From positions 82,852 to 146,851 of the forward strand of contig CAVZCV010000013.1 of assembly GCA_963773875.1 (NCBI GenBank): a stretch of 64,000 nt of DNA, read 5' to 3'. Numbering within the stretch: the first letter of the stretch is position 1; every line of letters starts with the position of its first letter. The stretch comes from Pirellulales bacterium. Lineage in GTDB: Bacteria; Planctomycetota; Planctomycetia; Pirellulales; JADZDJ01. Below are positions 1-64,000 of this stretch, piece by piece. The translations under genes and the position numbers were made by a program. A model generated the notes under the pieces. It was not told the DNA's origin. It did not search any database and worked only from the letters and a program-made list of their open reading frames with translations.

Positions 1-1
1 C

Positions 2-289
2 GATGGCCGTTATTACGCGTTCTATCACGGCAGCGGAACGCCGATACGGCCGCGCACTTGGACGACCGATGTCGCCATGTCGACCGATCGAATTCACTGG
101 AAAAAATATCCCGGCAATCCGCTCGTGCCCGGCGATCGCTCGAGCGGCATCGTGGTGCCAATCGCTAGCGAATCGAACAGTGTCGGCAAGGCCGCTGCCA
201 GCGGCAACGAGTTCGAGTTCAAATCGCCCACCAAGTTTCGGCTCTACACGATGCACGACAAAGTTGAATGTTTTCTGCCCGCCAAATAG
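2..289 (+). CDS. 3' end of a gene truncated by the window edge; beta-propeller glycoside-hydrolase-like C-terminus
   Basis: Frame 2 is open from nt 2 (DGRYYAFYHGSGTPIRPRTWTTDVAMSTDRIHWKKYPGNPLVPGDRSSGIVV...FLPAK*, stop 287-289). The S.D..HW....NPL pattern is typical of 5-bladed propeller glycosidases. Family assignment is from memory only. Confidence 0.5.
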   Translation, partial: DGRYYAFYHGSGTPIRPRTWTTDVAMSTDRIHWKKYPGNPLVPGDRSSGIVVPIASESNSVGKAAASGNEFEFKSPTKFRLYTMHDKVECFLPAK

Positions 290-582
290 CCAGTTTATGG
301 TCTGCTTATCGGTCTGTTCGGTGGCCTCTTCAACCGGCCGCCGCCGGCATACCGACCGCAAAGTTTGCCAACTTTGACTGACCGGAACCGCTGTCGCCGT
401 CAAGGTTTGCCAAACGAATGTCCCGGCGAAACGAGTTGTTAAAAGCCTGCCGGACGTGCCGATGATTCGCTTGGGATCGCAATTGCCCGCCGGGCAAAGT
501 CTGCTGTCACGTCCTTTCCTTTGCGAATCCGCAAAACTGCCGGTCCCATCAATCCCGTTTTTCACCGTCGCCGTTCGCGCCG

Positions 583-1656
583 ATGACGCACGACCATTGC
601 GCCCGCACTCGAGTAGTGACAACTCTGGTTGTCTTCTCGGCTCGCATTGCGCTTGTAATGTGTGCCCTGCTGGCAGCGCGAAATGCGGCCGCTCAGTCGT
701 CGGCATACAGCTCGCAAATCTACAGTGCGCACTCAGCGTCGTCGCTCGATTTTTCCAATCCGCTTCCACCACTGGATTCATCCGTTTCACAGCTCACCTC
801 CCTCGATGCCTACGCTGCTCATTCCAGTTGGAATCCGCCGCCGGCGGCCACTTCGCCGTGCATCAGTTGCCAATCGAATTGCGATGGCGACCAGTGGCAC
901 TCGCAAGTGCTGCCTCAAACGCTCATCTATCAGTCGTACATGGCCGGCGCCAAAGAGCCGCGCATGGCGTCGTTTTGGAATCAGAACAGCGTGACAGGCA
1001 CCACGTGGGATGTCGCGCTCGGCGGACGCGCCGGCATTTGGCGCTACGGCAACGACAATCCCGATTGGCCTGAAGGCTGGGAAGTCGATCTGGAAGGCGC
1101 CGTTTTTCCGCGACTCGATCCTTTGGCCGAAAGCACTCCGCTCATCAGCAGCGACTACCGCTTTGGCATTCCTGTCACCTACGGCAAAGGCCAGTGGCAA
1201 TTCAAAACCGGCTACTACCACATCAGCTCCCACCTGGGCGATGAGTATTTGCTGTACGTGAATCCGAACGCCAATCGCATCAACTTTGTTCGCGACGGCG
1301 TTGTGTTCGGCACCGGCTATTTCTTCACGCCGGAGTTCCGCTTGTACGGCGAAATTGGCGTGGCCACCACCGATGGCGGCGCGGAACCGCTTGAATTCCA
1401 GTTCGGATTCGATTGGGCGCAAGCTCGCAACACCGGCCTGCGCGGCGGACCGTTTCTGGCGCTGAACACGAACTTGAGAGAAGAAGTCGACTACGGCGGC
1501 GACATTGTCGTGCAGTTCGGTTGGATGTGGCGCAAATATGCCCGCGGTGCGAACCTGCGCATCGGCGGCGAGTACTTCTACGGCAAGAGCGACCAGTTCG
1601 AATTCTTCCACCAGACCGAATCGCGCATCGGCTGGGGAATTTGGTATGACTTCTAA
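583..1656 (+). CDS. secreted / outer-membrane beta-barrel-like protein (possibly DUF1207-type)
   Basis: 357-aa ORF with a signal-like hydrophobic N-terminus (VVTTLVVFSARIALVMCALLAARNAAAQ). It is Gly/Tyr/Trp-rich and ends ...GWGIWYDF* (terminal aromatic, as in OM barrels). The antisense 413-aa ORF 787..2028 is a shadow ORF. Confidence 0.65.
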   Translation: MTHDHCARTRVVTTLVVFSARIALVMCALLAARNAAAQSSAYSSQIYSAHSASSLDFSNPLPPLDSSVSQLTSLDAYAAHSSWNPPPAATSPCISCQSNCDGDQWHSQVLPQTLIYQSYMAGAKEPRMASFWNQNSVTGTTWDVALGGRAGIWRYGNDNPDWPEGWEVDLEGAVFPRLDPLAESTPLISSDYRFGIPVTYGKGQWQFKTGYYHISSHLGDEYLLYVNPNANRINFVRDGVVFGTGYFFTPEFRLYGEIGVATTDGGAEPLEFQFGFDWAQARNTGLRGGPFLALNTNLREEVDYGGDIVVQFGWMWRKYARGANLRIGGEYFYGKSDQFEFFHQTESRIGWGIWYDF

Positions 1657-1925
1657 AGCCGGCTTCAGAATCTGCTGCCCTTGGAGTGGCCGGGGCTGGA
1701 GGCGCCGCCGCGGCCCCGGGATGTCACCACCGCGAGTTCCGCGATCCGCAGGCCGCAGCGCTTCGAGTTTTTTCGCGACAGTGATTTTCGACTTTCTCCA
1801 GAAAGTCCGATAAATCTCGCTCCAAACGCCGGCGGCCAAAAAGGCCGGTGAACAAATCGGGCAATCGTCGCGCGTCTGCCCCGCGAAAAACGGGGCTCTT
1901 CGCGCCGGAATCCGGAAAAGCGAGT

Positions 1926-2019
1926 TTCGGAGTGAAATAACTGCAGTGCACTTTCTTCCCTGCGTAGGCGTTTTTGCAAATTTTGGATTGAGTTTTTTCA
2001 CAGTTATTTCACTCTCCGC
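1926..2019. repeat. intergenic palindromic element with 14-bp perfect inverted arms GAGTGAAATAACTG / CAGTTATTTCACTC
   Basis: Arms at 1930-1943 and 2001-2014 are perfect reverse complements, 57 nt apart. Pairing extends to CGGAG/CTCCG with a 2-nt bulge. A related inverted pair occurs at 61515-61587. Confidence 0.8.
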
Positions 2020-2685
2020 CTTTCTCACCTCAAATCGGCCGAAAACTTTCGATCGAATTGAGTGAGTTCTTTCACATCCAGGGCAGCATGTGCCTGTGTG
2101 TCTTGGTGTCTGAGTTGCCCGCCCCTACGCAGACAAGACTCTTTGAAAATCGCCTGCCAGCCGCATTAGACTGGCCCATGCGCAGGACACGAGACAACCC
2201 TCAGACACCTAGACCCTTGATTTGTTTAAATTGCCAAAGAACATCGGCCCCAATGTCTCGGAGCCGCACGCTGTCGATTCATAGATATATTACTGAACAT
2301 ACGATACAGTGTCAAGAGCCTTTTTTGGGCCACGGGCAAAATGTTTCTACCTGAGACGCAAAGGCACGGAGCCAGCAGGTTTATGGGTAATCTACGGAGC
2401 CTTGCCCGTAAGGAGGCGGTGGATGCTCTGTCTAGGAAATGCAGATTACTGATTGCGGAATGCAGAATGCCGGGCGCAAAATTGAGGCCTCAGACGAGCC
2501 CTAGTCGCGAAGATGCAACGGAAAGGCTGGATATCGAGCGAAAAATCCCGACATAAACCAGGGCCAGTTCACGATTTCCGATTGTTGACACAAAAATGTC
2601 GGGTTTATATTGTCGGCAAATTGTCCCGCTAGTTGGATATCGAATCGGAGTTAGGCCGTAATAACAAACATTCGAACGCAGCTTC

Positions 2686-3165
2686 ATGGGTTTCGATTTC
2701 TTTATGACCGTACCTCCCGCAGAAGCTCAGGGATATCGGCCCGAGTTGTCTGACCGCCCGGACTGGTTTCGATTCTCGTGGCGGGGCATGGCAATGGTCT
2801 ACCGGTCCATGCTACTTGCGGGAGCGATTGAAGAAGTTACACACCAACCCGCTCTACCCCCGAACACTGAAACGACCTCTCCTGACGAGTCACTTCTTAG
2901 GGATAAGCTCTTGAAGACCGAGTCCGAAATCGGCGGAGCAGTTCCGGCTTTCAAGTTCACGAGCAATTCTGGCTGGCTCGTCGCGCCGGCCGAGTGCGCA
3001 ATCATCGCCTCACGTTTGGAGGAAGCGTTGAGTGTAGACCCCGTATCTCTTCACCCTCTCGAGAACCCTGATGCGGCATCCCTGGATGACTACATGACTC
3101 TCCTTCGTGAATGGGTCGCGTACAACCATCTCGCGGCTAAGCATGAGGGCTACCGAGTGCGATGA
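2686..3165 (+). CDS. hypothetical protein (159 aa), no recognisable family
   Basis: ATG-initiated ORF with balanced, non-shadow composition. First of three same-strand small ORFs in an ORF-poor, locally AT-richer region. No motif I can name. Confidence 0.45.
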   Translation: MGFDFFMTVPPAEAQGYRPELSDRPDWFRFSWRGMAMVYRSMLLAGAIEEVTHQPALPPNTETTSPDESLLRDKLLKTESEIGGAVPAFKFTSNSGWLVAPAECAIIASRLEEALSVDPVSLHPLENPDAASLDDYMTLLREWVAYNHLAAKHEGYRVR

Positions 3166-3238
3166 GGCAGTGCGGCCTAACCTGTCATTAGAGCGGGCTC
3201 GCTTCGCTCGCCGAACTTAGATCGTTAGGCAGCATCGT

Positions 3239-3670
3239 ATGGCTGAACTTCCCGATTCTATTCACGAAGAGATCAAGCGTCTTTGCGCCATTGGGGACGA
3301 GCATACTGGACGACAGTCTTTTTCCAATGCGCTTGCGAGCTACTGGGCTGCTTGGGATTTGCTACCTGAGCCTAAGACGGACTGGGAGGCTGCCACATGG
3401 ATTCTGGTTGCGATTGGCGATGCGAATTACCTTGGCAGAGACTATGCCGCTGGATGCGACAATCTGTCGACCGCGATGAGATGTCCGGGAGCAGTCGGGA
3501 ATCCATTCATTCATTTTCGACTTGGCCAGTGCCAGTTTGAACTCGGAAACCGCGAGCGTGCCGCTGACGAGTTGATGCGTGCTTATATGGGGGCAGGCCG
3601 AGAGATTTTCGACCAGCACGATCCAAAGTATTTTCAGTTTCTCGCGAGCCGCGCTAAGGATATACGATGA
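3239..3670 (+). CDS. hypothetical helical-repeat (TPR-like) protein, 143 aa
   Basis: ATG ORF. Helix-rich sequence with A/L/Y/W spacing reminiscent of TPR pairs (ALASYWAAWDLL..., GNRERAADELMRAYMGAG). The family call is weak. Confidence 0.5.
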   Translation: MAELPDSIHEEIKRLCAIGDEHTGRQSFSNALASYWAAWDLLPEPKTDWEAATWILVAIGDANYLGRDYAAGCDNLSTAMRCPGAVGNPFIHFRLGQCQFELGNRERAADELMRAYMGAGREIFDQHDPKYFQFLASRAKDIR

Positions 3671-3773
3671 TATTAGTACTTAACCATCCGCAGCCGCGAA
3701 CCCGGCCATCGCTCTCTGGTTGCAATTCACACGTTCCACGGGCTGGGTCGCTGAGATTGGGGCGTACGGCATC

Positions 3774-4133
3774 ATGACACCTCGAGAAATAGTCCAGCGA
3801 TGGGTAGAGCGTTTTAACGCGGGGGATGCCGATGGTTTAGCGGCGTTGTATGCGGATTCGGCTACGAACCATCAGGTCGCGAACGAGCCGATCGTCGGAC
3901 GCGCCGCGATCCATGCGATGTTTGTGCTCGAGTTTGCTGCCGCTAAGATGCACTGCATTCCTGAGCACATTTTTGAGGATGGCCAGTGGGCGATTTTAGA
4001 GTGGCGTGACCCGCTAGGTCTTCGTGGCTGCGGCTTTTTCCAGATCCAAGGCGGGCTCATTGTCTTCCAGCGCGGCTACTGGGATAAGCTGTCGTTTCTT
4101 CGCCTCCACAAATTGCCGATGCCGAGCGAATGA
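3774..4133 (+). CDS. SnoaL-like / NTF2-fold (ketosteroid-isomerase-like) protein
   Basis: MTPREIVQRWVERFNAGDADGLAALYADSATNHQV... is the canonical SnoaL/NTF2-like N-terminus. ATG at 3774 preferred over the TTG at 3720 of the same ORF. Confidence 0.75.
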   Translation: MTPREIVQRWVERFNAGDADGLAALYADSATNHQVANEPIVGRAAIHAMFVLEFAAAKMHCIPEHIFEDGQWAILEWRDPLGLRGCGFFQIQGGLIVFQRGYWDKLSFLRLHKLPMPSE

Positions 4134-4148
4134 AGAATGAAGATGTCT

Positions 4149-4259
4149 AGCGGTACGTGTGGGATTGAGATGAACGGCCCTTTCAGGGCCGGTGAAATTG
4201 TCGGTGTCCGGTTTCCCAGGCCGTTGGCCTGGGCTGGTGGAAGCGACCTTTCAGGTCGG
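4149..4259 (+). repeat. REP-like hairpin cluster, copy A
   Basis: agcggtacgtgtgggattgagatgaaCggccctttcagggcc...cccaggccgttggcctggg...cgacctttcaggtcg. By eye ~14 mismatches over ~111 nt versus copy C. Hairpins: GGCCCT-ttc-AGGGCC, CCCAGGCC-gtt-GGCCTGGG, CGACCT-ttc-AGGTCG. Confidence 0.8.
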
Positions 4260-4410
4260 CCTGGAGGCCACTTCCACTCAAACTCAAGCCAGCAAGCTTT
4301 GGATGACAGAGCACTGGCATAGCCAGTGGCACCCAGTGGGAGCGCGTTGGCAGAATCTAGACCGAGGGCTAGCCAGTGCGGATTTCTTCGGGATGTTCGT
4401 TTGCGTTCGT

Positions 4411-4495
4411 CCGGCCTGAAAGGCCGCTTCTGCTAGCCCAGGCCGAAGGCCTGGGATTCGAATTGATGAAAGGCCCGTTCGACCTGAAAGGTCGA
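4411..4495 (-). repeat. REP-like hairpin cluster, copy B (inverted orientation)
   Basis: ggcctgaaaggcc gcttctgctag cccaggccgaaggcctggg ... cgacctgaaaggtcg. Its central part equals the reverse complement of copy C (cttctgttagcccaggccgaaggcctggg). Confidence 0.75.
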
Positions 4496-4571
4496 TTCTT
4501 TAGAACTGCGAATCGGGTATAAGGAATCGCTCGATCCCACCATTCAAAAAAGGCCATCCGCGAGTTCCGCC

Positions 4572-5024
4572 GTGTCGCAATCGTTAGCGAAAGTGTATTT
4601 GCACGCCGTGTTCTCCACGAAAAATCGCGAACCGATTTTGGCCGACGCCTGGCGCGACGAGTTGTTTCACGTCATGGGCGGGTCGGCGAAAAACCTGGGG
4701 TGCCAATCACTGATTGTCGGCGGCGTGGCCGATCATGTGCATCAGTTATTCATTCTGGGTCGGACCATCACGATTGCCGACGCGGTCGGCAAGATCAAAT
4801 CGACCTCGTCGTTATGGGTCAATCAGACGCGCGGATTGCCCGCGCCATTTCATTGGCAAGCGGGCTACGGTGCGTTTTCGGTCAGCCAGTCGAATGTCGA
4901 GGCGGTTCGCGAATATATCCGCACGCAACCGGAGCATCACGAAAAGCAATCGTTTCAAGATGAATTACGTGAATGGTTGCGTCGGTACGAAATCGAATGG
5001 GACGAGCGGTACGTGTGGGATTGA
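4572..5024 (+). CDS. IS200/IS605-family Y1 (HUH) transposase, REP-associated (RAYT-like)
   Basis: 150 aa: MSQSLAKVYLHAVFSTKNREP...VADHVHQLF (HxH of the HUH motif) ...WQAGYGAFSVS (catalytic Tyr region). Typical 'transposase IS200-like' architecture. No TnpB partner. The 3' end overlaps REP copy C. Confidence 0.85.
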   Translation: MSQSLAKVYLHAVFSTKNREPILADAWRDELFHVMGGSAKNLGCQSLIVGGVADHVHQLFILGRTITIADAVGKIKSTSSLWVNQTRGLPAPFHWQAGYGAFSVSQSNVEAVREYIRTQPEHHEKQSFQDELREWLRRYEIEWDERYVWD

Positions 5025-5114
5025 GATGAATGGCCCTTTCAGGGCCGGCGGCATTGTTGGCGGCTGGTTTCCCAGGCCTTCGGCCTGGGCTAACAGAAGC
5101 GACCTTTCAGGTCG
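5006..5114 (+). repeat. REP-like hairpin cluster, copy C
   Basis: Starts inside the last 7 codons of the transposase ORF and has the same three hairpins as copy A. Stems are conserved while the inter-hairpin spacers and one loop differ. Confidence 0.8.
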
Positions 5115-5132
5115 AGACAGCCGCGCGGGATT

Positions 5133-7746
5133 TCAGCCACGAAGCTGAGCCCGTCGTCGGCGAAATCCGCACAGCAGGAGCGCCGGCAGGCCGAGCGCGA
5201 AAATGGTAATCGCTGTCGGTTCGGGTACAGAAACAGCTGAGCCGCCGCCTTGGGCAATGACGAGATCCAGCAGGCCTTGGATGTCGCGGTTCGTCACTGT
5301 GCCGGAGGAATCGAAGTCGCCGATCGAGGCCAGCTGCACCGGGCTGAGTGCGTTCGTCGATTTGTACGCATTCAAATCGGTTAGCGCGGAAAGCATGGAC
5401 GGAATATCGGCGGCGGTTACCTGGCCGTCGCGATTCCAATCGCCCTGCAAATAGGTTTTGATCACCGACAGCGTGCCCGAGGCGTAGAGCTGCGTGGTAT
5501 CCCAACCCAGCGGGCCGCCTGGAATGGCCGGCAGCGCCAGCGACGAGAACGCACCGCTTACGGTGCCCCAGTTCAAAATATCGAATGTTTGACCAAGCTG
5601 CGGATGAAAACCATTGATCAGCGAAACTTGCAGCTTGCCGCCAAGATCGAGTTGACCGCTGGCGTTCACCTGATCGAACTGCGTGCCGGGCGTAAGTCCA
5701 CCGATCTCGATGAAGAGCGTATTGGAATCTGTAAAGGCTACGTGACCGTCGAGCGAAACAGCCGCGGGACTGTTTCCTGGACTGTATCCGCCTTCGAACA
5801 GTTTCGCGCCAGTGCCGGTGAAGGCGCCGGCTCCACTGACGTGACCGAAAAACACCGCCGTGCTGCCGGCGCTCACGCGAAACAGATCGCCATTGTGAAC
5901 GACCGGGCCGTAAAACGTGACATTGCTATTACCACTGACGATGATTTGTCCGCCAGGCAGGTGGTCCGCCGGAATTTGCGGCGGCATTGGTAACTGCGCC
6001 GAAGATATCGCTCGTGCCGAACGACACGTTCAGCCCGGCGACGTTGTTCAGCCCGCCTGCAAAATCGACTTGTGCGTTGCGGACATTGATCTGCCCTGTC
6101 GCAACCGGTTGATTGTCGATGTCGTTAATGATCGTGTTATCGACCGACGAGGTAAACCGCATCGACGTGCCGATGGCATCAATGCGATTGAAGTTCAGCA
6201 CGTTGTTGCCGACAAGGCCACTTCCGTGCAGCACGCCAAGGTTTGAAAGAAATCCGCCGCTGATTTGACCGCCAGCCAGATCGACCTCGCCGTAGTTGTA
6301 CGCGCCAAAGTTGACGGCCGCGACTCCGCCGTTCAAATTCAATTTGGCTTTATCGTTGACGTACAGGAATTCATTCACGGTCAGTTGCCCGCTGGGCTGC
6401 AAGCGCAACTCGGCTACGCCAGAAATGTTGGCGTTCAGATCCAAACTGCGGACGGTCGTCGCCGTTGATGGTCCGGTAATGACAGTGCCGTAGTCTGGAT
6501 GGATGTTCGTCGAAACAACCGCGCGCGGCTTCAATCCGAATGACCAGTTGCTGGCGGAATCCCAATTGCCGCTCGTGTTGGCGGTGTACTCATACGATTG
6601 CTGCGCGACGAATATTCCCTTGCTTGAATCGGCAAACGTGGCCTGAAATGAGATGTTGCCATTGCTGATCGCGTCGGATCCCAGCGTGATTGAACTGATT
6701 TGTTTGCCATCGAGCAGCACTGACTTGTCGATCACTCGAGTTAGTGTGCCACCGTAATTCGTATACACACCTTGCTGGGTCCCGCTACCGGTCGCCAAAA
6801 ACGCAACCGAGCCACCGCTGAACGCGAGGGCAGAGAACGAACTGAAGTTTCCCGTGCCACTGGGAATTGGCGTTGTGCCATCTGCCACCGCGTTGAGCCC
6901 GCCGATATCGGTATAGACCCCGCCTTGCGCATTGCCCTGTCCGATGAAGGCGACGTTTCCGGCGCTGACGACCTGCGCATCTGGAAAGCTGATGAAACTC
7001 CCCGTGCCGCCGGGAATGGCCGTGCTCGTGTTGGCGATCACATGCAAAGAACCGCCGGTCGTGGCATAGATTCCTTGCTGCCCACTATTGCCGGTGGCGG
7101 AAAAAGCGAGCTCGCCGCCATCGATCGATGGCCCCGTGCCGAACCCGATAAAATTTCCAGTGCCGCTGGGAACTGCCGTGTTCCGATTAGCGACAACGTT
7201 CAAGCCCCCCACAGAGCTGTAAATGCCGTCTTGCGTTGGCCCGCCACTTGTGAACGCTCCACGAAAGACAACATTGCCGCTACCATCCATCGAGGGCGAA
7301 TTGAAAGCATTAAACTGGAAGCCGGCGCTGCCGGGAACCGGCGTGGAAAAATCGGCCACGCGAACTAAATCGCTCGTATACACCCCACTTCCCGTTGGAC
7401 TGGGCGTGAACGCAATCTTGCTGCCACTAACCGTGCGCAGATTAAACCCGAGGAAATTGCCGGCGCCATCGGGGATCGGCGTGTTGGTATCGACAAGCTT
7501 GGCCAGCACGCCTCCGTTGCTCACATACGCCGCAACATAGTTGCTGGGCGAAGTCCGGGTGCCGGTTAGCGCCACGTTGAACCCATCGAGCGCCGGCGTG
7601 GTGCCAAATGCGTTAAATGTGCCGGTCACGAGCGGAACGGTAGTGTTCGTATCCGCAATTTTTGCGAAATCATAATCAACGGCCCCGCTGCGATTCGCAG
7701 CGAATAAGACGACTACTGCACAAACAAATAATTTCGCGCGACTCAT
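5133..7746 (-). CDS. PEP-CTERM-anchored surface protein with NxxGxxAF-like tandem repeats and a dockerin-like pair; reading frame broken once
   Basis: ORF 5929..7797 (real start MSRAKLFVCAVVVLFA at 7746; ~8 repeats of T.IP.GTGNF..F....GG.VAF.....GIY) continues in ORF 5133..5987 (GDWNRDGQVTAADIPSML / GDFDSSGTVTNRDIQGLLD, then VPEPTAITIFALGLPALLLCGFRRRR). The same domain order is contiguous in the paralog 7895..10294. Junction ~5965-5985 at an AAA/TTT run. Confidence 0.8.
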
Positions 7747-7894
7747 GTTGAAACTCCCAGGTTGGAATGCGGCTGCTCTTCTTCGTTCCAGGAACACAGC
7801 CGCTTAGCGCAGCAGCGTCGGCATTATTCCCGAAATTAGAGGGGGATGCAACAAGAGCCGCACGCGTTCGGACGCGAGAGAGTCTGCGAGGCAT

Positions 7895-10294
7895 TTAAGC
7901 ATTCAACGTGAGCATTCCGCGCGATTTCAATGCCCCACGATTCCCTACTGTCCGACCCGCGCGGCCGTAGACGCCGAAAATGCCCGCGAACATCAAAAGA
8001 ATGGATGCAGGTTCGGGCACCGCGATCGTCGAACCGTTCCCGCTGCTAATCAATAAATCGAGCATCCCCTGAATATCGCGGTTGGTGACGGCTCCGGAGG
8101 AATCAAAATCGCCAATTAACGCCAGCTGCGCCAGGGTCAGTGAATTCGTGGTTGCATACACATTCAAGTCGGTCAGCGCGGCTAGCATCGCCGGAACATC
8201 GGCGGCGGTCACTTGGCCGTCGCGGTTCCAATCGCCATGCACAGTGTTCGTTACGATCAACGAGCCGTTTGAGTAGAACTGCGATGCGTCCCAGCCAAGC
8301 GGTGCGGTCAACGCAGGCAACTCAACGGCGGCGAATTTGCCGCTCGATGAACCCCAATTGAAAAACTCGAACTGTTGCCCTGCCATTGGCTGGAAGCCAT
8401 TCAACGAAACCGTGAAGGTGCCACCGAACGACAACTGTCCCGTCGTGTGAACTTTGTCGAACGTTGCATCCGCGGGTCCGCCGAATTGAAGAATCGTCAG
8501 GCTGTTGGGTCCCAAGTGCAGGTTGCTGAAAGTCTCTGTCACAGGATCGCCCGGTTGCAGCGTGCCATCGATAAAGGCGGTTCCGCCGCCAGTGACGCCG
8601 TTTGAGCCGGAATACACGCCTTGAAACGTTGCCGATGAGCCAGCATCGATGCTGATGGTGCCATTGTTAATGACCTTGCCGTGAAACACATTCGGTTGCA
8701 GGCCGGAAATGACAACATTTCCCGTGTTGCTATTGGTGAAGCTGCCCAACACATGAGCGTTGCCCGACATTTGCATCAGGCCGCTATTGGTCAATCCATT
8801 CAACGTTGTGACTGTGCCGCCCAATTGGATCGTTTTATTCGTGGAGTTTGTCAGCGTGCCGCGGACATCGAGCCCACCGCCGGCGATGGTAATGGCGCCG
8901 TTGTTGATTACGTCGCTTTGCACAATGTAATCGGCATTGCCGCCTACAGTTACTTGGGCACTGTTATTTAGAAATGACGATGTGAACGTGGCGCCTTGAT
9001 CGACTTTGAATTGCGAACCGGCCCCGGAAACTGTCACCGTGGCGGAAAGAATTGCATTCAGGGGTGAGCCGGCAAACGCTGCAATTCCACCGCCAGTCAC
9101 GTTGACATTGCTGGCCGTCAAGTTTCCGCTGGTCATTGTGAAGCTTGCCCCTGCGGCGCTTCCATCTACATTCAAAGTGCCAACATTGAGCGTGCCGCCG
9201 CTAACCATAAAGATGCCGCCATTGTTCACGCCGACTGTCAAAGCATTCAGGCCTTTCGACGCATCGAGATTGAACGTAGAACCCAACAATCCCCCCGCTC
9301 CAACCGCCACGGTGGTTGGCCCAATACTCGCGTTGGTGAATGAATTGGTTCCGGACGACCATGCCGCTGGATCAAAAAATCGGAACGCGCCGCCGACAAC
9401 GGTTGACGTGATACTTAGGACCCCCGTGGCATACACCATGCCAGTGGAAGTGACCGCAACATCGCTCGTGAGGAAACTTTGACCCAAGACGGTCGTCGCG
9501 ACTGTTTCGAGATAGGTTCCGCCAGTAGAATAGACCTTAATTCCGCCTGTGGAGTCAGCAATATAAACACGTCCAGTACCGCTGACGGCAATGCCGTTAT
9601 AGAGTTCGCCGCCGTTGAGAAAACCTGGCCCCGAAGCGTCGCCAAACGACGATTGAAGCACTCCTGCCGTTGAGTAGACTTCGACACGATGCGCACTTTG
9701 CTCGGTTACATACAGCTTCGATTGTGTCTCGTCGAGCGCAACGGAGCTAACAGCGCTGGTTGTAGAAAACGAGCCTGCAGCGCTTCCATCGGTTTTATAC
9801 AGCTTGATTTGCGCACCATTGGCCGCGTACAGCGTACCTGTGGAACTTAGCGCGACCCCTGACGGATTAGCCGTAATGAATTGACCGTTTCCAATCAGGC
9901 TTTGGCCCACGCCATTTTGTCCAAACACGACGATGCGGTCGGTCAGGACGTCGGCGAGATAGGTTTTGCCGTCGCTGCCAACGGCCGCGTCAAATGGCTC
10001 GCTAAAAAAAACAAGTGGCAGCGATGGCGTAAGTGCTGCAATGAAATCGCCATCCCCCGTGTAGATGCTGCCGAGGGCGGTAAATTGTCCCTGGGCATTC
10101 AGGTACGAGCCAACATAGACCGTGCCCGTGGGATTTGCGGCGCTAATTTGACTAACGCCGATCGAAATGGGAACGGCAATGTTTCCCAGACCGACATTCG
10201 CGAACTGATTGAGCAGCGTAATATCGGCCCGCGCAGTTAGCGAAAGCGCAAGCACCACGAATACTGCGATTACTATCGTCCGAATTTTATTCAT
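7895..10294 (-). CDS. PEP-CTERM-anchored surface protein: NHL-like propeller region, beta-helix-like G/N/T/S repeats, dockerin-like pair
   Basis: Start MNKIRTIVIAVFVVLALSLTARA (ATG 10294). NHL-like blades (KLYVTEQSAHRVEVYSTAGV, GRVYIADSTGGIKVYSTGG). C-terminus GDWNRDGQVTAADVPAMLAALTD...GDFDSSGAVTNRDIQGMLDLL...VPEPASILLMFAGIFGV. Confidence 0.85.
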   Translation of the reverse strand: MNKIRTIVIAVFVVLALSLTARADITLLNQFANVGLGNIAVPISIGVSQISAANPTGTVYVGSYLNAQGQFTALGSIYTGDGDFIAALTPSLPLVFFSEPFDAAVGSDGKTYLADVLTDRIVVFGQNGVGQSLIGNGQFITANPSGVALSSTGTLYAANGAQIKLYKTDGSAAGSFSTTSAVSSVALDETQSKLYVTEQSAHRVEVYSTAGVLQSSFGDASGPGFLNGGELYNGIAVSGTGRVYIADSTGGIKVYSTGGTYLETVATTVLGQSFLTSDVAVTSTGMVYATGVLSITSTVVGGAFRFFDPAAWSSGTNSFTNASIGPTTVAVGAGGLLGSTFNLDASKGLNALTVGVNNGGIFMVSGGTLNVGTLNVDGSAAGASFTMTSGNLTASNVNVTGGGIAAFAGSPLNAILSATVTVSGAGSQFKVDQGATFTSSFLNNSAQVTVGGNADYIVQSDVINNGAITIAGGGLDVRGTLTNSTNKTIQLGGTVTTLNGLTNSGLMQMSGNAHVLGSFTNSNTGNVVISGLQPNVFHGKVINNGTISIDAGSSATFQGVYSGSNGVTGGGTAFIDGTLQPGDPVTETFSNLHLGPNSLTILQFGGPADATFDKVHTTGQLSFGGTFTVSLNGFQPMAGQQFEFFNWGSSSGKFAAVELPALTAPLGWDASQFYSNGSLIVTNTVHGDWNRDGQVTAADVPAMLAALTDLNVYATTNSLTLAQLALIGDFDSSGAVTNRDIQGMLDLLISSGNGSTIAVPEPASILLMFAGIFGVYGRAGRTVGNRGALKSRGMLTLNA

Positions 10295-10569
10295 CGCTGT
10301 TCTTGCTGGGTTACGGAGTGAGAATGCACGCGATGACACACGTTCGCGGCAATCGCATTTGGCTTTTCAATCTTCGCCGGTCGATCAAGATGTGACACTA
10401 ACCACCACAAGTCCTGGCGGCTGTGATTGCGGCAACGATTGATGTCGTTCACAGGGGTCTAACGGCCGGTGCGGTGCGATCAACTTACTGTAACGACCGA
10501 CGCAGAGCAATCTTTGCCGGCCCGGGCGCTGCTCAAATTACGTCGAAAACTACGGCGACAGCGGCCCTG

Positions 10570-10812
10570 CTAACAAATTCGGCGAAACGAGCGCCGTTGA
10601 CTCGATAAAGCAATCATAAAGAGACCGACGCACAGAAGGACAAATCCTGCAGGCTCCGGCACCGATTCAACCGTCCCGCCACCAAGACTCGCCACGTAAT
10701 CAAGCAGGCCTTGAATGTCGCCGTTGGTGACGGTTCCCGAATTATCGAAATCGCCAATTAAAGCCAATTGCGCCGCAGTTAGCGTTTTTTCTGCAGTGCA
10801 CTGCATGGGCAA
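10570..10812 (-). pseudogene. orphan 3' cassette of a PEP-CTERM/dockerin gene (second dockerin repeat plus PEP-CTERM anchor only)
   Basis: 80-aa ORF ...LTAAQLALIGDFDNSGTVTNGDIQGLLDYVASLGGGTVESVPEPAGFVLLCVGLFMIAL. Homologous to the last ~70 aa of the two upstream paralogs, but has no signal peptide or passenger domain. Abuts the mfd 5' region. Confidence 0.7.
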
Positions 10813-10856
10813 TCGGCGTTTTTTCGTAAACCATTTCTGCCTATAATTCTCCGCAC

Positions 10857-13800
10857 ATGACCGAGGCCGTTGCCCAGCTGGGTTCGGCTCGGCTCGAAGA
10901 GCTGGCCGAGCGTTTGGATGCGCAAGAAGGCTACGCCGAAGTGATCGCCAGTCTGCAGGCCGGACATGGCGGGGCGCTGGGCGGAGTCTGGGGGTCGAGC
11001 TGCGCGCTTATCGCCGCGAATCTGGCGCGGCAGTTGGTGAGTCGGTGAGTGGCCGGCGGGTGAGTCGGGAGCGCCGAAGAACGCAACTCCATCGAAACGT
11101 CGACGGGCGCGAACTGCGATCCCAAGCCGCGCCGGTGATGCAGATGAGGACGCGGAACAACGAACCTTGGTTGTTGTATGTCCAAGGGACGGCGACGTGG
11201 ACGATTTTTGGGATGACCTCAAGGTCTTTGCACCGCAATTGTTTTCCGGCGACCGGTTGGAGAAATTTCCCGCTTGGGAATCGGCGCCCGGCTGAGAGCG
11301 GCCTGCAAGATGAAGCGCATGGCGAGCGTTTGCGGGTCATCAAACGGTTTGTAAGCCGGGCGCCGCAAGTCGTCGTCACCAGCATTCAGGCGCTGTTGCA
11401 GGCGGTGCCGCCGCGGGAAGTGCTGCAAGCCAACACGCGCCGTTTGAAAGTGGGCGACGACATCGATCCCAACGCCTTGTTGCGCTGGCTCGCAGAAAAT
11501 GGGTTTCAAAATACGACGGCTGTGGAACTGCCAGGCGAGTTTTCGCCACGCGGCGGCATTATCGACGTGTTCGCGGCCGACTGGCTGCATCCGGTGCGGA
11601 TCGAGCTGTTTGGCGACACGATTGAATCGATTCGCAGTTTCGAAGTTAGCACGCAGCGAAGCGTGGAGACACTTGGCGAAATCGATATTACGGCACTCAC
11701 CAAAGAACACGTAACCAGCGGCGCTGGAAAAGGAATCAACCATTTCGCAGCCCATTTGCCGCCGCACTCCTGGTTCTTGTTGATCGAGCCGCACGAGATG
11801 CAAGAAGAAGCTCGCCACTATCGACAGCGATTGGAGCGGCCGCAGGATGTGCACGATATCGACGATACGCTGGCCAGCATTTATCGCTTCCCTTCTGTCA
11901 CGGCGGCCGCGGTGGCCAGCGGCTCGATGGAAGCGGAATGCCAGTTGCGCATTGAAAGCGTGGAACGCTTCAGCGGCGACATCAGCAAAGTTCGCGATGA
12001 GCTCGACACGGTTGGTTTGGGCTACGAAGTGCATCTGATTTGTCCAACGGAAGCGGAGGTCGATCGGCTGCGCGAAATCTTTGGCACCACCAAACTCGCC
12101 CAGGCTGGCCGTCTGCATTTTCCAATTGGCCGTTTGCAGGCCGGCTTTCGACTAGTGAGCGAGCGGATTGTGCTGGTTTCGAGCGCGGAACTGTTTCATC
12201 GCACAGAATTGAATCGCCCCGCGCGGCGACGATTGGGCCGCGTGATCGATAGCTTTCTCGAACTCCGCGAAGGCGATTACGTCGTGCACCTTTCGCACGG
12301 CATCGGCCGGTATCGCGGCCTGAAACTGCTCGAAAAAAACGGCGCAGTGGAAGAGCATCTGGAACTCGAGTTCCACGGCAACACTCGAATTTTCGTGCCG
12401 GCCTCGAACATCGATTTGGTGCAGAAATACATCGGCGGCAGCAAATCGCGGCCCAGCCTGGCGCGAATTGGCGGACGGATGTGGCAGCGGCAAAAAGAAG
12501 CAGCCGCTCGGGCAGTGGTCGATCTCGCATCCGACATGCTCTCCGTTCAAGCGATGCGCGCCATGCGGCCGGGCATCGAGTTTCGGGCCGATTCGGAGTG
12601 GCAGCGCGAATTTGATGCCGCATTTCCGTACCGCGAAACGCCGGACCAACTCACCGCAATCGCCGCCATCAAGCACGATATGCAACTGCCGCGGCCGATG
12701 GATCGGTTGCTCTGCGGCGATGTTGGCTACGGCAAAACAGAGCTCGCCATTCGCGCGGCGTTTAAAGCCGTTGACGCCGGATTTCAGGTGGCCGTGCTGG
12801 TGCCGACCACGATTCTTGCGGAACAGCATCATCGCACGTTCATCCAACGCATGGCAGAGTTTCCGTTCCGCATCGATGTGCTCAGCCGTTTCGCCACCGA
12901 TAAGCAGCAGCGTGAAACCATTAAAGGTTTGATCGATGGCTCGGTGGACATCGTCATCGGCACGCACCGACTGGCACAAGCCGATGTGAATTTCCACAAC
13001 CTCGGTCTTTTGATTATCGATGAAGAACAGCGATTCGGCGTCGATGTCAAAGAACGGCTTAAAGCGCTGCGGGCCACGGTCGACATCCTCACGATGACGG
13101 CAACGCCTATTCCGCGCACCCTGCATATGTCGCTTCTCGGATTGCGAGATATTTCCAATTTGGAAACCGCGCCCGAGGACCGCATTGCCGTGGAAACCCG
13201 CGTCACGCGGTTCGATGAGGAACTTATTCGCCACGGCATCCTGCGCGAGCTGAACCGCAACGGCCAGGTGTTCTTCGTTCACAACCGCGTGAACGATATT
13301 CAACTGCTCGCGTACAAGCTGCAGCGCATCGTTCCGGACGCTCGTATTCGCATTGGTCACGGGCAGATGCCAGAAAGCCAGCTTGAGCAAGTCATGTTCG
13401 ATTTTGTGAATCATAAATTTGACATCCTGCTGGCTACGACGATTGTGGAAAGCGGACTCGACATTCCCAACGCGAACACCATTTTCATCGACGAAGCCGA
13501 TCGTTACGGCCTGGCCGATTTGCATCAACTGCGCGGTCGCGTCGGCCGGTACAAACATCGCGCCTACTGTTATCTGCTGCTTGACCAGAACAAATATCTT
13601 TCGACCAATTCCGCCAAGCGATTACGGGCCATCGAAGAATTCAGCGATATGGGCGCCGGCTTTGCCATTGCAATGCGCGATCTGGAAATTCGCGGCGCCG
13701 GCAACATTCTTGGCACGCAGCAAAGCGGACATATTGCGACCGTCGGTTATGAGCTGTATTGCGAGCTGCTCGAACAAGCGGTCCGCAAGGCCAAACAATT

Positions 13801-14239
13801 GCCGCCGCGCGAAACGGTCGATGTGCGCATCGACTTGCCCGGCGAAACATTTCTCCCGCGGACCTACGTGCCCGATATGCGAATGAAGATCGATCTGTAT
13901 CGGCGGTTGACTCGCGTGACGACCGCCGAAGAAACTTCCGATTTGCGCACTGAGATGCTCGATCGTTTTGGCCCGTTGCCGGAGCCCGCCGAGCGGATGG
14001 TGAAATTTGCCGAAATGCGTGTCGCTGCCGCGCGGTGGCAGATCGATTCGATCGGTCGCGAGGAAGGCTATCTCGTTGTTCAATACACCAGCCGTCCGAA
14101 AATCGAAGAATTGAAAGTGGCAAACCACGGGCGTTTGCGCATCGCCGATCATCGGAGCGCTTATTTGCCCATTGATAAGCAAATTTCCGATCCCGATGTG
14201 TTGCTAGCAACGGTCGAATCGGTCTTGTGCCCAAAGTAG
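10857..14239 (+). CDS. mfd: transcription-repair coupling factor Mfd; two frame breaks in the first ~450 nt
   Basis: N-terminus 10857..11048 (…LQAGHGGALGGVWGSSCALIAANLARQ). Middle piece in frame 1, 11041..11295 (…TLVVVCPRDGDVDDFWDDLKVFAP…FPAWESAPG*). The rest is the 1064-aa ORF (…ESGLQDEAHGERLRVIKRF… LLCGDVGYGKTE (Walker A), LIIDEEQRFG (DExx-type box), RGRVGR, TRG/C-terminal domain). Confidence 0.9.
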
Positions 14240-14315
14240 CGGGCTCGCTATCATTCCGCCCCCGTCGAGCGGTTCTTTTCGATCTGACCTTCGCCATCCA
14301 TCTATCTGGGCGCAC

Positions 14316-16136
14316 GTGGCTCGCACTTTTTACTCTATCGTGCTGTGCCTGACGTTGGGACTTTTGGCCACCATGTGGCTGCGTCCTGGAATTGCGCAAG
14401 ATATCATCGATTTTGCTCACAGCGTGGTTCGAGCGCAATCGCCCGATCCGCAATCGGTTCCGCAGGCAGTACCGACGGGAAATATTCCGTACAACAATAT
14501 TCCTGGCCCGCCGGCACAACCGCGCCGGTGACTCGGCCCGTTACGTGGCCGGGCACGCCTGTCGATTCTTACAGCGACAATGTGAACGGCGGCGGAAATA
14601 ACGCGGGAGTTGTTTCTTCGTACGGCATGACACCGCCGGCGGCTCGACCGGGCGTGACCGTATGGGATCCGAATTCGCGCAGCAATGTGCCAGCACCATC
14701 GACCGATGAATCGCGTGGGCCGCCGGGCGCGTTCTTGCCTCACGCCACACCAGATTCCGCTGCGCTGTATCCGCCCAACAATGCTCCGCCTGCCGCCACT
14801 CAGTTCGCGCAGATTCCGGGCGGCCAACCGGCGATGCAGCTTGCCCAGTTGCCCGGCGCAGGCGGATTCGCCGGGACTGCGCCGCAACCGCAATTCGACG
14901 GGCAAGCGCCGACGAACGGGCAGCCGCCACCCTATGGCCAAACTGCGCCAAATGGACCGATGCCGCAGATGAACCCGATCCGGCCGCAAGCAGCATCTGG
15001 ATATCCCACAACATCGGATCCAGCCGCGCCGATCTATCCCACCACGTCGCCAACCGCACCGATTGAATCACCCCTCCCAACCGCCCCTCAACCTCAACCA
15101 ACCGCCGGACTGGGCGGTGCAAACCAACTTCAACGGCACGAACGTTCAAGTTTTGCCAAGCGAAGCAAAAGAGGTTCCCGATTCGCAAATCATCGCCAAG
15201 GTGGGTACGGAAACAATTTTGCGAAGCGACGTCAAAGCGATGGCCTTCGCGGTGCTGCAGCAGAAAAAATTCGACGTACCGCCCGATCAGTTGCCGCAGT
15301 TTTTGGAAATGGCTGAACGGCCGTTGCTCAAGCAACTTGTCGAAATGAAGCTCGTTTATAACGACGCCATACACAGCATTCCTGCTGAAGGCATGAAGAA
15401 AATCCAAGCCGGCATTGGCGACGACTTCGACAAGAAGGAACTGCCGAAGCTGCTCACGAACAACGGTGTTAGCACGCGTCAAGAGTTGGAAGCGAAGCTG
15501 CGCGAGCGCGGCAGTTCCATTGAATGGGAACGCCGTATCTTCTTTGAAAAAAACTTGTACGGCGGTTGGATGAGCCAGAAAATCAAGCGCGATGAAGAAA
15601 TCGCTGCCGCGGAAATCCTGAGCTATTACACCCAGCACGCCGCCGACTACGAATTCCCCGCCGAAGCGAAGTGGGAAGAGTTGATGGTCAGCTTCAGCCG
15701 GTATCCCGATAAACAGGCCGCAACGAATGCGATTGTCGAAATGGGCAATGCCGTCATGCAGGGTGCGCCATTTGCGGAAGTCGCCAAGGCGCGCTCCGAC
15801 GGCATTACCGCCGCCAGTGGCGGCGCTTACGATTTCACCACGAAAGGCAGCCTCGCCTCAAAGGAATTGGATGCCAATGTGTTCGGGCTGCCCGTGGGAA
15901 GCCTGAGTCGAATCATCGAGTCGGAACGCGGCTACCACATCATCCGGGTCACTGAGCGCAAAGAGGCCGGACGCAAATCGTTTGAAGACATGCAGACCGA
16001 AATCAAAAAGAAGTTGAAAGATCAGAACGTCGAACGGCAAGTGAAAACATATCTTGATGAATTGCGCAAGAAGACGCCGGTGTGGACGATCTATGACGAC
16101 AAGCCTGGCGGTTTGGAGGGTCCTGCGAAGGAGTGA
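14316..16136 (+). CDS. SurA-like periplasmic chaperone / parvulin-type peptidyl-prolyl isomerase with P/Q-rich linker; apparently read in frames 0 -> 2 -> 0
   Basis: Signal peptide ORF 14316..14531 (MARTFYSIVLCLTLGLLATMWLRPGIAQD). P/Q-rich ORF in frame 2 (14345..15316). SurA-N plus PpiC domain in ORF 15063..16136 (…GGAYDFTTKGSLASKELDANVFGLPVGSLSRIIESERGYHIIRVTERKE). The PPIase ORF alone lacks any signal peptide. Confidence 0.75.
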
Positions 16137-16205
16137 TCCTAAAATCGCCGCCTGCCGGCCTGCCCCCTCTTGCGAGGTAATAAGGTCCCGATAATAATCG
16201 CAGCC

Positions 16206-16721
16206 ATGTCGGCGACTCCGGCGAAAAATATTGAGTTAAAAGCTCGGCTGCACAATCTGCCGGCCGCTCGGCAAGTGGCTTTGCAAATCGCGACCGGCTC
16301 TCTTGGCATCCAGCAGCAGGTCGACACATACTTTCATTGCCCTCAAGGCCGCATGAAGTTGCGTGAAATTAACTCGCATACTTCGCAGCTCATCTGGTAC
16401 GAACGTCCCGACCAAACCGATTCAAAAGACAGCGAATATCTGATTGTCGAAGTGTCTCGCCAGCGGGCAAAATCGCTGAAAGCGCAAATGGGTATTCGCG
16501 GCGTGGTGTCCAAACGCCGGGAAATATTCTTGCACAAAAATGTGCGCATTCATTTGGATGAAGTCGAAGGGTTGGGCAACTTCATTGAATTCGAAGCCGT
16601 GCTGGGAGAACGTCTCAGCGAGGCTACCGGTCGACGCCAGGTGGCGGAACTCCGCAAGCGGTTCGGCATCGGGAACGATGATTTGTTGGCCGTCTCCTAC
16701 GCCGAGCTGCAATCCACATAG
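16206..16721 (+). CDS. CYTH-domain protein (class IV adenylate cyclase / CyaB-like)
   Basis: MSATPAKNIELKARL… (the EхK motif at the N-terminus defines CYTH), …VRIHLDEVEGLGNFIEFEAV… ATG at 16206 inside ORF 16170..16721. Confidence 0.8.
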   Translation: MSATPAKNIELKARLHNLPAARQVALQIATGSLGIQQQVDTYFHCPQGRMKLREINSHTSQLIWYERPDQTDSKDSEYLIVEVSRQRAKSLKAQMGIRGVVSKRREIFLHKNVRIHLDEVEGLGNFIEFEAVLGERLSEATGRRQVAELRKRFGIGNDDLLAVSYAELQST

Positions 16722-16986
16722 TCCGACCGTCCCGGTCGGAAGAAATGCAACTGAACGTCCCCCTCGCATCGCCGATATACGTGCGAAAAACTCCTCCGAC
16801 CGGAACGGTCGGACTATATGGCGTCGACTGCGTTACCGCTGCGAATTGTCGCCGGACGCTTTGCCCGCTACACTTCTATATCGCCATGGCGGATGCGGCT
16901 CTGCCGAAACTGCCCGGATCTTCTCCGTGCCTCCCCGTCTCCGTGGCGACGTTCTTACCTGCATCGAGCGAGAAAGGCATCGGCGA

Positions 16987-18277
16987 ATGGGCGAGCAAGC
17001 CAAACTGCTCTACAACGGTCGGGATCTGGAACTGCCAGTTATCACGGGCACCGAGCACGAGAACGCCATCGATATTTCCAAGCTGCGCAGCAACGGGCTT
17101 GATCACGATGGACGATGGCTACGTCAACACGGGCTCCGTCGTCAGCCGAATCACTTTCCTGGACGGCGAGCAAGGTATCTTGCGCTATCGTGGTTATCCA
17201 ATTGAAGTGCTGGCCGAGCGCAGCGATTTTGTCGAAACAAGCTACTTGCTGATCTACGGCGAGTTGCCGAGCCCGACGCAGCTCGACTATTTCCGCACCT
17301 CGCTGCAGCGCCACACGATGCTGCACGAAGAGATGAAATCGTTTTACGACGGCTTTCCGCGCGACGCCCATCCGATGGCCATTCTTTCGAGCGTCGTGGG
17401 CGCACTGTCCACGTTCTATCAAGATTCGCTTGACCCGCGCGACGCACGCCAGGTGGAAGTTTCGGTCCACCGACTGATGGCCAAGCTGCCCACGATTGCC
17501 GCCTACAGCTACAAAAAATCGACGGGCCAACCATTCATGTATCCTCGGAACGATTTGGACTACGCACAGAACTTTCTGTATTTGATGTTCGGCGTGCCAT
17601 GTGAAGAGTACGTTGTCGACCCCGACTTTGTCGAAGCTCTGAATCTGTTGTTCATTGTGCATGCCGATCACGAACAGAACTGCAGCACGAGCACCGTGCG
17701 CATGGTCGGATCGAGCGACGCAAATCTGTTTGCTTCGATTTCCGCTGGAATTTGTGCCCTCTGGGGTCCTCTGCATGGCGGGGCAAACCAGGCGTGCGTC
17801 GAAATGCTCGAAGACATTCGCGCCGACGGCGGCAACGTGAAGAAGTACGTCGAGCTGGCCAAGAAAAAAGATTCCGGCTTCCGCCTGATGGGTTTCGGCC
17901 ACCGCGTTTACAAAAATTTCGATCCGCGGGCCACCATCATCAAACGTTGCTGCGATAAGCTCTTGGCAAAGATGAAAATACGGGATCCGATTTTCGATAT
18001 TGCGCAGGAGCTCGAGGACGCCGCATTGAAAGACGACTATTTCATCGAACGCAAGCTATACCCCAACGTCGATTTCTACAGCGGCGTCGTCTACCGCGCG
18101 ATGAACATTCCGGTCAACATGTTCACTGTGCTGTTTGCCATCGGTCGCCTGCCAGGTTGGATTGCCCACTGGATGGAAATGCACACGAGCCCCTCGGGGA
18201 AGAAAATTGCCCGACCGCGGCAGATTTACAATGGCGCGCTCAAGCGCGATTACGTGCCGCTGGAAAAGCGAGGCTGA
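16987..18277 (+). CDS. gltA: citrate synthase (type II, GltA); one frame break near codon 36
   Basis: N-terminus MGEQAKLLYNGRDLELPVITGTEHENAIDISKLRS in frame 1 (ATG 16987). The rest, …TGLITMDDGYVNTGSVVSRITFLDGEQGILRYRGYPIE…HADHEQNCSTSTVR…GFGHRVYKNFDPRA…, is in frame 2 to 18277. Junction ~17085-17098. Confidence 0.92.
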
Positions 18278-18470
18278 AACCCTCGCCCCCTCAGAACGGT
18301 GCGGGCGCGAACTGGGGGACGAACCGGCCGGAACATCTCGCTTCATCAATTTCTATTTCGCGCAGAAAAAACCGCCGTCATCGTTGGCCTACCATGACTG
18401 GTGAGGCCTTTGTCAACGGCGGCTCAGTGCAATCTCTAATCTTGTCGCAGTTACGGCGATGCCTCAGGCA

Positions 18471-19022
18471 TTACTTCGCCGCCGCAGCCGCGGCGGGCTC
18501 CTTGAACTCAGTCTTGCCATCCAATTTGAAGAGCAACTCTTGTTCTTTCTTGTCGGGCGTTTCAACCGTCACTTCCAGATGATCCGGCGTTTCCTTTTTG
18601 TCTTTGACCAAGTTCACTTCCATGACGATCGTGATTTTGCCCTTGGGAATTCTCGCCTCAACAGCGCCGTGCAAGGCCTGTGGATAGTTTTTCGGGTCAA
18701 CTTCCTTCTCGACTTCCAAGATCGTCCCGTCTTCTTTGATGTCGCTCTCGAATTTGCGGCCCTTTTGCGTCAGCTCGATGTCATACACGATATTCCCGGC
18801 TTCGGATTCCTTAACGGCGGTTGTGATTTCCAATCCTGAAAAGCGCGACTTCAGCGCGGCCAGTACCGCCTTGGGCAGATCCTCCGGCTTCACCTTCATT
18901 TCCGTCGGCACGGCTTTTTCGGTGGCTGCTTTTTGACCTGGTTCAGCCGCCGCGGTCAACCCAGTCCAGGCGGCAATTAGCAATCCCACTAAACTGATGC
19001 GTGCGATGCCGGCAATGTTCAT
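18471..19022 (-). CDS. PepSY-like periplasmic protein
   Basis: MNIAGIARISLVGLLIAAWTGLTAAA signal peptide (ATG 19022). Two LP.AV…/YD-type beta-rich halves (LPKAVLAALKSRFSGLEITTAVKESEAGNIVYDIEL). The family call is moderate. Confidence 0.7.
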   Translation of the reverse strand: MNIAGIARISLVGLLIAAWTGLTAAAEPGQKAATEKAVPTEMKVKPEDLPKAVLAALKSRFSGLEITTAVKESEAGNIVYDIELTQKGRKFESDIKEDGTILEVEKEVDPKNYPQALHGAVEARIPKGKITIVMEVNLVKDKKETPDHLEVTVETPDKKEQELLFKLDGKTEFKEPAAAAAAK

Positions 19023-19318
19023 TGTTAGTCCTCCCAAAAATTGCAAAAAGTGATCAAAAATCGCCGAGCCGCAACTGTTCAGAAGTCACAACTCAGGCGA
19101 AACGTGCTGCGATCCTACAATCTTGCCTGAAAACTGAGTGACGTTGTGATAAACAGTTCTTGATAAGTATTGTGCAAGCCTTCGCTAAAACTGAACTAAT
19201 TCAGGCCGTGACCGCCTGGCAGCTAGCCGTCGTGCGAACGTTTGTGCATTACCAGAACGCGTAATGCTGCGGCATTTGCGAGAGCTTCCACGATTTGATA
19301 GACTTTCATTTCGCGCTT

Positions 19319-19392
19319 GCACCCGTAGCTCAGCTGGATAGAGCATCGGTCTTCGGAACCGAGGGTCGGGGGTTCGAATCCCTCCGGGTGTA
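19319..19392 (+). tRNA. tRNA-Arg (anticodon TCG)
   Basis: Manual cloverleaf: acceptor gcacccg/cgggtgt, D-arm gctc-agctggata-gagc, anticodon stem tcggt/accga with loop cTTCGga, variable loop gggtc, T-arm ggggg-ttcgaat-ccctc, discriminator A. CCA is not encoded. Confidence 0.92.
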
Positions 19393-19474
19393 CCTAAACT
19401 GCGGTCTCGGTTGCCTTAAAAAGTGCGGCGTAATCAAGCGTCTGCCGCAAATGGCATCGTAACTTCGCATCTGA

Positions 19475-20230
19475 ATGGATATCTCGACTTCGCTCGCATC
19501 TGCCCGGGATGTTTTACCATTGCGCGTTCGATACCGCGCAGAGGCAAATTGCCAGATCACCAAAGATTCGATTCACAGCCGTGCTGGTTGGACCAGATCG
19601 TATTTGCTTTATATCGGTGATTGTGTCGCTGGGTTTGGGTCCGTCGCCGTGGCGGGACCGTGGACGGACAAACCCACAATTTTCGAGTTCTATGTTCTGC
19701 CAGAATGGCGCGGCCGCGCATTCGATCTTTTTGAAGCATTTGTTGCGGCGGGAGGCCCGCGCTTCTTCGAGGTGCAAACCAGCGACAGCCTATTGACGGT
19801 AATGCTTTTCGCATACGGCTTCGATTTTGTAACCGAGAGCGTCGTTTTTCGCGATGCGTTGACGACGTCGCTGCCAAGCCACCGCGCGACATTGAAGCGC
19901 GTAACTACGGCACAAGAATCGTTGCTGTGCATCGAGGCGCGCCGAGGGAGCAGCGAATGGCATATCGAATTAGAAGGGACCACGATCGGGACCGGTGGAC
20001 TGATGTTTCACTACAATCATCCGTATTGCGATGTGTACATGGAAATTGTCGAGACACATCGACGCCGCGGTCTCGGCGCTTACTTCGTGCAGGAATTGAA
20101 GCGAATCGCTTACGAATTGGGCGGGATTCCAGCAGCCCGTTGCAATCCAACAAACATCGCTTCGAGAAAGACCCTGCAGAAGGCGGGGTTCGTCCCGTTT
20201 GCACATATCGTGGATGGGAAGATTGTTTGA
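19475..20230 (+). CDS. GNAT-family N-acetyltransferase (tandem GNAT-like halves)
   Basis: 251 aa. C-terminal half has the acetyl-CoA motif …THRRRGLGAYFVQELKRIAYELGG…NIASRKTLQKAGF. Confidence 0.8.
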   Translation: MDISTSLASARDVLPLRVRYRAEANCQITKDSIHSRAGWTRSYLLYIGDCVAGFGSVAVAGPWTDKPTIFEFYVLPEWRGRAFDLFEAFVAAGGPRFFEVQTSDSLLTVMLFAYGFDFVTESVVFRDALTTSLPSHRATLKRVTTAQESLLCIEARRGSSEWHIELEGTTIGTGGLMFHYNHPYCDVYMEIVETHRRRGLGAYFVQELKRIAYELGGIPAARCNPTNIASRKTLQKAGFVPFAHIVDGKIV

Positions 20231-20357
20231 GGCCACCTGCGAATGACAGCTGCATAATAATATCTAACCTGCCCTATCAAATCTTATCAATCGCTATGCA
20301 AAATCGTTGGCCTTTGAATTACAATCAGCACCGCAGGGGACTAACTGCAGGTGTTCA

Positions 20358-20558
20358 ATGATTGATCCACCGATCACGGTGGAAGAGGCAAACAAGATTG
20401 TATTGGAACTGACGGCTGGCGAAGTCTGTGTACAAAAACTCGACCACGGCTTTCAACTTGTCCGCGATGGATATGATCGTCCGATCGAACTCTCGAGACT
20501 AAGTGAAAGTGCGCTGCACGAAGCCCTTCGCGGCTGGGATGTGTGGACCGATTTTTAA
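20358..20558 (+). CDS. small hypothetical protein (66 aa)
   Basis: ATG at 20358 within ORF 20307..20558 (MIDPPITVEEANKIVLELTAGE…). No homology recognised. Weak call. Confidence 0.3.
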   Translation: MIDPPITVEEANKIVLELTAGEVCVQKLDHGFQLVRDGYDRPIELSRLSESALHEALRGWDVWTDF

Positions 20559-20632
20559 TCCATCCCGCATCGCTAGGTTCGTTTGATATCTGTGCCGTGA
20601 GTTTGTGAAGGTGCCGAACGAAACAACTATTG

Positions 20633-21378
20633 CTAGCCACCGTTGGAAGACGGCGCGGAAGGCGTCGCAGAAGTTGACGATGCAGGTGAGTAGCGCACCC
20701 AATTGGAACCGTTGTAATACAGCCAATTGTTGCTAGTTGTCCAATACCACCACTGGCCGTTTTGATTTACCATCCGCCAATTGTATGCAGTGTTGGCTGC
20801 GGCGTTGGTGGTGCCCATTGATGGTTGGTTGATTTGAACGTTGGCGGAAGAGCCGCTGCTGTGGTTGGGCATCACAATCGTGCTGGCGCCCGGTGTGATG
20901 GTAGATTGTCCCGGCGCGTTTGCCGCGCCGGTTCGGCCGGGCGTGATGCCGGTAATGGCGCCTCTTGGGATGGTCGAAATGCCTTGCGACAAGTTCGGTT
21001 GAGCGATGCTGCTGCCGGGGAATGTCGACATCCCTTGCGACATATTCGGCTGAGCCAAATTGCTGCCGGGGAACGTCGACATGCCTCGCGACATATTTGG
21101 TTGCGCAATGCCAGTTCCAGGAGTGGTCGACATTCCCAGGGACGAATTCGCTTGGGCCATTCCGCTTCCCGGTGCAGTCGACATGCCTAGTGATGAGTTC
21201 GCTTGGGCCATACCGCTGCCAATTGCCGATCCGGAACTACCAGTGGCAGGCGTATTTTGAATGCGTAGATATCCGTTGCGTGGACCGCGGCCTGAGACGC
21301 CACCGCCACCTTGAGCCGTGCGCTAACCGTCCAGGCAATGCATGTTCCAATGGCAACAAGAGTGATGAGCACTTTCAT
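20633..21378 (-). CDS. secreted repeat protein (5 x 17-aa tandem repeats plus W/Y/N-rich C-terminal motif); frame break just after the signal peptide
   Basis: Signal peptide MKVLITLVAIGTCIAWTVSA (ATG 21378) is in one frame. The adjoining frame continues QGGGGVSGRGPRNGYLRIQNTPATGSSGSAIGSG then (MAQANSSLGMSTAPGSG)x5 variants and …NQNGQWWYWTTSNNWLYYNGSNWVRY. Junction ~21312-21326. Confidence 0.7.
20957..21211 (-). repeat. coding tandem repeat, 5 x 51 nt
   Basis: Units atggcccaagcgaactcatcactaggcatgtcgactgcaccgggaagcgga and four diverged copies, each encoding A-Q-(A/P)-N-x-S-x-G-(M/I)-S-T-x-P-(G/R)-x-x. Confidence 0.85.
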
Positions 21379-22082
21379 ATCAACCTCCCGATTTGAACCG
21401 CATTTGTGGCTTGGGTATTCGCAACGCCATGATGAACAAAGCAATCAAATCAATAAGGCCATCTTAACATAGACTCATTTGCCAAGACACACATCGAGCC
21501 AGCGAGCAATACGACTCGGGGTTGGAAACGTCGCACGGTTCGCCCCTTGCTGCTGCCTGCTGATTAACGTCGTCCCGGCAATCTTTGCGCTGGCGGAGCA
21601 TTCGGCGCCGGTGGCGATATCTTTCGCAAAGGCGTTTTTCGACGTGTAAACCTTGCCACGCGTTTTCACCTTATTTCAATTGCGACCGGCGCTTTGCATG
21701 CGTTGCACAAGGATTGTGCGGGTCGTACGCATGCTTGTGTCGGCAAAGTTTTTCACCAATTGTTTGACGCGCATTAAAACGTGTCCTATATTGGTCGTGG
21801 CCACGAATCTAGACCCAACTTCGTGGCAAGATATACACGATGGAACGACCCGCAATTTCTGCCTTCCTTAGTGCACCGGCTCGGTAATTGCATGAAGCGA
21901 TAGTCTGCAAGGTCGAGAAGCTGGCCAAAGAATCCCACACTGGCCAGCTGGAAGCGGTTGGACCGCTTTTTTCTCGTTGCTTCGCAGGACGCAGCAAGCA
22001 GTAACCTGCCCATCGACCGGGTGCACGCCGCGACGGTAAGGACGACTGTCGGTTAGGCGCAACCTACTGCAGGTACATCTTC

Positions 22083-23849
22083 ATGATGCGGCCAACTCGC
22101 GGCGCTGTCGCGCTTGTGTGCGGTGTTGTTCTTTCGTTACTTTCGACCGTCGCTTGGGCTCAAGCCCCGGTGCTGAATTCGGCTGCTGGCTCGCAAACGC
22201 CGGTAACGATTCCGAATATCGTTCCGTCACCCGTTGTCGCGCCTACTGCCATCGCCAGTGTGCTGGAACAAGGCCGCACCCTGGAACAACAACGCCGCTG
22301 GGCGGAAGCGTTCGCCCTGTATGAAGACACGGTGCGATTAAACTACGGCCAGCCGCATCCAGAATTGGAGCAACGGCTCGACCTGGCCAAGATGCACTTT
22401 GATATTAGCCGTCGCTATGCCGACAGCAGTTTCCGCCGCGATGCCAAATCGCTTTCCGATACCGATGCCCTCGAATTGTTCACCGATTCGGCCACGAAGC
22501 TGCAATCACACTATGTGCAAAACCCCGATTGGGCGCAGCTGATTGCCCGCGGGACGAACGATTTAGAGATTGCGCTGAATGAGCAAGCGTTTCAGGAAAA
22601 CAACATTGGCCCTGTGAATCCGGACCGCGTCGACCTCTACATGCGCGAGCTGCGAAAACAGCAAGCGCAACATCCTGTGCGATCGCTGAACGATGCCCGC
22701 ACGGCAATCTGGAATGCAGCGCAAATGGCTCAATTGCATTTGGCGATGAAACCGGCGGCCACGATGTTGGAATACACCGCCGGCATGCTGGGCGGATTAG
22801 ATGAATACAGCGCCTTTTTGACCAGTGGCCAGTTGAACGATTTGTATTCGCAGATCGAAGGCAACTTCGTCGGGCTGGGCGTCGAACTAAAAGCCGCCGA
22901 CGGGGCGCTGTTAATCGTCAATGTCATTCACAACAGCCCGGCGGAGCGAGCGGGTATTAAGCCTGGTGATAAGATCACCAGTGTTGGTGGCCGCACAACC
23001 TCCGATTTGAACACCGACAAAGCTGCTGAACTGTTGCAAGGCGTGGAAGGCTCCAGTGCCGATCTCGTCGTTGTTACTGGCGACGAAGCGCCGCGGCACC
23101 TCGTCGTACAGCGGCAGCATGTTGACGTACCAAGTGTCGACGATGTGAAAATAGTCGATACCGATGCTGGCATCGGCTATTTCAAACTGACCTGCTTTCA
23201 GAAAACGACCAGCCGCGATGTGGATACAGCACTGTGGCAACTGCAGCGCGACGGCATGCGATCACTCGTGATCGACTTGCGCGGCAACCCTGGCGGACTG
23301 CTGACCTCCGGCGTTGAAGTAGCCGACAAGTTCATCGATCAGGGCATGATTGTGAGCACCCGCGGCCGCAGCCCTGGCGAAGATTACAACTATACCGCAC
23401 ATGCCACGGGTACGTGGCGAGTGCCGCTCGTGGTGCTAATTGACGGCGACAGCGCCAGCGCGGCTGAGATTTTAGCGGGTGCGCTCCGCGACCATCATCG
23501 GGCCACGATTGTGGGCGTGCGCAGCTACGGCAAAGGCTCGGTGCAAGGCATCTTCCCGCTGTCGATTGGCGGCGCTGGGGTGCGATTGACAACGGCGAAG
23601 TTCTACTCGCCAAACGGTTCGGCCTTCAGCCACGTGGGCGTTTCCCCAGATCAAGGCTGGGAAGTTCACACGGCGGCCAAGCCGATCGATGGACGCGTGA
23701 CAATGCCCGTCAGCACCGGCAAGGCCGACGATACGTTTTTGAATGCCGCGATTCAGGCGGCGCGCAACAAGTTGCACAGCGGTAAGTGTGTGAATTCGAA
23801 TCAACCATTCCAAGCCCAGGAGTTGCAACTCCTGGGCTTGTTTTATTGA
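22083..23849 (+). CDS. S41-family C-terminal processing peptidase with PDZ domain
   Basis: Signal peptide MMRPTRGAVALVCGVVLSLLSTVAWAQA. PDZ region (GLGVELKAADGALLIVNVIHNSPAERAGIKPGDKITSVGG). Catalytic region LVIDLRGNPGGLL … LIDGDSASAAEILAGAL … GKGSVQ. Confidence 0.9.
   Translation: MMRPTRGAVALVCGVVLSLLSTVAWAQAPVLNSAAGSQTPVTIPNIVPSPVVAPTAIASVLEQGRTLEQQRRWAEAFALYEDTVRLNYGQPHPELEQRLDLAKMHFDISRRYADSSFRRDAKSLSDTDALELFTDSATKLQSHYVQNPDWAQLIARGTNDLEIALNEQAFQENNIGPVNPDRVDLYMRELRKQQAQHPVRSLNDARTAIWNAAQMAQLHLAMKPAATMLEYTAGMLGGLDEYSAFLTSGQLNDLYSQIEGNFVGLGVELKAADGALLIVNVIHNSPAERAGIKPGDKITSVGGRTTSDLNTDKAAELLQGVEGSSADLVVVTGDEAPRHLVVQRQHVDVPSVDDVKIVDTDAGIGYFKLTCFQKTTSRDVDTALWQLQRDGMRSLVIDLRGNPGGLLTSGVEVADKFIDQGMIVSTRGRSPGEDYNYTAHATGTWRVPLVVLIDGDSASAAEILAGALRDHHRATIVGVRSYGKGSVQGIFPLSIGGAGVRLTTAKFYSPNGSAFSHVGVSPDQGWEVHTAAKPIDGRVTMPVSTGKADDTFLNAAIQAARNKLHSGKCVNSNQPFQAQELQLLGLFY
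23812..23839. terminator. palindromic hairpin (bidirectional intrinsic terminator candidate), variant copy
   Basis: aagcccaggAgttgcaacTcctgggctt followed by gttttatt. Lies between the convergent S41 peptidase (+) and vWA gene (-). It differs from the 44060/55676 copies by a paired G>A / C>T change that keeps the stem. Confidence 0.7.
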
Positions 23850-23905
23850 AGAACGTTAATTTGTTGCAGCGTTGGCAACCGGCAATAAGCAAGGCGAGAG
23901 TCAAC

Positions 23906-26900
23906 TACTTCTTCCCTTCATCGCCGCGCTCTTCCCAAACTTTTTTCTTCGCTTTCAGAAGTCGGCTCGTGTAGTCCTCGCCTTCCTTCGGCGCCTCTTT
24001 TTCCGGGGCCATTCCAGACGGTGCTGCCGAAGGTCTTGACGTCGGCTTTCCGCCGGCGATTTCGCCCATGGTGCCGATGTCTGGTGCGGGCGCATCGGGC
24101 GCGGGCTCGAACCGGGCGCCGGCACGCCGCTCATCAATTTGCGCCGCAATGGCCGCCTTTCGGCTGCGCAGCGCTCAATGACTTCGACCTGCGGAGGCGC
24201 CGGAGCGCGCCGCAATATCTTATCGCGAGCTCGTGCCAAGAGCGGCGGTAGCCAATCGAAACTGACGTGCACGCGCCGGACAAATACATCGCCGAAGAAC
24301 AAACACGCGGCCGCCAGCATCAACAGATGCCAAATATCCTGGCTGCTCGTGGCCTTCGGCAAATCGCGCCGATAGGGATTGAACTGCAACAACATTCCCT
24401 GCAGGATTGCTTCCCACTTATTTTGTGACGGATCCGTCGGCACGTATTCAATCAGCTTACCCGGCTCCGTCTCGCCTTTGGCCTGTAAGCTCGCCAATCC
24501 ATGAAGCAGTCCTTGGTTCGGTTCGCGATCCACATACTCCGCGGAGTACGGCACGTTAACGCCGGAGAGAATCGGCGCCATACCGGCACCAGGACTCAGC
24601 ATCAAGAAATAGCTGCCCGATTGCGGCGAATCAAACTCGCCTACGTACCGGCCCGGCGCGGTCTGACGAATTTTCAAGTCGATCGGCTTCATATCTGGAC
24701 CGACCACGCTTCCGCTCATTGCGAGAAAATTCAGAAACTCGTCGTTTTTATCCAATGCGGTCACCGTGACTCGAACTTTGCCGTTCTCGAGATCGGTGGT
24801 GACCGTGAACTTGCCCTGATCGCCGCTCGGGCGCATCGACCAACGTGTAATTTGGCTGTAGAGCTTGTCGTAGTTCGACCAGTCGTTCCAATCGGCGGCC
24901 CAACGCTTGCCGGCATCGGTCGTCATTGCGACGGTCTTTCCCAGTCCATAACTCCAGCCGGCAAGAATCGTGCGGTTCGCTTCCGTCGAAGCCTTCGGGC
25001 CTTCCGGCGAAATCATCGCCACTTCCACGAGCGGGTTTTCTTTCTTGTTCGTTAGCACGTAGCCTTTGATGGGAGGCAGCGCGTCGATGCCCTTCAGCAT
25101 TTCGTGGGGGAACGTCACTTGCGGGCGGAAACCGTCTTTGTTCTCAAAAATGAGCGGCTGCGAAACCACCCGGGCTTCTTTTTGGAAAATTCGCGGCAGC
25201 GCATTTTGCGATTTTGGCTCGTAGAACTTTCCGCCGGTGGAGAGCGCAATTTGCTGCATCTTATTACGCTCAGTTTGACCATGGCCGCCGAAGAGACCTA
25301 TCGCCACGGTCGTGATTTTGATTTTCGCCTGCCGATATCCATTGATCAGCGCAGCCGTCGGGCGCCCGGATCGCCATCGCTAATCAGAATGACGTGCTTC
25401 ACCGCCACTTCGCCCGGCAAGTTGTTCATATCGTTCAAAATCTGGCGGAGCGAACTGTCGAAGCCGGGCATATCGCCTGGAACCATGCGGTCGATGCGGG
25501 CTTTCATACGGTTGCGATTCGCTTCATCGCCGATTTTCGCCACGCCGTTTCCGCCGGACGTCCACAGCCACTGATCGGTACCTTCCCAGTGAATTACGCC
25601 GCAGTAATCTTGTGCGCCCAGCGTGGCGAGCGCGGCATCGGCAATTTTCTTTTGCCAGTGATTGCCGTCCGCCATTTCCGAGGCGTGCATCAGCATGGCT
25701 AGCGCGCCGATGGGAACGACCTGTTTGTTCTTGATTTGAAAGTCGACCGGCATCGCTTCTTCCAAATCGGTTCCCGTCCATCCTCCGGCTCCAAAACTGT
25801 TGGGGCCGCCAAGCATTACAAGGCCGGAGCCCATTTGCTGTGTATTGCGGACAAGCATTTTGATTTGGGCTTCGCTGAAATCTTCGCGCGGCACATTGGC
25901 AAGAATGACGGTGTCGAACGGTTGCAGCTCTGCCAGCGAAGTGAACAGCTCATCGCTCGACTTCACCGTCACTTGCAGATTTTCTTTGCGCAGTGCATCG
26001 ACGAGATGATCGAATTCGCCCTTGTTTTCCGAGTCTTCGATCAAGAGCACCTGCCCCTGTCCGCGAACATGGGTAAAAGTGGTGGCGCGATTGTTCGCCG
26101 CCACCGGATCTTGTAACGGATCGTCCGGGATGAACCGTGCTTCATACGTATAAAAGTCGGGCGAATCGATTTCCTCGCGGAGTTTGAATACCCGCTTGCC
26201 GGGTTCCAGCGTGACCGGTTCGCGAGCCAGGACCTTTTCGGAATCGCCCGTTTTGCGTGTGACTTCAATCTGGCCTTTCACCGTGCCATCTGATTTATTT
26301 GTCGCGATCGCGTTGTTGTTCAGCACAACGCGCACATCGAACGGCTGACCGCGATTGACATCGGGCGGTATTTCAACGTGCTCCACAGCCACGTCGGCTT
26401 TTGCCTGATAACGAATGGGCACCACATCGATGCCCACTCCGGCTTCGGCCATCGAACGGGCCTGCTCCATCGCATTTCCGAGATTTTCGTTGCCATCGGT
26501 GACAATGACCACGCGCTTGGCGGCATCTTCCGGAAACGATGCCATGGCGAGTTTGAGCGCGCCGGCGATGTTGGTATGATCGGTCTCGATCCGCGTTTCC
26601 GGCGTGCGGGCAATTTGAATATCGTCATCAAACGGCGGATGTTCCAGCGCGGCATCCCGGCCAAACACAATCACCCCAGCGCGGTCTTCAACGTCTTTGT
26701 AACGATGCTTTTTGATATCGGCGTTGATCCAATCGACCATCGCCCGCCGCTGCTCTTCCGGAATGCTGACCGATTCATCGAGCACGTAGATGACGGTCAG
26801 CTTCTCGCTAGTTTTGACTAATCTGATTTCAGCGAGCGACAACACGATGAGCGTCAACACTGCAGTTCGCAGCGCCAGCACAAACCACCGCCGCCAGGGG

Positions 26901-27004
26901 CCAAGCCCTGAAATGCTGCGAAAACTCAGCCACCACAAGAGCGGAAGCCCCAGCAACAGTAGCAGCCAGGCCGGGGAATCGAAGGTGAGGCGCAGGCCAA
27001 ACAT
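23906..27004 (-). CDS. BatA-N / von Willebrand factor A / GATase1-like large membrane protein; two frame breaks
   Basis: ORF 25346..27004 (MFGLRLTFDSPAWLLLLLGLPLLWW… vWA: VIYVLDESVSIP…VIVTDGNEN; …VILISDGDPG) continues as …PTAALINGYRQAKIKITTVAIGLFGGHG in ORF 23955..25307. The last ~90 aa read properly only in a third frame (…ALRSRKAAIAAQIDERR…EDYTSRLLKAKKKVWEERGDEGKK*, stop 23906-23908). Confidence 0.85.
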
Positions 27005-27083
27005 AAATCCGAAGTTCGAAGTTCCAATGGTTTGAAGTTTATGGTTTTTCGTGCCTGTGATTTTCGAACCTCGAATTTGCGCT

Positions 27084-28070
27084 TTACATCCTTACCCGTT
27101 GCACTCGGTGGTTATAACTATCCAGCACATGCATTCGTCCCTGGCTGTCGCGCGCGATTGCCCAGGGATTGAATAGCTGGCCTTCTTCGCTGCCCGCGCT
27201 GCCCCAGGCGCCGAGCGACTTTCCATCGAGTGTGAATTTTTGCACGCGATGATTGCCGAATTCGCAGACGTAAATGTGGCCTTCGCCATCGAGCGCTAAG
27301 TTGTACGGATACGAAAGCTGTCCAAGAGCCGTGCCTTCCGTCCCCCAGATCGAAAGTAGATGGCCTTCGCTATCAAACAGTTGGATACGATGGTTACACG
27401 CGTCGGCAACCCAAATCCGATCTTGATCGTCGATCGCCATTCCCTGCGGGCGCGAAAACTGACTTGGCTCATCGCCGTGGCTGCCCCACTGCAAGATGAA
27501 CTTGCCATCGTGCGTAAATTTTTGCACGCGATCGAACTCGCCGTACTCGGAAACGTAATAATTGCCTTTTGAATCTTCGACGATGTCGGTCACGAGCCCG
27601 AACTCACCAGGTCCGTTGCCTTTTGTGCCGCCCAGCGTGCGATCGGAAAGTAAAACACCTTCTGGCGTATAAAAGAGCACGCGATAATAATGCGTGTCGG
27701 CCACGACCAGATTGCCGTCGCGATCGATCGACATGCCCGTGGGCCTGCCCTGCTCATGGGCTGGTGTCTGCCAGGAGCGGATGAAATTGCCGTCTGCATC
27801 GAACACTTGAATCCGGGCCGTCATGTCGACGATGTAAAGATGGTCGTTTTTGTCGATGGCCATTGCCCGTGGTTTTTGGAAGCGGCCGTCGGACAGTCCG
27901 CGGCGTCCCCAAACTAAATCGAGCGTGCCGATTGTCGATTTTTCCTTGTCGCAACCGCCGATGGCCAGGAGCGACACCGCAATTGCTGCGAGCGCACAAA
28001 CAGCGGCGCATTTGGGAATGCATGTGAAGCGGCGTGGTCGTGCGGAAATCAGCGATTCATTTCGCGACAT
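27084..28070 (-). CDS. NHL-repeat (6-bladed beta-propeller) lipoprotein
   Basis: ATG 28070: MSRNESL…ALAAIAVSLLAIGGC (lipobox). Six repeats of …G.F..P.G.A.D..G..YV.D..N.R.Q.F…. Confidence 0.85.
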   Translation of the reverse strand: MSRNESLISARPRRFTCIPKCAAVCALAAIAVSLLAIGGCDKEKSTIGTLDLVWGRRGLSDGRFQKPRAMAIDKNDHLYIVDMTARIQVFDADGNFIRSWQTPAHEQGRPTGMSIDRDGNLVVADTHYYRVLFYTPEGVLLSDRTLGGTKGNGPGEFGLVTDIVEDSKGNYYVSEYGEFDRVQKFTHDGKFILQWGSHGDEPSQFSRPQGMAIDDQDRIWVADACNHRIQLFDSEGHLLSIWGTEGTALGQLSYPYNLALDGEGHIYVCEFGNHRVQKFTLDGKSLGAWGSAGSEEGQLFNPWAIARDSQGRMHVLDSYNHRVQRVRM

Positions 28071-28217
28071 GGGTGCGATTGTAAAGCGCCGCCCGATGCG
28101 TGCCAACGAACGCCGCCGCAAAGGGTTTCCGGTGTTGCCACAACCCGCTTGGCGATTGTAAGCTACAGGCTGAATGGACTGCCACGGAAATGGGCCTGTG
28201 AGGGAAGGAGAAACGGA

Positions 28218-28964
28218 GTGTTTGTTGCCGCCTCGACCGATTGTTTTCCCGGCGTGCCGCTGGATGAGTCGCTCAGCCGCCTGGTGGATTTGGAATTTAA
28301 CCGGGTGGAAATCGGCATCCATGCCGATGGCCCGGGCCTGACGCCCGCCGAAGTTGCGGCGGATCCGGAACGAGCGATCAATCTATGCCGCAATACGCAG
28401 CGGCTAACGCCAATTGCTTACGCCGTTGATCCGGACCAGGGTGATCAATATTACGAACAATTCAGAGCCTGCTGCAAATTGGCCAAGGCCACGAAGGTTG
28501 TTGCAATCACCGTGCGCAGCGGCGAATTGGGGACACCGTTTAACGCCGAAATCGAACGGTTGCAAGAGCTGACTCGCATTGCCGCGGAAGATGGCGTGCT
28601 CGTGGGTGTGCTAACCCAAGAAGGGCGCATTTCCCAGGACCCAGACACGGCGGCTGTTCTCTGCCAACAGGTAAAGGGATTGGGACTGACGCTCGATCCA
28701 AGCCCATTCATCTGCGGCCCACACAAAGGCGGTAACTACGGAAATGTTTTCAAACACGTAGTGCATGTGCAGTTGCGCGATACATCGAAAGACAAACATC
28801 AAGTGCGCGTCGGCCAGGGTGAAATTGAATACAGCCGATTGATTACGCAACTCGCGATGGTCAAATACAACCGCGCGCTGTGCGTGCACATTACGCCAAT
28901 GGATGGCGTCGATCACGTGGGTGAGATGCGGAAGATGCGACTTCTGCTGGAAAGCCATCTGTGA
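28218..28964 (+). CDS. sugar phosphate isomerase/epimerase (xylose-isomerase-like TIM barrel)
   Basis: GTG 28218 preceded by aaggag (28205-28210). VFVAASTDCFPGVPLDESLSRLVDLEFNRVEIGIH… is typical of the AP endonuclease 2 / TIM-barrel family. Confidence 0.75.
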   Translation: MFVAASTDCFPGVPLDESLSRLVDLEFNRVEIGIHADGPGLTPAEVAADPERAINLCRNTQRLTPIAYAVDPDQGDQYYEQFRACCKLAKATKVVAITVRSGELGTPFNAEIERLQELTRIAAEDGVLVGVLTQEGRISQDPDTAAVLCQQVKGLGLTLDPSPFICGPHKGGNYGNVFKHVVHVQLRDTSKDKHQVRVGQGEIEYSRLITQLAMVKYNRALCVHITPMDGVDHVGEMRKMRLLLESHL

Positions 28965-28976
28965 TGAAATGCTTCG

Positions 28977-30197
28977 TCATTGCAAAAAGTGCGGCCAGAT
29001 TGAATCGCTGACGAAGAGCCCTTCGCGGGTCAGTTTCACGCGGCCACCGTCATCGGTGAGCAATCCCGTCGCGACGAACTTTTGCAGCGGCTCGCGAACG
29101 AGCGCATCGATGGAGAAGCCACTTCGCTCCGCGAACCATGAGCGATCGATGCCCTCTAAGCGTCGCAGCCCGAAAATCAGCAATTCGCGAGCTTTGTCTG
29201 CCGCATTCAAATTTTCGCGTTCGGCGATCGGCGATTCACCAGCCGAAATGCACTGCAGCCATTTCGTTACGCTGCGATAATTCGTTTCCCGAACGCCAGC
29301 AATATGGCGCGAAGCGCCGGGTCCGGCAGCAAAGTACTCGCCTCCGGACCAGTACACTTCGTTGTGGCGGCAGCGCCTGCCCGAGCGAGCGAAGTTCGAA
29401 ACTTCATAATGTTCAAAACCGGCAGCCACAAGCAAATCGATTGCCACTGCGTACATTGCGCGCTCGGCTTCTTCATCAGCCCGATTCAGTTCGCCCCGCT
29501 GCAAGCGATTCCAAAATGCGGTCTCCGGCTCGAACGTCAGCCCATACGTGGAAATGTGATCGGGACAGAGCTCTATCGCGCTTTCCAAATCACGCAGCCA
29601 AGCGGCGACCGTTTCGTCCGGCGTGCCAAAAATCAGATCAAGTGACACATCCCGTATGGACCGTCGTGCCGTATCGACGGCGCGCTGAATGACTTCTGGC
29701 CGATGATCGCGCTCCAGCAACACCAGCTTCCGATCATCGAACGATTGCGCACCAAGGCTAAGCCGCGTCACACCGAAGTCATGCAATAGTGCGACAACAT
29801 CAAGAGTAATATCCGATGGATTCGCTTCGACGGAGAATTCCGGTGGATCAATTCCACGAGCCGACGCGAGCGGGTGCCAACGCTGCACGATCTTGAGTAA
29901 TCGTTCCAGTTGGTCCATCCGCAGGTGTGTAGGTGTGCCGCCGCCAAAAAATAGCGTGTCCACTTCTCGTGGCTCAGCGAGCCAGCTCAGCTCGCGCTCC
30001 AGCGCCTCAAGATACGGCTCGATCCATTCATCGCGGCCAGCAACCAGCGTGAAGTTGCAGTACCCGCAACGATGCCGACAGAACGGCACGTGAATGTAAG
30101 CTGAACGCGGTACCGTGGCAGGATGCGAACCGCCGGTAGAACCGGGGGCCATCTGATTCCCGACTCCTGTCTCCTGACTCCTGGTACTCATGCCCAC
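28977..30197 (-). CDS. hemW: radical SAM heme chaperone HemW / oxygen-independent coproporphyrinogen-III-oxidase-like protein
   Basis: …SAYIHVPFCRHRCGYCNFT (CxxxCxxC) … HemN-C-like C-terminus. Alternative start ATG 30152 (MAPGSTGG). Confidence 0.88.
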   Translation of the reverse strand: MGMSTRSQETGVGNQMAPGSTGGSHPATVPRSAYIHVPFCRHRCGYCNFTLVAGRDEWIEPYLEALERELSWLAEPREVDTLFFGGGTPTHLRMDQLERLLKIVQRWHPLASARGIDPPEFSVEANPSDITLDVVALLHDFGVTRLSLGAQSFDDRKLVLLERDHRPEVIQRAVDTARRSIRDVSLDLIFGTPDETVAAWLRDLESAIELCPDHISTYGLTFEPETAFWNRLQRGELNRADEEAERAMYAVAIDLLVAAGFEHYEVSNFARSGRRCRHNEVYWSGGEYFAAGPGASRHIAGVRETNYRSVTKWLQCISAGESPIAERENLNAADKARELLIFGLRRLEGIDRSWFAERSGFSIDALVREPLQKFVATGLLTDDGGRVKLTREGLFVSDSIWPHFLQ

Positions 30198-31027
30198 AAG
30201 TATAACCGGCCGTCAAACATATCGGGCACTTTCTTCGTAATCATCCGTTTGATGCGCTCTGCTGAATAACGGGCGCTGAAATGCGAAGCGATAATTAGTT
30301 CGTTATGAAACCGTGCGCGGCGTTCAATCAAATCGTCCAAATGGATATGCCCGAATTTGTGAATCTTCTCCTTGCGATGTGAATGCGCGATAAACGTTAG
30401 CTCGGTAATTAAAATTCGCGATTCATACATCGACGGGCAGTTATCGAGTCCGGCCGGAGCGCTGTCGCCCAGGTATGCCAAAATCGGAACTCGCACTTCA
30501 TCGGTCACTTCTTTGCCGCCAAGCCGCAGATCGCGGATCTGATCGCCCGAAAGCTGCTGCAACTCCGGCTTCAATTTTCGCCGGCGGTCCCACACCACGA
30601 AGCCGAGCGAGGGCACACGGTGTTCGGTCGCCGATACCGTCACTAAGTGTTCACGAGAAAGTTCAATTTGATCACCCGGCCTGGTCGGAATCAGCCTGCA
30701 CGGCATTCGTCCGCCATCCAAGCGTGTGAACATTTTTAGAATGCGGTCGATCGGCTCGATTGAATATTCGGGCACATAAATGGTGGGTGGCTCCATTTTC
30801 ATCAGCCGTCGCCGTGCCACGTAGACCGGCAACGCCGCGATGTGATCCAGGTGGCAATGGGAGACAAACCAGGTGTCCGTGCCCATAAACGACCACGGCT
30901 GCAGACCAAGATCAAATCCGATCTTTAATTCCGGAATTCGCCAATAAGTTTGCACCGCCGCGCGAGAATACCCTTCGATGGTAAGTCCCTTGAATTGGAG
31001 CGTTTTGACCGGTGCGTTATCGACCAT
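30188..31027 (-). CDS. MBL-fold metallo-hydrolase (RNase Z-like)
   Basis: 279 aa with VSHCHLDH metal-binding motif. Overlaps the hemW start by 10 nt (operon-like). Confidence 0.8.
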   Translation of the reverse strand: MVDNAPVKTLQFKGLTIEGYSRAAVQTYWRIPELKIGFDLGLQPWSFMGTDTWFVSHCHLDHIAALPVYVARRRLMKMEPPTIYVPEYSIEPIDRILKMFTRLDGGRMPCRLIPTRPGDQIELSREHLVTVSATEHRVPSLGFVVWDRRRKLKPELQQLSGDQIRDLRLGGKEVTDEVRVPILAYLGDSAPAGLDNCPSMYESRILITELTFIAHSHRKEKIHKFGHIHLDDLIERRARFHNELIIASHFSARYSAERIKRMITKKVPDMFDGRLYLWA

Positions 31028-31306
31028 GCGAGGAGAGTAGGCGGTAGGAAGTGGGAAACAGTCGGACGTGCGTGAGCGGCTGTTAGCGGCTCAGCGGAAG
31101 CTTGCCAACATACACAAAATAATTCTGGTTTGCATGGTCGACCCAGACAAACAATCATCCTTGACGATCTACATCGAAGTAAACGACACTATTCCGCTTG
31201 CCGCGCGGTGAATAATAGATGGCGGCGGCGATCATTCAGATTGTTTGTCATTGGTCTTTTGTCATCCAATAATTATTCAGATTTCGTCATTCGCCATTCA
31301 ATTTCA

Positions 31307-32734
31307 ATGCACACTCAACTCGTTGTTCTCGGCGGCGGTCCTGGCGGATACGCCGCAGCGTTTTTAGCCGCCGATTTGGGCATGCAAGTAACCATTGTGG
31401 AGCGCGAACCGCGGCTCGGTGGCGTGTGTTTGCTGCGCGGGTGCATTCCGTCGAAAGCGCTGTTGCACGTCGCGAAAGTCATTGGTGAATCGAAGGAGAT
31501 GACCGATTGGGGCGTCGAATTTGCCCGCCCGAAGCTGAACATCGACGCCATGCGGGCGCGGAAAGACAAAGTCATCAGCACGTTAACCGGCGGACTTGGG
31601 CAACTCGCCAAGAGGCGTAAAGTCGACGTGATCCATGCCCGCGCCTGGTTCGAAAACTCGACGACGTTACGACTCGAAAGCCAGGACGAGCCCGGCAAGA
31701 CCGAACAGCTGACGTTCGATCGTTGCATTCTGGCGACCGGATCTCGGCCCGTGAAGATTCCAATTTTCGATCTGCCCACGAATCGCGTGATGGACTCCAC
31801 GGGGGCACTTGATCTAGCCGACGTGCCGGAATCGCTGCTCGTCGTGGGCGGCGGATATATCGGGCTGGAAATGGGGACCGTGTACGCGGAACTGGGCGCC
31901 AAAGTGACAGTTGTAGAACTGACCGATGGACTGCTTCCGGGCGCGGACAGAGACCTGGTGAAGCCACTTCACAATCGACTTGAAAAACTTTTTGCATCGA
32001 TCCTGCTTGGCACGAAAGTCGTTGGTCTCGCAGATAAAGGCGATGCGATTGAAGTCAAACTGCAAAATGCCGATGGCAGTAACGAGCGTGTCGAAAAGTT
32101 CGGTCGCGTACTGGTATCTGTCGGACGTCGGCCCAATAGCGACGGCATTGGGCTCGAAAACACGAAGGTGAAGCTCGACAAACGCGGCTTCACCGAAACC
32201 GACGAGCGGCAATGGACTGCTGATGAACATATCCTAGCCATTGGCGATGTGGCCGGCGAACCCATGCTCGCGCACAAGGCGGCCCATCAAGGTAAAGTGG
32301 CTGTGGAGGCGCTGCATGGTGAACCGGCGGTCTTCGAACCTCGTGCCATTCCGGCCGTTGTTTTCACCGATCCGGAAATTGCGTGGGCGGGTCTGACCGA
32401 AGAACAGGCGAAGCGTGAAGGACGCGAAATCGAAACCATTCGCTATCCTTGGGCCGCCAGCGGTCGCGCCGTTTCACTCGGGCGCACCGAGGGACTGACG
32501 AAGTTCTTGGTAGATCCAGAATCAGAACGCATTCTTGGTGTGGGTATCGTCGGCGCCGGCGCGGGCGAATTGATTGCGGAAGGCGTGTTGGCGATTGAAA
32601 TGGGCTGCACTGCCCGAGATGTTGGCGAATCGATTCATCCGCATCCGACGCTGAGCGAAACCGTCGCCTTTGCAGCCGAAGCGTTTTTGGGCAGCGCCAC
32701 GGAAATTTATCGGCCTCGGCCCGTCGAGCGTTAA
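31307..32734 (+). CDS. lpd: dihydrolipoyl dehydrogenase (E3)
   Basis: ATG 31307: MHTQLVVLGGGPGGYAAAFLAADLGMQVTIVE…GGVCLLRGCIPSKALL (redox disulfide) … HPHPTLSE. Confidence 0.93.
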   Translation: MHTQLVVLGGGPGGYAAAFLAADLGMQVTIVEREPRLGGVCLLRGCIPSKALLHVAKVIGESKEMTDWGVEFARPKLNIDAMRARKDKVISTLTGGLGQLAKRRKVDVIHARAWFENSTTLRLESQDEPGKTEQLTFDRCILATGSRPVKIPIFDLPTNRVMDSTGALDLADVPESLLVVGGGYIGLEMGTVYAELGAKVTVVELTDGLLPGADRDLVKPLHNRLEKLFASILLGTKVVGLADKGDAIEVKLQNADGSNERVEKFGRVLVSVGRRPNSDGIGLENTKVKLDKRGFTETDERQWTADEHILAIGDVAGEPMLAHKAAHQGKVAVEALHGEPAVFEPRAIPAVVFTDPEIAWAGLTEEQAKREGREIETIRYPWAASGRAVSLGRTEGLTKFLVDPESERILGVGIVGAGAGELIAEGVLAIEMGCTARDVGESIHPHPTLSETVAFAAEAFLGSATEIYRPRPVER

Positions 32735-32799
32735 TTCGATCGCCCTACTTGCGGTCCTAAAAGCAGCGACAACTTCTGGGCACTCTGCAGGCCGAGCGA

Positions 32800-33381
32800 A
32801 TGTGGTCACTCCGCAAACCGACGGAAGCGCAATTGGAATCGTTCCTCTCCGAACAGGCGAGAACCAATTTTTCGTACGCCGATGTCGGCGCAACCGCAAG
32901 TGGATTGTGCCCTAAAAACTTCGATGACGATTCGAACCAAGTGCTGCTGGGTCGCGGTGAAGATGCGTTTAGACGAGCGTGTATTGCGTTGCAAAAATGG
33001 AGGCAATTTCCAGCACGGTGGACGCGCATCATACCTGCCGATGCAACTTTACAATCGGGCAAGAATGTTGTCCTGATAGTTCGAGTGCTCGGCATGTGGT
33101 GGTGGTGCTCCGCGCGGATCGTTTACACCGTCGATGATGCGGAACCTGTCCGTCGGTTTGGATTCGCCTACGGCACGTTACCCGAGCACGTTGAAAGAGG
33201 CGAAGAACGTTTTACGATTGAAATGAACTCTGACGGTGAAGTTTGGTACGCGATCCGCGCATTTTCGCGACCGCGGATGCTCATTGCTCGGCTCTGCTAT
33301 CCAATCGCGCGCCGACTGCAGCGGAAGTTCGTGCGCGACTCTAAAGCGGCAATGCTGGCCGCTGCAATTGAACCGCAGTAG
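32800..33381 (+). CDS. DUF1990-domain protein
   Basis: 193 aa. …FSYADVGAT… and …FGFAYGTLPEHVERGEERF… match my recollection of DUF1990. Sits between lpd and aceE. Confidence 0.7.
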   Translation: MWSLRKPTEAQLESFLSEQARTNFSYADVGATASGLCPKNFDDDSNQVLLGRGEDAFRRACIALQKWRQFPARWTRIIPADATLQSGKNVVLIVRVLGMWWWCSARIVYTVDDAEPVRRFGFAYGTLPEHVERGEERFTIEMNSDGEVWYAIRAFSRPRMLIARLCYPIARRLQRKFVRDSKAAMLAAAIEPQ

Positions 33382-33616
33382 TGCCGGGGTAGTTGAGGAT
33401 TCATCGCTTCTCAACGGCTGTTAACTCAACGCCTTCTGCAGCGTACAATTAGGCGTCGAACACGAGCCTCCGGCAGAGGTGAATTCCCCCTTTACGGATT
33501 GTCGTAAGTTCCAGATAATGCCCGAGATAGCGTCTGCCAGCTGGTATTGACGACAGGCGCGAACAAGGCGGACGCGGCATAACGGCGCGGTGTGATTTAC
33601 AACCAGGGATCACGGT

Positions 33617-36523
33617 ATGGCTCGAAGCGAAACTCGGTCAAACTCTTCAAAAACGGCGGCGGATTCGGGTCCGAATGGCTCGGTCAATGGCGAGCATGGC
33701 CAAAATGGCGTCCACGCGGCGGATAATGGAATTGAAACGGACGATGCCTTGATCAATGAGGCGGCCGAGGGGATTGACAGCGCGGTTGATGAATCGGAAA
33801 GCTTCGATGCGCCGGAAGTCGTGGAGACCTCCGCAAGCGACTTACACCTGCCGCCGGCTTCGCAGACCGAGGACACCGATCCGGCTGAAACCGAGGAATG
33901 GCTGGAATCGCTTCGCTACGTTCTGGAAAGCAAGGGCCCGGAACGTGTCAATTATCTGTTGGCGAAACTGGATGAAGCTGCACATCGATCGGGTGTCGAG
34001 CTGCCATTTAGCGCTACTACGCCCTACATCAATTCGATTCCACCCGATAAGCAGCCGCCCTACCCTGGCAATCGTGAAATCGAACGCCGAATCAAAAGCA
34101 TCATTCGCTGGAACGCAATGGCGATGGTCGTGCGTGCCAACCGCGAGCACCATGGCATCGGCGGACACATTTCGACTTACGCGTCGGCTGCTACGTTGTA
34201 CGAAGTCGCCTTCAACCATTTTCTGCGTGGCCGTGGCGAGGATTTTTCTGGCGATCAGGTTTACATTCAAGGCCATGCGTCCCCGGGAATTTACGCCCGC
34301 GCCTATCTTGAAGGCCGATTGACGGAAGATCAGCTCACCAACTTCCGGCAAGAACTCCAGCCTGAAGGCGGACTATCGAGCTACCCGCATCCATGGCTCA
34401 TGCCGACGTTTTGGGAATACCCAACCGTGTCGATGGGCTTGGGGCCGATCATGGCCATCTATCAGGCGCGTTTTAACAAATATCTGGAAGACCGCGGCAT
34501 CAAGGACACGAGCCAGCAAAAAGTGTGGTGTTTCATCGGCGACGGCGAAAGCGATGAGCCGGAAACGCTGGGCGCCATTACACTGGCATCGCGCGAGAAT
34601 CTCGACAATTTGATTTTCGTCGTCAACTGCAACCTACAGCGGCTTGATGGACCGGTTCGCGGTAACGGCAAAATCATCCAAGAATTGGAAGCGTTATTCC
34701 GCGGAGCTGGATGGAACGTGCTCAAAGTCATCTGGGGCGACGATTGGGATCTGCTCCTGGAAAAAGACGAAACCGGCCTCTTGATGAAGCGGATGGGCGA
34801 AGTGGTCGACGGGGAGTATCAAAAGTACGTCGTCTCGCCGGGCAGTTACATTCGCGAGAATTTCTTTGGCAAGTATCCGGAACTGCTCGACTTGGTCGAT
34901 CACTTATCCGATGAAAAGTTGGCCAAGCTGCGTCGCGGTGGGCACGATCCGGAAAAAGTGTTTGCGGCTTTCAAGGCGGCCGTGGAAACGAAGGGCCGCC
35001 CAACGGTTATTCTGGCCAAAACGATCAAAGGCTATGGCCTGGGTGAAGCTGGCGAAGGCCGCAACATCACGCATCAGGTGAAAGAGATCAACGAGCGCGA
35101 ACTGCGCGAATTTCGTTCGCGGTTCGGCATTCCGATTTCGGACGATGAAGTGGCCAAGGCCCCGTTCTACAAGCCCGCGCCAGATACGCCCGAGATGAAG
35201 TATCTGCACGAACGTCGGGAAGCGTTGGGAGGATTCTTACCCAGCCGGCCGCCGGCGAAGAAGATGCCGACGATCGAATCGCCGACTCTCGAGGAATACA
35301 AGGGCTTCATCGAAAAGAGCGTCGGTCGCGAAGTATCGACCACAACAGGCGTGGTTACGCTGATGTCGTCGCTCTTGAAAGACAAGAAAGTGGGCAAGTA
35401 CATCGTGCCGATCGTGCCGGACGAATCGCGCACCTTCGGCATGGATCCGCTGTTCCGTCAGTGCGGCATTTATGCCCATGCGGGCCAGTTGTACGAACCG
35501 GTTGATTCGAAAGAGCTTCTTTATTATCGCGAAGCGGAAGATGGTCAGATTTTGGAAGAAGGCATCACCGAGGCGGGCTCGATGTCGTCATTCATCGCGG
35601 CGGGCACTGCGTACGCCGCGCATGGCGTGCCGATGATTCCGATGTTCATCTACTATTCGATGTTCGGCTTCCAGCGCATCGGCGATTTGATTTGGGCCGC
35701 CGGCGACATGCGTGCGCGAGGATTCTTATTTGGTGGCACCGCTGGTCGAACAACTCTCAACGGCGAAGGCTTGCAGCATCAGGACGGCAACAGCCATTTG
35801 TTTGCCATCGCTTACCCGACCGTGCGGGCATACGATCCTGCTTTCGTGTATGAGTCGACCGTCATCATGCTCGATGGCATGAAGCGGATGTACGAGCTTG
35901 GCGAAGATGTCATGTACTACGTGACGATCCACAATGAAAACTACGAAATGCCGCCGATGCCTGAAGGGGTGGAAGAAGGCATCATCCGCGGCATGTACAA
36001 ATTGAACACCGTCGAGACGGCGAGCAAAAAACACGTGCAGCTCTTGGGCAGCGGCGCCATTTTGCGCAGCGTTCAGAAGGCTCAAAAGTTGCTGGCCGAG
36101 AAGTTCGAAGTCGGCAGCACCGTGTGGAGCGTCACCAGCTACAAGGAACTCCGACGACACGGCCATGCGTGTCGGCGGTGGAACATGCTCCATCCGAACC
36201 AGCGCCCTCGGATGAGCTACGTCGAACAGCAGTTCGATGGCTTGCAGGGCCCATTCATCGCGGCGTCCGACAACGTCCGCGCAGTTGCCGAACAAATCGA
36301 TCCTTGGGTCCCCGGCGGACTTTTCGCCTTGGGCACCGATGGCTTTGGCCGCAGCGAAACACGGGCGAACCTGCGGCGGCATTTCGAGGTTGATGCCGAA
36401 AGCATCGCAGTCGCCGCACTTTATCGGCTCGCGCTGTTAGGCCAGATGGATCGCGCCAAAGTGGCCGCCGCGATTGAAGAACTGGGCATCAATCCGGAAA
36501 AGGCGGATCCGCTGTTCGCCTGA
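33617..36523 (+). CDS. aceE: pyruvate dehydrogenase E1 component, homodimeric type
   Basis: 968 aa, intact. …DPAETEEWLESLRYVLESKGPERVNYLLAKL… GGHISTYASAATLYEV… GDGESDEPE…; ~85-aa acidic N-terminal extension. Confidence 0.95.
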   Translation: MARSETRSNSSKTAADSGPNGSVNGEHGQNGVHAADNGIETDDALINEAAEGIDSAVDESESFDAPEVVETSASDLHLPPASQTEDTDPAETEEWLESLRYVLESKGPERVNYLLAKLDEAAHRSGVELPFSATTPYINSIPPDKQPPYPGNREIERRIKSIIRWNAMAMVVRANREHHGIGGHISTYASAATLYEVAFNHFLRGRGEDFSGDQVYIQGHASPGIYARAYLEGRLTEDQLTNFRQELQPEGGLSSYPHPWLMPTFWEYPTVSMGLGPIMAIYQARFNKYLEDRGIKDTSQQKVWCFIGDGESDEPETLGAITLASRENLDNLIFVVNCNLQRLDGPVRGNGKIIQELEALFRGAGWNVLKVIWGDDWDLLLEKDETGLLMKRMGEVVDGEYQKYVVSPGSYIRENFFGKYPELLDLVDHLSDEKLAKLRRGGHDPEKVFAAFKAAVETKGRPTVILAKTIKGYGLGEAGEGRNITHQVKEINERELREFRSRFGIPISDDEVAKAPFYKPAPDTPEMKYLHERREALGGFLPSRPPAKKMPTIESPTLEEYKGFIEKSVGREVSTTTGVVTLMSSLLKDKKVGKYIVPIVPDESRTFGMDPLFRQCGIYAHAGQLYEPVDSKELLYYREAEDGQILEEGITEAGSMSSFIAAGTAYAAHGVPMIPMFIYYSMFGFQRIGDLIWAAGDMRARGFLFGGTAGRTTLNGEGLQHQDGNSHLFAIAYPTVRAYDPAFVYESTVIMLDGMKRMYELGEDVMYYVTIHNENYEMPPMPEGVEEGIIRGMYKLNTVETASKKHVQLLGSGAILRSVQKAQKLLAEKFEVGSTVWSVTSYKELRRHGHACRRWNMLHPNQRPRMSYVEQQFDGLQGPFIAASDNVRAVAEQIDPWVPGGLFALGTDGFGRSETRANLRRHFEVDAESIAVAALYRLALLGQMDRAKVAAAIEELGINPEKADPLFA

Positions 36524-36582
36524 TGCCCTGAGTTCCCTTTTAACATTTATCTCCGCACGCTGAGCCGCAGGCGGCCAAAGAA

Positions 36583-38039
36583 ATGGCAGAATTCAAACTT
36601 CCCGAGCTGGGCGAAAACATTGAGTCGGCCGATATCGTGTCGGTCTTGGTCAACGAAGGCGATGTCGTCAAAGCGCAACAGGATGTTATCGAGATTGAAA
36701 CCGACAAGGCCGTCATCGCCGTGCCCTCAGATGTCGCCGGCAAGGTGACCAAAATCCACGTCGCCCGTGGGCAATCGATCAAGCCCGGTCAGGTTGTCAT
36801 GAGCATCGACGCTGCGGCTGCGGGTGCGCGCCGGCGGCGAAGTCATCAGGCGGGGCAGCCGCCAAGCAACCGGCAGCCTCGCAAAAACAAGCCGCAACAA
36901 CAAAGTCGCCCGCTGCAGCCAAGACGCCGGCAGCGAAGGCAACCCATACCGCTGCGAAGCCGGCAGCCGCAGCGCCAGCACCACCGAAAAAAGTTTCTGC
37001 CGAAAAGTCAGCGCCAGCGAAAACGGCAACCGAGCGCGATCGCACCGCGGCGGCTGAGCGAAGCGACAACGGGCACGTCGCAGAAGCCGAAACTCGGCAG
37101 ACGACTGACGAACCGGATTCGAATGATCAATCCCCGACGATAGCACCAGCTGGTCCCGCCGTTCGACGCCTGGCTCGTGAGCTCGGAGTCAGCCTCGCGC
37201 GAGTTCGCGGCAGCGGCCCAGATGGCCGCATCACTCGCGAAGACGTGATTGATGCTGTGCGGCATGCCAACGCAGTCGTGGCTTCGTCCTCGGCTCATGG
37301 CCAGCTAACTGGCCAGGAAGAACAAGACGCATTCGGCATCGTCCGCCGGGAAACGATGTCGAAAATCCGGCGAACGATCGCCACGAACATGGTTCGCTCG
37401 GCCACGACGATTCCGCACCTCACGAATTTCGACGATGCCGATATCACCGAACTGGAACGGCTGCGGAAAGAAAGCGCAGCGGTATATGCCGATTCGGGCA
37501 TCAAACTCACATCCCTGGCGTTCGTGCTCAAGGCAATTGCGTCGGCGCTAAAACTGCATCCCACGCTGAACGCGTCGGTCGATATGGAGGCGGGCGAAAT
37601 TGTTTACAAACAGTACGTCAACTTGGGTGTGGCCGTCGATACGGACCGCGGGTTGATTGTGCCCGTGCTGCGGAATGTTGATACGCTTTCCATCCCGCAG
37701 ATCGCGCAGGGCGTGCAAACACTGGCGGAAAAAGTTCGCGATGGCAAGCAGACCTTGGAAGATTTACGCGGCGGCACTTTCACCATTAGCAACTTGGGTG
37801 CCGTCGGCGGGCAATATTCCACCCCGATCATCAATCATCCCGAAGTGGCGATTCTGCTTGTCGGCCGCTCGCGCAAAATTCCGGCTGTGGTGGCCGACGA
37901 CAAGATTGAAGCTCGGCTCACAATGCCGCTAAGTCTTTCCTACGACCACCGAATCGTCGATGGCGCCGCCGCTTCACGATTCTTGAACGAGGTGATTGGT
38001 TATTTGGAATCGCCAGGCCGCTTGCTTTTGGCGCCATGA
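36583..38039 (+). CDS. aceF: dihydrolipoamide acetyltransferase (PDH E2); one frame break after the lipoyl domain
   Basis: Lipoyl domain MAEFKLPELGENIESADIVSVLVNEGDVVKAQQDVIEIETDKAVIAVP… in frame 1. From ~36822 frame 0 is open and encodes an Ala/Pro linker, a subunit-binding domain (APAGPAVRRLARELGVSLARVRGSGPDGRITREDV) and the catalytic domain (…LSLSYDHRIVDGAAASRFL…) to 38039. Confidence 0.92.
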
Positions 38040-38095
38040 TTCGATTCTCGGCCCGCTAAAATGTGCGGTTAACTTGGCCGACGATCGGCCTCGGG

Positions 38096-38557
38096 TTAAA
38101 CATGGGTGTGAGGCCGATGCTCGAGCACTGCTTGGCGCAATCTAGTCCCTTCGATTATCCGCGGATACATCATCACCACGACAGCCAGGATGATGAGGCC
38201 AAACGCGATCCAGTCTGTCGGACGAATCACGTTTTTGAGGTACAGCGCGTTGAACACGACAAACACCACAATCGCAATCACCTCTTGAATAATCTTCAGC
38301 TGCGGTCCACTGAACTTGGCGCGCCACACGCTGTGCCACCAGCTCGATTGCCCATCTTCGGCCCCAGGCGCCACTGGTGACGCCGGATCTTCATAGCCCA
38401 GCCGATTGGCCGGCACCTGCAGCGAGTATTCTGCTAAGGCAATGAGCCAGCTGAGCAGAATCGCCACCACTAGCGGTGTATTCGGAAACTTCAGGTGCCC
38501 ATACCAGGCAAGCGTCATGAACGCGTTGGAACAAATTAGTAGCATTACGGTGAGCAC
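38096..38557 (-). CDS. DMT-superfamily small membrane protein (DUF486-like)
   Basis: …MLLICSNAFMTLAWYGHLKF…SWLIALAEYSLQVPANRLG…QLKIIQEVIAIVVFVVF… Start uncertain (GTG 38557 or ATG 38545; the ORF extends to 38716). Confidence 0.7.
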   Translation of the reverse strand: MLTVMLLICSNAFMTLAWYGHLKFPNTPLVVAILLSWLIALAEYSLQVPANRLGYEDPASPVAPGAEDGQSSWWHSVWRAKFSGPQLKIIQEVIAIVVFVVFNALYLKNVIRPTDWIAFGLIILAVVVMMYPRIIEGTRLRQAVLEHRPHTHV

Positions 38558-39055
38558 AAGCGCCTCTTTCGGGATCGATGGATGTTGCCAACAAACAACA
38601 CGAATGGCTGCCTGTATTGAAACCAAGCGGCAGGCTGAATTTATCGAAGTCATCGGCAAAGGCCTAGACGTAAGAACTGCAGGCCCGAGATTGAAGAGAC
38701 TGCGGGTTGAAAACATGGGTCGGTAGGCAAGCGGATAAGTCTTCGAGCTTTCGTGTTTTCATCTTCCGCAGCTGCCGACCCACACCTCCCGTCTGGGGTT
38801 GCAATACGCACAAAACTTGGCCAAATCCTGCACAATTGCAGGCGGTTAGCCCGCAAAACCGTTAGAACTGCGCTCCCAAGACGGCTGCGACCCGTATAAT
38901 GAAAGTTGGGATCCGCAAGTCTGTGCAGCAGTTTACCCTTCGGCATACGACCTGCACTGTTATGGTCCGGGCGTCCAACAGCAATCTGGTGCTGTCTCTC
39001 ATGCAACAACGTGTCGTCGGAGCGACGACATTTTCGCAGACAGGAGTTTCTTGCG

Positions 39056-42000
39056 ATGCGATTCCGAAATATCACCATCGTCTCGGGCATATTGGCCTTG
39101 AGCACAGTTTTCGTTGCGCTCTCAACATCGATTACAAAATCGGCCGACGAGGGTCCCTTGTTCGGTCAAGCCGGCTCGCCGCCGCCGAATCCCACTCCCG
39201 ACACGAATGACGATACGGCGCCAGGCGCTCAGCAGGGCGCGGAAGTGCAAACACGCGGTCCGGTCCACGAAGCGTTTGCGATGCCGCTAGAGATGGCACC
39301 GCAGCCAGGACCAGTTGTCACAAAGCGTCCGCCCGACCCGATCGAAGAAGTTCCGCCCGATGCCGTACCGGAGGGCGAGAATGTTGTGTGGATCAATGGA
39401 TACTGGGCCTGGGACGATGAACGCGACGATTTCATCTGGATCAGCGGCGTTTATCGAAACATGCCGAAGTATCAAACCTGGGTTGCCGGCTACTGGAGCG
39501 AAGTCCCGGGAGGGTTTCAATGGACCCCGGGTTTTTGGGCAACGGCATCCAAGGGCGAAGTGAATTATGTTCAGCAAGCACCTCCCGAGCCTGTTGATGT
39601 CGCGCCACCGCAATTGCCGGACGACAATCACTTCTGGATTCCAGGGAACTACGTGTATCGCGAAAATCGCTACGTTTGGCAGGCTGGCTATGTAACGGCG
39701 TGCCAGCCAGGTTGGGTTTGGAATCCCGCGCATTGGGTTTGGACTCCCGCAGGTTATGTTTTTGTCGACGGCTTTTGGGATTACCCGCTGGAGCGGCGCG
39801 GCTGCCTGTTTGCGCCGGTGTATTTTGCGCAGCCGGTTTATGTGCAACCTGCTTTCGTTTGGACTCCCAGCGTGCTCATCAACATCGGCACGTTCAACGA
39901 CTGCTTGTTCGCAAGGCCGCGGTTCTGCCATTACTACTATGGCGATTATTTTGCCCCACAATACGCGACGCTTGGTTTCCGTCCGTGGTTTTCCGTGGGT
40001 GTGAACATTGGGGTGCGCGGCCGCGGATTCGGTTACGATCCGTTGTTCGTGTATGCCAACTGGAACAATTCGAGGCGCAATCCGAATTGGCTCGCGCAAA
40101 CACGGCGTCACTTCGATCAGCTACGCGATAACCCGGCCGATCGGCCACCGCGCACGTTTGTCGCCCAAGAACAGCTACTGGCCAAAGGCGGAGCGGGACG
40201 ACGCCCCGATCTAGTGATGGCCGCAACGATCAAACAAGTTGAAAAGAACCCGCGCGATATGGGTGGTGTGAAGATCCATCAAATCTCACAGAGCGATCGT
40301 CAACAATTCATTAAGCAGGCTAATGAGTTCAAACAAGTCAATCACGAGCGCGTCAAACTGGAACGAGACAACGACGCTGTTGGTCGCGGGCCGAGCGGCA
40401 TAGGTGGTGTTGCCGGCGGCGATGCCGACAACAAAAAAGGCGGCAACGGTCGCGGCATCGGATTGGCCGGAAATGGTGGAGCCGGTGGCGATGCGAATAA
40501 GATGAAAACGTTGAAGCTGCCCACCGTTTCACCCACGAAAACGACGCTATCCGGTGGAGCCGGAGCCGGAACCAATACCGATAACAGCGGTCTGAAAGGC
40601 GGAGCGTTAGGCAACGCCAACGGCGCGAACCTGGGCCAAAATGGCGGGCGCAATCGACTGGGCGGAAACACGATGGTCCAAAATCCGAATACAGACGGCG
40701 GTGGCAACAACGACAAAAAGTTCAACGCTCCCGATCTCGGCAACAAGCCAAACCAAACATTTACACCCAAAGGCAATCGTGGAAATCTTTCGCAAGGAGA
40801 CTCCAACGGCGCCGGCGACGATACCAACAAACCGCGCGGCGCGACGGGTCGAACGTTCACAAATTCCCGCGACGGCGGCCTTGGCACCGGCGCGAATCTC
40901 GGTAGCGGTGCAGGCATGAACGGTACCGGCGGGAACGCGAATGCTGGTGGCGGGAATGCAAGACTAGGGGGTGGGACTGCGAACTTTGGCGGTGGAAACC
41001 CCAATGGCATCACGCTGCCGAAAGACAATCCTCGCTTGCTGAATTCGCAAGGCGGAGGCGGCAGCAGCGATTCGGGCGGAGCCAAAATCCGGTCCGGCCA
41101 AAACTTCCAAGGCCCGTCGGGACTGCAAGGCGGATCCAACCTTCAAGGCCAAGGTTCCACGCAGCGAAGCTTTGTTCAGCCTAACAACGGCGCGATGGGA
41201 CGCAGCGGCGCCGGCTTAGGATTCGGCGGCGGGCAAGGCGCAAGTGGAGGCCAAGGTGGAGGTGGCGGCGGACAGCCGATGAAAAATCCACAGCCGCAAC
41301 CTCGTTTCACGGCGCCTCCAGCTGGAGGCGGGGGCGGAGGAGGCGGAGGCGGCGGAGGCGGCGGGCAAAAGCAGGATAAGCAAGATAACGACAAGAAGAA
41401 AACTTCCAGCTTTCAATCACCTCAAACCCAAATCGATTTAATGCCCCAGACGCGCGGCGGGGCCAATGTTCAAGATGCACTCGCCGCCGAGCGGACGGAG
41501 CTCAAGCGCGGAATTTCCTCAGGCATCGGCGATCTCACCAATGAGCGCAGCCTGGGCCACACTGGCGGGCTCAATGTAAAGCAACTCGCTTCCGACACCG
41601 CGGCGGTTGACCCCAATCCAATCGACGTCAGTCGGCAATCATCGGGAGGTGCTACAGCCAGCTCGCTTAAACCGCTCACCGATCCGCGGCTGTCGATGGA
41701 AGCAGATCGAGCACAGAAAGGTCCCGACGCGCCGACGAATCCGGTGGAGAAATCGCGATTGACAGCCGTTAATCCGCTCGTCAATCGTGGTCCGCTCAGC
41801 GCCGATGGCAAATCGAAAACGGGCCAGAACGTTGTGCAGGGGCAAGCTAACGGCGGGCAGGCCGGGAAAAACAGCAACAACGATGGCGGATATACCACTC
41901 GTCCCGGCCTTGATCCGCGAGCGGCCAACAGCAATTTGCCGTCGAACTACAACTATGAAAATATGATGAAGCGGGGGCAAGCACTGAGCCTCAATTCCGG

Positions 42001-42307
42001 CCTGGTCGCCAACCGCGGCGGCGATGCAAGTACAGGTGGCGCAACTCCGCGGCTTAACAAAGATCCGGCCGGCTCTTTCGGGCTGGGTAGTTCAACAGGT
42101 CGATCGATGTATGGTCCCGGTGGTCTTGCAGGTCCTTCCACGGGCGCAAGCGGTGCGGCCAGTGAACGCGGCGTGGGCAGCTACATCAACGACGGATTGC
42201 CGAAGATGCAGAAGTTCCAAAGCGGCGGCGGTTACAACACTAGCAGCACGGCTCGTCCTCTAAGCACGCCGGAATCGCGAACCTACGATCCGCGCACGCC
42301 ACAATAG
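39056..42307 (+). CDS. secreted YXWGXW/WxxGxW-repeat protein with ~650-aa Gly/Asn/Ser-rich low-complexity tail
   Basis: ATG 39056 after caggag. Signal/TM segment MRFRNITIVSGILALSTVFVALS. Repeats WINGYWAWD, WISGVY, WVAGYWSE, WTPGFW, WIPGNYVY, WQAGYV, FVDGFWDYP. Tail from ~40350 with a Gly14 run at ~41324-41365. Confidence 0.85.
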   Translation: MRFRNITIVSGILALSTVFVALSTSITKSADEGPLFGQAGSPPPNPTPDTNDDTAPGAQQGAEVQTRGPVHEAFAMPLEMAPQPGPVVTKRPPDPIEEVPPDAVPEGENVVWINGYWAWDDERDDFIWISGVYRNMPKYQTWVAGYWSEVPGGFQWTPGFWATASKGEVNYVQQAPPEPVDVAPPQLPDDNHFWIPGNYVYRENRYVWQAGYVTACQPGWVWNPAHWVWTPAGYVFVDGFWDYPLERRGCLFAPVYFAQPVYVQPAFVWTPSVLINIGTFNDCLFARPRFCHYYYGDYFAPQYATLGFRPWFSVGVNIGVRGRGFGYDPLFVYANWNNSRRNPNWLAQTRRHFDQLRDNPADRPPRTFVAQEQLLAKGGAGRRPDLVMAATIKQVEKNPRDMGGVKIHQISQSDRQQFIKQANEFKQVNHERVKLERDNDAVGRGPSGIGGVAGGDADNKKGGNGRGIGLAGNGGAGGDANKMKTLKLPTVSPTKTTLSGGAGAGTNTDNSGLKGGALGNANGANLGQNGGRNRLGGNTMVQNPNTDGGGNNDKKFNAPDLGNKPNQTFTPKGNRGNLSQGDSNGAGDDTNKPRGATGRTFTNSRDGGLGTGANLGSGAGMNGTGGNANAGGGNARLGGGTANFGGGNPNGITLPKDNPRLLNSQGGGGSSDSGGAKIRSGQNFQGPSGLQGGSNLQGQGSTQRSFVQPNNGAMGRSGAGLGFGGGQGASGGQGGGGGGQPMKNPQPQPRFTAPPAGGGGGGGGGGGGGGQKQDKQDNDKKKTSSFQSPQTQIDLMPQTRGGANVQDALAAERTELKRGISSGIGDLTNERSLGHTGGLNVKQLASDTAAVDPNPIDVSRQSSGGATASSLKPLTDPRLSMEADRAQKGPDAPTNPVEKSRLTAVNPLVNRGPLSADGKSKTGQNVVQGQANGGQAGKNSNNDGGYTTRPGLDPRAANSNLPSNYNYENMMKRGQALSLNSGLVANRGGDASTGGATPRLNKDPAGSFGLGSSTGRSMYGPGGLAGPSTGASGAASERGVGSYINDGLPKMQKFQSGGGYNTSSTARPLSTPESRTYDPRTPQ

Positions 42308-42346
42308 CTCATTTTACCGCAGTCAATAATTAGCGCGAGGTCGTGA

Positions 42347-43255
42347 TCATCGGACTTTCCCCGCGCTATCCAGCAAGTTTTCGACCAACACTTTTAGCCG
42401 CGAGCGATCGACGTTCTGGCTCTCGCTTTGCGGCTGTCGTCCACGACCTGTCTTGATTCCCCGCAATTCCACGCCGGCGCGGAAGCCCTCGGGAAAATCG
42501 GCGTCGTAGAGCAATGCATCGAACAGATCGAGCATTTTCAATTGCAGCGCGCGAGCGTCGCCAAATCGTCCGGCTCTCACGAGATCGAAAATTTGCCGCG
42601 TAACTTCCGGCACCACGTTGCTAATGGCATTCGTGCCGCCTTGGCACCCCATCATCAGCATCGGCACGAGCGCCGCTTCCCAGCCCGTAAGGAAAACAAA
42701 GTCTGGCCGCATGGGTTGAATGGCCGCCATCATTCGCAGCATGAAAGCGATGTCGCCCGACGAATCTTTGATGCCAATAATCCGCGGGAATTCCGCCAGG
42801 CGTCGAATGGTTGGCACATCGATCGGGCTGGCGAACATCGGAATGTTATAGAGCGTCACATCGATGTGCGTGTTTCTGGCGATCTCGCTGAAGTACGCAT
42901 ATACAGATTCCGCGCTCATCTTGTAATAAAACGGCGAGACAATTGCCACGGCCCGTGCGCCAAACTGCAGATATGCCTCGCATGCGCGCAGGGTTTCGCG
43001 CACATTGGCTTCGGCCGCGCCGGCTAGAACTGGCACGCGGCCGTTAACTTGCTGGCAAACGATTTTGATGATTCGGCGGCGTTCATCCGCAGTGAACCGC
43101 GTGAATTCGCTCGTCGAACCGTTGGGATACAATCCATGCACGCCGCGTTCAATGAGCCAATCGACAAAGCGGCGCAGTTCGGGTTCATTGATTTCGCCCG
43201 CGCTATCCAACGGAACAATAATCGGCGTAAAAATGCCTTCGATTGCGGTTGTCAC
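42347..43255 (-). CDS. dihydrodipicolinate synthase / N-acetylneuraminate lyase family protein
   Basis: …[44 protein letters not shown]… [10 protein letters not shown] (Schiff-base Lys). GTG 43255 preferred; the ORF is open to ATG 43312, which would overlap the upstream gene. Confidence 0.82.
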
Positions 43256-43284
43256 CGTTCGCCTCTTAAATTGTTCGCTTGCAG

Positions 43285-44034
43285 TTACCCTTCGATGCCC
43301 AAATCCTTCCACGCTTCCGGCAGTGGTGCGACAAATTCCATCGGTTCCTGCGATCCCAGTGGAATGAAAGCCAACTTCCGTGCGTGCAAGGCAATAGATT
43401 GCAAGCGAGGATCAGGGAACTGTGGTCCAAAGGGCACGGTGCTGTTGTATAAAATGTCACCAACAATTGGCATCCCTCGACTCGCCGCTTGCAGCCGGAT
43501 TTGATGCATTCGGCCTGTGCCTAGTTCAATTTCCAATAGCGAGCCGTACGGCGTGCTGCAAAGGGTGCGGTAATCGAGCGTGGCGCGCTGAGCGTCCGAA
43601 TGACCTTCGATAACAATTTCTGCCTGAGCTTCATCTGGAATCTTGCGCATGAAATCGGTCCAAGTTCCCGCTCCCGGTTCGACGTCGCCGCCAATCAATG
43701 CCCAATACACTTTCCGCACAGTTCTGCGTTCGAACTGCAAGGAGATTTTGCGGGCCGCTTTCTTCGTTTTGGCCAGCACGATGGCGCCCGAAACTGGCCG
43801 ATCCAAGCGATGCGGCAAGCCGAGATAAACCGCCGGCGCTTCGCCGCTGGGATCGCTCTGCCAGAACTTCATATCGGCGTTGACGATCTGTTGAAGATAC
43901 GCCCGCACGCGCAGCTCCAGTGAATCGATTGTACGCGGCGCTTGCGTCGATAAACCGGCTGGCTTGTTCATGACCAGGAAGTCATCGTTCTCGTAGAGGA
44001 TTTCAAGCGCGGGCAGCATTGGGGAATCGCACAT
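43285..44034 (-). CDS. RluA-family pseudouridine synthase
   Basis: …[13 protein letters not shown]… [18 protein letters not shown]… [13 protein letters not shown]… ATG 44034 or 44019; the ORF's 5' extension to 44076 runs through the terminator palindrome and is rejected. Confidence 0.85.
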
Positions 44035-44059
44035 CAATTCAATAATTAACAAATAAAAA

Positions 44060-44087
44060 AAGCCCAGGGGTTGCAACCCCTGGGCTT
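44060..44087 (-). terminator. palindromic hairpin terminator (28-nt perfect palindrome)
   Basis: aagcccaggggttgcaacccctgggctt. On the minus strand it is followed by ttttttattt, 20 nt downstream of the Gfo/Idh/MocA stop (44108). An identical 28-mer occurs at 55676. Confidence 0.8.
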
Positions 44088-44107
44088 CAAATTGATTTTA
44101 GTTGGAA

Positions 44108-45601
44108 CTACACCTGGCTCGCTGTCGGCACTTCAAAGCCCTTGCGGTATTCTCGCGAGAGCATGTCGTTCGCCTTCGAATTGCCGGAGAACGAAACGGC
44201 CTTGGGGTCGAACTTCAAGAACTCGCCACATTGGAACTGGGTCTTGTCGTCGAGCTTGACTTTATTCGACTCCAAGTGCTCCACCGTTCGATCGAGCGTC
44301 TTCTGCGGATCGTCAGCCATCTTCACGCCCTTGAGCCGATCGGCAACATCCTTTGTCGCCATTTTGCTCCCCAAGCGATAGCTGATGTTGCCCAAGTGGC
44401 AAAGCGCACTGCTGAGGAAACCTTCTTGAATATCGGCATTCAAATCTTCCTTCTTCCGGCTGCGCACGGCCTTGATAAAGTTGCCGAAGTGATCGCCGCC
44501 GCCTTCGAAACTCTTGATGAGCTTGCCGTCTTTATCGAATGCTTTGCCGGACGTGTAGCTTGTCAGTACGAGATAGCCGTCGGCACATTCGAAAATATTG
44601 CCGACTTTGGCTCCCTTGAGCGCATCGGTCGCCAGGCCGCGCAGTTTCAAAGACGAGTGTCTTTGGACCGTAATCGAACACGCATACTTCGGTGTTCGCC
44701 GTTTGGCCCGCATCTTCGTATCCGAAACGGCCGCCATAGGTGATGACGCCATTGGCGAGCTCGTTGACGCCCAATCCCCAACGGGCAATGTCCATTTGGT
44801 GGATGCCTTGATTGCCGAGATCGCCGTTTCCGGTTTCCCACATCCAGTGCCAATCGTAATGCACCGGTGTGTCTTTCTTGACCCGGGATACGGCGACTTG
44901 CCATCATGATTCGGCGCCGGGCCGCACCACAGATCGTAATCGATATTCGCTGGTACCTCGTACCAGCCGGCTTTGGGCCGATGGAATCGCGACCTTTGTA
45001 GCACAAGTCCACGCGCCACCTTGATCTCGCCAATTTTTCCGGAGCGCAGGAACTCCATTGCTTCCAGGTTCGCCTTGTGCGAACGGCACTGCGTGCCGGT
45101 TTGGCAAATTTTGTTGTACTTGCGGGCGGTCTCCACCATCCGCTGCCCTTCGCTGATGTTGTGGCAAACCGGTTTTTCCACATACACATCTTTGCCGGCC
45201 TTCATCGCCCAAATGGCGGCCAACGCGTGCCAGTGATTCGGCATGGCAATGCTGACGCAGTCGACCGACTTGTCTTCGAGCGCCTTGCGAATGTCTTGAT
45301 AGAATGTCGGACGTCGTCCGCCTTGTTTCTTGGCGGTTTCATCGCAGCGTTTTTCGCCGACATCTTTATCGGCATCGCAAATCGCCACGACTTCCGTATC
45401 GGTCTTGCCGGCAAATCCGCCCAAGTGCGAAGTGCCACGATCGTGCACGCCGCAAACCAACACGCCCAGTTTGTCGTTCGCGCTCTTGGTGACCGTTTCG
45501 CCCGTTGCAGCAAACAGTTTCGGCGCCGAGCCCGCCGTGGCAGCAACCGCGGCCGCCAACATGGAATCCGTCAAAAATTGACGACGAGAGAAATCCGACA
45601 T
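44108..45601 (-). CDS. Tat-signal Gfo/Idh/MocA-family oxidoreductase; about four frame breaks
   Basis: MSDFSRRQFLTDSMLAAAVAATAGS (twin-arginine). Rossmann part intact. The centre reads correctly only in ORF 44532..44864 (HYDWHWMWETGNGDLGNQGIHQMDIARWGLG…VFDYGPKTLVFET), returning to the main frame at ~44640. A further short out-of-frame stretch lies at ~44966-45007. Confidence 0.85.
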   Translation of the reverse strand: MSDFSRRQFLTDSMLAAAVAATAGSAPKLFAATGETVTKSANDKLGVLVCGVHDRGTSHLGGFAGKTDTEVVAICDADKDVGEKRCDETAKKQGGRRPTFYQDIRKALEDKSVDCVSIAMPNHWHALAAIWAMKAGKDVYVEKPVCHNISEGQRMVETARKYNKICQTGTQCRSHKANLEAMEFLRSGKIGEIKVARGLVLQRSRFHRPKAGWYEVPANIDYDLWCGPAPNHDGKSPYPGSRKTHRCITIGTGCGKPETAISAIKASTKWTLPVGDWASTSSPMASSPMAAVSDTKMRAKRRTPKYACSITVQRHSSLKLRGLATDALKGAKVGNIFECADGYLVLTSYTSGKAFDKDGKLIKSFEGGGDHFGNFIKAVRSRKKEDLNADIQEGFLSSALCHLGNISYRLGSKMATKDVADRLKGVKMADDPQKTLDRTVEHLESNKVKLDDKTQFQCGEFLKFDPKAVSFSGNSKANDMLSREYRKGFEVPTASQV

Positions 45602-45780
45602 AACGGTAGCTCCTTTTCCCCAAATAGAAATTCGTATGGCAGGTGTACCCCGACCTTAGCGACAGAGCCGTCGCCCCCCGGGGAGGCAGGCATTCGAGAC
45701 CTGTAGCATAGCCGAGGATGGCGCGTTTATCCAGCAAGTGGCGAAAAAACGCCGACCCACCGTCGGCTGTAAAAAACTGG

Positions 45781-46575
45781 TCACCCGTAACGTCGAAGAA
45801 CGTGGTCAAACAGCCCGGGGAACAGCCGGCTTAGTCGCACGAACCAGCGGGCGCGCAATCCTGGAATCAGTTCGCGGCGGCCGGAGTCAATGGCTCGCAC
45901 AATTCGCTGTGCGGCCCCATCGGAGGGCATCGCCATGCGAGTGGTCCACGGCAAATCTCCCCGTTGCTCAACGAGATGATCCCAAAAATCGGTCTTCGTC
46001 GGGCCAGGGCTGATCAGCAGCACATCGATCCCTTGCGGGGCAAGTTCCACGCGAATCGATTCGTTCCACCCGCGCAGGGCGAATTTGCTTGCGCAGTAGG
46101 CGCTATTTTGCGGCGTAGCCCGATGGCCGAGAATTGAGCCGATATTGACGATGATGGGCTGCCGGCCGGCTTTTAACAACGGCAGCGCGGCGCGAGTCAG
46201 TTCGATCGGGGCGAAGAAATTGGTCTCGAGCACCTCGCGAAATCGCTGGGAGATTCGACTCATCGAATCGACCGATCGCTCCGACGCCCGCATTGTTGAC
46301 AAGAATATCGAGCCCACCGAAAGCCGAGTTTGCGGCATCGATCAAGACCTGCCGCGCTGTCGGGACTCGTAACATCGCCTACAACAATTTCGACGCGGCC
46401 GGCCTTATTGCCAAGTCGTGCTATCTCGTCGGCAACGTCACGGAGTTTCTGCTCGCGGCGCGCGAACAAAACGACGGCTGCCCCTTGACTGCGCCAATTC
46501 GATCGAAATTGCACGCCCAAGTCCGCCGGAAGCGCCGGTAATCAGCGCACGAGATCCGGCGATCGAACGGCGCAT
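45781..46575 (-). pseudogene. short-chain dehydrogenase/reductase (SDR) with three frame breaks in ~800 nt
   Basis: Four pieces in three frames: MRRSIAGSRALITGASGGLGRAISIELAQ (ATG 46575) / QGAAVVLFARREQKLRDVADEI…VVGDVTSP / TARQVLIDAANSAFGGLDILVNNAGVGAIGRFDES / …FREVLETNFFAP…SAYCASKFALRGW… to 45781. TGxxxGxG, NNAG and YxxxK motifs are all present. Confidence 0.8.
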
Positions 46576-46622
46576 CAATTCACCGCGTGTGGATTCGCGT
46601 GAAATTCAAGATAGCAAACAAA

Positions 46623-48056
46623 TCAAGATCCGATCGCATGGCCATTACGGCTCGCGTGCCCATTGCCGTTCATGTTCCCGTTGCTGTGCGGACGGACAAT
46701 TGCAGTTTGATCTGGCAAGCGACCAAGATGACGCTGCGAGATGCGGCAATGAATCATCACGCGCGATTCGCTGTATCGCTGCGACAACACTTCACCGTAC
46801 GCCGAAAGGTACGCCAGCAAGCGGCCGTTGTCGACGCCCGTTTCCACATCGATATCGACGAATCCGTGGCTCAGCGTGCGGCTCACCGTGTCGGCCAGCT
46901 TTTCGAGTCCGAGTCGCTTGCGCGCACTGATCGCCACCGCGTGCGGATATCGTTGCAACAACACTTCGACTTGCCCGCGGTCAACGGCGGCGTCAATCTT
47001 GTTGAGCACCAGCAGCGTGTCCTTCGCTTCGATGCCGAGTTCTTCGAGCACCTTGTACACCGCGCCAATCTGCTCGACGGCCATCGGGCTGCTCGCGTCG
47101 GCCACGTGCAGCAGCAAATCGGCTTGCCGCGCTTCTTCGAGCGTCGCCTTAAAACTCGCGATCAAATGGTGGGGCAAATCGCGAATGAATCCGACCGTGT
47201 CGCTCAACAGCACGGGCCCCCAACCGGGCAACTGCCAGCGGCGAGTGCGCGTATCGAGTGTCGCAAACAATTTATTGATCGCGGTAACGCCAGCTTCGGT
47301 GAGCGCGTTCATGAGCGTGCTCTTGCCGGCGTTGGTATAGCCGACAAGCGAAACGGTCATACGATCGTCGCGCGCCGCCACTTGGCGTTCCTTGCGGCGA
47401 TGAATGCCCTTTAGCTCCTCGCTCAAATCGTGAATGCGCTTCTCGACCAATCGGCGGTCGACTTCCAATTGCTTTTCGCCAGGCCCGCGCATGCCGATGC
47501 CGGCTTTGATACGCGACAAGTGCGACCACATACGTTTCAGTCGCGGCAACGAGTATTGCAGTTGGGCCAGTTCAACGGCCAATCGGGCTTCGTAGGTTTG
47601 CGCCCGCGTGGCAAAGATATCGAGAATCAATTCGCTCCGGTCCAGCACCTTCACACCGATGCGCTGCTCAAGATTTCGCGTTTGAGCCGGCGAAAGGTCG
47701 TTGTCGAAGACCACCACATCGGCGTCCGATGCGGCGGCCAGGCGCTCAAGCTCTTCCACTTTGCCACTGCCAAGATAAGTGGTCACGTCGGGCGATTCCC
47801 GGCGCTGCGTGAGCGTGCCGACCACTCGGGCTCCGGCCGTCGTGGCCAGCCCTTCCAGTTCTTCGAGAGGGTTTTCTTCGGTTGAGCGTCCATTCATCAG
47901 GACGCCGACGAGAAACGCCGCTTCACTGGCGACACTGTCCGTGCGTTGAAGTTCAATCACGCTTAAATCTGCCTCCGCGGATGGGGTGCATTCTTCCGCG
48001 AGGCCGCGACGTTCTTCTCGGCACGCAGCTTGCGTGTTTTGCGATCCAGTCATCAA
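46623..48056 (-). CDS. hflX: GTPase HflX
   Basis: 477 aa, intact. …SGKVEELERL…LDRSELILDIFATRAQTYEARLAVELAQLQY… GYTNAGKSTLMNALT … DTVGFI … NKID. Confidence 0.93.
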   Translation of the reverse strand: MMTGSQNTQAACREERRGLAEECTPSAEADLSVIELQRTDSVASEAAFLVGVLMNGRSTEENPLEELEGLATTAGARVVGTLTQRRESPDVTTYLGSGKVEELERLAAASDADVVVFDNDLSPAQTRNLEQRIGVKVLDRSELILDIFATRAQTYEARLAVELAQLQYSLPRLKRMWSHLSRIKAGIGMRGPGEKQLEVDRRLVEKRIHDLSEELKGIHRRKERQVAARDDRMTVSLVGYTNAGKSTLMNALTEAGVTAINKLFATLDTRTRRWQLPGWGPVLLSDTVGFIRDLPHHLIASFKATLEEARQADLLLHVADASSPMAVEQIGAVYKVLEELGIEAKDTLLVLNKIDAAVDRGQVEVLLQRYPHAVAISARKRLGLEKLADTVSRTLSHGFVDIDVETGVDNGRLLAYLSAYGEVLSQRYSESRVMIHCRISQRHLGRLPDQTAIVRPHSNGNMNGNGHASRNGHAIGS

Positions 48057-48241
48057 GCCTCGTGGAATGGTTAAGACGACAATTTCTTGGGCCGCAGGGT
48101 TCGACCCGCGGCCGTCACCTTTATTTTAATCGGCAAATTCGCCGGTCAAGAAGATATTATTCAGAACCGACCCGATTGTTTGATTTGAGTTCAGCCCGTG
48201 CGGACCATCAATTTGCTGACAGGCTAAGCGGCGAGTGGCAT

Positions 48242-49405
48242 TTAGGCCTGATCCCCCTCGAAAAGCTGGCAGTAGCTTTCGTAACGCCGGGCGTCGAGCC
48301 AGCCGTCGGCCACCGCATCTTTCACCGCGCAATTGGCTTCATGGCGATGTGTACAGTTGGGAAATCGGCAATGGTTCACAAACGGCCGCAGATCGCGAAA
48401 ATAGCCGGCGACCTCGGCTGGAATAACGTCCCACAGTGCAAACTGCCGAACGCCGGGCGTGTCGACGACATATCCTGCTCCATGGGCCAGGGGCAACAAT
48501 CGAGCCGAAGTTGTCGTGTGTTTGCCTTTCTGCGTTTCTTCGCTCACTTCAGCCACTCGCAAGGCTAAGCCCGGCTCGACAGCGTTTAGCAGTGATGACT
48601 TTCCGACACCACTTTGACCCACGACTACGCTGGAGTGCCCCTCCAGTTCGCGATGCAGTCGCGTGATGCCGATTCCTTGTCGCGCGGATACCAGTAGCAC
48701 CGCGTAACCCATGCGGCTGAATACGCCAACAAGCGGCTGCAAGTCGGCGGAGTCAACCAGATCAATCTTGTTGATGCACACAATTGGCCGGAGTTTTTCT
48801 CGTTCGGCGCTGACGAGAAATCGATCGATGAGAGCCGGCTTGATTCGCGGCTCCGCAGCGCTAGCAACAATCACCATCTGATCTACGTTGGCCACAATGA
48901 CATGCTGTTTGCCGCGCACCGTTCGGCTCATAACCGATCGCCGCGGTTCGATGCGCTCGATGATTCCTTCCGGCATCGGTGCATCGAGCGATGCGGCACC
49001 CATCAGCTTGGCATCCACTGGCCGAAACAGAATTTGGTCGCCGGCCGAAACCACATGACGCTGCTCTGTAGAGAGCGTTTTAAGCAAGCGTCGTGTTGCA
49101 CAGCGAAAGAAAGTGCCGTCGCTGGCCTGCACGATGCTTAGAAGCCCGTGGACAACCAGCACGCGGCCGACTCGGGACGTCGAATCGACCTCGGGCAGAA
49201 CCGCGAAACCGGATGTCGTTTCATCCGATTCTGTCCCCACGACTGTGCGCCGGCGACTCAATTCGCCTTTGCCGCTAATTCGTTCGCCGCGTCGCTCGTC
49301 AGAATCGCCGGCCGTCTCGCGATCATAGCGGCGTGTCATATCGCCGTCACGCTGCCGCACATTGCGATTCTTACGAAAATCAGCGCGAATCTTTCGCTTG
49401 GACAT
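48242..49405 (-). CDS. rsgA: ribosome small-subunit-dependent GTPase A (RsgA) with basic N-terminal extension
   Basis: ATG 49405 (MSKRKIRADFRKNRN…). …VANVDQMVIV…INKIDL…VGQSGVGKSSLLNAV…TTTSARL…DTPGVRQF… CRFPNCTHRHEANCAV (zinc knuckle). Confidence 0.92.
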   Translation of the reverse strand: MSKRKIRADFRKNRNVRQRDGDMTRRYDRETAGDSDERRGERISGKGELSRRRTVVGTESDETTSGFAVLPEVDSTSRVGRVLVVHGLLSIVQASDGTFFRCATRRLLKTLSTEQRHVVSAGDQILFRPVDAKLMGAASLDAPMPEGIIERIEPRRSVMSRTVRGKQHVIVANVDQMVIVASAAEPRIKPALIDRFLVSAEREKLRPIVCINKIDLVDSADLQPLVGVFSRMGYAVLLVSARQGIGITRLHRELEGHSSVVVGQSGVGKSSLLNAVEPGLALRVAEVSEETQKGKHTTTSARLLPLAHGAGYVVDTPGVRQFALWDVIPAEVAGYFRDLRPFVNHCRFPNCTHRHEANCAVKDAVADGWLDARRYESYCQLFEGDQA

Positions 49406-49413
49406 GGCAGAGG

Positions 49414-49491
49414 GTCGAAAAATCAAAGAGTCAAAAAGTCGAAGAGTAGACAACCTTACTTCTCGACTCTTCGACTTTTGGACTTTTCGAC
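49414..49491. repeat. 8-nt-periodic palindromic array (inverted blocks of GTCGAAAA-like octamers)
   Basis: gtcgaaaa atcaaaga gtcaaaaa gtcgaaga gtagacaa ccttactt ctcgactc ttcgactt ttggactt ttcgac. GTCGAAAA/TTTTCGAC, GTCAAAAA/TTTTGGAC and GTCGAAGAG/CTCTTCGAC pair as a long hairpin. Lies between the FHA gene and the rsgA start. Confidence 0.8.
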
Positions 49492-49507
49492 CAACGGCTT
49501 CAAAGCG

Positions 49508-49988
49508 TCACACCGGCTTGTTGGGATCCTTGATCTGCCCGGCTGCGTCATCCATCACGTCGAATCGCTTCTTCTCGGTACCGCCCATCTTGATATTCGG
49601 ACTGCGCGAGCCCGGCCTTTTCTAGCAGCGACTTACCAAAAATGCTATTGGCCGGCTCTTTATCAGCCGGCGGCGGACCAATGGCGCCAAGTTCAGCCGG
49701 CGAGTAGCGAACTTCGTACTCATGTTTGGCCACTGAAAGCGTATCGCCGGGATCAAGTCGCCGCTCCTGAAAACGCACTCCGTTGACCTTCAGCCCGTTG
49801 CGACTGCCCAGGTCTTTGACGTACCAATAACCATCCTGGATCGATAGCTGGCAATGGTGGGCAGAAACGTTTGCGAACCGCAGCACAATGTCGCAACTTT
49901 CACGGCGGCCAATCATCAATTCTCGCCGCCGAAGTGGAATCGGATCGCCGCCACCCACCGGAATCAATTCGCCAAATTCATCAGCCAC
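49508..49988 (-). CDS. FHA-domain protein; C-terminal frame break
   Basis: GTG 49988 after aagagg: VADEFGELIPVGGGDPIPLRRRELMIGRRESCDIVLRFANVSAHHCQLSIQDGYWYVKDLGSRNGLKVNG… After …SLLEKAGL the plausible continuation (SRSPNIKMGGTEKKRFDVMDDAAGQIKDPNKPV*, stop 49508-49510) is in another frame; the annotated ORF stops at 49548. Confidence 0.75.
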
Positions 49989-50119
49989 GGCACACCTCTT
50001 GGAAACGGAGCAGCGCACGCCGGCGCTTGCTCCGTGTTTGCTGTTCCCATTACCATGCACTTCGTCGCAATTCGCATAACTTTGAATCTATTCAGACCCC
50101 ACCCAGGTGGTCAATCGAG

Positions 50120-51190
50120 ATGCCGGAACAAAGCGGTCCATCGTCAGTTGTCCGTAGTCCGTTGCCTGACCTGCAACGCGATTCCAATACCTACCACGGA
50201 CAACGGACAACGGACAACCGGCATCCTCGATCTATTATACCTTCCGACTGGCAATTGGCCGGGCTGCGGTATCACGCATACAACTTCTATTTGCGAAAAA
50301 AGTTCGGTAGCCGTGTGCAGAAAGTCAGCCTCGACGCCGGGTTTACTTGCCCGAATGTGGATGGCACTGTGGCCAAAGGGGGCTGTACGTTTTGTGACAA
50401 CCGCAGTTTCAGCCCAAGCCGGCGCTCGCCCCGGATGTCGCCTCGCGATATCCAAGGCCAGCTGGCCGAAGGCATGCGGCGGCTGAAGTGGCGCTACGAT
50501 GTGGACCGTTTCATTGCCTACTTCCAACCGGCGACGAACACGTACGCGCCGGTGGAAAAGTTAAGGCCGTTGTATGAAGCGGCGATCGCACATCTCGATG
50601 TCGTCGGCCTCGCCATCGGCACGCGGCCCGACTGCGTGCCAGACGACGTGCTCGATTTACTCTCGGACTTGGCTCAGCACACATATCTCTCCGTCGAGTA
50701 CGGTCTGCAGACAATCCATGATCGGTCGCTCGATTGGATGAACCGCGGCCATCATCACAGTGCGTTTCTCGATGCCATTGAGCGCAGCCGTGGCCGCGGA
50801 TTTGAAATTTGCGCTCACGTCATTCTCGGCCTGCCTGGCGAATCGCGTGCCGACATGCTGGCCACGGCTCGCGAAGTGGCGCGGCTTGGCATCGACTCGG
50901 TGAAGATCCACAATCTCTACGCTGTGAAAGACACACCACTGGCGGAACAGGTAGCACGCGGCGAAGTGCAACTGATGGAGCGCGACGAATACATCAGCGT
51001 GCTTATCGATTTTCTCGAACTGTTGCCGCCGGAAATGATTGTCGAACGCATCAGCGGTGACGCCCCGCCCGACTATTTTATCGGCCCCGCTTGGTGCCTG
51101 GATAAACCAGCACTCCGCGCCGCTCTGGATGCGGAATTGAGCCGCCGCGACACGTGGCAGGGGCAGTCTTACATCACGGTGACAAAGTAG
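50120..51190 (+). CDS. TIGR01212-family radical SAM protein (YhcC-like)
   Basis: …KFGSRVQKVSLDAGFTCPNVDGTVAKGGCTFCDN… GTRPDCVPDDVLDLL… LEYGLQT-like EYGLQTIHDRSL… Start uncertain: ATG 50120 or TTG 50255. E. coli YhcC aligns from ~12 aa before KFG. Confidence 0.85.
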   Translation: MPEQSGPSSVVRSPLPDLQRDSNTYHGQRTTDNRHPRSIIPSDWQLAGLRYHAYNFYLRKKFGSRVQKVSLDAGFTCPNVDGTVAKGGCTFCDNRSFSPSRRSPRMSPRDIQGQLAEGMRRLKWRYDVDRFIAYFQPATNTYAPVEKLRPLYEAAIAHLDVVGLAIGTRPDCVPDDVLDLLSDLAQHTYLSVEYGLQTIHDRSLDWMNRGHHHSAFLDAIERSRGRGFEICAHVILGLPGESRADMLATAREVARLGIDSVKIHNLYAVKDTPLAEQVARGEVQLMERDEYISVLIDFLELLPPEMIVERISGDAPPDYFIGPAWCLDKPALRAALDAELSRRDTWQGQSYITVTK

Positions 51191-51275
51191 TTTGGATGTC
51201 CCATTTGACAGGGTCACGCTGAGGGCAACAGTGTGCGTTCCGAAAGCGTTTTTACCAGCAAAGGAATCTCGTATC

Positions 51276-51971
51276 ATGACACGATGGATGTTCGGTCTAG
51301 TAAGTGGAAGCCTAATTTTCTGTTTGGTCGGTTGCGGGGGGGCCACCGGCAGCAGTTCCGGCGGCGGAGCGACGCCGCAAGCGGTGTTTGAGAATTTCAA
51401 GGCCGCGGCGAAAACTAAGGATTATAAAGCGGCGTTCGCGCAGACGACGCCGGATTCGCAGGAGTTGGTTGCCGGTGCGATGGCCATGGGAATTAGCATG
51501 TTTGGCATGATGGATCCCAATAAAGGTACAGAGGCCAACCAAATTCTGGAAAAGCATGGCATCAAGAAACTCGATATGACTGGTCCGCCGCCCAATATGA
51601 ACGATCCGAAGTCGTTCATGAAGCAAATGGTCGGCAGCGTCAAAGACAAGCCAGCATGTATTGCAGAGATGATCGCCTGGATGGAGAAAAACTCACCGAA
51701 CAAGGACGCTGCCGCTGCCCCGGGAACCGATGAGTTTGCCAATGCAACTCTGGAAGAAGTCAAAATCGATGGCAACACGGCAACCGGCACGATCAAGAAC
51801 CAGAAAGCAACGGGCCCTCAAAAACAGGACGCGCGATTTCAAAAAATTGGCGATCTGTGGTTCATTGACTTCGCCGCGATGATGCCCGCCGGGCCTGGCA
51901 TGGGGGCGCCGGGTGCGGGCGTGCCTCCGGCCGGCAACCTCGTTCCCAATGGCTTGCCAGGCGGAAAGTGA
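51276..51971 (+). CDS. lipoprotein, function unknown
   Basis: ATG 51276 after aaggaa. MTRWMFGLVSGSLIFCLVGCGG lipobox, followed by a soluble domain and a Gly/Pro-rich tail. Confidence 0.7.
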   Translation: MTRWMFGLVSGSLIFCLVGCGGATGSSSGGGATPQAVFENFKAAAKTKDYKAAFAQTTPDSQELVAGAMAMGISMFGMMDPNKGTEANQILEKHGIKKLDMTGPPPNMNDPKSFMKQMVGSVKDKPACIAEMIAWMEKNSPNKDAAAAPGTDEFANATLEEVKIDGNTATGTIKNQKATGPQKQDARFQKIGDLWFIDFAAMMPAGPGMGAPGAGVPPAGNLVPNGLPGGK

Positions 51972-52040
51972 CACTTCGCAAGAAATCTCTGCGAACGCCG
52001 TCGTCCATTTAAGCGTCGGATATCGTAGAATGGAAATAAG

Positions 52041-52520
<480 letters not shown>

Positions 52521-52633
52521 GCTTTTTGTTGATTTGAATGAACCGCGGATTACGCGGATGGACGTGGATCGAACGCATGCTCGACCCGCGATATCCGCGC
52601 AATCCGCGGTTTGTTTTCAATTGCAGACCGATA

Positions 52634-53113
52634 TCACATCCCTGCCGTCGCCGGCTCTTCTTGTTCATGCCGACGGCGTGGCGGCTGCGGCTTGGAATTC
52701 GGCGCTCCTCCAGTGGCGGCCTTTGAAGCGGCCAAATCGCTGTCGAGCCACTGGACCAACTTCGAGATGCACAGCTGGTTCATGCTGGTGCATTTCTCAT
52801 GGGCCTCGACCTGCAAGAACTCGTGCAAGCTCTTTGGCAGGCGAACGGTAATGACCCGGGTTGGCTCCTTGTCTTCCGGCACCGGCGGGCCTTCTACCCG
52901 AAGCTTGGCTAGCATCTGCTGGACCTCGGCGTACTCCGGTGTCTTTTCGAATTCGGTCAATGCCGCGGCGGATGGGTACATCTGACGGACAATGCCATTC
53001 AGTCCCAGCACTTCGCGGAAAAAAGTTACCCAGTCCGGATTTTGATGAAAAAGCGTCTGTGCGGTGCGAAACACTTCCTGCGGTTTCTGATCCATGTCGT
53101 TCTCCTCGGACAT
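52634..53113 (-). CDS. ribbon-helix-helix (Arc/HicB-antitoxin-like) DNA-binding protein
   Basis: …TRVITVRLPKSLHEFLQVEAHEKCTSMNQLCISKLV… is a typical RHH strand-helix-helix. Start ATG 53113 or 53095. No toxin partner adjacent. Confidence 0.65.
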   Translation of the reverse strand: MSEENDMDQKPQEVFRTAQTLFHQNPDWVTFFREVLGLNGIVRQMYPSAAALTEFEKTPEYAEVQQMLAKLRVEGPPVPEDKEPTRVITVRLPKSLHEFLQVEAHEKCTSMNQLCISKLVQWLDSDLAASKAATGGAPNSKPQPPRRRHEQEEPATAGM

Positions 53114-53553
53114 CTCGGGTCTATAGACTCCATTCAGTAGCGGCCACGGTGGTCGCGGTTTGAGGGAATGATGCGGTGCTGTCAAGCAAAGCACCGATGT
53201 CATTGCATTGATAGCAGTTACGTCGCCTGTACCGCGATTGCTAAATGTCGAGGCAGGGGTGCCAAGAATTGAGCAACCTTCGACTTGCACAAAAAGTAGG
53301 CATAGGCATTTTTCACACACCCGGAAGTGTCCAATTAGATCGGTCCTGAAGTGCGTGAAGCTGGGAGATTGGCGGAGAACAGAGACGCGAAAACTCGCGC
53401 TGCTAATCTCAAATCGCTCCGCAGGGCGTCAAAAATTGACCCGCGCTAAAACGACATATTAGAATTGAGCCGGTGAAGGGTCTGCCTGCCTGGACTCCTC
53501 TTCTGAGCCGATTCCAATCCGCATCTGCCGGCTCCACCTGCGTCGTTAACTAT

Positions 53554-55005
53554 ATGAATGAGTCTGGATCCACGCATCGGCGAGCCATACCCCCGCAACC
53601 ACCCCAACCGGGTCACCCACCGAGCGGCGTAGCTGGAACCGCAGCCAATTCAGTTCGAGCCGACTCAGCCAGTCCATCTCAGCCGACTGATTCGCAGTCG
53701 CGACAGGCGGACGCACCGTCGCCGGCATCCTTGGCCAATCTTCCGGTCGACACTCAGCCGACGGTTATTACGAAGACGCCCGCCCTGGCCCAGTATCCTC
53801 TCACTTCGCTTCACCCGCGAGATCTTGGCCGGCTCTTGGAGGGTCAACGGCTCGGTCACTTCGAACTGCACGAGTTCGTCGGCGGCGGTGGCATGGGCGC
53901 CGTCTTTCGAGCCCACGATACGATGCTGAACCGCACGGTGGCCGTGAAGGTGTTATCGCAGGAACAATCGAGCGATGAAGAAACCCTGCGGCGGTTTCAA
54001 AACGAAGCCCAGTCAGCTGCCCGGCTCGACCACGACAACATCAGCCGCGTGCATTACGTCGGCGAGGACCGCGGCTGGCATTACATCGTCTTCGAGTTCA
54101 TCGAGGGGCAAAACCTTCGCGATCTTGTCGATCAGCAAGGGCCACTCGATCTTGCACCGGCTGTCAGCTACACCCTGCAGATTGCAGACGCGCTGGCGCA
54201 TGCCAGCGAGCGCGACGTAGTGCACCGCGATATCAAGCCATCGAACGTGCTGATCACGCCCGATGGGATGGCCAAGCTTGTCGATATGGGCCTCGCACGT
54301 TTGCACCAAATCGAGCCCGGAGCAGACGACCTCACCGCCAGCGGCGTCACGCTGGGCACGTTCGATTACATTTCGCCCGAGCAAGCGCGCGACCCACGTA
54401 GTGCCGATGTGCGCAGTGACATTTATTCGCTGGGCTGCACGCTGTACTTCATGCTCACCGGCCAGCCTCCGTTTCCCGATGGCACCGTGCTGCAAAAGCT
54501 GTTGCAGCATCAAGGGGACGAACCGCCCGACCCGACCGGATTTCGCGCAGACCTGCCGGACGACTTAGTAAAGGTGCTCGGGCGGATGCTGGCAAAGTCG
54601 CCAGAGAAACGGTATCAATCGCCGGAAGAGTTGGTCGCCGACCTTACTGGTATCGCTGGCCGGCATGGACTTCAGGCGACTGTGCCCAACGGCCCAATTT
54701 GGATTTCCCCCTCCGAAGTGCAGCCGACGTTTTGGCAGCGGCATTTGCCGTGGATCGCCCCGGTGGTTGTGCTCCTGGTGGTTGTCGCGGCGATGGGTTT
54801 GATTTCTGCTCGCGATGCTGCGGATGCCGTTCCGCCCCCAGTGCAAAAATCGACCGAAACGATGGAAGCACGGCCCGACAAACAACCGGAGCAGAGGGAT
54901 TCGCCCAAGGCATCGGCTGTCCCGGGATCGGAAAGCAGAGCCTGGCTCCGCCCGGCGCCGGCGATCGCCCCATTGCGCACCCAACCGTGGCCTCGGGCGG
55001 CATAA
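53554..55005 (+). CDS. Ser/Thr protein kinase with one C-terminal TM helix
   Basis: ATG 53554. GGGGMGAVFRA…VAVKVL (Gly loop/VAIK), HRDIKPSNVL, DMGLAR (DFG-like), SPEQ. TM segment WIAPVVVLLVVVAAMGLI. Confidence 0.9.
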   Translation: MNESGSTHRRAIPPQPPQPGHPPSGVAGTAANSVRADSASPSQPTDSQSRQADAPSPASLANLPVDTQPTVITKTPALAQYPLTSLHPRDLGRLLEGQRLGHFELHEFVGGGGMGAVFRAHDTMLNRTVAVKVLSQEQSSDEETLRRFQNEAQSAARLDHDNISRVHYVGEDRGWHYIVFEFIEGQNLRDLVDQQGPLDLAPAVSYTLQIADALAHASERDVVHRDIKPSNVLITPDGMAKLVDMGLARLHQIEPGADDLTASGVTLGTFDYISPEQARDPRSADVRSDIYSLGCTLYFMLTGQPPFPDGTVLQKLLQHQGDEPPDPTGFRADLPDDLVKVLGRMLAKSPEKRYQSPEELVADLTGIAGRHGLQATVPNGPIWISPSEVQPTFWQRHLPWIAPVVVLLVVVAAMGLISARDAADAVPPPVQKSTETMEARPDKQPEQRDSPKASAVPGSESRAWLRPAPAIAPLRTQPWPRAA

Positions 55006-55203
55006 TCGGCAAAGTTTTGTTGACCGGGGAATTCGCTTGACAGATGGCCGCGGCCAGACTCTATTTTCTTCCACTTTGCGTGTTAAACTTTCAGTGGCCT
55101 CATGTGCCGACGATTGGCTCGATCGGCAATTCAAGTTTCCCGCCTGCGTGTCGTGCCTTTATCAAGCAAAGGCATTCTTCCATCCATCAGGAGTCGCTTC
55201 AGC

Positions 55204-55641
55204 ATGAAGAAACTAAGTCTTCTGTCGTTCATCGCTCTCAGCTCCGTGGCCCTTGTTATGGCATTGAATCCTGGCACCGCGCAATCGCGGCCACAGTACG
55301 CCAAAGAATTCGCCAAGATGTATGTAAAGGCCGACAGCACCGACCCGGCTGAGCAAGCGTTTGCCGCCGCCGTGAAAGGCGCCAAGTGCTCTGTCTGCCA
55401 TCAACCGGGAGACGACCGCAAACTGCGGAATCGTTACGGGAAGGCGCTTGCCGAAGTCATTAAGCCCAAGGACGTACCGGAAGGTTGGAAGGGCGAGAAA
55501 GACAATAAGAAGATCGAAGAAGCGCTAACTAAAGTCGGCGAGATGCACATCGAACCGAAGGATCCGAAATCGCCGACGTACGCGGAGCTGATCAAAGCCG
55601 GTAAATTGCCCGGCGGCGAGAAGGCCGACGAGAAGAAGTGA
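55204..55641 (+). CDS. small secreted c-type-cytochrome-like protein (single CxxCH)
   Basis: ATG 55204 after caggag. Signal peptide MKKLSLLSFIALSSVALVMALNPGTAQS. Single heme motif CSVCH. Lys/Glu-rich tail. Confidence 0.7.
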   Translation: MKKLSLLSFIALSSVALVMALNPGTAQSRPQYAKEFAKMYVKADSTDPAEQAFAAAVKGAKCSVCHQPGDDRKLRNRYGKALAEVIKPKDVPEGWKGEKDNKKIEEALTKVGEMHIEPKDPKSPTYAELIKAGKLPGGEKADEKK

Positions 55642-55675
55642 AGTACAAGCGTCTTGCAATTAGCAGTCCAATCAC

Positions 55676-55703
55676 AAGCCCAGGGGTTGCAACCCCTGGG
55701 CTT
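55676..55703. terminator. palindromic hairpin terminator (identical to the 44060 copy), bidirectional position
   Basis: aagcccaggggttgcaacccctgggctt followed by tattat. Lies between convergent genes ending at 55641 (+) and 55735 (-). Confidence 0.78.
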
Positions 55704-55734
55704 TATTATGCGCCACTGAGTATCAATCGCTGAG

Positions 55735-56436
55735 TCACTCAAACATTCCTTCGGGAAGTCCTTCCACGTTTCGCACCACTACGCGCGTCACCCGATCCCA
55801 TGCCACGGCAGTCATCGTCAAGGTTCCATCCGCGGCCTGCGAAGCAAACAGTCCGTGCGATTGCCGCGAGAGCCGCTCCTCGAACCAATCTGGAACTAGC
55901 ATCGCGCCGCCGTCTAAATAGAGCTCGATCACCGCGCCCTGATTTTTTTCATCCCACAATTTTCGCATCAACAAACATAACGAGTGCACGCGGCTCGCGC
56001 CAGGAGCGGCATCGACGCCCGAGCCGACCGACTCCAATTCACGATCTTCGACATTCGCCAAGTCGACTTCCTCGACCTGCTGCGTGTCGGATATCACGGG
56101 CACTAAAAATTTCGCGCCGCAGTGTGGGCATTGCCCGGCTTGCCCTTGTAATCGCGCAGGGCCGTTCAGTCGATGACCGTTAGGGCACAAAAACACGATG
56201 CTGTTTTCCGGCATGGCGCGATGACCCGCTAAGTTGAGGCTCGATTCACCCGGCGCTCCCGTGGCAGTCACCGGTGCTGGCCCGCCGGTGACGTCCGTCA
56301 ATCGGACGGCCGGTGCTCCACTGGTGCTTGGAATTCGGAATGCCACGCCGCACTTAGGGCACTTTGCATCGCGGCCGGCAAGCTCGTCCTGGCAGACAAT
56401 GCGGTGTCCGTTCGGGCAATTAAATTCCAGCGCCAT
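55735..56436 (-). CDS. double zinc-ribbon protein, function unknown
   Basis: MALEFNCPNGHRIVCQDELAGRDAKCPKCG… and a second copy FLCPNGHRLNGPARLQGQAGQCPHCG…, followed by a ~110-aa C-terminal domain. Confidence 0.7.
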   Translation of the reverse strand: MALEFNCPNGHRIVCQDELAGRDAKCPKCGVAFRIPSTSGAPAVRLTDVTGGPAPVTATGAPGESSLNLAGHRAMPENSIVFLCPNGHRLNGPARLQGQAGQCPHCGAKFLVPVISDTQQVEEVDLANVEDRELESVGSGVDAAPGASRVHSLCLLMRKLWDEKNQGAVIELYLDGGAMLVPDWFEERLSRQSHGLFASQAADGTLTMTAVAWDRVTRVVVRNVEGLPEGMFE

Positions 56437-56710
56437 ATCGTGCACCGTAGTCTAAATCTGTAGGAGCCGTCTCCTGACGGCGATTGGCACTCGTCATCGC
56501 GTCATTGGCGACAGGAGTCGCCTCCGACAACCTTCTATCGCCAATCACATTTTGCGAAACGCGTTCGGAGGAGACAGTCTATCGCAATCGTAGTTCAAGG
56601 CCTGCAATGCGACAACACAAACAGACGACCAGCTGCATCCTTGACTTGAACTAACGCCAAGTCGACACTAGGGGTTTCCATTACACATAGCTGCTTTTCG
56701 CGACTGAACC

Positions 56711-57391
56711 ATGCCGATTGTCGTCGTCTGCCCGAACTGCCACGCCCGATTTGAAGTAAGCGAAAAGTTTGCCGGTAAGCAGGGCCCGTGCCCCAAATGC
56801 AAAGGCGTCATTAAGATTCCGGAGCTTGGCGAAGAAGTCAAAATTCACGCCCCGGAAGATTTCGCGGCGGGCGGCAAAGACGCCAAAGGTCGGCCGGTAC
56901 TCAAGCCGATTGAGCGCACCGAAACCAAAGTGACGCCGGTGCTACTCGTTGGCGTGTTGGTGGCCGTTGTGTTGGCGTTCGCGGTGGCATTCATTTTGCG
57001 CACCAGCGATTTGAAATCGTCGCCGCTAGTGCTGGGTTTAGGCGCTGTAGTTCTCGCGCCGCCACTTGTCATTGCCGGCTACAGCTTTCTGCGCAATCAA
57101 GAATTGGAACCCTACCGTGGCGGCGAGCTATTCGTTCGCGCTGCGATTTGCTCCGTGGTTTACGCCAGTCTGTGGGGCGCGATGTGGGCCATCAAGCATT
57201 TCCTGTTTGGCACCGATGGGCCGCTCGAAACGTTCAACATTGCGGTCCTGGCGGCGCCGGCGCTCATCATCGGCACGCTCACGGCATTTGCCACGCTCGA
57301 CCTAGATTTCGGCAGCGGATTTTTCCATTACGTGTTGTATCTGGCGGTTTGCGTGCTCTTGCGACTGGTCATGAAATTGCCGCCGCTATGA
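56711..57391 (+). CDS. zinc-ribbon (MJ0042-type) membrane protein, ~4 TM helices
   Basis: MPIVVVCPNCHARFEVSEKFAGKQGPCPKCKG… followed by four hydrophobic segments. The stop is 7 nt before the HD-domain gene. Confidence 0.75.
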   Translation: MPIVVVCPNCHARFEVSEKFAGKQGPCPKCKGVIKIPELGEEVKIHAPEDFAAGGKDAKGRPVLKPIERTETKVTPVLLVGVLVAVVLAFAVAFILRTSDLKSSPLVLGLGAVVLAPPLVIAGYSFLRNQELEPYRGGELFVRAAICSVVYASLWGAMWAIKHFLFGTDGPLETFNIAVLAAPALIIGTLTAFATLDLDFGSGFFHYVLYLAVCVLLRLVMKLPPL

Positions 57392-57397
57392 AACTTC

Positions 57398-58729
57398 ATG
57401 TCTTCTCTTCGCGATATTCCTGAACTCACCGGCCTGGCGGCGCGAAAATCGCTCGTGCGCATTCCGCCGGAACTCGATGTTCCGCTGACCGATCGGGTGC
57501 GCCACTTGATCGACACGCCCGAGTTCCGCCGCCTCGCGCACGTCAGCCAGGTGGGACTTACTGCCCTTGTTTATCCTGCGGCGAGTCATTCGCGATTCGA
57601 GCATTCGCTGGGCGTCTATCGGCTGGCGCTTTTGTATCTGCAGCAATTCTCCTACGACGAACGCTTTACGGCAGCCATCACCCCGGCCGATGCCGAATTA
57701 TTCATCGTCGCCGCGCTCTTGCACGATCTTGGCCATTGGCCCTTCTGCCATCCGATTGAAGATCTACGCCTGCCAGGCGTGCCGCACCATGAGCTGTTCG
57801 CCAACAGCTTTTTGCTGGAAGGCGAAATTGCGGATGTCCTGCGCGACGAATGGAAAATCAACCCGCGCGATGTCGTCTCGCTGCTCTCGGAAAAGCCGCG
57901 CAACGTGCGCTCGAAAATCCTGTCGAGCCTGCTCTCCGGTCCGATCGACATCGACAAGATGGATTACCTGCAGCGCGATAGCCTGCACGCCGGCGTGCCG
58001 TACGGTCGGCATTTCGATCAGCAGCGGCTCATCGGCAGCTTGTGCTTGAACGCTGCCGGCGATGGCTTGGCAATTACCGATAAAGGCAAGACCGCCGCCG
58101 AGATGCTCATCTTCGCGCGCTACATCATGTTCAGCGAAGTCTACTGGCATCATGCGGTTCGCTCGGCCACCGCCATGTTGCAGCGCGCGTTTTTCCTGCT
58201 GCACGGCACGCTTGATTTAGATTCGCTGTTTCGCTTGACCGATGGCCCAATGATCGATGAGCTCGTGCGCAGCGCCGCCGGCAGCGGCGCCGGCGAACTG
58301 CTCGAAGGCTTATTCGGCCCGACGCGGCGCTTGTACAAGCGGCTGGCGCAGTTCAGTTTTTTCCAGGAGCGTACGCTGTACGAACAATTGGCCCGCAGGC
58401 CCTATGCGTGGCTGGCACAATGCAGCGAACATTTCGCTTCCGTGGCCAGCACTGCGCTGGCGCGGCGAATTGCGCCGCATGAAGTGCTGTTCGATGCCCC
58501 GCCGATGAAACGCGAGATTGAATTCAACGTCGAGATTTTCTTTCCCAAAGAACAGCGCTACCGGTTTCTGGCCGATGTCTCGCCGGTGGTGGAAACGCTG
58601 GCCACGGGCCAGTTTGACGATTACGTCAAACGCGTCCGCATCTTCGTGCAGCCGCGGCTGGCCGACGAAATGCGGCGTTTGCCGAATCTTTCGGAGCTGA
58701 TCGCCCAGGCCATTGCCCGAATGGGGTAG
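57398..58729 (+). CDS. HD-domain metal-dependent phosphohydrolase (SAMHD1/YdhJ-like architecture)
   Basis: …FRRLAHVSQVGL…SHSRFEHSLGVY…AALLHDLGHWPFCH…IDIDKMDYLQRDSLHAGVPYG…. Confidence 0.85.
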   Translation: MSSLRDIPELTGLAARKSLVRIPPELDVPLTDRVRHLIDTPEFRRLAHVSQVGLTALVYPAASHSRFEHSLGVYRLALLYLQQFSYDERFTAAITPADAELFIVAALLHDLGHWPFCHPIEDLRLPGVPHHELFANSFLLEGEIADVLRDEWKINPRDVVSLLSEKPRNVRSKILSSLLSGPIDIDKMDYLQRDSLHAGVPYGRHFDQQRLIGSLCLNAAGDGLAITDKGKTAAEMLIFARYIMFSEVYWHHAVRSATAMLQRAFFLLHGTLDLDSLFRLTDGPMIDELVRSAAGSGAGELLEGLFGPTRRLYKRLAQFSFFQERTLYEQLARRPYAWLAQCSEHFASVASTALARRIAPHEVLFDAPPMKREIEFNVEIFFPKEQRYRFLADVSPVVETLATGQFDDYVKRVRIFVQPRLADEMRRLPNLSELIAQAIARMG

Positions 58730-58858
58730 CGATTGGGCGACATCACGATGCGCGCACGTCTTCTTACGCGCATTCGCCTGTTTAGCGGCCGGGCTTGCCC
58801 CGGGCTCTGCCGCGTCGCGCGCGGAATAAACATCGCCGCTAATCAAAACAAATCTTCC

Positions 58859-58886
58859 TTGACGATTATCTATACACAAGTATACT
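58859..58886 (+). promoter_or_regulatory. candidate sigma70-type promoter of imuA with an embedded TATAC-N4-GTATA palindrome
   Basis: TTGACG (58859-58864), 16-nt spacer, TATACT (58881-58886), 42 nt upstream of the imuA ATG. Palindrome tatacacaagtata at 58871-58884. A tandem CTGCTAGCA CTGCTAGCA follows at 58903-58920. Confidence 0.35.
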
Positions 58887-58927
58887 GCAGATAGACAACC
58901 GTCTGCTAGCACTGCTAGCACACCTGT

Positions 58928-59689
58928 ATGATATCCACACGCCAAGAATGTCGGCAAGACCTGCAGCGGCGAATTCGCCAGCTGGAATGTGCTCACCTGA
59001 CCAGTTTGGAACGAGTGTCCACTGGCTGCGAGGCGCTCGATAAATTGTTGCCTGGCAAGGGTTTTCACCGCGGCGCCCTGGTCGAATGGCTGGCCGCACC
59101 GGGGAGCGGCGCGGCGGGTTTGGCCCTGCTGGCGGCCCGAGAAGCTTGCCGCGAAGGAGACACTTTGGTGGTGATCGACGAAGCGCGGCGATTTTATCCG
59201 CTGGCCGCAGCCGGCCTGGGCATTGATTTGGCACGCCTAGTGATTGTGTGTCCGGCGAGCAAAAAAGATTCGCTCTGGGCTGTGCATCAATCGCTGGGCT
59301 GCCAGGGCGTCGGGGCGGTGGTCGCCTGGCCGGAAAAGCTCGACGATCGCGCGTTTCGCCGCATCCAACTGGCCGCCGAACGCGGTCGCAGCCTGGGATT
59401 TTTGCTCCGCCCCACCGCCGCCCGTGGCCAACCCACGTGGTCGGAAATTCAATTGCTCGTGACGGCGCTGCCCTCATGTAGCACGTTTTCCACCCTTCAA
59501 TCGACTCACACCGCCCGTCGTCTGCGGATCGAACTCCTTCGTTCGCGCAGCGGTCACACAGGAACCTCCGTGGAACTGGAATTCGACGATGAACACGGCG
59601 TCCTCAAAAAAATCGACACAGCGCACGCTCTGCCTTTGGCTCCCCCATTGGCCGCTCGATCGGCTGGCCGCCACTCGTCCGGAGCTTAA
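58928..59689 (+). CDS. imuA: translesion-synthesis-associated protein ImuA (RecA/SulA-like)
   Basis: …LERVSTGCEALDKLLPGKGFHRGALVEWLAAPGSGAAGLALL…LVVIDEARRFYP… The ORF end overlaps the imuB start by 101 nt (an A7 run at 59606-59612 lies in the overlap). Confidence 0.8.
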   Translation: MISTRQECRQDLQRRIRQLECAHLTSLERVSTGCEALDKLLPGKGFHRGALVEWLAAPGSGAAGLALLAAREACREGDTLVVIDEARRFYPLAAAGLGIDLARLVIVCPASKKDSLWAVHQSLGCQGVGAVVAWPEKLDDRAFRRIQLAAERGRSLGFLLRPTAARGQPTWSEIQLLVTALPSCSTFSTLQSTHTARRLRIELLRSRSGHTGTSVELEFDDEHGVLKKIDTAHALPLAPPLAARSAGRHSSGA

Positions 59690-61239
59690 GGGGCGCGAAG
59701 TGGCACTGTATGCCGCTGACCGCCGCGGGCTGTTGCGCATCTCGGCCTGCTCCGGCCGGCATGGCATGACGATCGGCATGCCTTTGGCGGAAGCTACGGC
59801 GCTCGCCAATGCGCATTTCGAACCGCACGATCCACTGGCCGATCAAGCGGCCCTGGTGCAACTGGCCGCCTGGTGCGAGCAGTTCAGTCCGCTGGTCGGC
59901 ATCGAAGCGCCGGATAATTTGCTGCTCGACGTGACGGGCTTGGCGCCACTGTTTGGCAGCGAACAAGCGCTCGTCGAGCAAGTGGCTCGCGCTTTTGGCC
60001 GACTCGGCCTGCGAACTCGCATCGCCCTGGCCGATACGATCGGCGACCGCACTATGGGCGACTGTCGCACATTTTGAAAATGATCTACCTGTCGTCATTT
60101 CGCCGGGGGAAATGTGCGCAGCACTTGCTGACTTGCCGCTGGCTGCCTTGCGATTGCCGAACAACATCGTCGAAATTCTGGCGGAACTGGGCATTGAACA
60201 AATCGAACAACTGCTGGCCGTGCCGCGTGATGCCTTGGCGGCGCGCTTCGATCCGATCTTGCTCGAGCGCGTCGATCAAGCGCTCGGCGCCGCCTCCGAG
60301 AAAATCTGTTCGCATCGTCCGCCGCCGGAATTCTCCAGCGGCGTGCGGTTGGAGTTTCCGCTGGCCGGCCGCGCGGAACTGGAACATGTGCTGGCCGCGT
60401 TACTGCACAAGATCGGCGAACTCTTGACGCCGCGTCAGCAAGGCGCGATTCAACTGCAGATCGAATTGGACTGCGAAGCCGGTGAGCCAGTTCAATTTGT
60501 GGTGGGGCTTTATCGGGCCAGTGCCAATGCGAAACACCTGTTGGAGCTGGCGAAATTGCAGCTCGATCGGTTGCGGCTGCCGGGTCCGGTGATCGGCGTT
60601 CGAATTTCCGTGTTAACTTCGGCCCCATTGGCCAACTGGCAGCAAGAGTTGTTCGATGAGAAATCGCATCGCGAAAATGCACGGCAAGTGGCGCTGTTGG
60701 TCGATCGGTTGAGCAATCGATTGGGCCGACAGTCGGTCGTCCGTGCCGTGCCGCTGGCGGAAGCCCAACCGGAGTTCGCTTTCCGCTACGAACCGCTGGC
60801 TGGCATGGCAACCGCCAACAGCTCCTCTCGGGTGCCACTGGCTCTGCCAGTGTTTGGGCCAAAAAGTGTTGTCTCAAAGTCTGCTCGCCGAAACACTGGC
60901 AGAGCCAGTGGCACGCAGCGAAAAACTACTGCCTCTCTTACCTTAATGCCTCAAAAAGAAACAACACATAAACCTCGGCCGCTGAAACTCGAGCCGGAGC
61001 CGATTCCGCTGGAGGTCGTCTCCGTCGTTCCCCACGGGCCGCCGATCCAGTTTCATTGGCACGGCCAGCAACAACGGATCGCCCGGGCTTGGGGGCCGGA
61101 GCGGATCGAAACCGGCTGGTGGCGCGGCCGCTATGTGCAGCGCGATTATTACCGTGTCGAAACCACGACAGCAGCCCGGTTCTGGCTCTTCCGGCGCCTG
61201 ATCGACGAAAAGTGGTTTTTACACGGGATATTCGCGTAG
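59589..61239 (+). CDS. imuB: Y-family polymerase-like protein ImuB; one frame break
   Basis: MNTASSKKSTQRTLCLWLPHWPLDRL…RIALADTIG (ORF 59589..60077) continues as …ATALWATVAHFENDLPVVISPGE…ERIETGWWRG…DYYRVETTTAARFWLFR… in ORF 59953..61239. Junction ~60038-60046. Confidence 0.85.
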
Positions 61240-61308
61240 AAAACATTTTCGCCGCTGGCTCTTGACATTTGTACATGTGATCGTTAATATACATATGGCT
61301 GGATAAAA

Positions 61309-61337
61309 GGCCCAGGGAAATGGTTGTCCCTGGGCTC
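61309..61337 (+). terminator. hairpin downstream of imuB, related to the GCCCAGG-stem family
   Basis: ggcccaggga aatggttg tccctgggctc followed by caattgttttcc. Same GCCCAGGG/CCCTGGGC stem core as the other three hairpins, but with a different loop. Confidence 0.6.
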
Positions 61338-61514
61338 CAATTGTTTTCCGACAGAAAAACGAGTTTATTTCACTCGCCGAGTTGAGGAGCAACAAATGCA
61401 AACCCATCGAGAATTCCCGAGCCCATCGCTTCTGGCCGGCCGCGCCGAGTTTCTCGGAGCGGAATCAGAAGACCTCGGAAATTCTCGGTCAATTCCCATC
61501 CCAGGATCGCGGAA

Positions 61515-61587
61515 TGTGAAATTACTGCGAAATAACTCGAGCCGATTCCTCGAGGATTTCCGAGCGAAGTGCCGGAGTTATTTCACA
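61515..61587. repeat. inverted repeat TGTGAAATTACTG / GAGTTATTTCACA in the imuB-dnaE2 spacer
   Basis: Arms at 61515-61527 and 61575-61587, plus a third direct half-copy gcgaaataactc at 61527-61538. The loop contains the palindrome tcctcgagga. Shares the GTGAAATAACT core with the element at 1926-2019. Confidence 0.7.
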
Positions 61588-61736
61588 GTGAATCGTGTGC
61601 GCCGCGAACGCAGATGGTTTTTGTGGTGGGAAACGGACTCGATCGCCGCCGCTCCGCTTCGGCAGCACTCCGCGGATCGCGGCTAAACATATTTCCACGC
61701 CTCTACTCAACTGACAACGGACAATTGCTGCTTCCC

Positions 61737-64000
61737 ATGCCTGACCAACCTGAAAGCAAACGACGACGCATCACGGCTTCCCCGCGGCAAGCGGCCACGG
61801 GGGGCTATGCGGAGCTGCATGCGAAAACGAATTTCTCGTTTCTTGAAGGGACTTCGCATCCCGATGAGCTCGTTTGCCGGGCCGCTGAACTCGGTTATCA
61901 GGCGCTGGCCGTGACCGATCGCAACACGCTGGCCGGCGTATGCGGGCCCACGCGGCGGCAAAGGAAGTTGGGCTCAAGCTATTGATCGGCGCGGAAATCA
62001 CGCCGCTCGATGCCCCGCCGGTCGTGCTATTGGCGACCGATCGCCAAGCCTATGGCCGACTGTCGCGATTGATTACGCTCGGCCGCCGCAACGCCCCCAA
62101 AGGCGAATGCCGGCTGACGTTCGACAATGTGGCCGAGCATGCCGAAGGGTTGATTGCGTGCGTCGTTGGAAGCGGACATTACGATGTCATCTCCCAATAT
62201 CGCGCAGCCTTCGCCAATCGCTGTTATCTGCTCGCCGAATTGCACTGTGGGCCGAACGACGAGCGCGAATTGGCAGAGCGAATCGCGCTGGCGAAGCAAA
62301 CTCGCGTGCCGCTGGTGGCGGCGAACGACGTGCACTTTCATCATCCCAGCCGCCGGGCATTGGCCGACGTGCTGTGTTGCGTTCGCGATGGCTGCACGAT
62401 TACCGAAGCCGGCGAGCGACTGTTTCCCAATGCTGCGCGGCATTTGAAATCGCCCCAGGAGATGCGCGCACTTTTCTGGCAAGCACCCGAGGCGGTGCAT
62501 CGCACGCTCGAAATTGCCGACCTCTGCACGTTCTCGCTCGACGAGTTGCGTTACGAGTATCCGGAAGAACTGGCTCCGGCCGGCGAGACGCCGCTGGAGT
62601 ATCTCACGCGACTCACCTGGCAAGGTGCTGCAAATCGTTATCCCGGCGGCGTGCCGAGCAAAGTGCGGAAGCTCTTGGAACACGAACTCAAGCTCATCGC
62701 CGAGCTACGGTACGAAGCGTATTTCCTCACGGTATGGGATTTGGTCGAGTTTGCCCGCGGACGAGGCATTTTGTGCCAGGGTCGCGGTTCGGCGGCGAAT
62801 TCCGCGGTGTGTTTTTGTTTGGGCATTACGTCGGTCGATCCCGATCGGATGGATGTGCTGTTCGAACGCTTCGTGAGCCGCGAGCGGAATGAAGTGCCGG
62901 ATATCGATGTCGATTTCGAGCACGAGCGGCGCGAGGAAGTGCTGCAATATGTGTACGACAAGTACGGCCGTGAGCGAGCCGGCATGACGGCGGAAGTGAT
63001 TACTTACCGGCCGCGTTCGGCAGTGCGCGATGTGGGCAAGGCGCTGGGGCTTTCGCTTGATCGGGTCGATACGCTGGCCAAAACACTCGACAACGGCGGC
63101 ATGAAGCAACTCGTGGAACGTTTTCCGCTGGCCGGCTTGGATAGCGAATCGCAAGTCGGGCGGCAACTGCTGGGTTTGGTTCGCGAGCTGCTCGGCTTTC
63201 CGCGGCATTTGGGGCAGCATGTCGGCGGCATGGTGATGACCCAAGGTCTACTGTGCGAACTGGTGCCGATTGAAAACGCGGCGATGGAAGGCCGTACGGT
63301 CATCGAGTGGGACAAAGACGATCTGGATGAGCTGGGCATTTTGAAAGTCGATTGCCTTTCGCTCGGCATGCTCACCGCGATTCACAAATGTTTTGATCTG
63401 GTCGAGCAGCATCATGGGCGTGCGCTCACACTGGCCAGCATTCCGGAAGGCGATGTCGGCGTGTACGAAATGATTTGCCGCGCCGACACGATGGGCGTAT
63501 TTCAAATTGAAAGCCGCGCTCAAATGAGCATGCTGCCCCGGCTGCGGCCGCGCGAGTTTTACGACATTGTCATTCAAGTGGCGATCGTGCGGCCTGGGCC
63601 AATTCAAGGCGATATGGTGCATCCGTATTTGCGGCGGCGGGCGGGCGAGGAAGAAATCACATATCCGAATGAAGAAATTCGCAACGTGCTGAAAAAGACG
63701 CTCGGCGTGCCGCTGTTTCAAGAACAGGCCATGCAGCTGGCCGTGGTGGCCGCAGGCTTCACGCCGGGCGAAGCCGACCAGTTGCGACGGGCGATGGCGG
63801 CCTGGCGCCGGCCGGGCATTATCGATAGCTTTCGCACCAAGCTGATGGATGGCATGCGGGCCAAAGGACTAAAGCCCGAGTTTGCCGAGCGGCTATTCAA
63901 AGAAATTCGCGGCTTCGGCGAGTACGGATTCCCGGAATCGCACGCGGCGAGCTTTGCGCTGTTGGCATATGTTTCGGCCTGGCTCAAGCATCACTACCCC
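61737..64000 (+). CDS. dnaE2: error-prone DNA polymerase DnaE2 (5' ~755 codons; runs off the window); one frame break
   Basis: ATG 61737: [11 protein letters not shown]…[45 protein letters not shown] (frame 0, stop at 61985). It continues in frame 2 from ~61940: [19 protein letters not shown]…[21 protein letters not shown]…PDIDVDFEH…[11 protein letters not shown]…VAIVRPGP… open to nt 64000 (not in the ORF track because there is no stop). Confidence 0.9.

Follow-up and report, generated by a model that had tools for sequence, protein, structure and literature searches.

The stretch of DNA analysed here (hereafter the window, 64 kb in total) carries tnpA, an intact gene at positions 4572–5024 of the plus strand that starts with GTG and encodes a 150-aa protein resembling HUH/Y1 single-strand-DNA transposases. 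The gene is accompanied by three copies of a composite hairpin repeat, here called arms, whose boundaries were set by covariance model R1. Arm A (4171–4261, plus strand; 88.1 bits) consists of the hairpins h1 (4176–4190), h2 (4215–4233) and h3 (4244–4258). Arm C (5027–5117, plus strand; 90.3 bits) has h1 at 5032–5046, h2 at 5071–5089 and h3 at 5100–5114, and begins 3 nt past the stop codon of tnpA. Arm B (4409–4499; 85.6 bits) lies on the minus strand, with h3 at 4412–4426, h2 at 4437–4455, a half hairpin at 4467–4480 and, at the position of h1, an h3-type hairpin (4480–4494). Promoter and terminator scans at the tnpA locus gave nothing above shuffled sequences.

Arm A is an orphan upstream of the module arm B–tnpA–arm C. 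This module is bracketed by an inverted pair of 11-nt motifs, GTGCGGATTTC at 4376–4386 (minus strand) and GAAATCCGCAC at 5162–5172 (plus strand), with no further exact copy in the 64 kb. The latter copy is located inside the 3' end of a convergent PEP-CTERM ORF; the nearest homologue of this adjacent gene is 59% identical. Upstream of arm A lies an orphan tag (4149–4169, plus strand), which repeats the final 21 nt of the tnpA ORF (AGCGGTACGTGTGGGATTGAG) without an ORF upstream. In line with the original prediction, the tag is exactly identical to 5005–5025, and the match extends to 26 nt. A similar orphan tag with the same starting nucleotide occurs at another locus (L060). The junction between T and AGCGGTAC, located 27 nt 5' of h1, is the start of two independent orphan tags and a candidate cut site.

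The arms have a fixed anatomy. In hairpin 1, a TTC loop sits on a GGCCC stem with a GAAC-like foot on its 5' side. A spacer of ~22 nt, fixed in length and variable in sequence, separates it from hairpin 2. Hairpin 2 consists of CCCAGG...CCTGGG followed by an invariant GCT, and after another ~10 nt comes hairpin 3, which is similar to hairpin 1. The feet of the arm hairpins are GAAC, GAAT or GAAG. Folding of the arms as single-strand DNA yielded three hairpins per arm, with z-scores of -3.64 (A), -4.3 (B) and -4.15 (C). This supports the earlier description of units of short hairpins with a shared TTC/GAA triloop, except that the loop of the middle hairpin of arm A is GTT and that the h1 site of arm B holds the h3-type hairpin. 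Perfect hairpins with a TTC/GAA triloop on a stem of 5 bp or more number eight in 4176–5115, against four in the rest of the 64 kb (expected ~0.9 per loop type). Likewise, CCCAGGCCNNNGGCCTGGG occurs three times in 64 kb (0 expected), each time at the tnpA locus.

The composite repeats themselves were also confirmed. Arms A and C are part of a direct repeat (4149–4258 and 5005–5114) with 87% identity, and the inverted copy (4411–4456 plus 4479–4499) is 85–95% complementary, with a value of 93% for arm B against arm C. The ~14 mismatches in ~111 nt counted by eye were of the right order; the actual number is 15 in 111 nt. All of them lie outside the stems, which comprise 40 positions (P=7e-4), in agreement with the stem conservation described earlier.

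The identification of the ORF as an HUH/Y1 transposase gene without a TnpB partner was well founded. A Pfam profile search matched its product to PF01797 (Y1_Tnp) with E=1.6e-22 and 80.3 bits (cut-off 23), and neither TnpB nor a second tnpA was found in the 64-kb window. The product also matched the NCBIfam IS200 model NF033573, at 55.4 bits with a cut-off of 55. Its motifs are D54-H55-V56-H57, W95-Q96 and Y115-IRT-Q119-PE-H122-H123 (YIRTQPEHH), of which the HUH residues D54-H55-V56-H57 and Y115 were invariant in sets of 44 and 85 homologues. The C-terminal block FQDE..R..L....EWDERYVWD ends in EWDERYVWD, which is invariant among the homologues. The sequence match to solved TnpA proteins was marginal (best 2fyx, E=0.008). 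The AlphaFold2 model (pLDDT 82) matched the fold of the IS608 and ISDra2 TnpA proteins with TM 0.6–0.7, and the predicted fold was closer to IS608/ISDra2/IS200 TnpA (E ~1e-7) than to TnpAREP 4er8 (E=3e-4).

A database search returned ~8000 homologues of tnpA, many of them >80% identical. Across the orders of Planctomycetota, amino-acid identity exceeds 80% at a nucleotide identity of ~79.5%, which indicates strong purifying selection. Synonymous sites vary even within the invariant C-terminus. For this reason, the idea that a DNA signal overlapping the arm accounts for the conserved end of the ORF (EWDERYVWD) was dropped. The GC content of tnpA follows that of its flanks (r=0.70, 45 loci), and in the 64-kb window its GC3 of 0.67 compares with 0.63–0.66 in most neighbouring genes. 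Such a host-like composition argues for residence of the gene and against an autonomous insertion sequence. A link with defence systems was rejected, since no PADLOC match was obtained for tnpA, although three loci with tnpA homologues sit within type I R-M operons.

Judged by its motifs and its length, the tnpA product carries the signature of TnpAY1 subclass 1.2. This subclass is characterized by DH[IV]H, WQ and Y---Q--HH and a median length of 148 aa, occurs mostly in Cyanobacteria and Bacteroidetes, has 1.7 copies per genome with 36% identity between copies, and was described as having neither REP nor IS-type secondary structures (Quentin et al., 2018). Our protein agrees with it in the key motifs and the length of 150 aa, and likewise has a conserved C-terminal block and a low copy number (one in 64 kb). 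It differs in its hosts, which are mainly Planctomycetota and other soil and freshwater lineages, and in the defined repeat that flanks tnpA. The description as repeat-free does not hold for these genes, since three-hairpin arms flank tnpA here and at most homologue loci. Going by the published descriptions rather than by sequences, subclass 1.2 would be equivalent to IS200 Group 3, which shows no duplicates and no plasmid copies while its flanking 16-mers are abundant (Bertels et al., 2017, PMC5581495).

The protein is not a classical RAYT/TnpAREP, because it lacks the class-2 motif Y---NP and has YIRTQP instead. A GT[AG]G or CGTC foot was not found in the repeats of the tnpA locus, nor was an arm-type REP found in the published REP table. 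Class 3 TnpAY1 proteins, with a CnGA foot, have been reported in Planctomycetes (Quentin et al., 2018). This class was excluded for the tnpA product by its differing motifs (NHVH, W[TA] and YV..EQ).

The original prediction called for a search for the three-hairpin unit beyond the locus. A full scan of the 64 kb with model R1, with filters off, found no further arms, but other genomes gave a different picture. The pattern CCTGGGCT-N4-GAA-N2-G-N-CCTTTCAGG-N-C, which describes the h2/h3 unit, was found in at least 116 genome stretches, nearly all from Planctomycetota; the source contig is absent among the matches listed, and copy numbers are lower bounds. Four Gemmatales MAGs each have at least 9 to 12 separate stretches with the pattern. 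In contrast, viral contigs yielded 0 matches, which speaks against a viral vector. Among the matches listed, tnpA lies within a locus of up to 8 kb in only 14 of the 116 stretches, so that >85% of the arm-bearing stretches are without the gene. At least 13 matches are inverted doublets of 180–262 nt with the geometry h3'-h2'-h1' / h1-h2-h3, as in arm B..tnpA..arm C, and 10 of the 13 doublets listed are free of tnpA. Many arm copies are inverted doublets of 180–220 nt, resembling REPINs or MITEs. The doublets of Fimbriiglobus have additional outer terminal inverted repeats, and could be moved by a different transposase.

The arms are also conserved beside homologues of tnpA. We compared 65 non-redundant loci with 53–87% protein identity and at least 250 nt of flank on each side. 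A direct h2 was present downstream in 49 of these loci, an inverted h2 upstream in 45, and both in 37, usually at offsets of +45..+55 and -80..-100. A model built from Planctomycetota arms only gave 120 matches at E<=1e-3; these were spread over 59 of 80 metagenome loci, whose protein identities reached as low as 53%. Hence, the hairpins are conserved in relatives, where their absence would have spoken against the original prediction. Arms of one locus are near-identical to each other and different between loci; exact matches between the two arms within a locus are as long as 46 nt and take in the variable interior of h2.

The stems show compensatory changes. Across copies, one base pair of h3 occurs as G-C (78), C-G (24), A-T (10) and T-A (2), and a second covarying pair as C-G (101) and G-C (33). 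In 39 aligned arms, 99% of the cells pair and six pairs are changed on both sides, a result reached by 0 of 500 shuffles. As for an intergenic location, arm units lie in long stop-free stretches in 50% of cases, compared with 88% for random positions, which is a weak test in GC-rich genomes.

These data bear on another explanation of the three copies, namely that they arose by local duplication and inversion of the 3' flank of the gene and have neither mobility nor function. The tag in front of arm A, which repeats the end of the tnpA ORF, looks like the footprint of a duplicated gene-arm junction, and the 64 kb hold no further arm. However, the same architecture recurs next to homologues across phylum-level lineages and dozens of unrelated contigs, and also as free copies, while mismatches avoid the stems and the stems covary. 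The occurrence of the h2/h3 unit in at least 116 Planctomycetota genome stretches likewise argues that the arms are more than local debris, and we regard an explanation by local duplication as extremely improbable.

The h2/h3 unit is a sub-threshold relative of the orphan Rfam motif Acido-Lenti-1 (RF01687). In the window, RF01687 matched arm C at 5071–5114 with 26.2 bits and arm B at 4412–4455 with 24.2 bits, which is below the gathering score of 37 bits. Higher scores were found elsewhere, with 32.8–34.2 bits for the units of one locus (L057) and 40.0 bits for a unit beside a 53%-identical homologue (L199). Because of its covariation, Acido-Lenti-1 was put forward as a probable RNA, and was interpreted as an sRNA of Acidobacteria and Lentisphaerae; the motif has no known function or demonstrated expression, and no link with a transposase was described (Weinberg et al., 2010, PMC2864571). 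It shares with our unit an 8-bp stem CC.AG...CU.GG followed by GCUA, ~10 nt and a 5-bp hairpin with a UUC loop and, like our unit in related genomes, is present in multiple copies per genome. In addition, a Lentisphaera seed of Acido-Lenti-1, with its flanks, has an h1-like hairpin 22 nt upstream. The 3' end of tnpA, tried in six codon variants, was not found in the 2010 alignment of Acido-Lenti-1 with its flanks, which carries no weight since most free arms are not beside tnpA.

The h2-h3 unit might therefore be a structured RNA, either a relative of Acido-Lenti-1 or an element that stabilises or terminates transcripts, with its position next to tnpA reflecting regulation or coincidence. The RF01687 matches are in agreement with this possibility, and covariation has no power to separate RNA from single-strand-DNA hairpins. 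Yet, the units are found in either orientation, flank the gene on its two sides and also form inverted doublets, which fits DNA palindromes better than an oriented transcript. There is no T-run after the hairpins in the outward direction, and terminator-like matches were only weak. DNA hairpins are known substrates of HUH/Y1 enzymes, such as those of IS608 and TnpAREP, and the adjacent tnpA encodes an enzyme of this class. Overall, we consider an RNA function very unlikely. The converse, that the three-hairpin arm, of which the Rfam 'Acido-Lenti-1 sRNA' is the h2-h3 part, serves as the DNA substrate of a widespread and strongly conserved family of class-1 Y1 endonucleases, seems to us evenly poised between right and wrong. 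If so, this subclass 1.2-type family would span Planctomycetota, Acidobacteria-like, Lentisphaerae-like and other lineages. The orphan Rfam 'sRNA' may then be part of the arm DNA element, which suggests that this Rfam family should be re-annotated.

A stronger alternative is that arm B, tnpA and arm C, perhaps out to the outer 11-nt repeat at 4376/5172, form a self-mobile variant of the IS200 family. Its arms would then serve as terminal inverted repeats of a long, composite kind, the doublets and free arms elsewhere would be MITE- or PATE-like deletion derivatives, and the gene would be selfish. Indeed, the two flanking arms have the character of long terminal inverted repeats, so that an IS-like self-mobile unit is conceivable. 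Several results are in line with it: the near-identity of arms within a locus and their divergence between loci, the exact 11-nt inverted pair around the module, and the free-standing doublets, which resemble the module with its gene deleted. Moreover, the surroundings of tnpA are unrelated between genomes and include type I R-M operons, sulfatase genes and two-component systems, frameshifts are present in some copies (L020, L028), and both the fold match and the NCBIfam match of its product are of the IS200 type.

Other results speak against an autonomous element. The ends of canonical members of the IS200/IS605 family are direct, and the family is without terminal inverted repeats. The window has a single tnpA, homologue clusters of the gene are mostly on one contig each, and subclass 1.2 as a whole has few and divergent copies per genome. 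The composition of tnpA has ameliorated to that of its host, and the great majority of the arm-bearing stretches listed lack the gene. Taken together, an autonomous insertion sequence is a possible but rather unlikely explanation.

The reading that we favour as probable is that this is a genuine REPtron-like locus, whose IS200-related HUH/Y1 enzyme is of the TnpAY1 subclass 1.2 type. It resembles a REPtron in that a single Y1 gene stands between structured repeats of its own, free copies of which are dispersed in relatives. We infer that the tnpA product binds and cleaves the arms, which would be its cognate single-strand-DNA substrates. The arm hairpins may extrude while a strand is briefly unpaired, as on the template of the lagging strand. 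A dimeric HUH/Y1 protein would bind the extruded hairpins, probably through hairpin 2, which is invariant across the family. It could then cleave nearby by means of Tyr115 and the His55/His57 metal site and rejoin the ends, so that arms and arm doublets would be copied or moved to new sites. The gene tnpA may act as a resident (domesticated) helper, or may still be moving along with the arms.

Compared with the IS200/IS605 elements IS608 and ISDra2 and their PATE derivatives, the tnpA product has its best structural match with these proteins and Pfam and (at the cut-off) NCBIfam matches of this type, and in both cases small short-loop hairpins adjoin the gene. The similarity of hairpins 1 and 3 and their direct arrangement on one strand recall the left-end and right-end hairpins of these elements. 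However, the arms on the two sides of tnpA are inverted here and direct there, tnpA lacks tnpB, and the 64-kb window has one copy instead of multiple near-identical copies. The protein also has a conserved C-terminal extension of 30 aa ending in EWDERYVWD. The TIRYT elements (Di Nocera et al., 2013, PMC3733652) share a Y1 gene, long inverted repeats and moderately abundant free repeats with our locus. They differ in that they are mostly of class 2.1 with HTH tails, whereas the present gene is of class 1 with hairpin-composite repeats. Inverted repeats of TIRYTs have the consensus GGGG[AT][CG]A[CG] (Quentin et al., 2018).

The closest parallel is therefore the REPtron/RAYT arrangement named in the original prediction, which is borne out by the structured-repeat bracket and the dispersal in relatives, though not by the type of protein or by a GTAG foot. 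The REP/REPIN-RAYT system, with REP, BIME or REPIN repeats, is the textbook case of a host-kept transposase, so far tied to enzymes of class 2 and hairpins with a GTAG tag, chiefly from Proteobacteria. It was reportedly worked out in E. coli and Pseudomonas by Nunvar in 2010, Bertels and Rainey in 2011 and Ton-Hoang in 2012. Both systems have a low-copy HUH/Y1 gene between inverted small hairpin repeats, dispersed singlets and inverted doublets (with the dispersal known here from relatives only), co-variation of repeat and gene between lineages, and a host-like composition. In contrast to RAYTs, the enzyme is of class 1 (Y---Q--HH) rather than class 2 (Y---NP), and its repeat is a three-hairpin composite of ~90 nt with fixed geometry rather than a single REP of 20–40 nt, without a GT[AG]G foot.

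If the arms are indeed the DNA substrate of this Y1 family, the two would constitute a second REP/REPIN-RAYT-like partnership, apart from the class-2 RAYTs, in a branch published as repeat-free. The IS200-like class-1 branch has a comparably specific repeat partner, of fixed three-hairpin geometry and conserved over 53–100% protein identity, which proliferates in Planctomycetota as singlets and palindromic doublets. The arms give biochemical work on this uncharacterised Y1 subclass a concrete substrate. The locus is also a case in which to ask whether domestication of the REP type had several origins, or whether IS200 and the RAYTs are linked by subclass 1.2 as the intermediate.

The original prediction placed a REPtron, a Y1 transposase gene bracketed by cognate REP repeats, at 4149-5114, and our results show that the feature is real and well defined. 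Its gene, tnpA (4572..5024, forward strand), is intact and strongly constrained, and encodes a HUH/Y1 (IS200-like) transposase of 150 aa (Pfam Y1_Tnp, E=1.6e-22). The NCBIfam IS200 score is barely over the cut-off (55.4 against 55 bits), and the GTG start lines up with the ATG of the homologues (MPQSLAKVY...). tnpA lies between a SnoaL-like gene that ends at 4133 and a convergent PEP-CTERM gene (5133-5987, with its 3' end at 5133). In line with the predicted lack of a TnpB partner, neither TnpB nor a second Y1 gene was found in the whole 64 kb.

The claimed direct pair and inverted copy were both recovered by a repeat search of the window, at 4149-4258 and 5005-5114 (87% identity) and at 4411-4456 plus 4479-4499, respectively. 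Folded as single-stranded DNA, each copy gives three hairpins (z-scores -3.6 to -4.3). Perfect hairpins with a TTC/GAA triloop, from which the copies were said to be composed, number eight in 4176-5115 and four in the remaining window (~0.9 expected per loop type). Over 111 positions, copies A and C show 15 mismatches (~14 had been counted by eye), none of them among the 40 stem positions (P=7e-4), and hence stems are conserved while other positions diverge, as had been proposed. The first 26 nt of these two copies match without interruption and include the last 21 nt of the tnpA ORF, which copy A thus carries. Across the full 64 kb, a covariance model of the ~90-nt three-hairpin unit, the arm, searched with filtering disabled, found arms A (4171-4261, +), B (4409-4499, -) and C (5027-5117, +) at 88.1, 85.6 and 90.3 bits, respectively; beyond these, it gave just noise or reverse-strand echoes. 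Arm B, tnpA and arm C are bracketed by an 11-nt motif in two exact, inverted copies, GTGCGGATTTC at 4376-4386 and GAAATCCGCAC at 5162-5172. The motif has no other exact copy in the window, and its right copy falls in the last codons of the PEP-CTERM ORF.

An alignment of 39 arms, taken from the window as well as from other loci and also the training set of the covariance model, revealed a fixed layout of 88-91 nt. Hairpin 1, (T/C)GAAC-GGCCC-TTTCA-GGGCC-G, forms the 5' part and is followed by a spacer of ~22 nt, constant in length and variable in sequence. Next come hairpin 2, CCCAGGCC-loop-GGCCTGGG, then GCT, a linker of ~7 nt ending in GAA, and hairpin 3, CGGCC-TTTCA-GGCCG. Pairing holds in 99% of cells of the alignment and six pairs show two-sided change, values reached by none of 500 shuffles. 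In a wider set of 137 units, compensatory changes are clear at the positions that the search pattern left free: one pair of hairpin 3 is G-C in 78 units, C-G in 24, A-T in 10 and T-A in 2, and another covarying pair is C-G in 101 and G-C in 33.

The arm co-occurs and co-varies with tnpA throughout the protein family. The tnpA product has ~8000 database relatives; identity is 79-100% for the best 120, which represent several Planctomycetota orders. A 50%-identity representative library holds 184 clusters at E<=1e-30 and 4393 at E<=1e-10. A metagenome scan added 80 tnpA loci with 53-87% protein identity. Almost all of these show, 3' of the stop codon, hairpin 1, the spacer, CCCAGG(G)...(C)CCTGGGCT, the linker and hairpin 3. 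At ~55% identity, hairpins 1 and 3 take altered forms such as GCAACCCCTTCGGGGTA, but GCT and the hairpin-2 base do not change. At E<=1e-3, the covariance model, trained on the Planctomycetota form only, gave 120 matches, spread over 59 of these 80 loci. Where both flanks extend for at least 250 nt (65 non-redundant loci), a direct hairpin 2 lies within 300 nt downstream in 49, an inverted one upstream in 45, and both occur in 37, typically at offsets of +45 to +55 and -80 to -100 from tnpA; a minority has the reverse arrangement, and some carry alternating arrays on both sides. The arms of one locus have exact stretches of up to 46 nt in common, including the variable interior of hairpin 2, which indicates that both arms of a gene evolve in concert.

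Some loci have peculiarities of their own. In L062 and L125, the tnpA stop and the arm are separated by a 17-nt tandem repeat, CCCATCCACACCCAATA (first 90 nt), present twice in one sample and four times in the other. In L001:2500-3950, L002:2100-4700 and L058 (downstream of tnpA), the module lies inside or adjoining type I restriction-modification operons, either between hsdM and hsdS or just 5' of hsdM; an N6_Mtase gene appears to be split in L001.

Arms also proliferate without tnpA in related genomes. A single scan of a genome collection with the 3' half of hairpin 2, the linker and hairpin 3 as pattern found arms in at least 116 stretches. Nearly all matches listed are Planctomycetota (Fimbriiglobus, Limnoglobus including the complete genome of L. 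roseus PX52, other Gemmataceae, Pirellulales, Isosphaeraceae and Phycisphaerales), so the hairpins are conserved in related genomes. Four fragmentary Gemmatales MAGs have at least 9 to 12 separate arm-bearing stretches each. Only 14 of the 116 stretches listed contain a tnpA homologue (tblastn), which makes the arm chiefly a free-standing repeat. Long stop-free stretches hold 50% of the units, as against 88% of random positions, a weak test of intergenic location. At least 13 inverted pairs of units lie 180-262 nt apart, 10 of 13 without tnpA nearby. Their order, h3'-h2'-h1', a short centre and h1-h2-h3, is the geometry of arm B, tnpA and arm C minus the gene, and these doublets resemble REPINs or MITEs. 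Further forms are tight inward pairs (h3 facing h3') and "double-footed" units with a shared hairpin 2. In Fimbriiglobus MAGs (L014, L018, L020, L029, L069, L075, L093), the elements have a 25-nt insertion in hairpin 2 and an extra outer terminal inverted repeat, GGGTGTGGCAAATCTTTCTGGC / GCCAGAAAGATTTGCCACACCC, giving MITE-like units of ~300 nt. A pattern search found no arms in viral contigs. In Phycisphaerales CP070718 (L025:500-620, L080:1100-1260), tandem hairpin-3-type units, GAACCGGCCTTTCAGGCCG, recur at ~30-nt intervals with a single hairpin 2. Planctomycete-type arms also occur on contigs labelled Alcaligenaceae (L036, L111 and L117, the last also with a tnpA gene) and Verrucomicrobiales (L096), reflecting either mis-binning or horizontal transfer.

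Dimers of IS608 and ISDra2 TnpA and of E. coli TnpAREP recognise hairpins and cleave single-stranded DNA by means of their HUH and Tyr residues. By analogy with this established mechanism, the tnpA product would bind extruded arm hairpins, and would cut and rejoin DNA near them, so that arms might be duplicated or moved. As the only part that does not change among homologues of 53 to 100% protein identity, hairpin 2, together with the invariant GCT after it, is the best candidate for the recognition element. Hairpins 1 and 3 are similar to each other, share a direct orientation on one strand and a 5' GAAC-type foot, and recall the left-end and right-end hairpins that an IS200-type mini-element would have; the constant spacer length of 22 nt suggests that the protein imposes the geometry. 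In copy A, the orphan tag (4149-4169) begins at AGCGGTAC. An independent orphan tnpA 3' end in L060 (6440-6500, minus strand), differently placed relative to its gene, has the same start nucleotide (T, then AGCGGTACGT...). Breakage or cleavage may be favoured at this common start, 27 nt 5' of hairpin 1; since free doublets lack the tag leader, we retain the idea as an unexplained hint.

Alternatively, arms and tnpA together might be mobile as a selfish insertion sequence. The unrelated genomic contexts, including the three insertions in type I restriction-modification operons, would fit such mobility, as would occasional frameshifted tnpA copies, arms that behave as long terminal inverted repeats and the 11-nt pair enclosing the module. 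Yet the window holds a single tnpA copy, homologue clusters were mostly found on one contig each, and low copy number is typical of TnpAY1 subclass 1.2 (Quentin et al., 2018). Moreover, across 45 homologue loci the GC content of tnpA follows that of the surrounding DNA over a range of 0.46-0.73 (r=0.70), averaging 5 points below it, and in the window its GC3 matches that of neighbouring genes, which argues for long residence. We therefore rate a resident, REPtron-like helper above an insertion sequence.

Hairpins 2 and 3 of the arm resemble the Acido-Lenti-1 RNA motif of Rfam (RF01687), which Weinberg et al. (2010; PMC2864571) described from 89 representatives, in Acidobacteria and Lentisphaerae, as probably an sRNA, its function unknown. 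The Rfam model scores 26.2 bits (5071-5114, +) and 24.2 bits (4412-4455, -) on hairpins 2 and 3 in the window, both below its gathering score of 37 bits. It reaches 32.8-34.2 bits on free-standing units in L057 and 28-36 bits next to many of the distant homologues of tnpA; directly 3' of the homologue in L199 it attains 40.0 bits, over the threshold. In the Koribacter copy, CCCAGCGC-UCAC-GCGCUGGGCUA..., the base of hairpin 2 plus GCU is identical to that of the arm, and a Lentisphaera representative has a hairpin-3-like structure 22 nt upstream of hairpin 2, completing a three-hairpin arm. Our literature search found no published connection of Acido-Lenti-1 to any transposase and no published REPs of the arm type in Planctomycetes. 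It is plausible that Acido-Lenti-1 represents the DNA partner of this family of enzymes.

By sequence, the tnpA product is distant from all solved structures, with 2fyx (E=0.008) as its single match. Its AlphaFold2 model (pLDDT 82, pTM 0.78) resembles IS608, ISDra2, IS200 and Sulfolobus TnpA (E about 1e-7, TM 0.6-0.7), and TnpAREP (4er8) more weakly (E=3e-4). The nine C-terminal residues, EWDERYVWD, are >90% invariant in 85 sequences while their codons vary at synonymous sites, which indicates constraint on the protein. Many representatives of ~270-300 aa (P0125, P0126, P0128, P0130, P0134 and others) have two matched stretches each; they are double Y1 domains of this family fused in tandem, a noteworthy form because IS200-type TnpA acts as a dimer. 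Some homologues are labelled "REP element-mobilizing transposase RayT" by JGI, presumably a generic COG name, and for that reason we did not count the label as evidence.

Of the predicted REPtron/RAYT arrangement, the REPtron-like part stands, with repeats that are also free-standing in relatives; the RAYT part does not, as the motifs lack the Y---NP of class 2 enzymes. TnpAY1 class 3, found in Planctomycetes by Quentin et al. (2018), does not fit the motifs either, and their table of manually curated REPs has no TTTCAGG- or CCTGAAAGG-like entries. Bertels et al. (2017) described a "RAYT-like IS200 Group 3" that lacks duplicates and plasmid copies and is flanked by abundant 16-mers; we suspect, from this description, that it is the same branch. 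Subclass 1.2 has DH[IV]H, WQ and YIKNQKEHH motifs, a median length of 148, a specific C-terminal domain and no REP, and occurs mainly in Cyanobacteria and Bacteroidetes (Quentin et al., 2018). The motifs found here (DHVH, WQ, Y115-IRT-Q-PE-HH) match this signature exactly. The locus qualifies neither as a RAYT nor as a canonical IS200 element. It appears from its sequence to work like a REPtron, and it seems to fit subclass 1.2 in all features except that, unlike the subclass as published, its tnpA is flanked by arms.

Follow-up and report, generated by a model that had tools for sequence, protein, structure and literature searches.

The window analysed here, a 64,000-nt stretch of DNA from a Pirellulales bacterium, carries a series of conserved genes in which the reading frame is interrupted. 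The affected genes on the plus strand are mfd, a SurA-like PPIase gene, the citrate synthase gene gltA, aceF, imuB and dnaE2, whereas those on the minus strand encode a PEP-CTERM/DUF7453 surface protein, a vWA/BatA-GATase1-like protein, a Gfo/Idh/MocA protein, an SDR and an FHA-domain protein. A first-pass annotation had listed at least 20 single-nucleotide frame breaks in at least 12 conserved genes, the twelfth encoding a secreted repeat protein, and had proposed frameshift-aware alignment against orthologues as a check. Each listed junction was checked either in this way or by HMM coordinates. The alignments were made with a purpose-written protein-versus-DNA aligner that permits frame jumps of 1 and 2 nt, using orthologues taken from related contigs, and the interval of a break extends from the last identical residue to the first identical residue flanking the jump. 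The breaks were recovered near the positions listed: 19 of the 20 are real and lie within the ranges given or a few nucleotides off (Table 1). The single-nucleotide size holds for most of them, with the exception of the gltA break, which amounts to 2 nt when compared with two relatives. The verified breaks comprise 12 insertions and 7 deletions, at a density of ~0.36 per kb across 5.9-62 kb.

Table 1. Frame breaks in the window, with the extent of each gene or the basis of the assignment
Feature	Position	Strand	Gene extent or basis
PEP-CTERM/DUF7453 surface protein, 1 extra nt	5966..5971	-	gene about 5136-7803
mfd N-terminus, net +1	11041..11045	+	stop codons confine single shift here (ORF logic)
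mfd, one extra T	11292..11294	+	directly visible in 7-genome DNA alignment
SurA-like PPIase, 1 nt missing	14513..14528	+	frameshift-aware alignment; gene about 14313-16133
SurA-like PPIase, second break, 1 extra nt	15091..15093	+	frameshift-aware alignment
Citrate synthase gltA, 2 nt fewer than L082 and L096	17086..17093	+	gene about 16987-18274
Secreted repeat protein, zone of putative frame break if signal peptide belongs to repeat body	21190..21322	-	
vWA/BatA-GATase1-like protein, near C-terminus, 1 nt missing	24168..24173	-	five homologues; gene 23908-27004
vWA/BatA-GATase1-like protein, between vWA and GATase1-like halves, 1 nt missing	25361..25364	-	
aceF, 1 nt missing	36825..36828	+	frameshift-aware alignment; gene 36583-38036
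Gfo/Idh/MocA break 4, 1 extra nt; ORF frame restored after 77-aa out-of-frame stretch	44641..44646	-	
Gfo/Idh/MocA break 3, 1 nt missing	44885..44888	-	
Gfo/Idh/MocA break 2, 1 nt missing; frame restored after 11 aa	44971..44974	-	
Gfo/Idh/MocA break 1, 1 extra nt	45006..45008	-	gene 44111-45601
SDR break 3, 1 extra nt	46248..46250	-	
SDR break 2, extra C (CCC run vs CC in L107)	46363..46365	-	
SDR break 1, 1 extra nt	46487..46492	-	gene 45787-46575
FHA-domain protein, 1 extra nt	49597..49613	-	gene about 49514-50060
imuB, 1 extra nt	60044..60046	+	gene about 59685-61236
dnaE2, 1 nt missing	61937..61941	+	HMM coordinates and direct sequence reading; start near 61800, runs off window

The genes aceE, lpd, hflX and rsgA and the gene for the 1133-aa YXWGXW protein had been described as intact, and indeed they are free of frameshifts. 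The window genes for which references existed showed no additional breaks, and several other ORFs that had no reference gave full-length Pfam domain matches wherever Pfam matched. Frame jumps also seemed to occur at 22038/22124, 55190-55200 and 53676/54925, but these were discarded, since they fall before a start codon or at the end of an arbitrarily cut reference.

On the plus strand, the DNA alignment places the N-terminal mfd break within a 121-nt lineage-specific insert bearing GGTGAGTCGG-like repeats; Mfd is read in frame 3 over residues 11-71 but in frame 1 over residues 79-115. At the downstream mfd break, the window has GGC-T-GAG compared to GGCGAG in the four relatives whose aligned stretch covers the site. 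For the middle segment of the SurA-like protein, codon usage has its higher log-likelihood in the homology frame. Downstream of the gltA break, Pfam finds a complete Citrate_synt domain, and aceF is broken just past the lipoyl domain, where the Ala/Pro linker begins. In dnaE2, NF004225 positions 5-51 are found in one frame and positions 43-758 in the next; the assignment of this break differs in kind from the alignments because no dnaE2 is present on the contig that carries the best ImuB homologue. A metagenome scan around 53.5-55 kb yielded 80 loci, none of which is syntenic out to FHA, SDR, imuB or dnaE2.

On the minus strand, the PEP-CTERM/DUF7453 gene was aligned in a frameshift-aware manner to two L082 paralogues and to the window paralogue at 7898-10366, and its Pfam DUF7453 match upstream and PEP-CTERM match downstream of the break lie in different frames. 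The homologues used for the vWA/BatA-GATase1-like protein are four full-length proteins of about 1010 aa and a partial one of 879 aa. DNA alignment puts the FHA break in the GGG run at 49611-49613. The four Gfo/Idh/MocA breaks form two compensating pairs, which leave a 497-codon ORF open with 88 residues out of frame. Plain tblastn displays this gene as intact, in one HSP covering residues 1-497 at 53% identity, compared to 66% identity with four shifts in the frameshift-aware alignment, showing that compensated frameshifts can stay hidden in a single HSP. Codon usage likewise scores the homology frame at +28 and the open ORF frame at -22.

The twentieth junction, listed at 21312-21326 in the repeat protein, is plausibly real, judging from the layout of the gene. 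A Shine-Dalgarno site (GGGAGG) before an ATG near 21376 shares one frame with the signal peptide, and the repeat body (21322-20636 in the direction of translation) lies in another frame, with its first start codon only inside a repeat unit. No homologue was found in any fetched locus, and searches of NCBIfam and Pfam gave no match.

Both sides of every break are equally conserved against the orthologues. The successive segments of the SDR are 76, 78, 76 and 80% identical to the orthologue, and those of the Gfo protein 66, 91, 60, 75 and 62%, the two out-of-frame segments reaching 91 and 75% in the shifted frame. Across 10 corrected genes there are no in-frame stops, and the broken genes have neither larger deletions nor a drop in conservation past any break. 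The first-pass annotation had left room for some genuine pseudogenes, but none of the broken genes gives a positive sign of being one. These features bear directly on the possibility that the contig is faithful and the indels are real and recent, in a lineage losing genes by pseudogenisation, as a mutator or host-restricted population might. The breaks are truly present in the sequence, and the window resembles the pseudogene-rich regions of reductive evolution in having many frameshifted genes within a short stretch. Moreover, the breaks cluster in the adjacent accessory genes Gfo and SDR, which are possibly dispensable, as the error-prone polymerase genes imuB and dnaE2 often are. Unlike the pseudogenes of reductive evolution, however, the window shows none of the nonsense codons, deletions and conservation loss, and its breaks extend to core metabolism and are unshared with relatives. 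The central genes gltA, aceF and mfd, encoding citrate synthase, PDH E2 and Mfd, are among those affected, and the 88 scrambled residues of Gfo are conserved in the other frame. Such gene loss is highly unlikely, all the more so in view of the same genes in relatives.

The closest relatives of the window are MAGs of the Microflora Danica (MFD) catalogue. No mfd frameshift occurs in seven non-MFD genomes (two isolates, four other MAGs and the L084 reference MAG), whereas seven related MFD MAGs carry 0-7 frameshifts each at differing sites, six of the seven being broken. Two related MFD MAGs have aceE, which is unbroken in the window, interrupted at 4 and at least 6 sites, respectively. In addition, aceF is broken at residue 81 in the window and at residues 185 and 78 in two related MFD MAGs, with differing signs (opposite at residue 78). 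The orthologues from isolates and from short-read or non-MFD assemblies are unbroken and read in one frame. Relatives from the same kind of data are thus broken elsewhere in the same genes and isolates are without breaks, which argues against gene loss. A common source signature in NCBI and ENA links the called fragments P0006, P0121 and P0241 of the window contig to the MFD MAGs. These MAGs were assembled with Flye from nanopore reads alone and polished by Medaka in one round (PMC12313526), and the window contig is most likely nanopore-only too. According to the same group, bins under about 40-fold coverage require short-read polishing, and indels fragment gene calls (Sereika et al. 2022, PMC9262707).

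The recurrence of a broken aceF in two related MAGs would fit the idea that some breaks are programmed recoding sites, at which ribosomal frameshifting or transcriptional slippage yields full-length proteins. Bacterial precedents are prfB, dnaX and the transposases of IS elements, which share with the window a one-base frame change inside a gene. Nevertheless, the 12 affected genes are unrelated to each other and include no known recoded gene. An XXXYYYZ heptamer is present within 15 nt at only 3 of 19 sites, with no run of at least 5 nt and no A/T runs; the slippery and stimulatory signals of programmed frameshifting are missing. Shifts of +1 and -1 are both present in addition to one 2-nt gap, and the sites are not conserved, as illustrated by the three aceF positions above. 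The isolate and short-read orthologues need no frame change at all. Recoding is already contradicted by the lack of conservation of the sites and is scarcely conceivable.

The sequence context of the 18 localised breaks is more informative. The breaks had been said to lie often at short homopolymers, yet runs of at least 3 nt are touched by 8 of the 18 versus 6.8 expected (P = 0.37); no run at these breaks exceeds 3 nt, and none of at least 5 nt lies near them. By contrast, an unbiased enrichment scan of 136 tetramers ranked CCGG first (8 breaks versus 1.65 expected; Bonferroni-corrected P = 0.007) and GCGC second (8 versus 1.94 expected; corrected P = 0.020), one or the other being touched by 13 of 18 breaks compared to 3.4 expected. 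The association with CCGG and GCGC was conceived after the contexts had been viewed, and the tetramer scan and a replication set lend it credibility. Among 30 independent breaks in relatives, the enrichment of GCGC is replicated (16 of 30 versus 4.0 expected, P < 0.0005), whereas that of CCGG is not seen (3 of 30, versus 8 of 18 in the window), which fits a genome-specific component. In one relative, L098, 3 of the 7 break sites have TGGCC as their local context instead. GATC, CCWGG and GGCC are not enriched at the breaks, and no cytosine methyltransferase was found among the window ORFs scanned. That the breaks adjoin two specific palindromic tetramers points to a technical signature, unlike mutation under selection. 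The mixture of insertions and deletions, which weighs against this view, suggests that the error mode is not a single or simple one.

The indels might still be real if recent frameshift alleles favoured CCGG and GCGC, as error-prone repair of methylated or restriction-nicked DNA might cause; recoding, or compensating shifts of the kind seen in Gfo, would then rescue the central genes. We give this version a very slim chance; for gene loss in general, indels at CCGG and GCGC have no mutational rationale.

The distribution of the breaks is as uneven as the first reading had suggested, with 7 of them within 2 kb (44.6-46.5 kb; P = 0.0004 versus uniform placement). This region is structurally variable: in relatives it contains either a further Gfo paralogue or a CARDB gene of 1241 aa. 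Such strong clustering in a variable region is what low coverage or collapsed strain mixtures could produce without any base modification, in which case CCGG and GCGC would reflect a weakness of the base-caller or polisher. The enrichment of GCGC across several MAGs could likewise come from a general weakness of the model. Errors of this origin are a serious possibility, albeit one we hold somewhat less likely than not to apply, since CCGG is enriched in the window genome but not in the relatives, and L098 has a context of its own. Taken together, these two observations suggest organism-specific causes, such as the methyltransferases of each genome.

We consider that the frame breaks are very probably consensus indel errors of a long-read metagenome assembly, mostly of 1 nt and in one case of 2 nt, and that the genes would be intact in the organism. 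The even conservation, the absence of stops, the unbroken orthologues and the motif context all support this reading, which had been put forward as the parsimonious one from the sequence alone. The indel signature at CCGG and GCGC suggests that the errors are probably context- or methylation-dependent. Base-calling and polishing would mis-size the sequence at particular contexts, probably sites with cytosines modified by the organism's own methyltransferases, and the consensus would fail to overrule the errors for want of read depth or because of a mixed local population. Similar to the window, nanopore-only genomes and MAGs have conserved genes fragmented by single-base indels (PMC9262707, PMC12313526); that literature mainly blames homopolymers for the residual indels, whereas CCGG and GCGC, and not homopolymers, are enriched here. 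Two reports describe errors in nanopore reads that bacterial DNA modification induces (PMC11610603, PMC11610573), and the errors of the window resemble these in lying at short palindromic motifs of the restriction-modification methyltransferase type that are partly genome-specific. The errors of the window are visible as indels only, because the search covered frame-breaking errors only. Against a role of modification, published nanopore errors related to methylation are reportedly mainly substitutions or mismatches.

The main value of the finding is a warning to annotators. Automated annotation of the window contig leaves at least 11 genes split or truncated, and the fragmentation foreseen in the first-pass annotation is already apparent in the public protein collection, where the fragments measure 264 aa (aceF), 185 aa (SDR) and 552 aa (vWA protein). 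By contrast, the Gfo/Idh/MocA gene would pass for an intact 497-aa protein despite its out-of-frame residues. The association with CCGG and GCGC, not with homopolymers, offers a concrete target for re-polishing. Calls of the TCA cycle and the pyruvate dehydrogenase pathway, as well as pseudogene counts, would be wrong if taken from such MAGs. If methylation is the cause, the CCGG and GCGC sites would in turn hint, indirectly, at the specificities of the organism's methyltransferases.

A local protein-to-DNA aligner permitting 1- and 2-nt jumps was written for the analysis, with the syntenic JGI contig (L001, L106), related genome loci (L082-L098, L107) and database homologues as references. 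Wherever a usable reference existed, the aligner returned the frame junction listed in the first-pass annotation at its reported position or a few bases away; the genes called intact proved free of breaks, and no extra breaks were found in genes with available references. Already before alignment, Pfam and NCBIfam coordinates revealed single domains divided between frames: adh_short of the SDR gene lies in three frames (positions 18-64, 65-100 and 98-193), the lipoyl domain of aceF is out of frame with the E3-binding and catalytic domains, the NF004225 match of dnaE2 changes frame between positions 5-51 and 43-758, and the IMS domain of imuB lies in a different frame from the remainder of the protein. 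DNA alignment showed 2 nt missing from gltA compared to two relatives, one surplus base within a 3-base run at both the FHA gene and the second SDR break, and a surplus T at 11292 in mfd, whose first break lies within a lineage-specific insert, at its 5' edge. For the repeat protein, no homologue was found among the compared loci and the codon test was flat. Its ribosome-binding site and signal peptide are in one frame and the repeat body in the other, where the first start codon occurs only inside a repeat unit, an arrangement that favours a break somewhere in 21190-21322.

The window has a G+C content of 53-61 %, and its closest proteins are from Pirellulales (Planctomycetota). A search with Mfd gave as nearest genomes (78-87 % identity) MAGs whose names take the form “MFD....bin...” and whose contigs are named in Flye style. 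They are part of the Microflora Danica (MFD) long-read catalogue, a set of nanopore-only metagenomes that were assembled with Flye and given one round of Medaka polishing (PMC12313526). The same data producers reported that indels fragment gene calls, and that nanopore bins below ~40-fold coverage need short-read polishing (PMC9262707). Fragments called from the window's own sequence, on a 202,452-nt contig in NCBI and ENA, are already present in the public protein collection: aceF (264 aa), SDR (185 aa) and the vWA protein (552 aa).

Several lines of evidence speak against a biological origin of the breaks. Conservation is unchanged across every break, the ten corrected genes contain no in-frame stops, and the genes hit include citrate synthase, PDH E2 and Mfd. 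Moreover, neither slippery sequences nor long runs are present at the breaks, and the shifts occur in both directions (12 apparent insertions and 7 deletions, one of the latter best read as a 2-nt gap). The breaks are also not common to relatives: mfd has no frameshifts in seven genomes outside the MFD project (two isolates, four other MAGs and the reference MAG), and one to seven each, at differing sites, in six of the seven MFD MAGs. The window's aceE is unbroken, whereas one sister MAG carries 4 frameshifts in this gene and another at least 6; in these two MAGs aceF is broken at other residues or with the opposite sign. Splits also affect hflX, Gfo and the pseudouridine synthase of the closest relative. 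Frame breakage therefore belongs to the assembly type, not to the lineage. Altogether, the initial proposal of assembly indel errors is supported, and the breaks are very probably an artefact, the same problem familiar from long-read-only MAGs. Genuine recent mutations are improbable as their source, and programmed recoding is scarcely credible; pseudogenisation and programmed recoding were both rejected, as neither passed its defining tests. As a consequence of the split aceE in the sister MAGs, the protein database holds many truncated E1/E2 entries of this lineage.

The sequence context differs slightly from that of familiar long-read MAG frameshifts, in that a motif signature takes the place of homopolymers. 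The association with short homopolymers suggested at first pass did not hold, with 8 of 18 localised breaks touching a run of ≥3, against 6.8 expected (P = 0.37). An unbiased, Bonferroni-corrected scan of all 136 strand-collapsed tetramers yielded CCGG (8 observed, 1.65 expected) and GCGC (8 observed, 1.94 expected) as the top two, both significant after correction; 13/18 breaks touch at least one of these two tetramers, where 3.4 would be expected. Among 30 frameshifts from relatives, used as an independent test set, GCGC was again enriched (16 versus 4.0 expected, P < 0.0005) and CCGG was not (3 versus 3.6). Two reports on bacterial nanopore data document base modification that disturbs base-calling (PMC11610603, PMC11610573). 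Each organism's methyltransferases would modify bases and thereby disturb base-calling, leaving errors at their motifs; one shared motif plus genome-specific ones is the pattern expected if this were so. Methylation may cause the window's motif-linked errors, or the caller or polisher may have a methylation-independent weakness at CCGG/GCGC contexts. Only 1-2 % of the window's 578 GCGC and 479 CCGG sites are affected, and therefore depth must matter too.

A conserved mfd site, GCTGCGCGCTGG, carries 1-2 nt deletions in three independent related MAGs and is complete in the window and three other relatives; with its GCGCGC repeat, it seems to be a hotspot where errors recur.

Features of the window and of related loci (L082-L098, L107, related genomes; L106, syntenic JGI contig; L109, L110, sister MAGs)
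Feature	Position (strand)	Observation
IS200-like Y1 transposase	4572-5024 (+)	Full-length Pfam match, directly upstream of PEP-CTERM gene pair
Y1_Tnp gene, closest relative	L107:2294-2866	Different location
Large PEP-CTERM/dockerin-like surface protein	5136-7803 and 7898-10366 (-)	Two tandem paralogues; pair also in L082
mfd insert, 121 nt	11025-11166 (+)	Starts with three GGTGAGT-like repeats; missing from most relatives, partial in L082; would encode a ~40-aa lineage-specific linker after the D1a motif
mfd GCTGCGCGCTGG deletions	L082:9590-9600; L083:9840-9842; L098:9836-9839	
mfd of MAG MFD00822.bin.2.181	L098:10429-12458	3/7 frameshifts adjoin TGGCC, not GCGC/CCGG; hints at genome-specific error motifs
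tRNA-Arg (anticodon TCG)	19319-19394 (+)	Sole tRNA of the window
Gfo/Idh/MocA ORF	44111-45601 (-)	497 open codons, orthologue's length
Gfo-SDR interval	44.1-46.6 kb; L106:11095-14412; L107:10919-16366	Variable between relatives (JGI contig, two Gfo paralogues; closest MAG, 1241-aa CARDB/CLIPPER gene; window, one Gfo gene); coincides with densest error cluster
aceE (PDH E1), sister MAGs	L109:407-3398; L110:1307-3432	Called as four or more fragments

The uneven distribution of breaks noted at first pass was borne out, with seven inside 2 kb (44.6-46.5 kb, P = 0.0004), a region whose structure differs between relatives; low or mixed coverage at this place could reasonably account for the cluster. 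Another slightly unusual feature, compared to familiar long-read MAG frameshifts, is two pairs of mutually compensating errors, after which the ORF is still open but wrong. In the Gfo/Idh/MocA gene, the frameshift-aware aligner placed +1/-1 and -1/+1 pairs exactly at the four positions originally reported, putting 88 codons out of frame. The enclosed segments of 11 aa and 77 aa share 91 % and 75 % identity with the orthologue in the other frame, and codon usage backs this shifted (homology) frame (+28 versus -22). Searched by tblastn, the gene gives one full-length HSP. Neither gene callers nor length-ratio checks nor a single tblastn HSP reveals such compensated errors.
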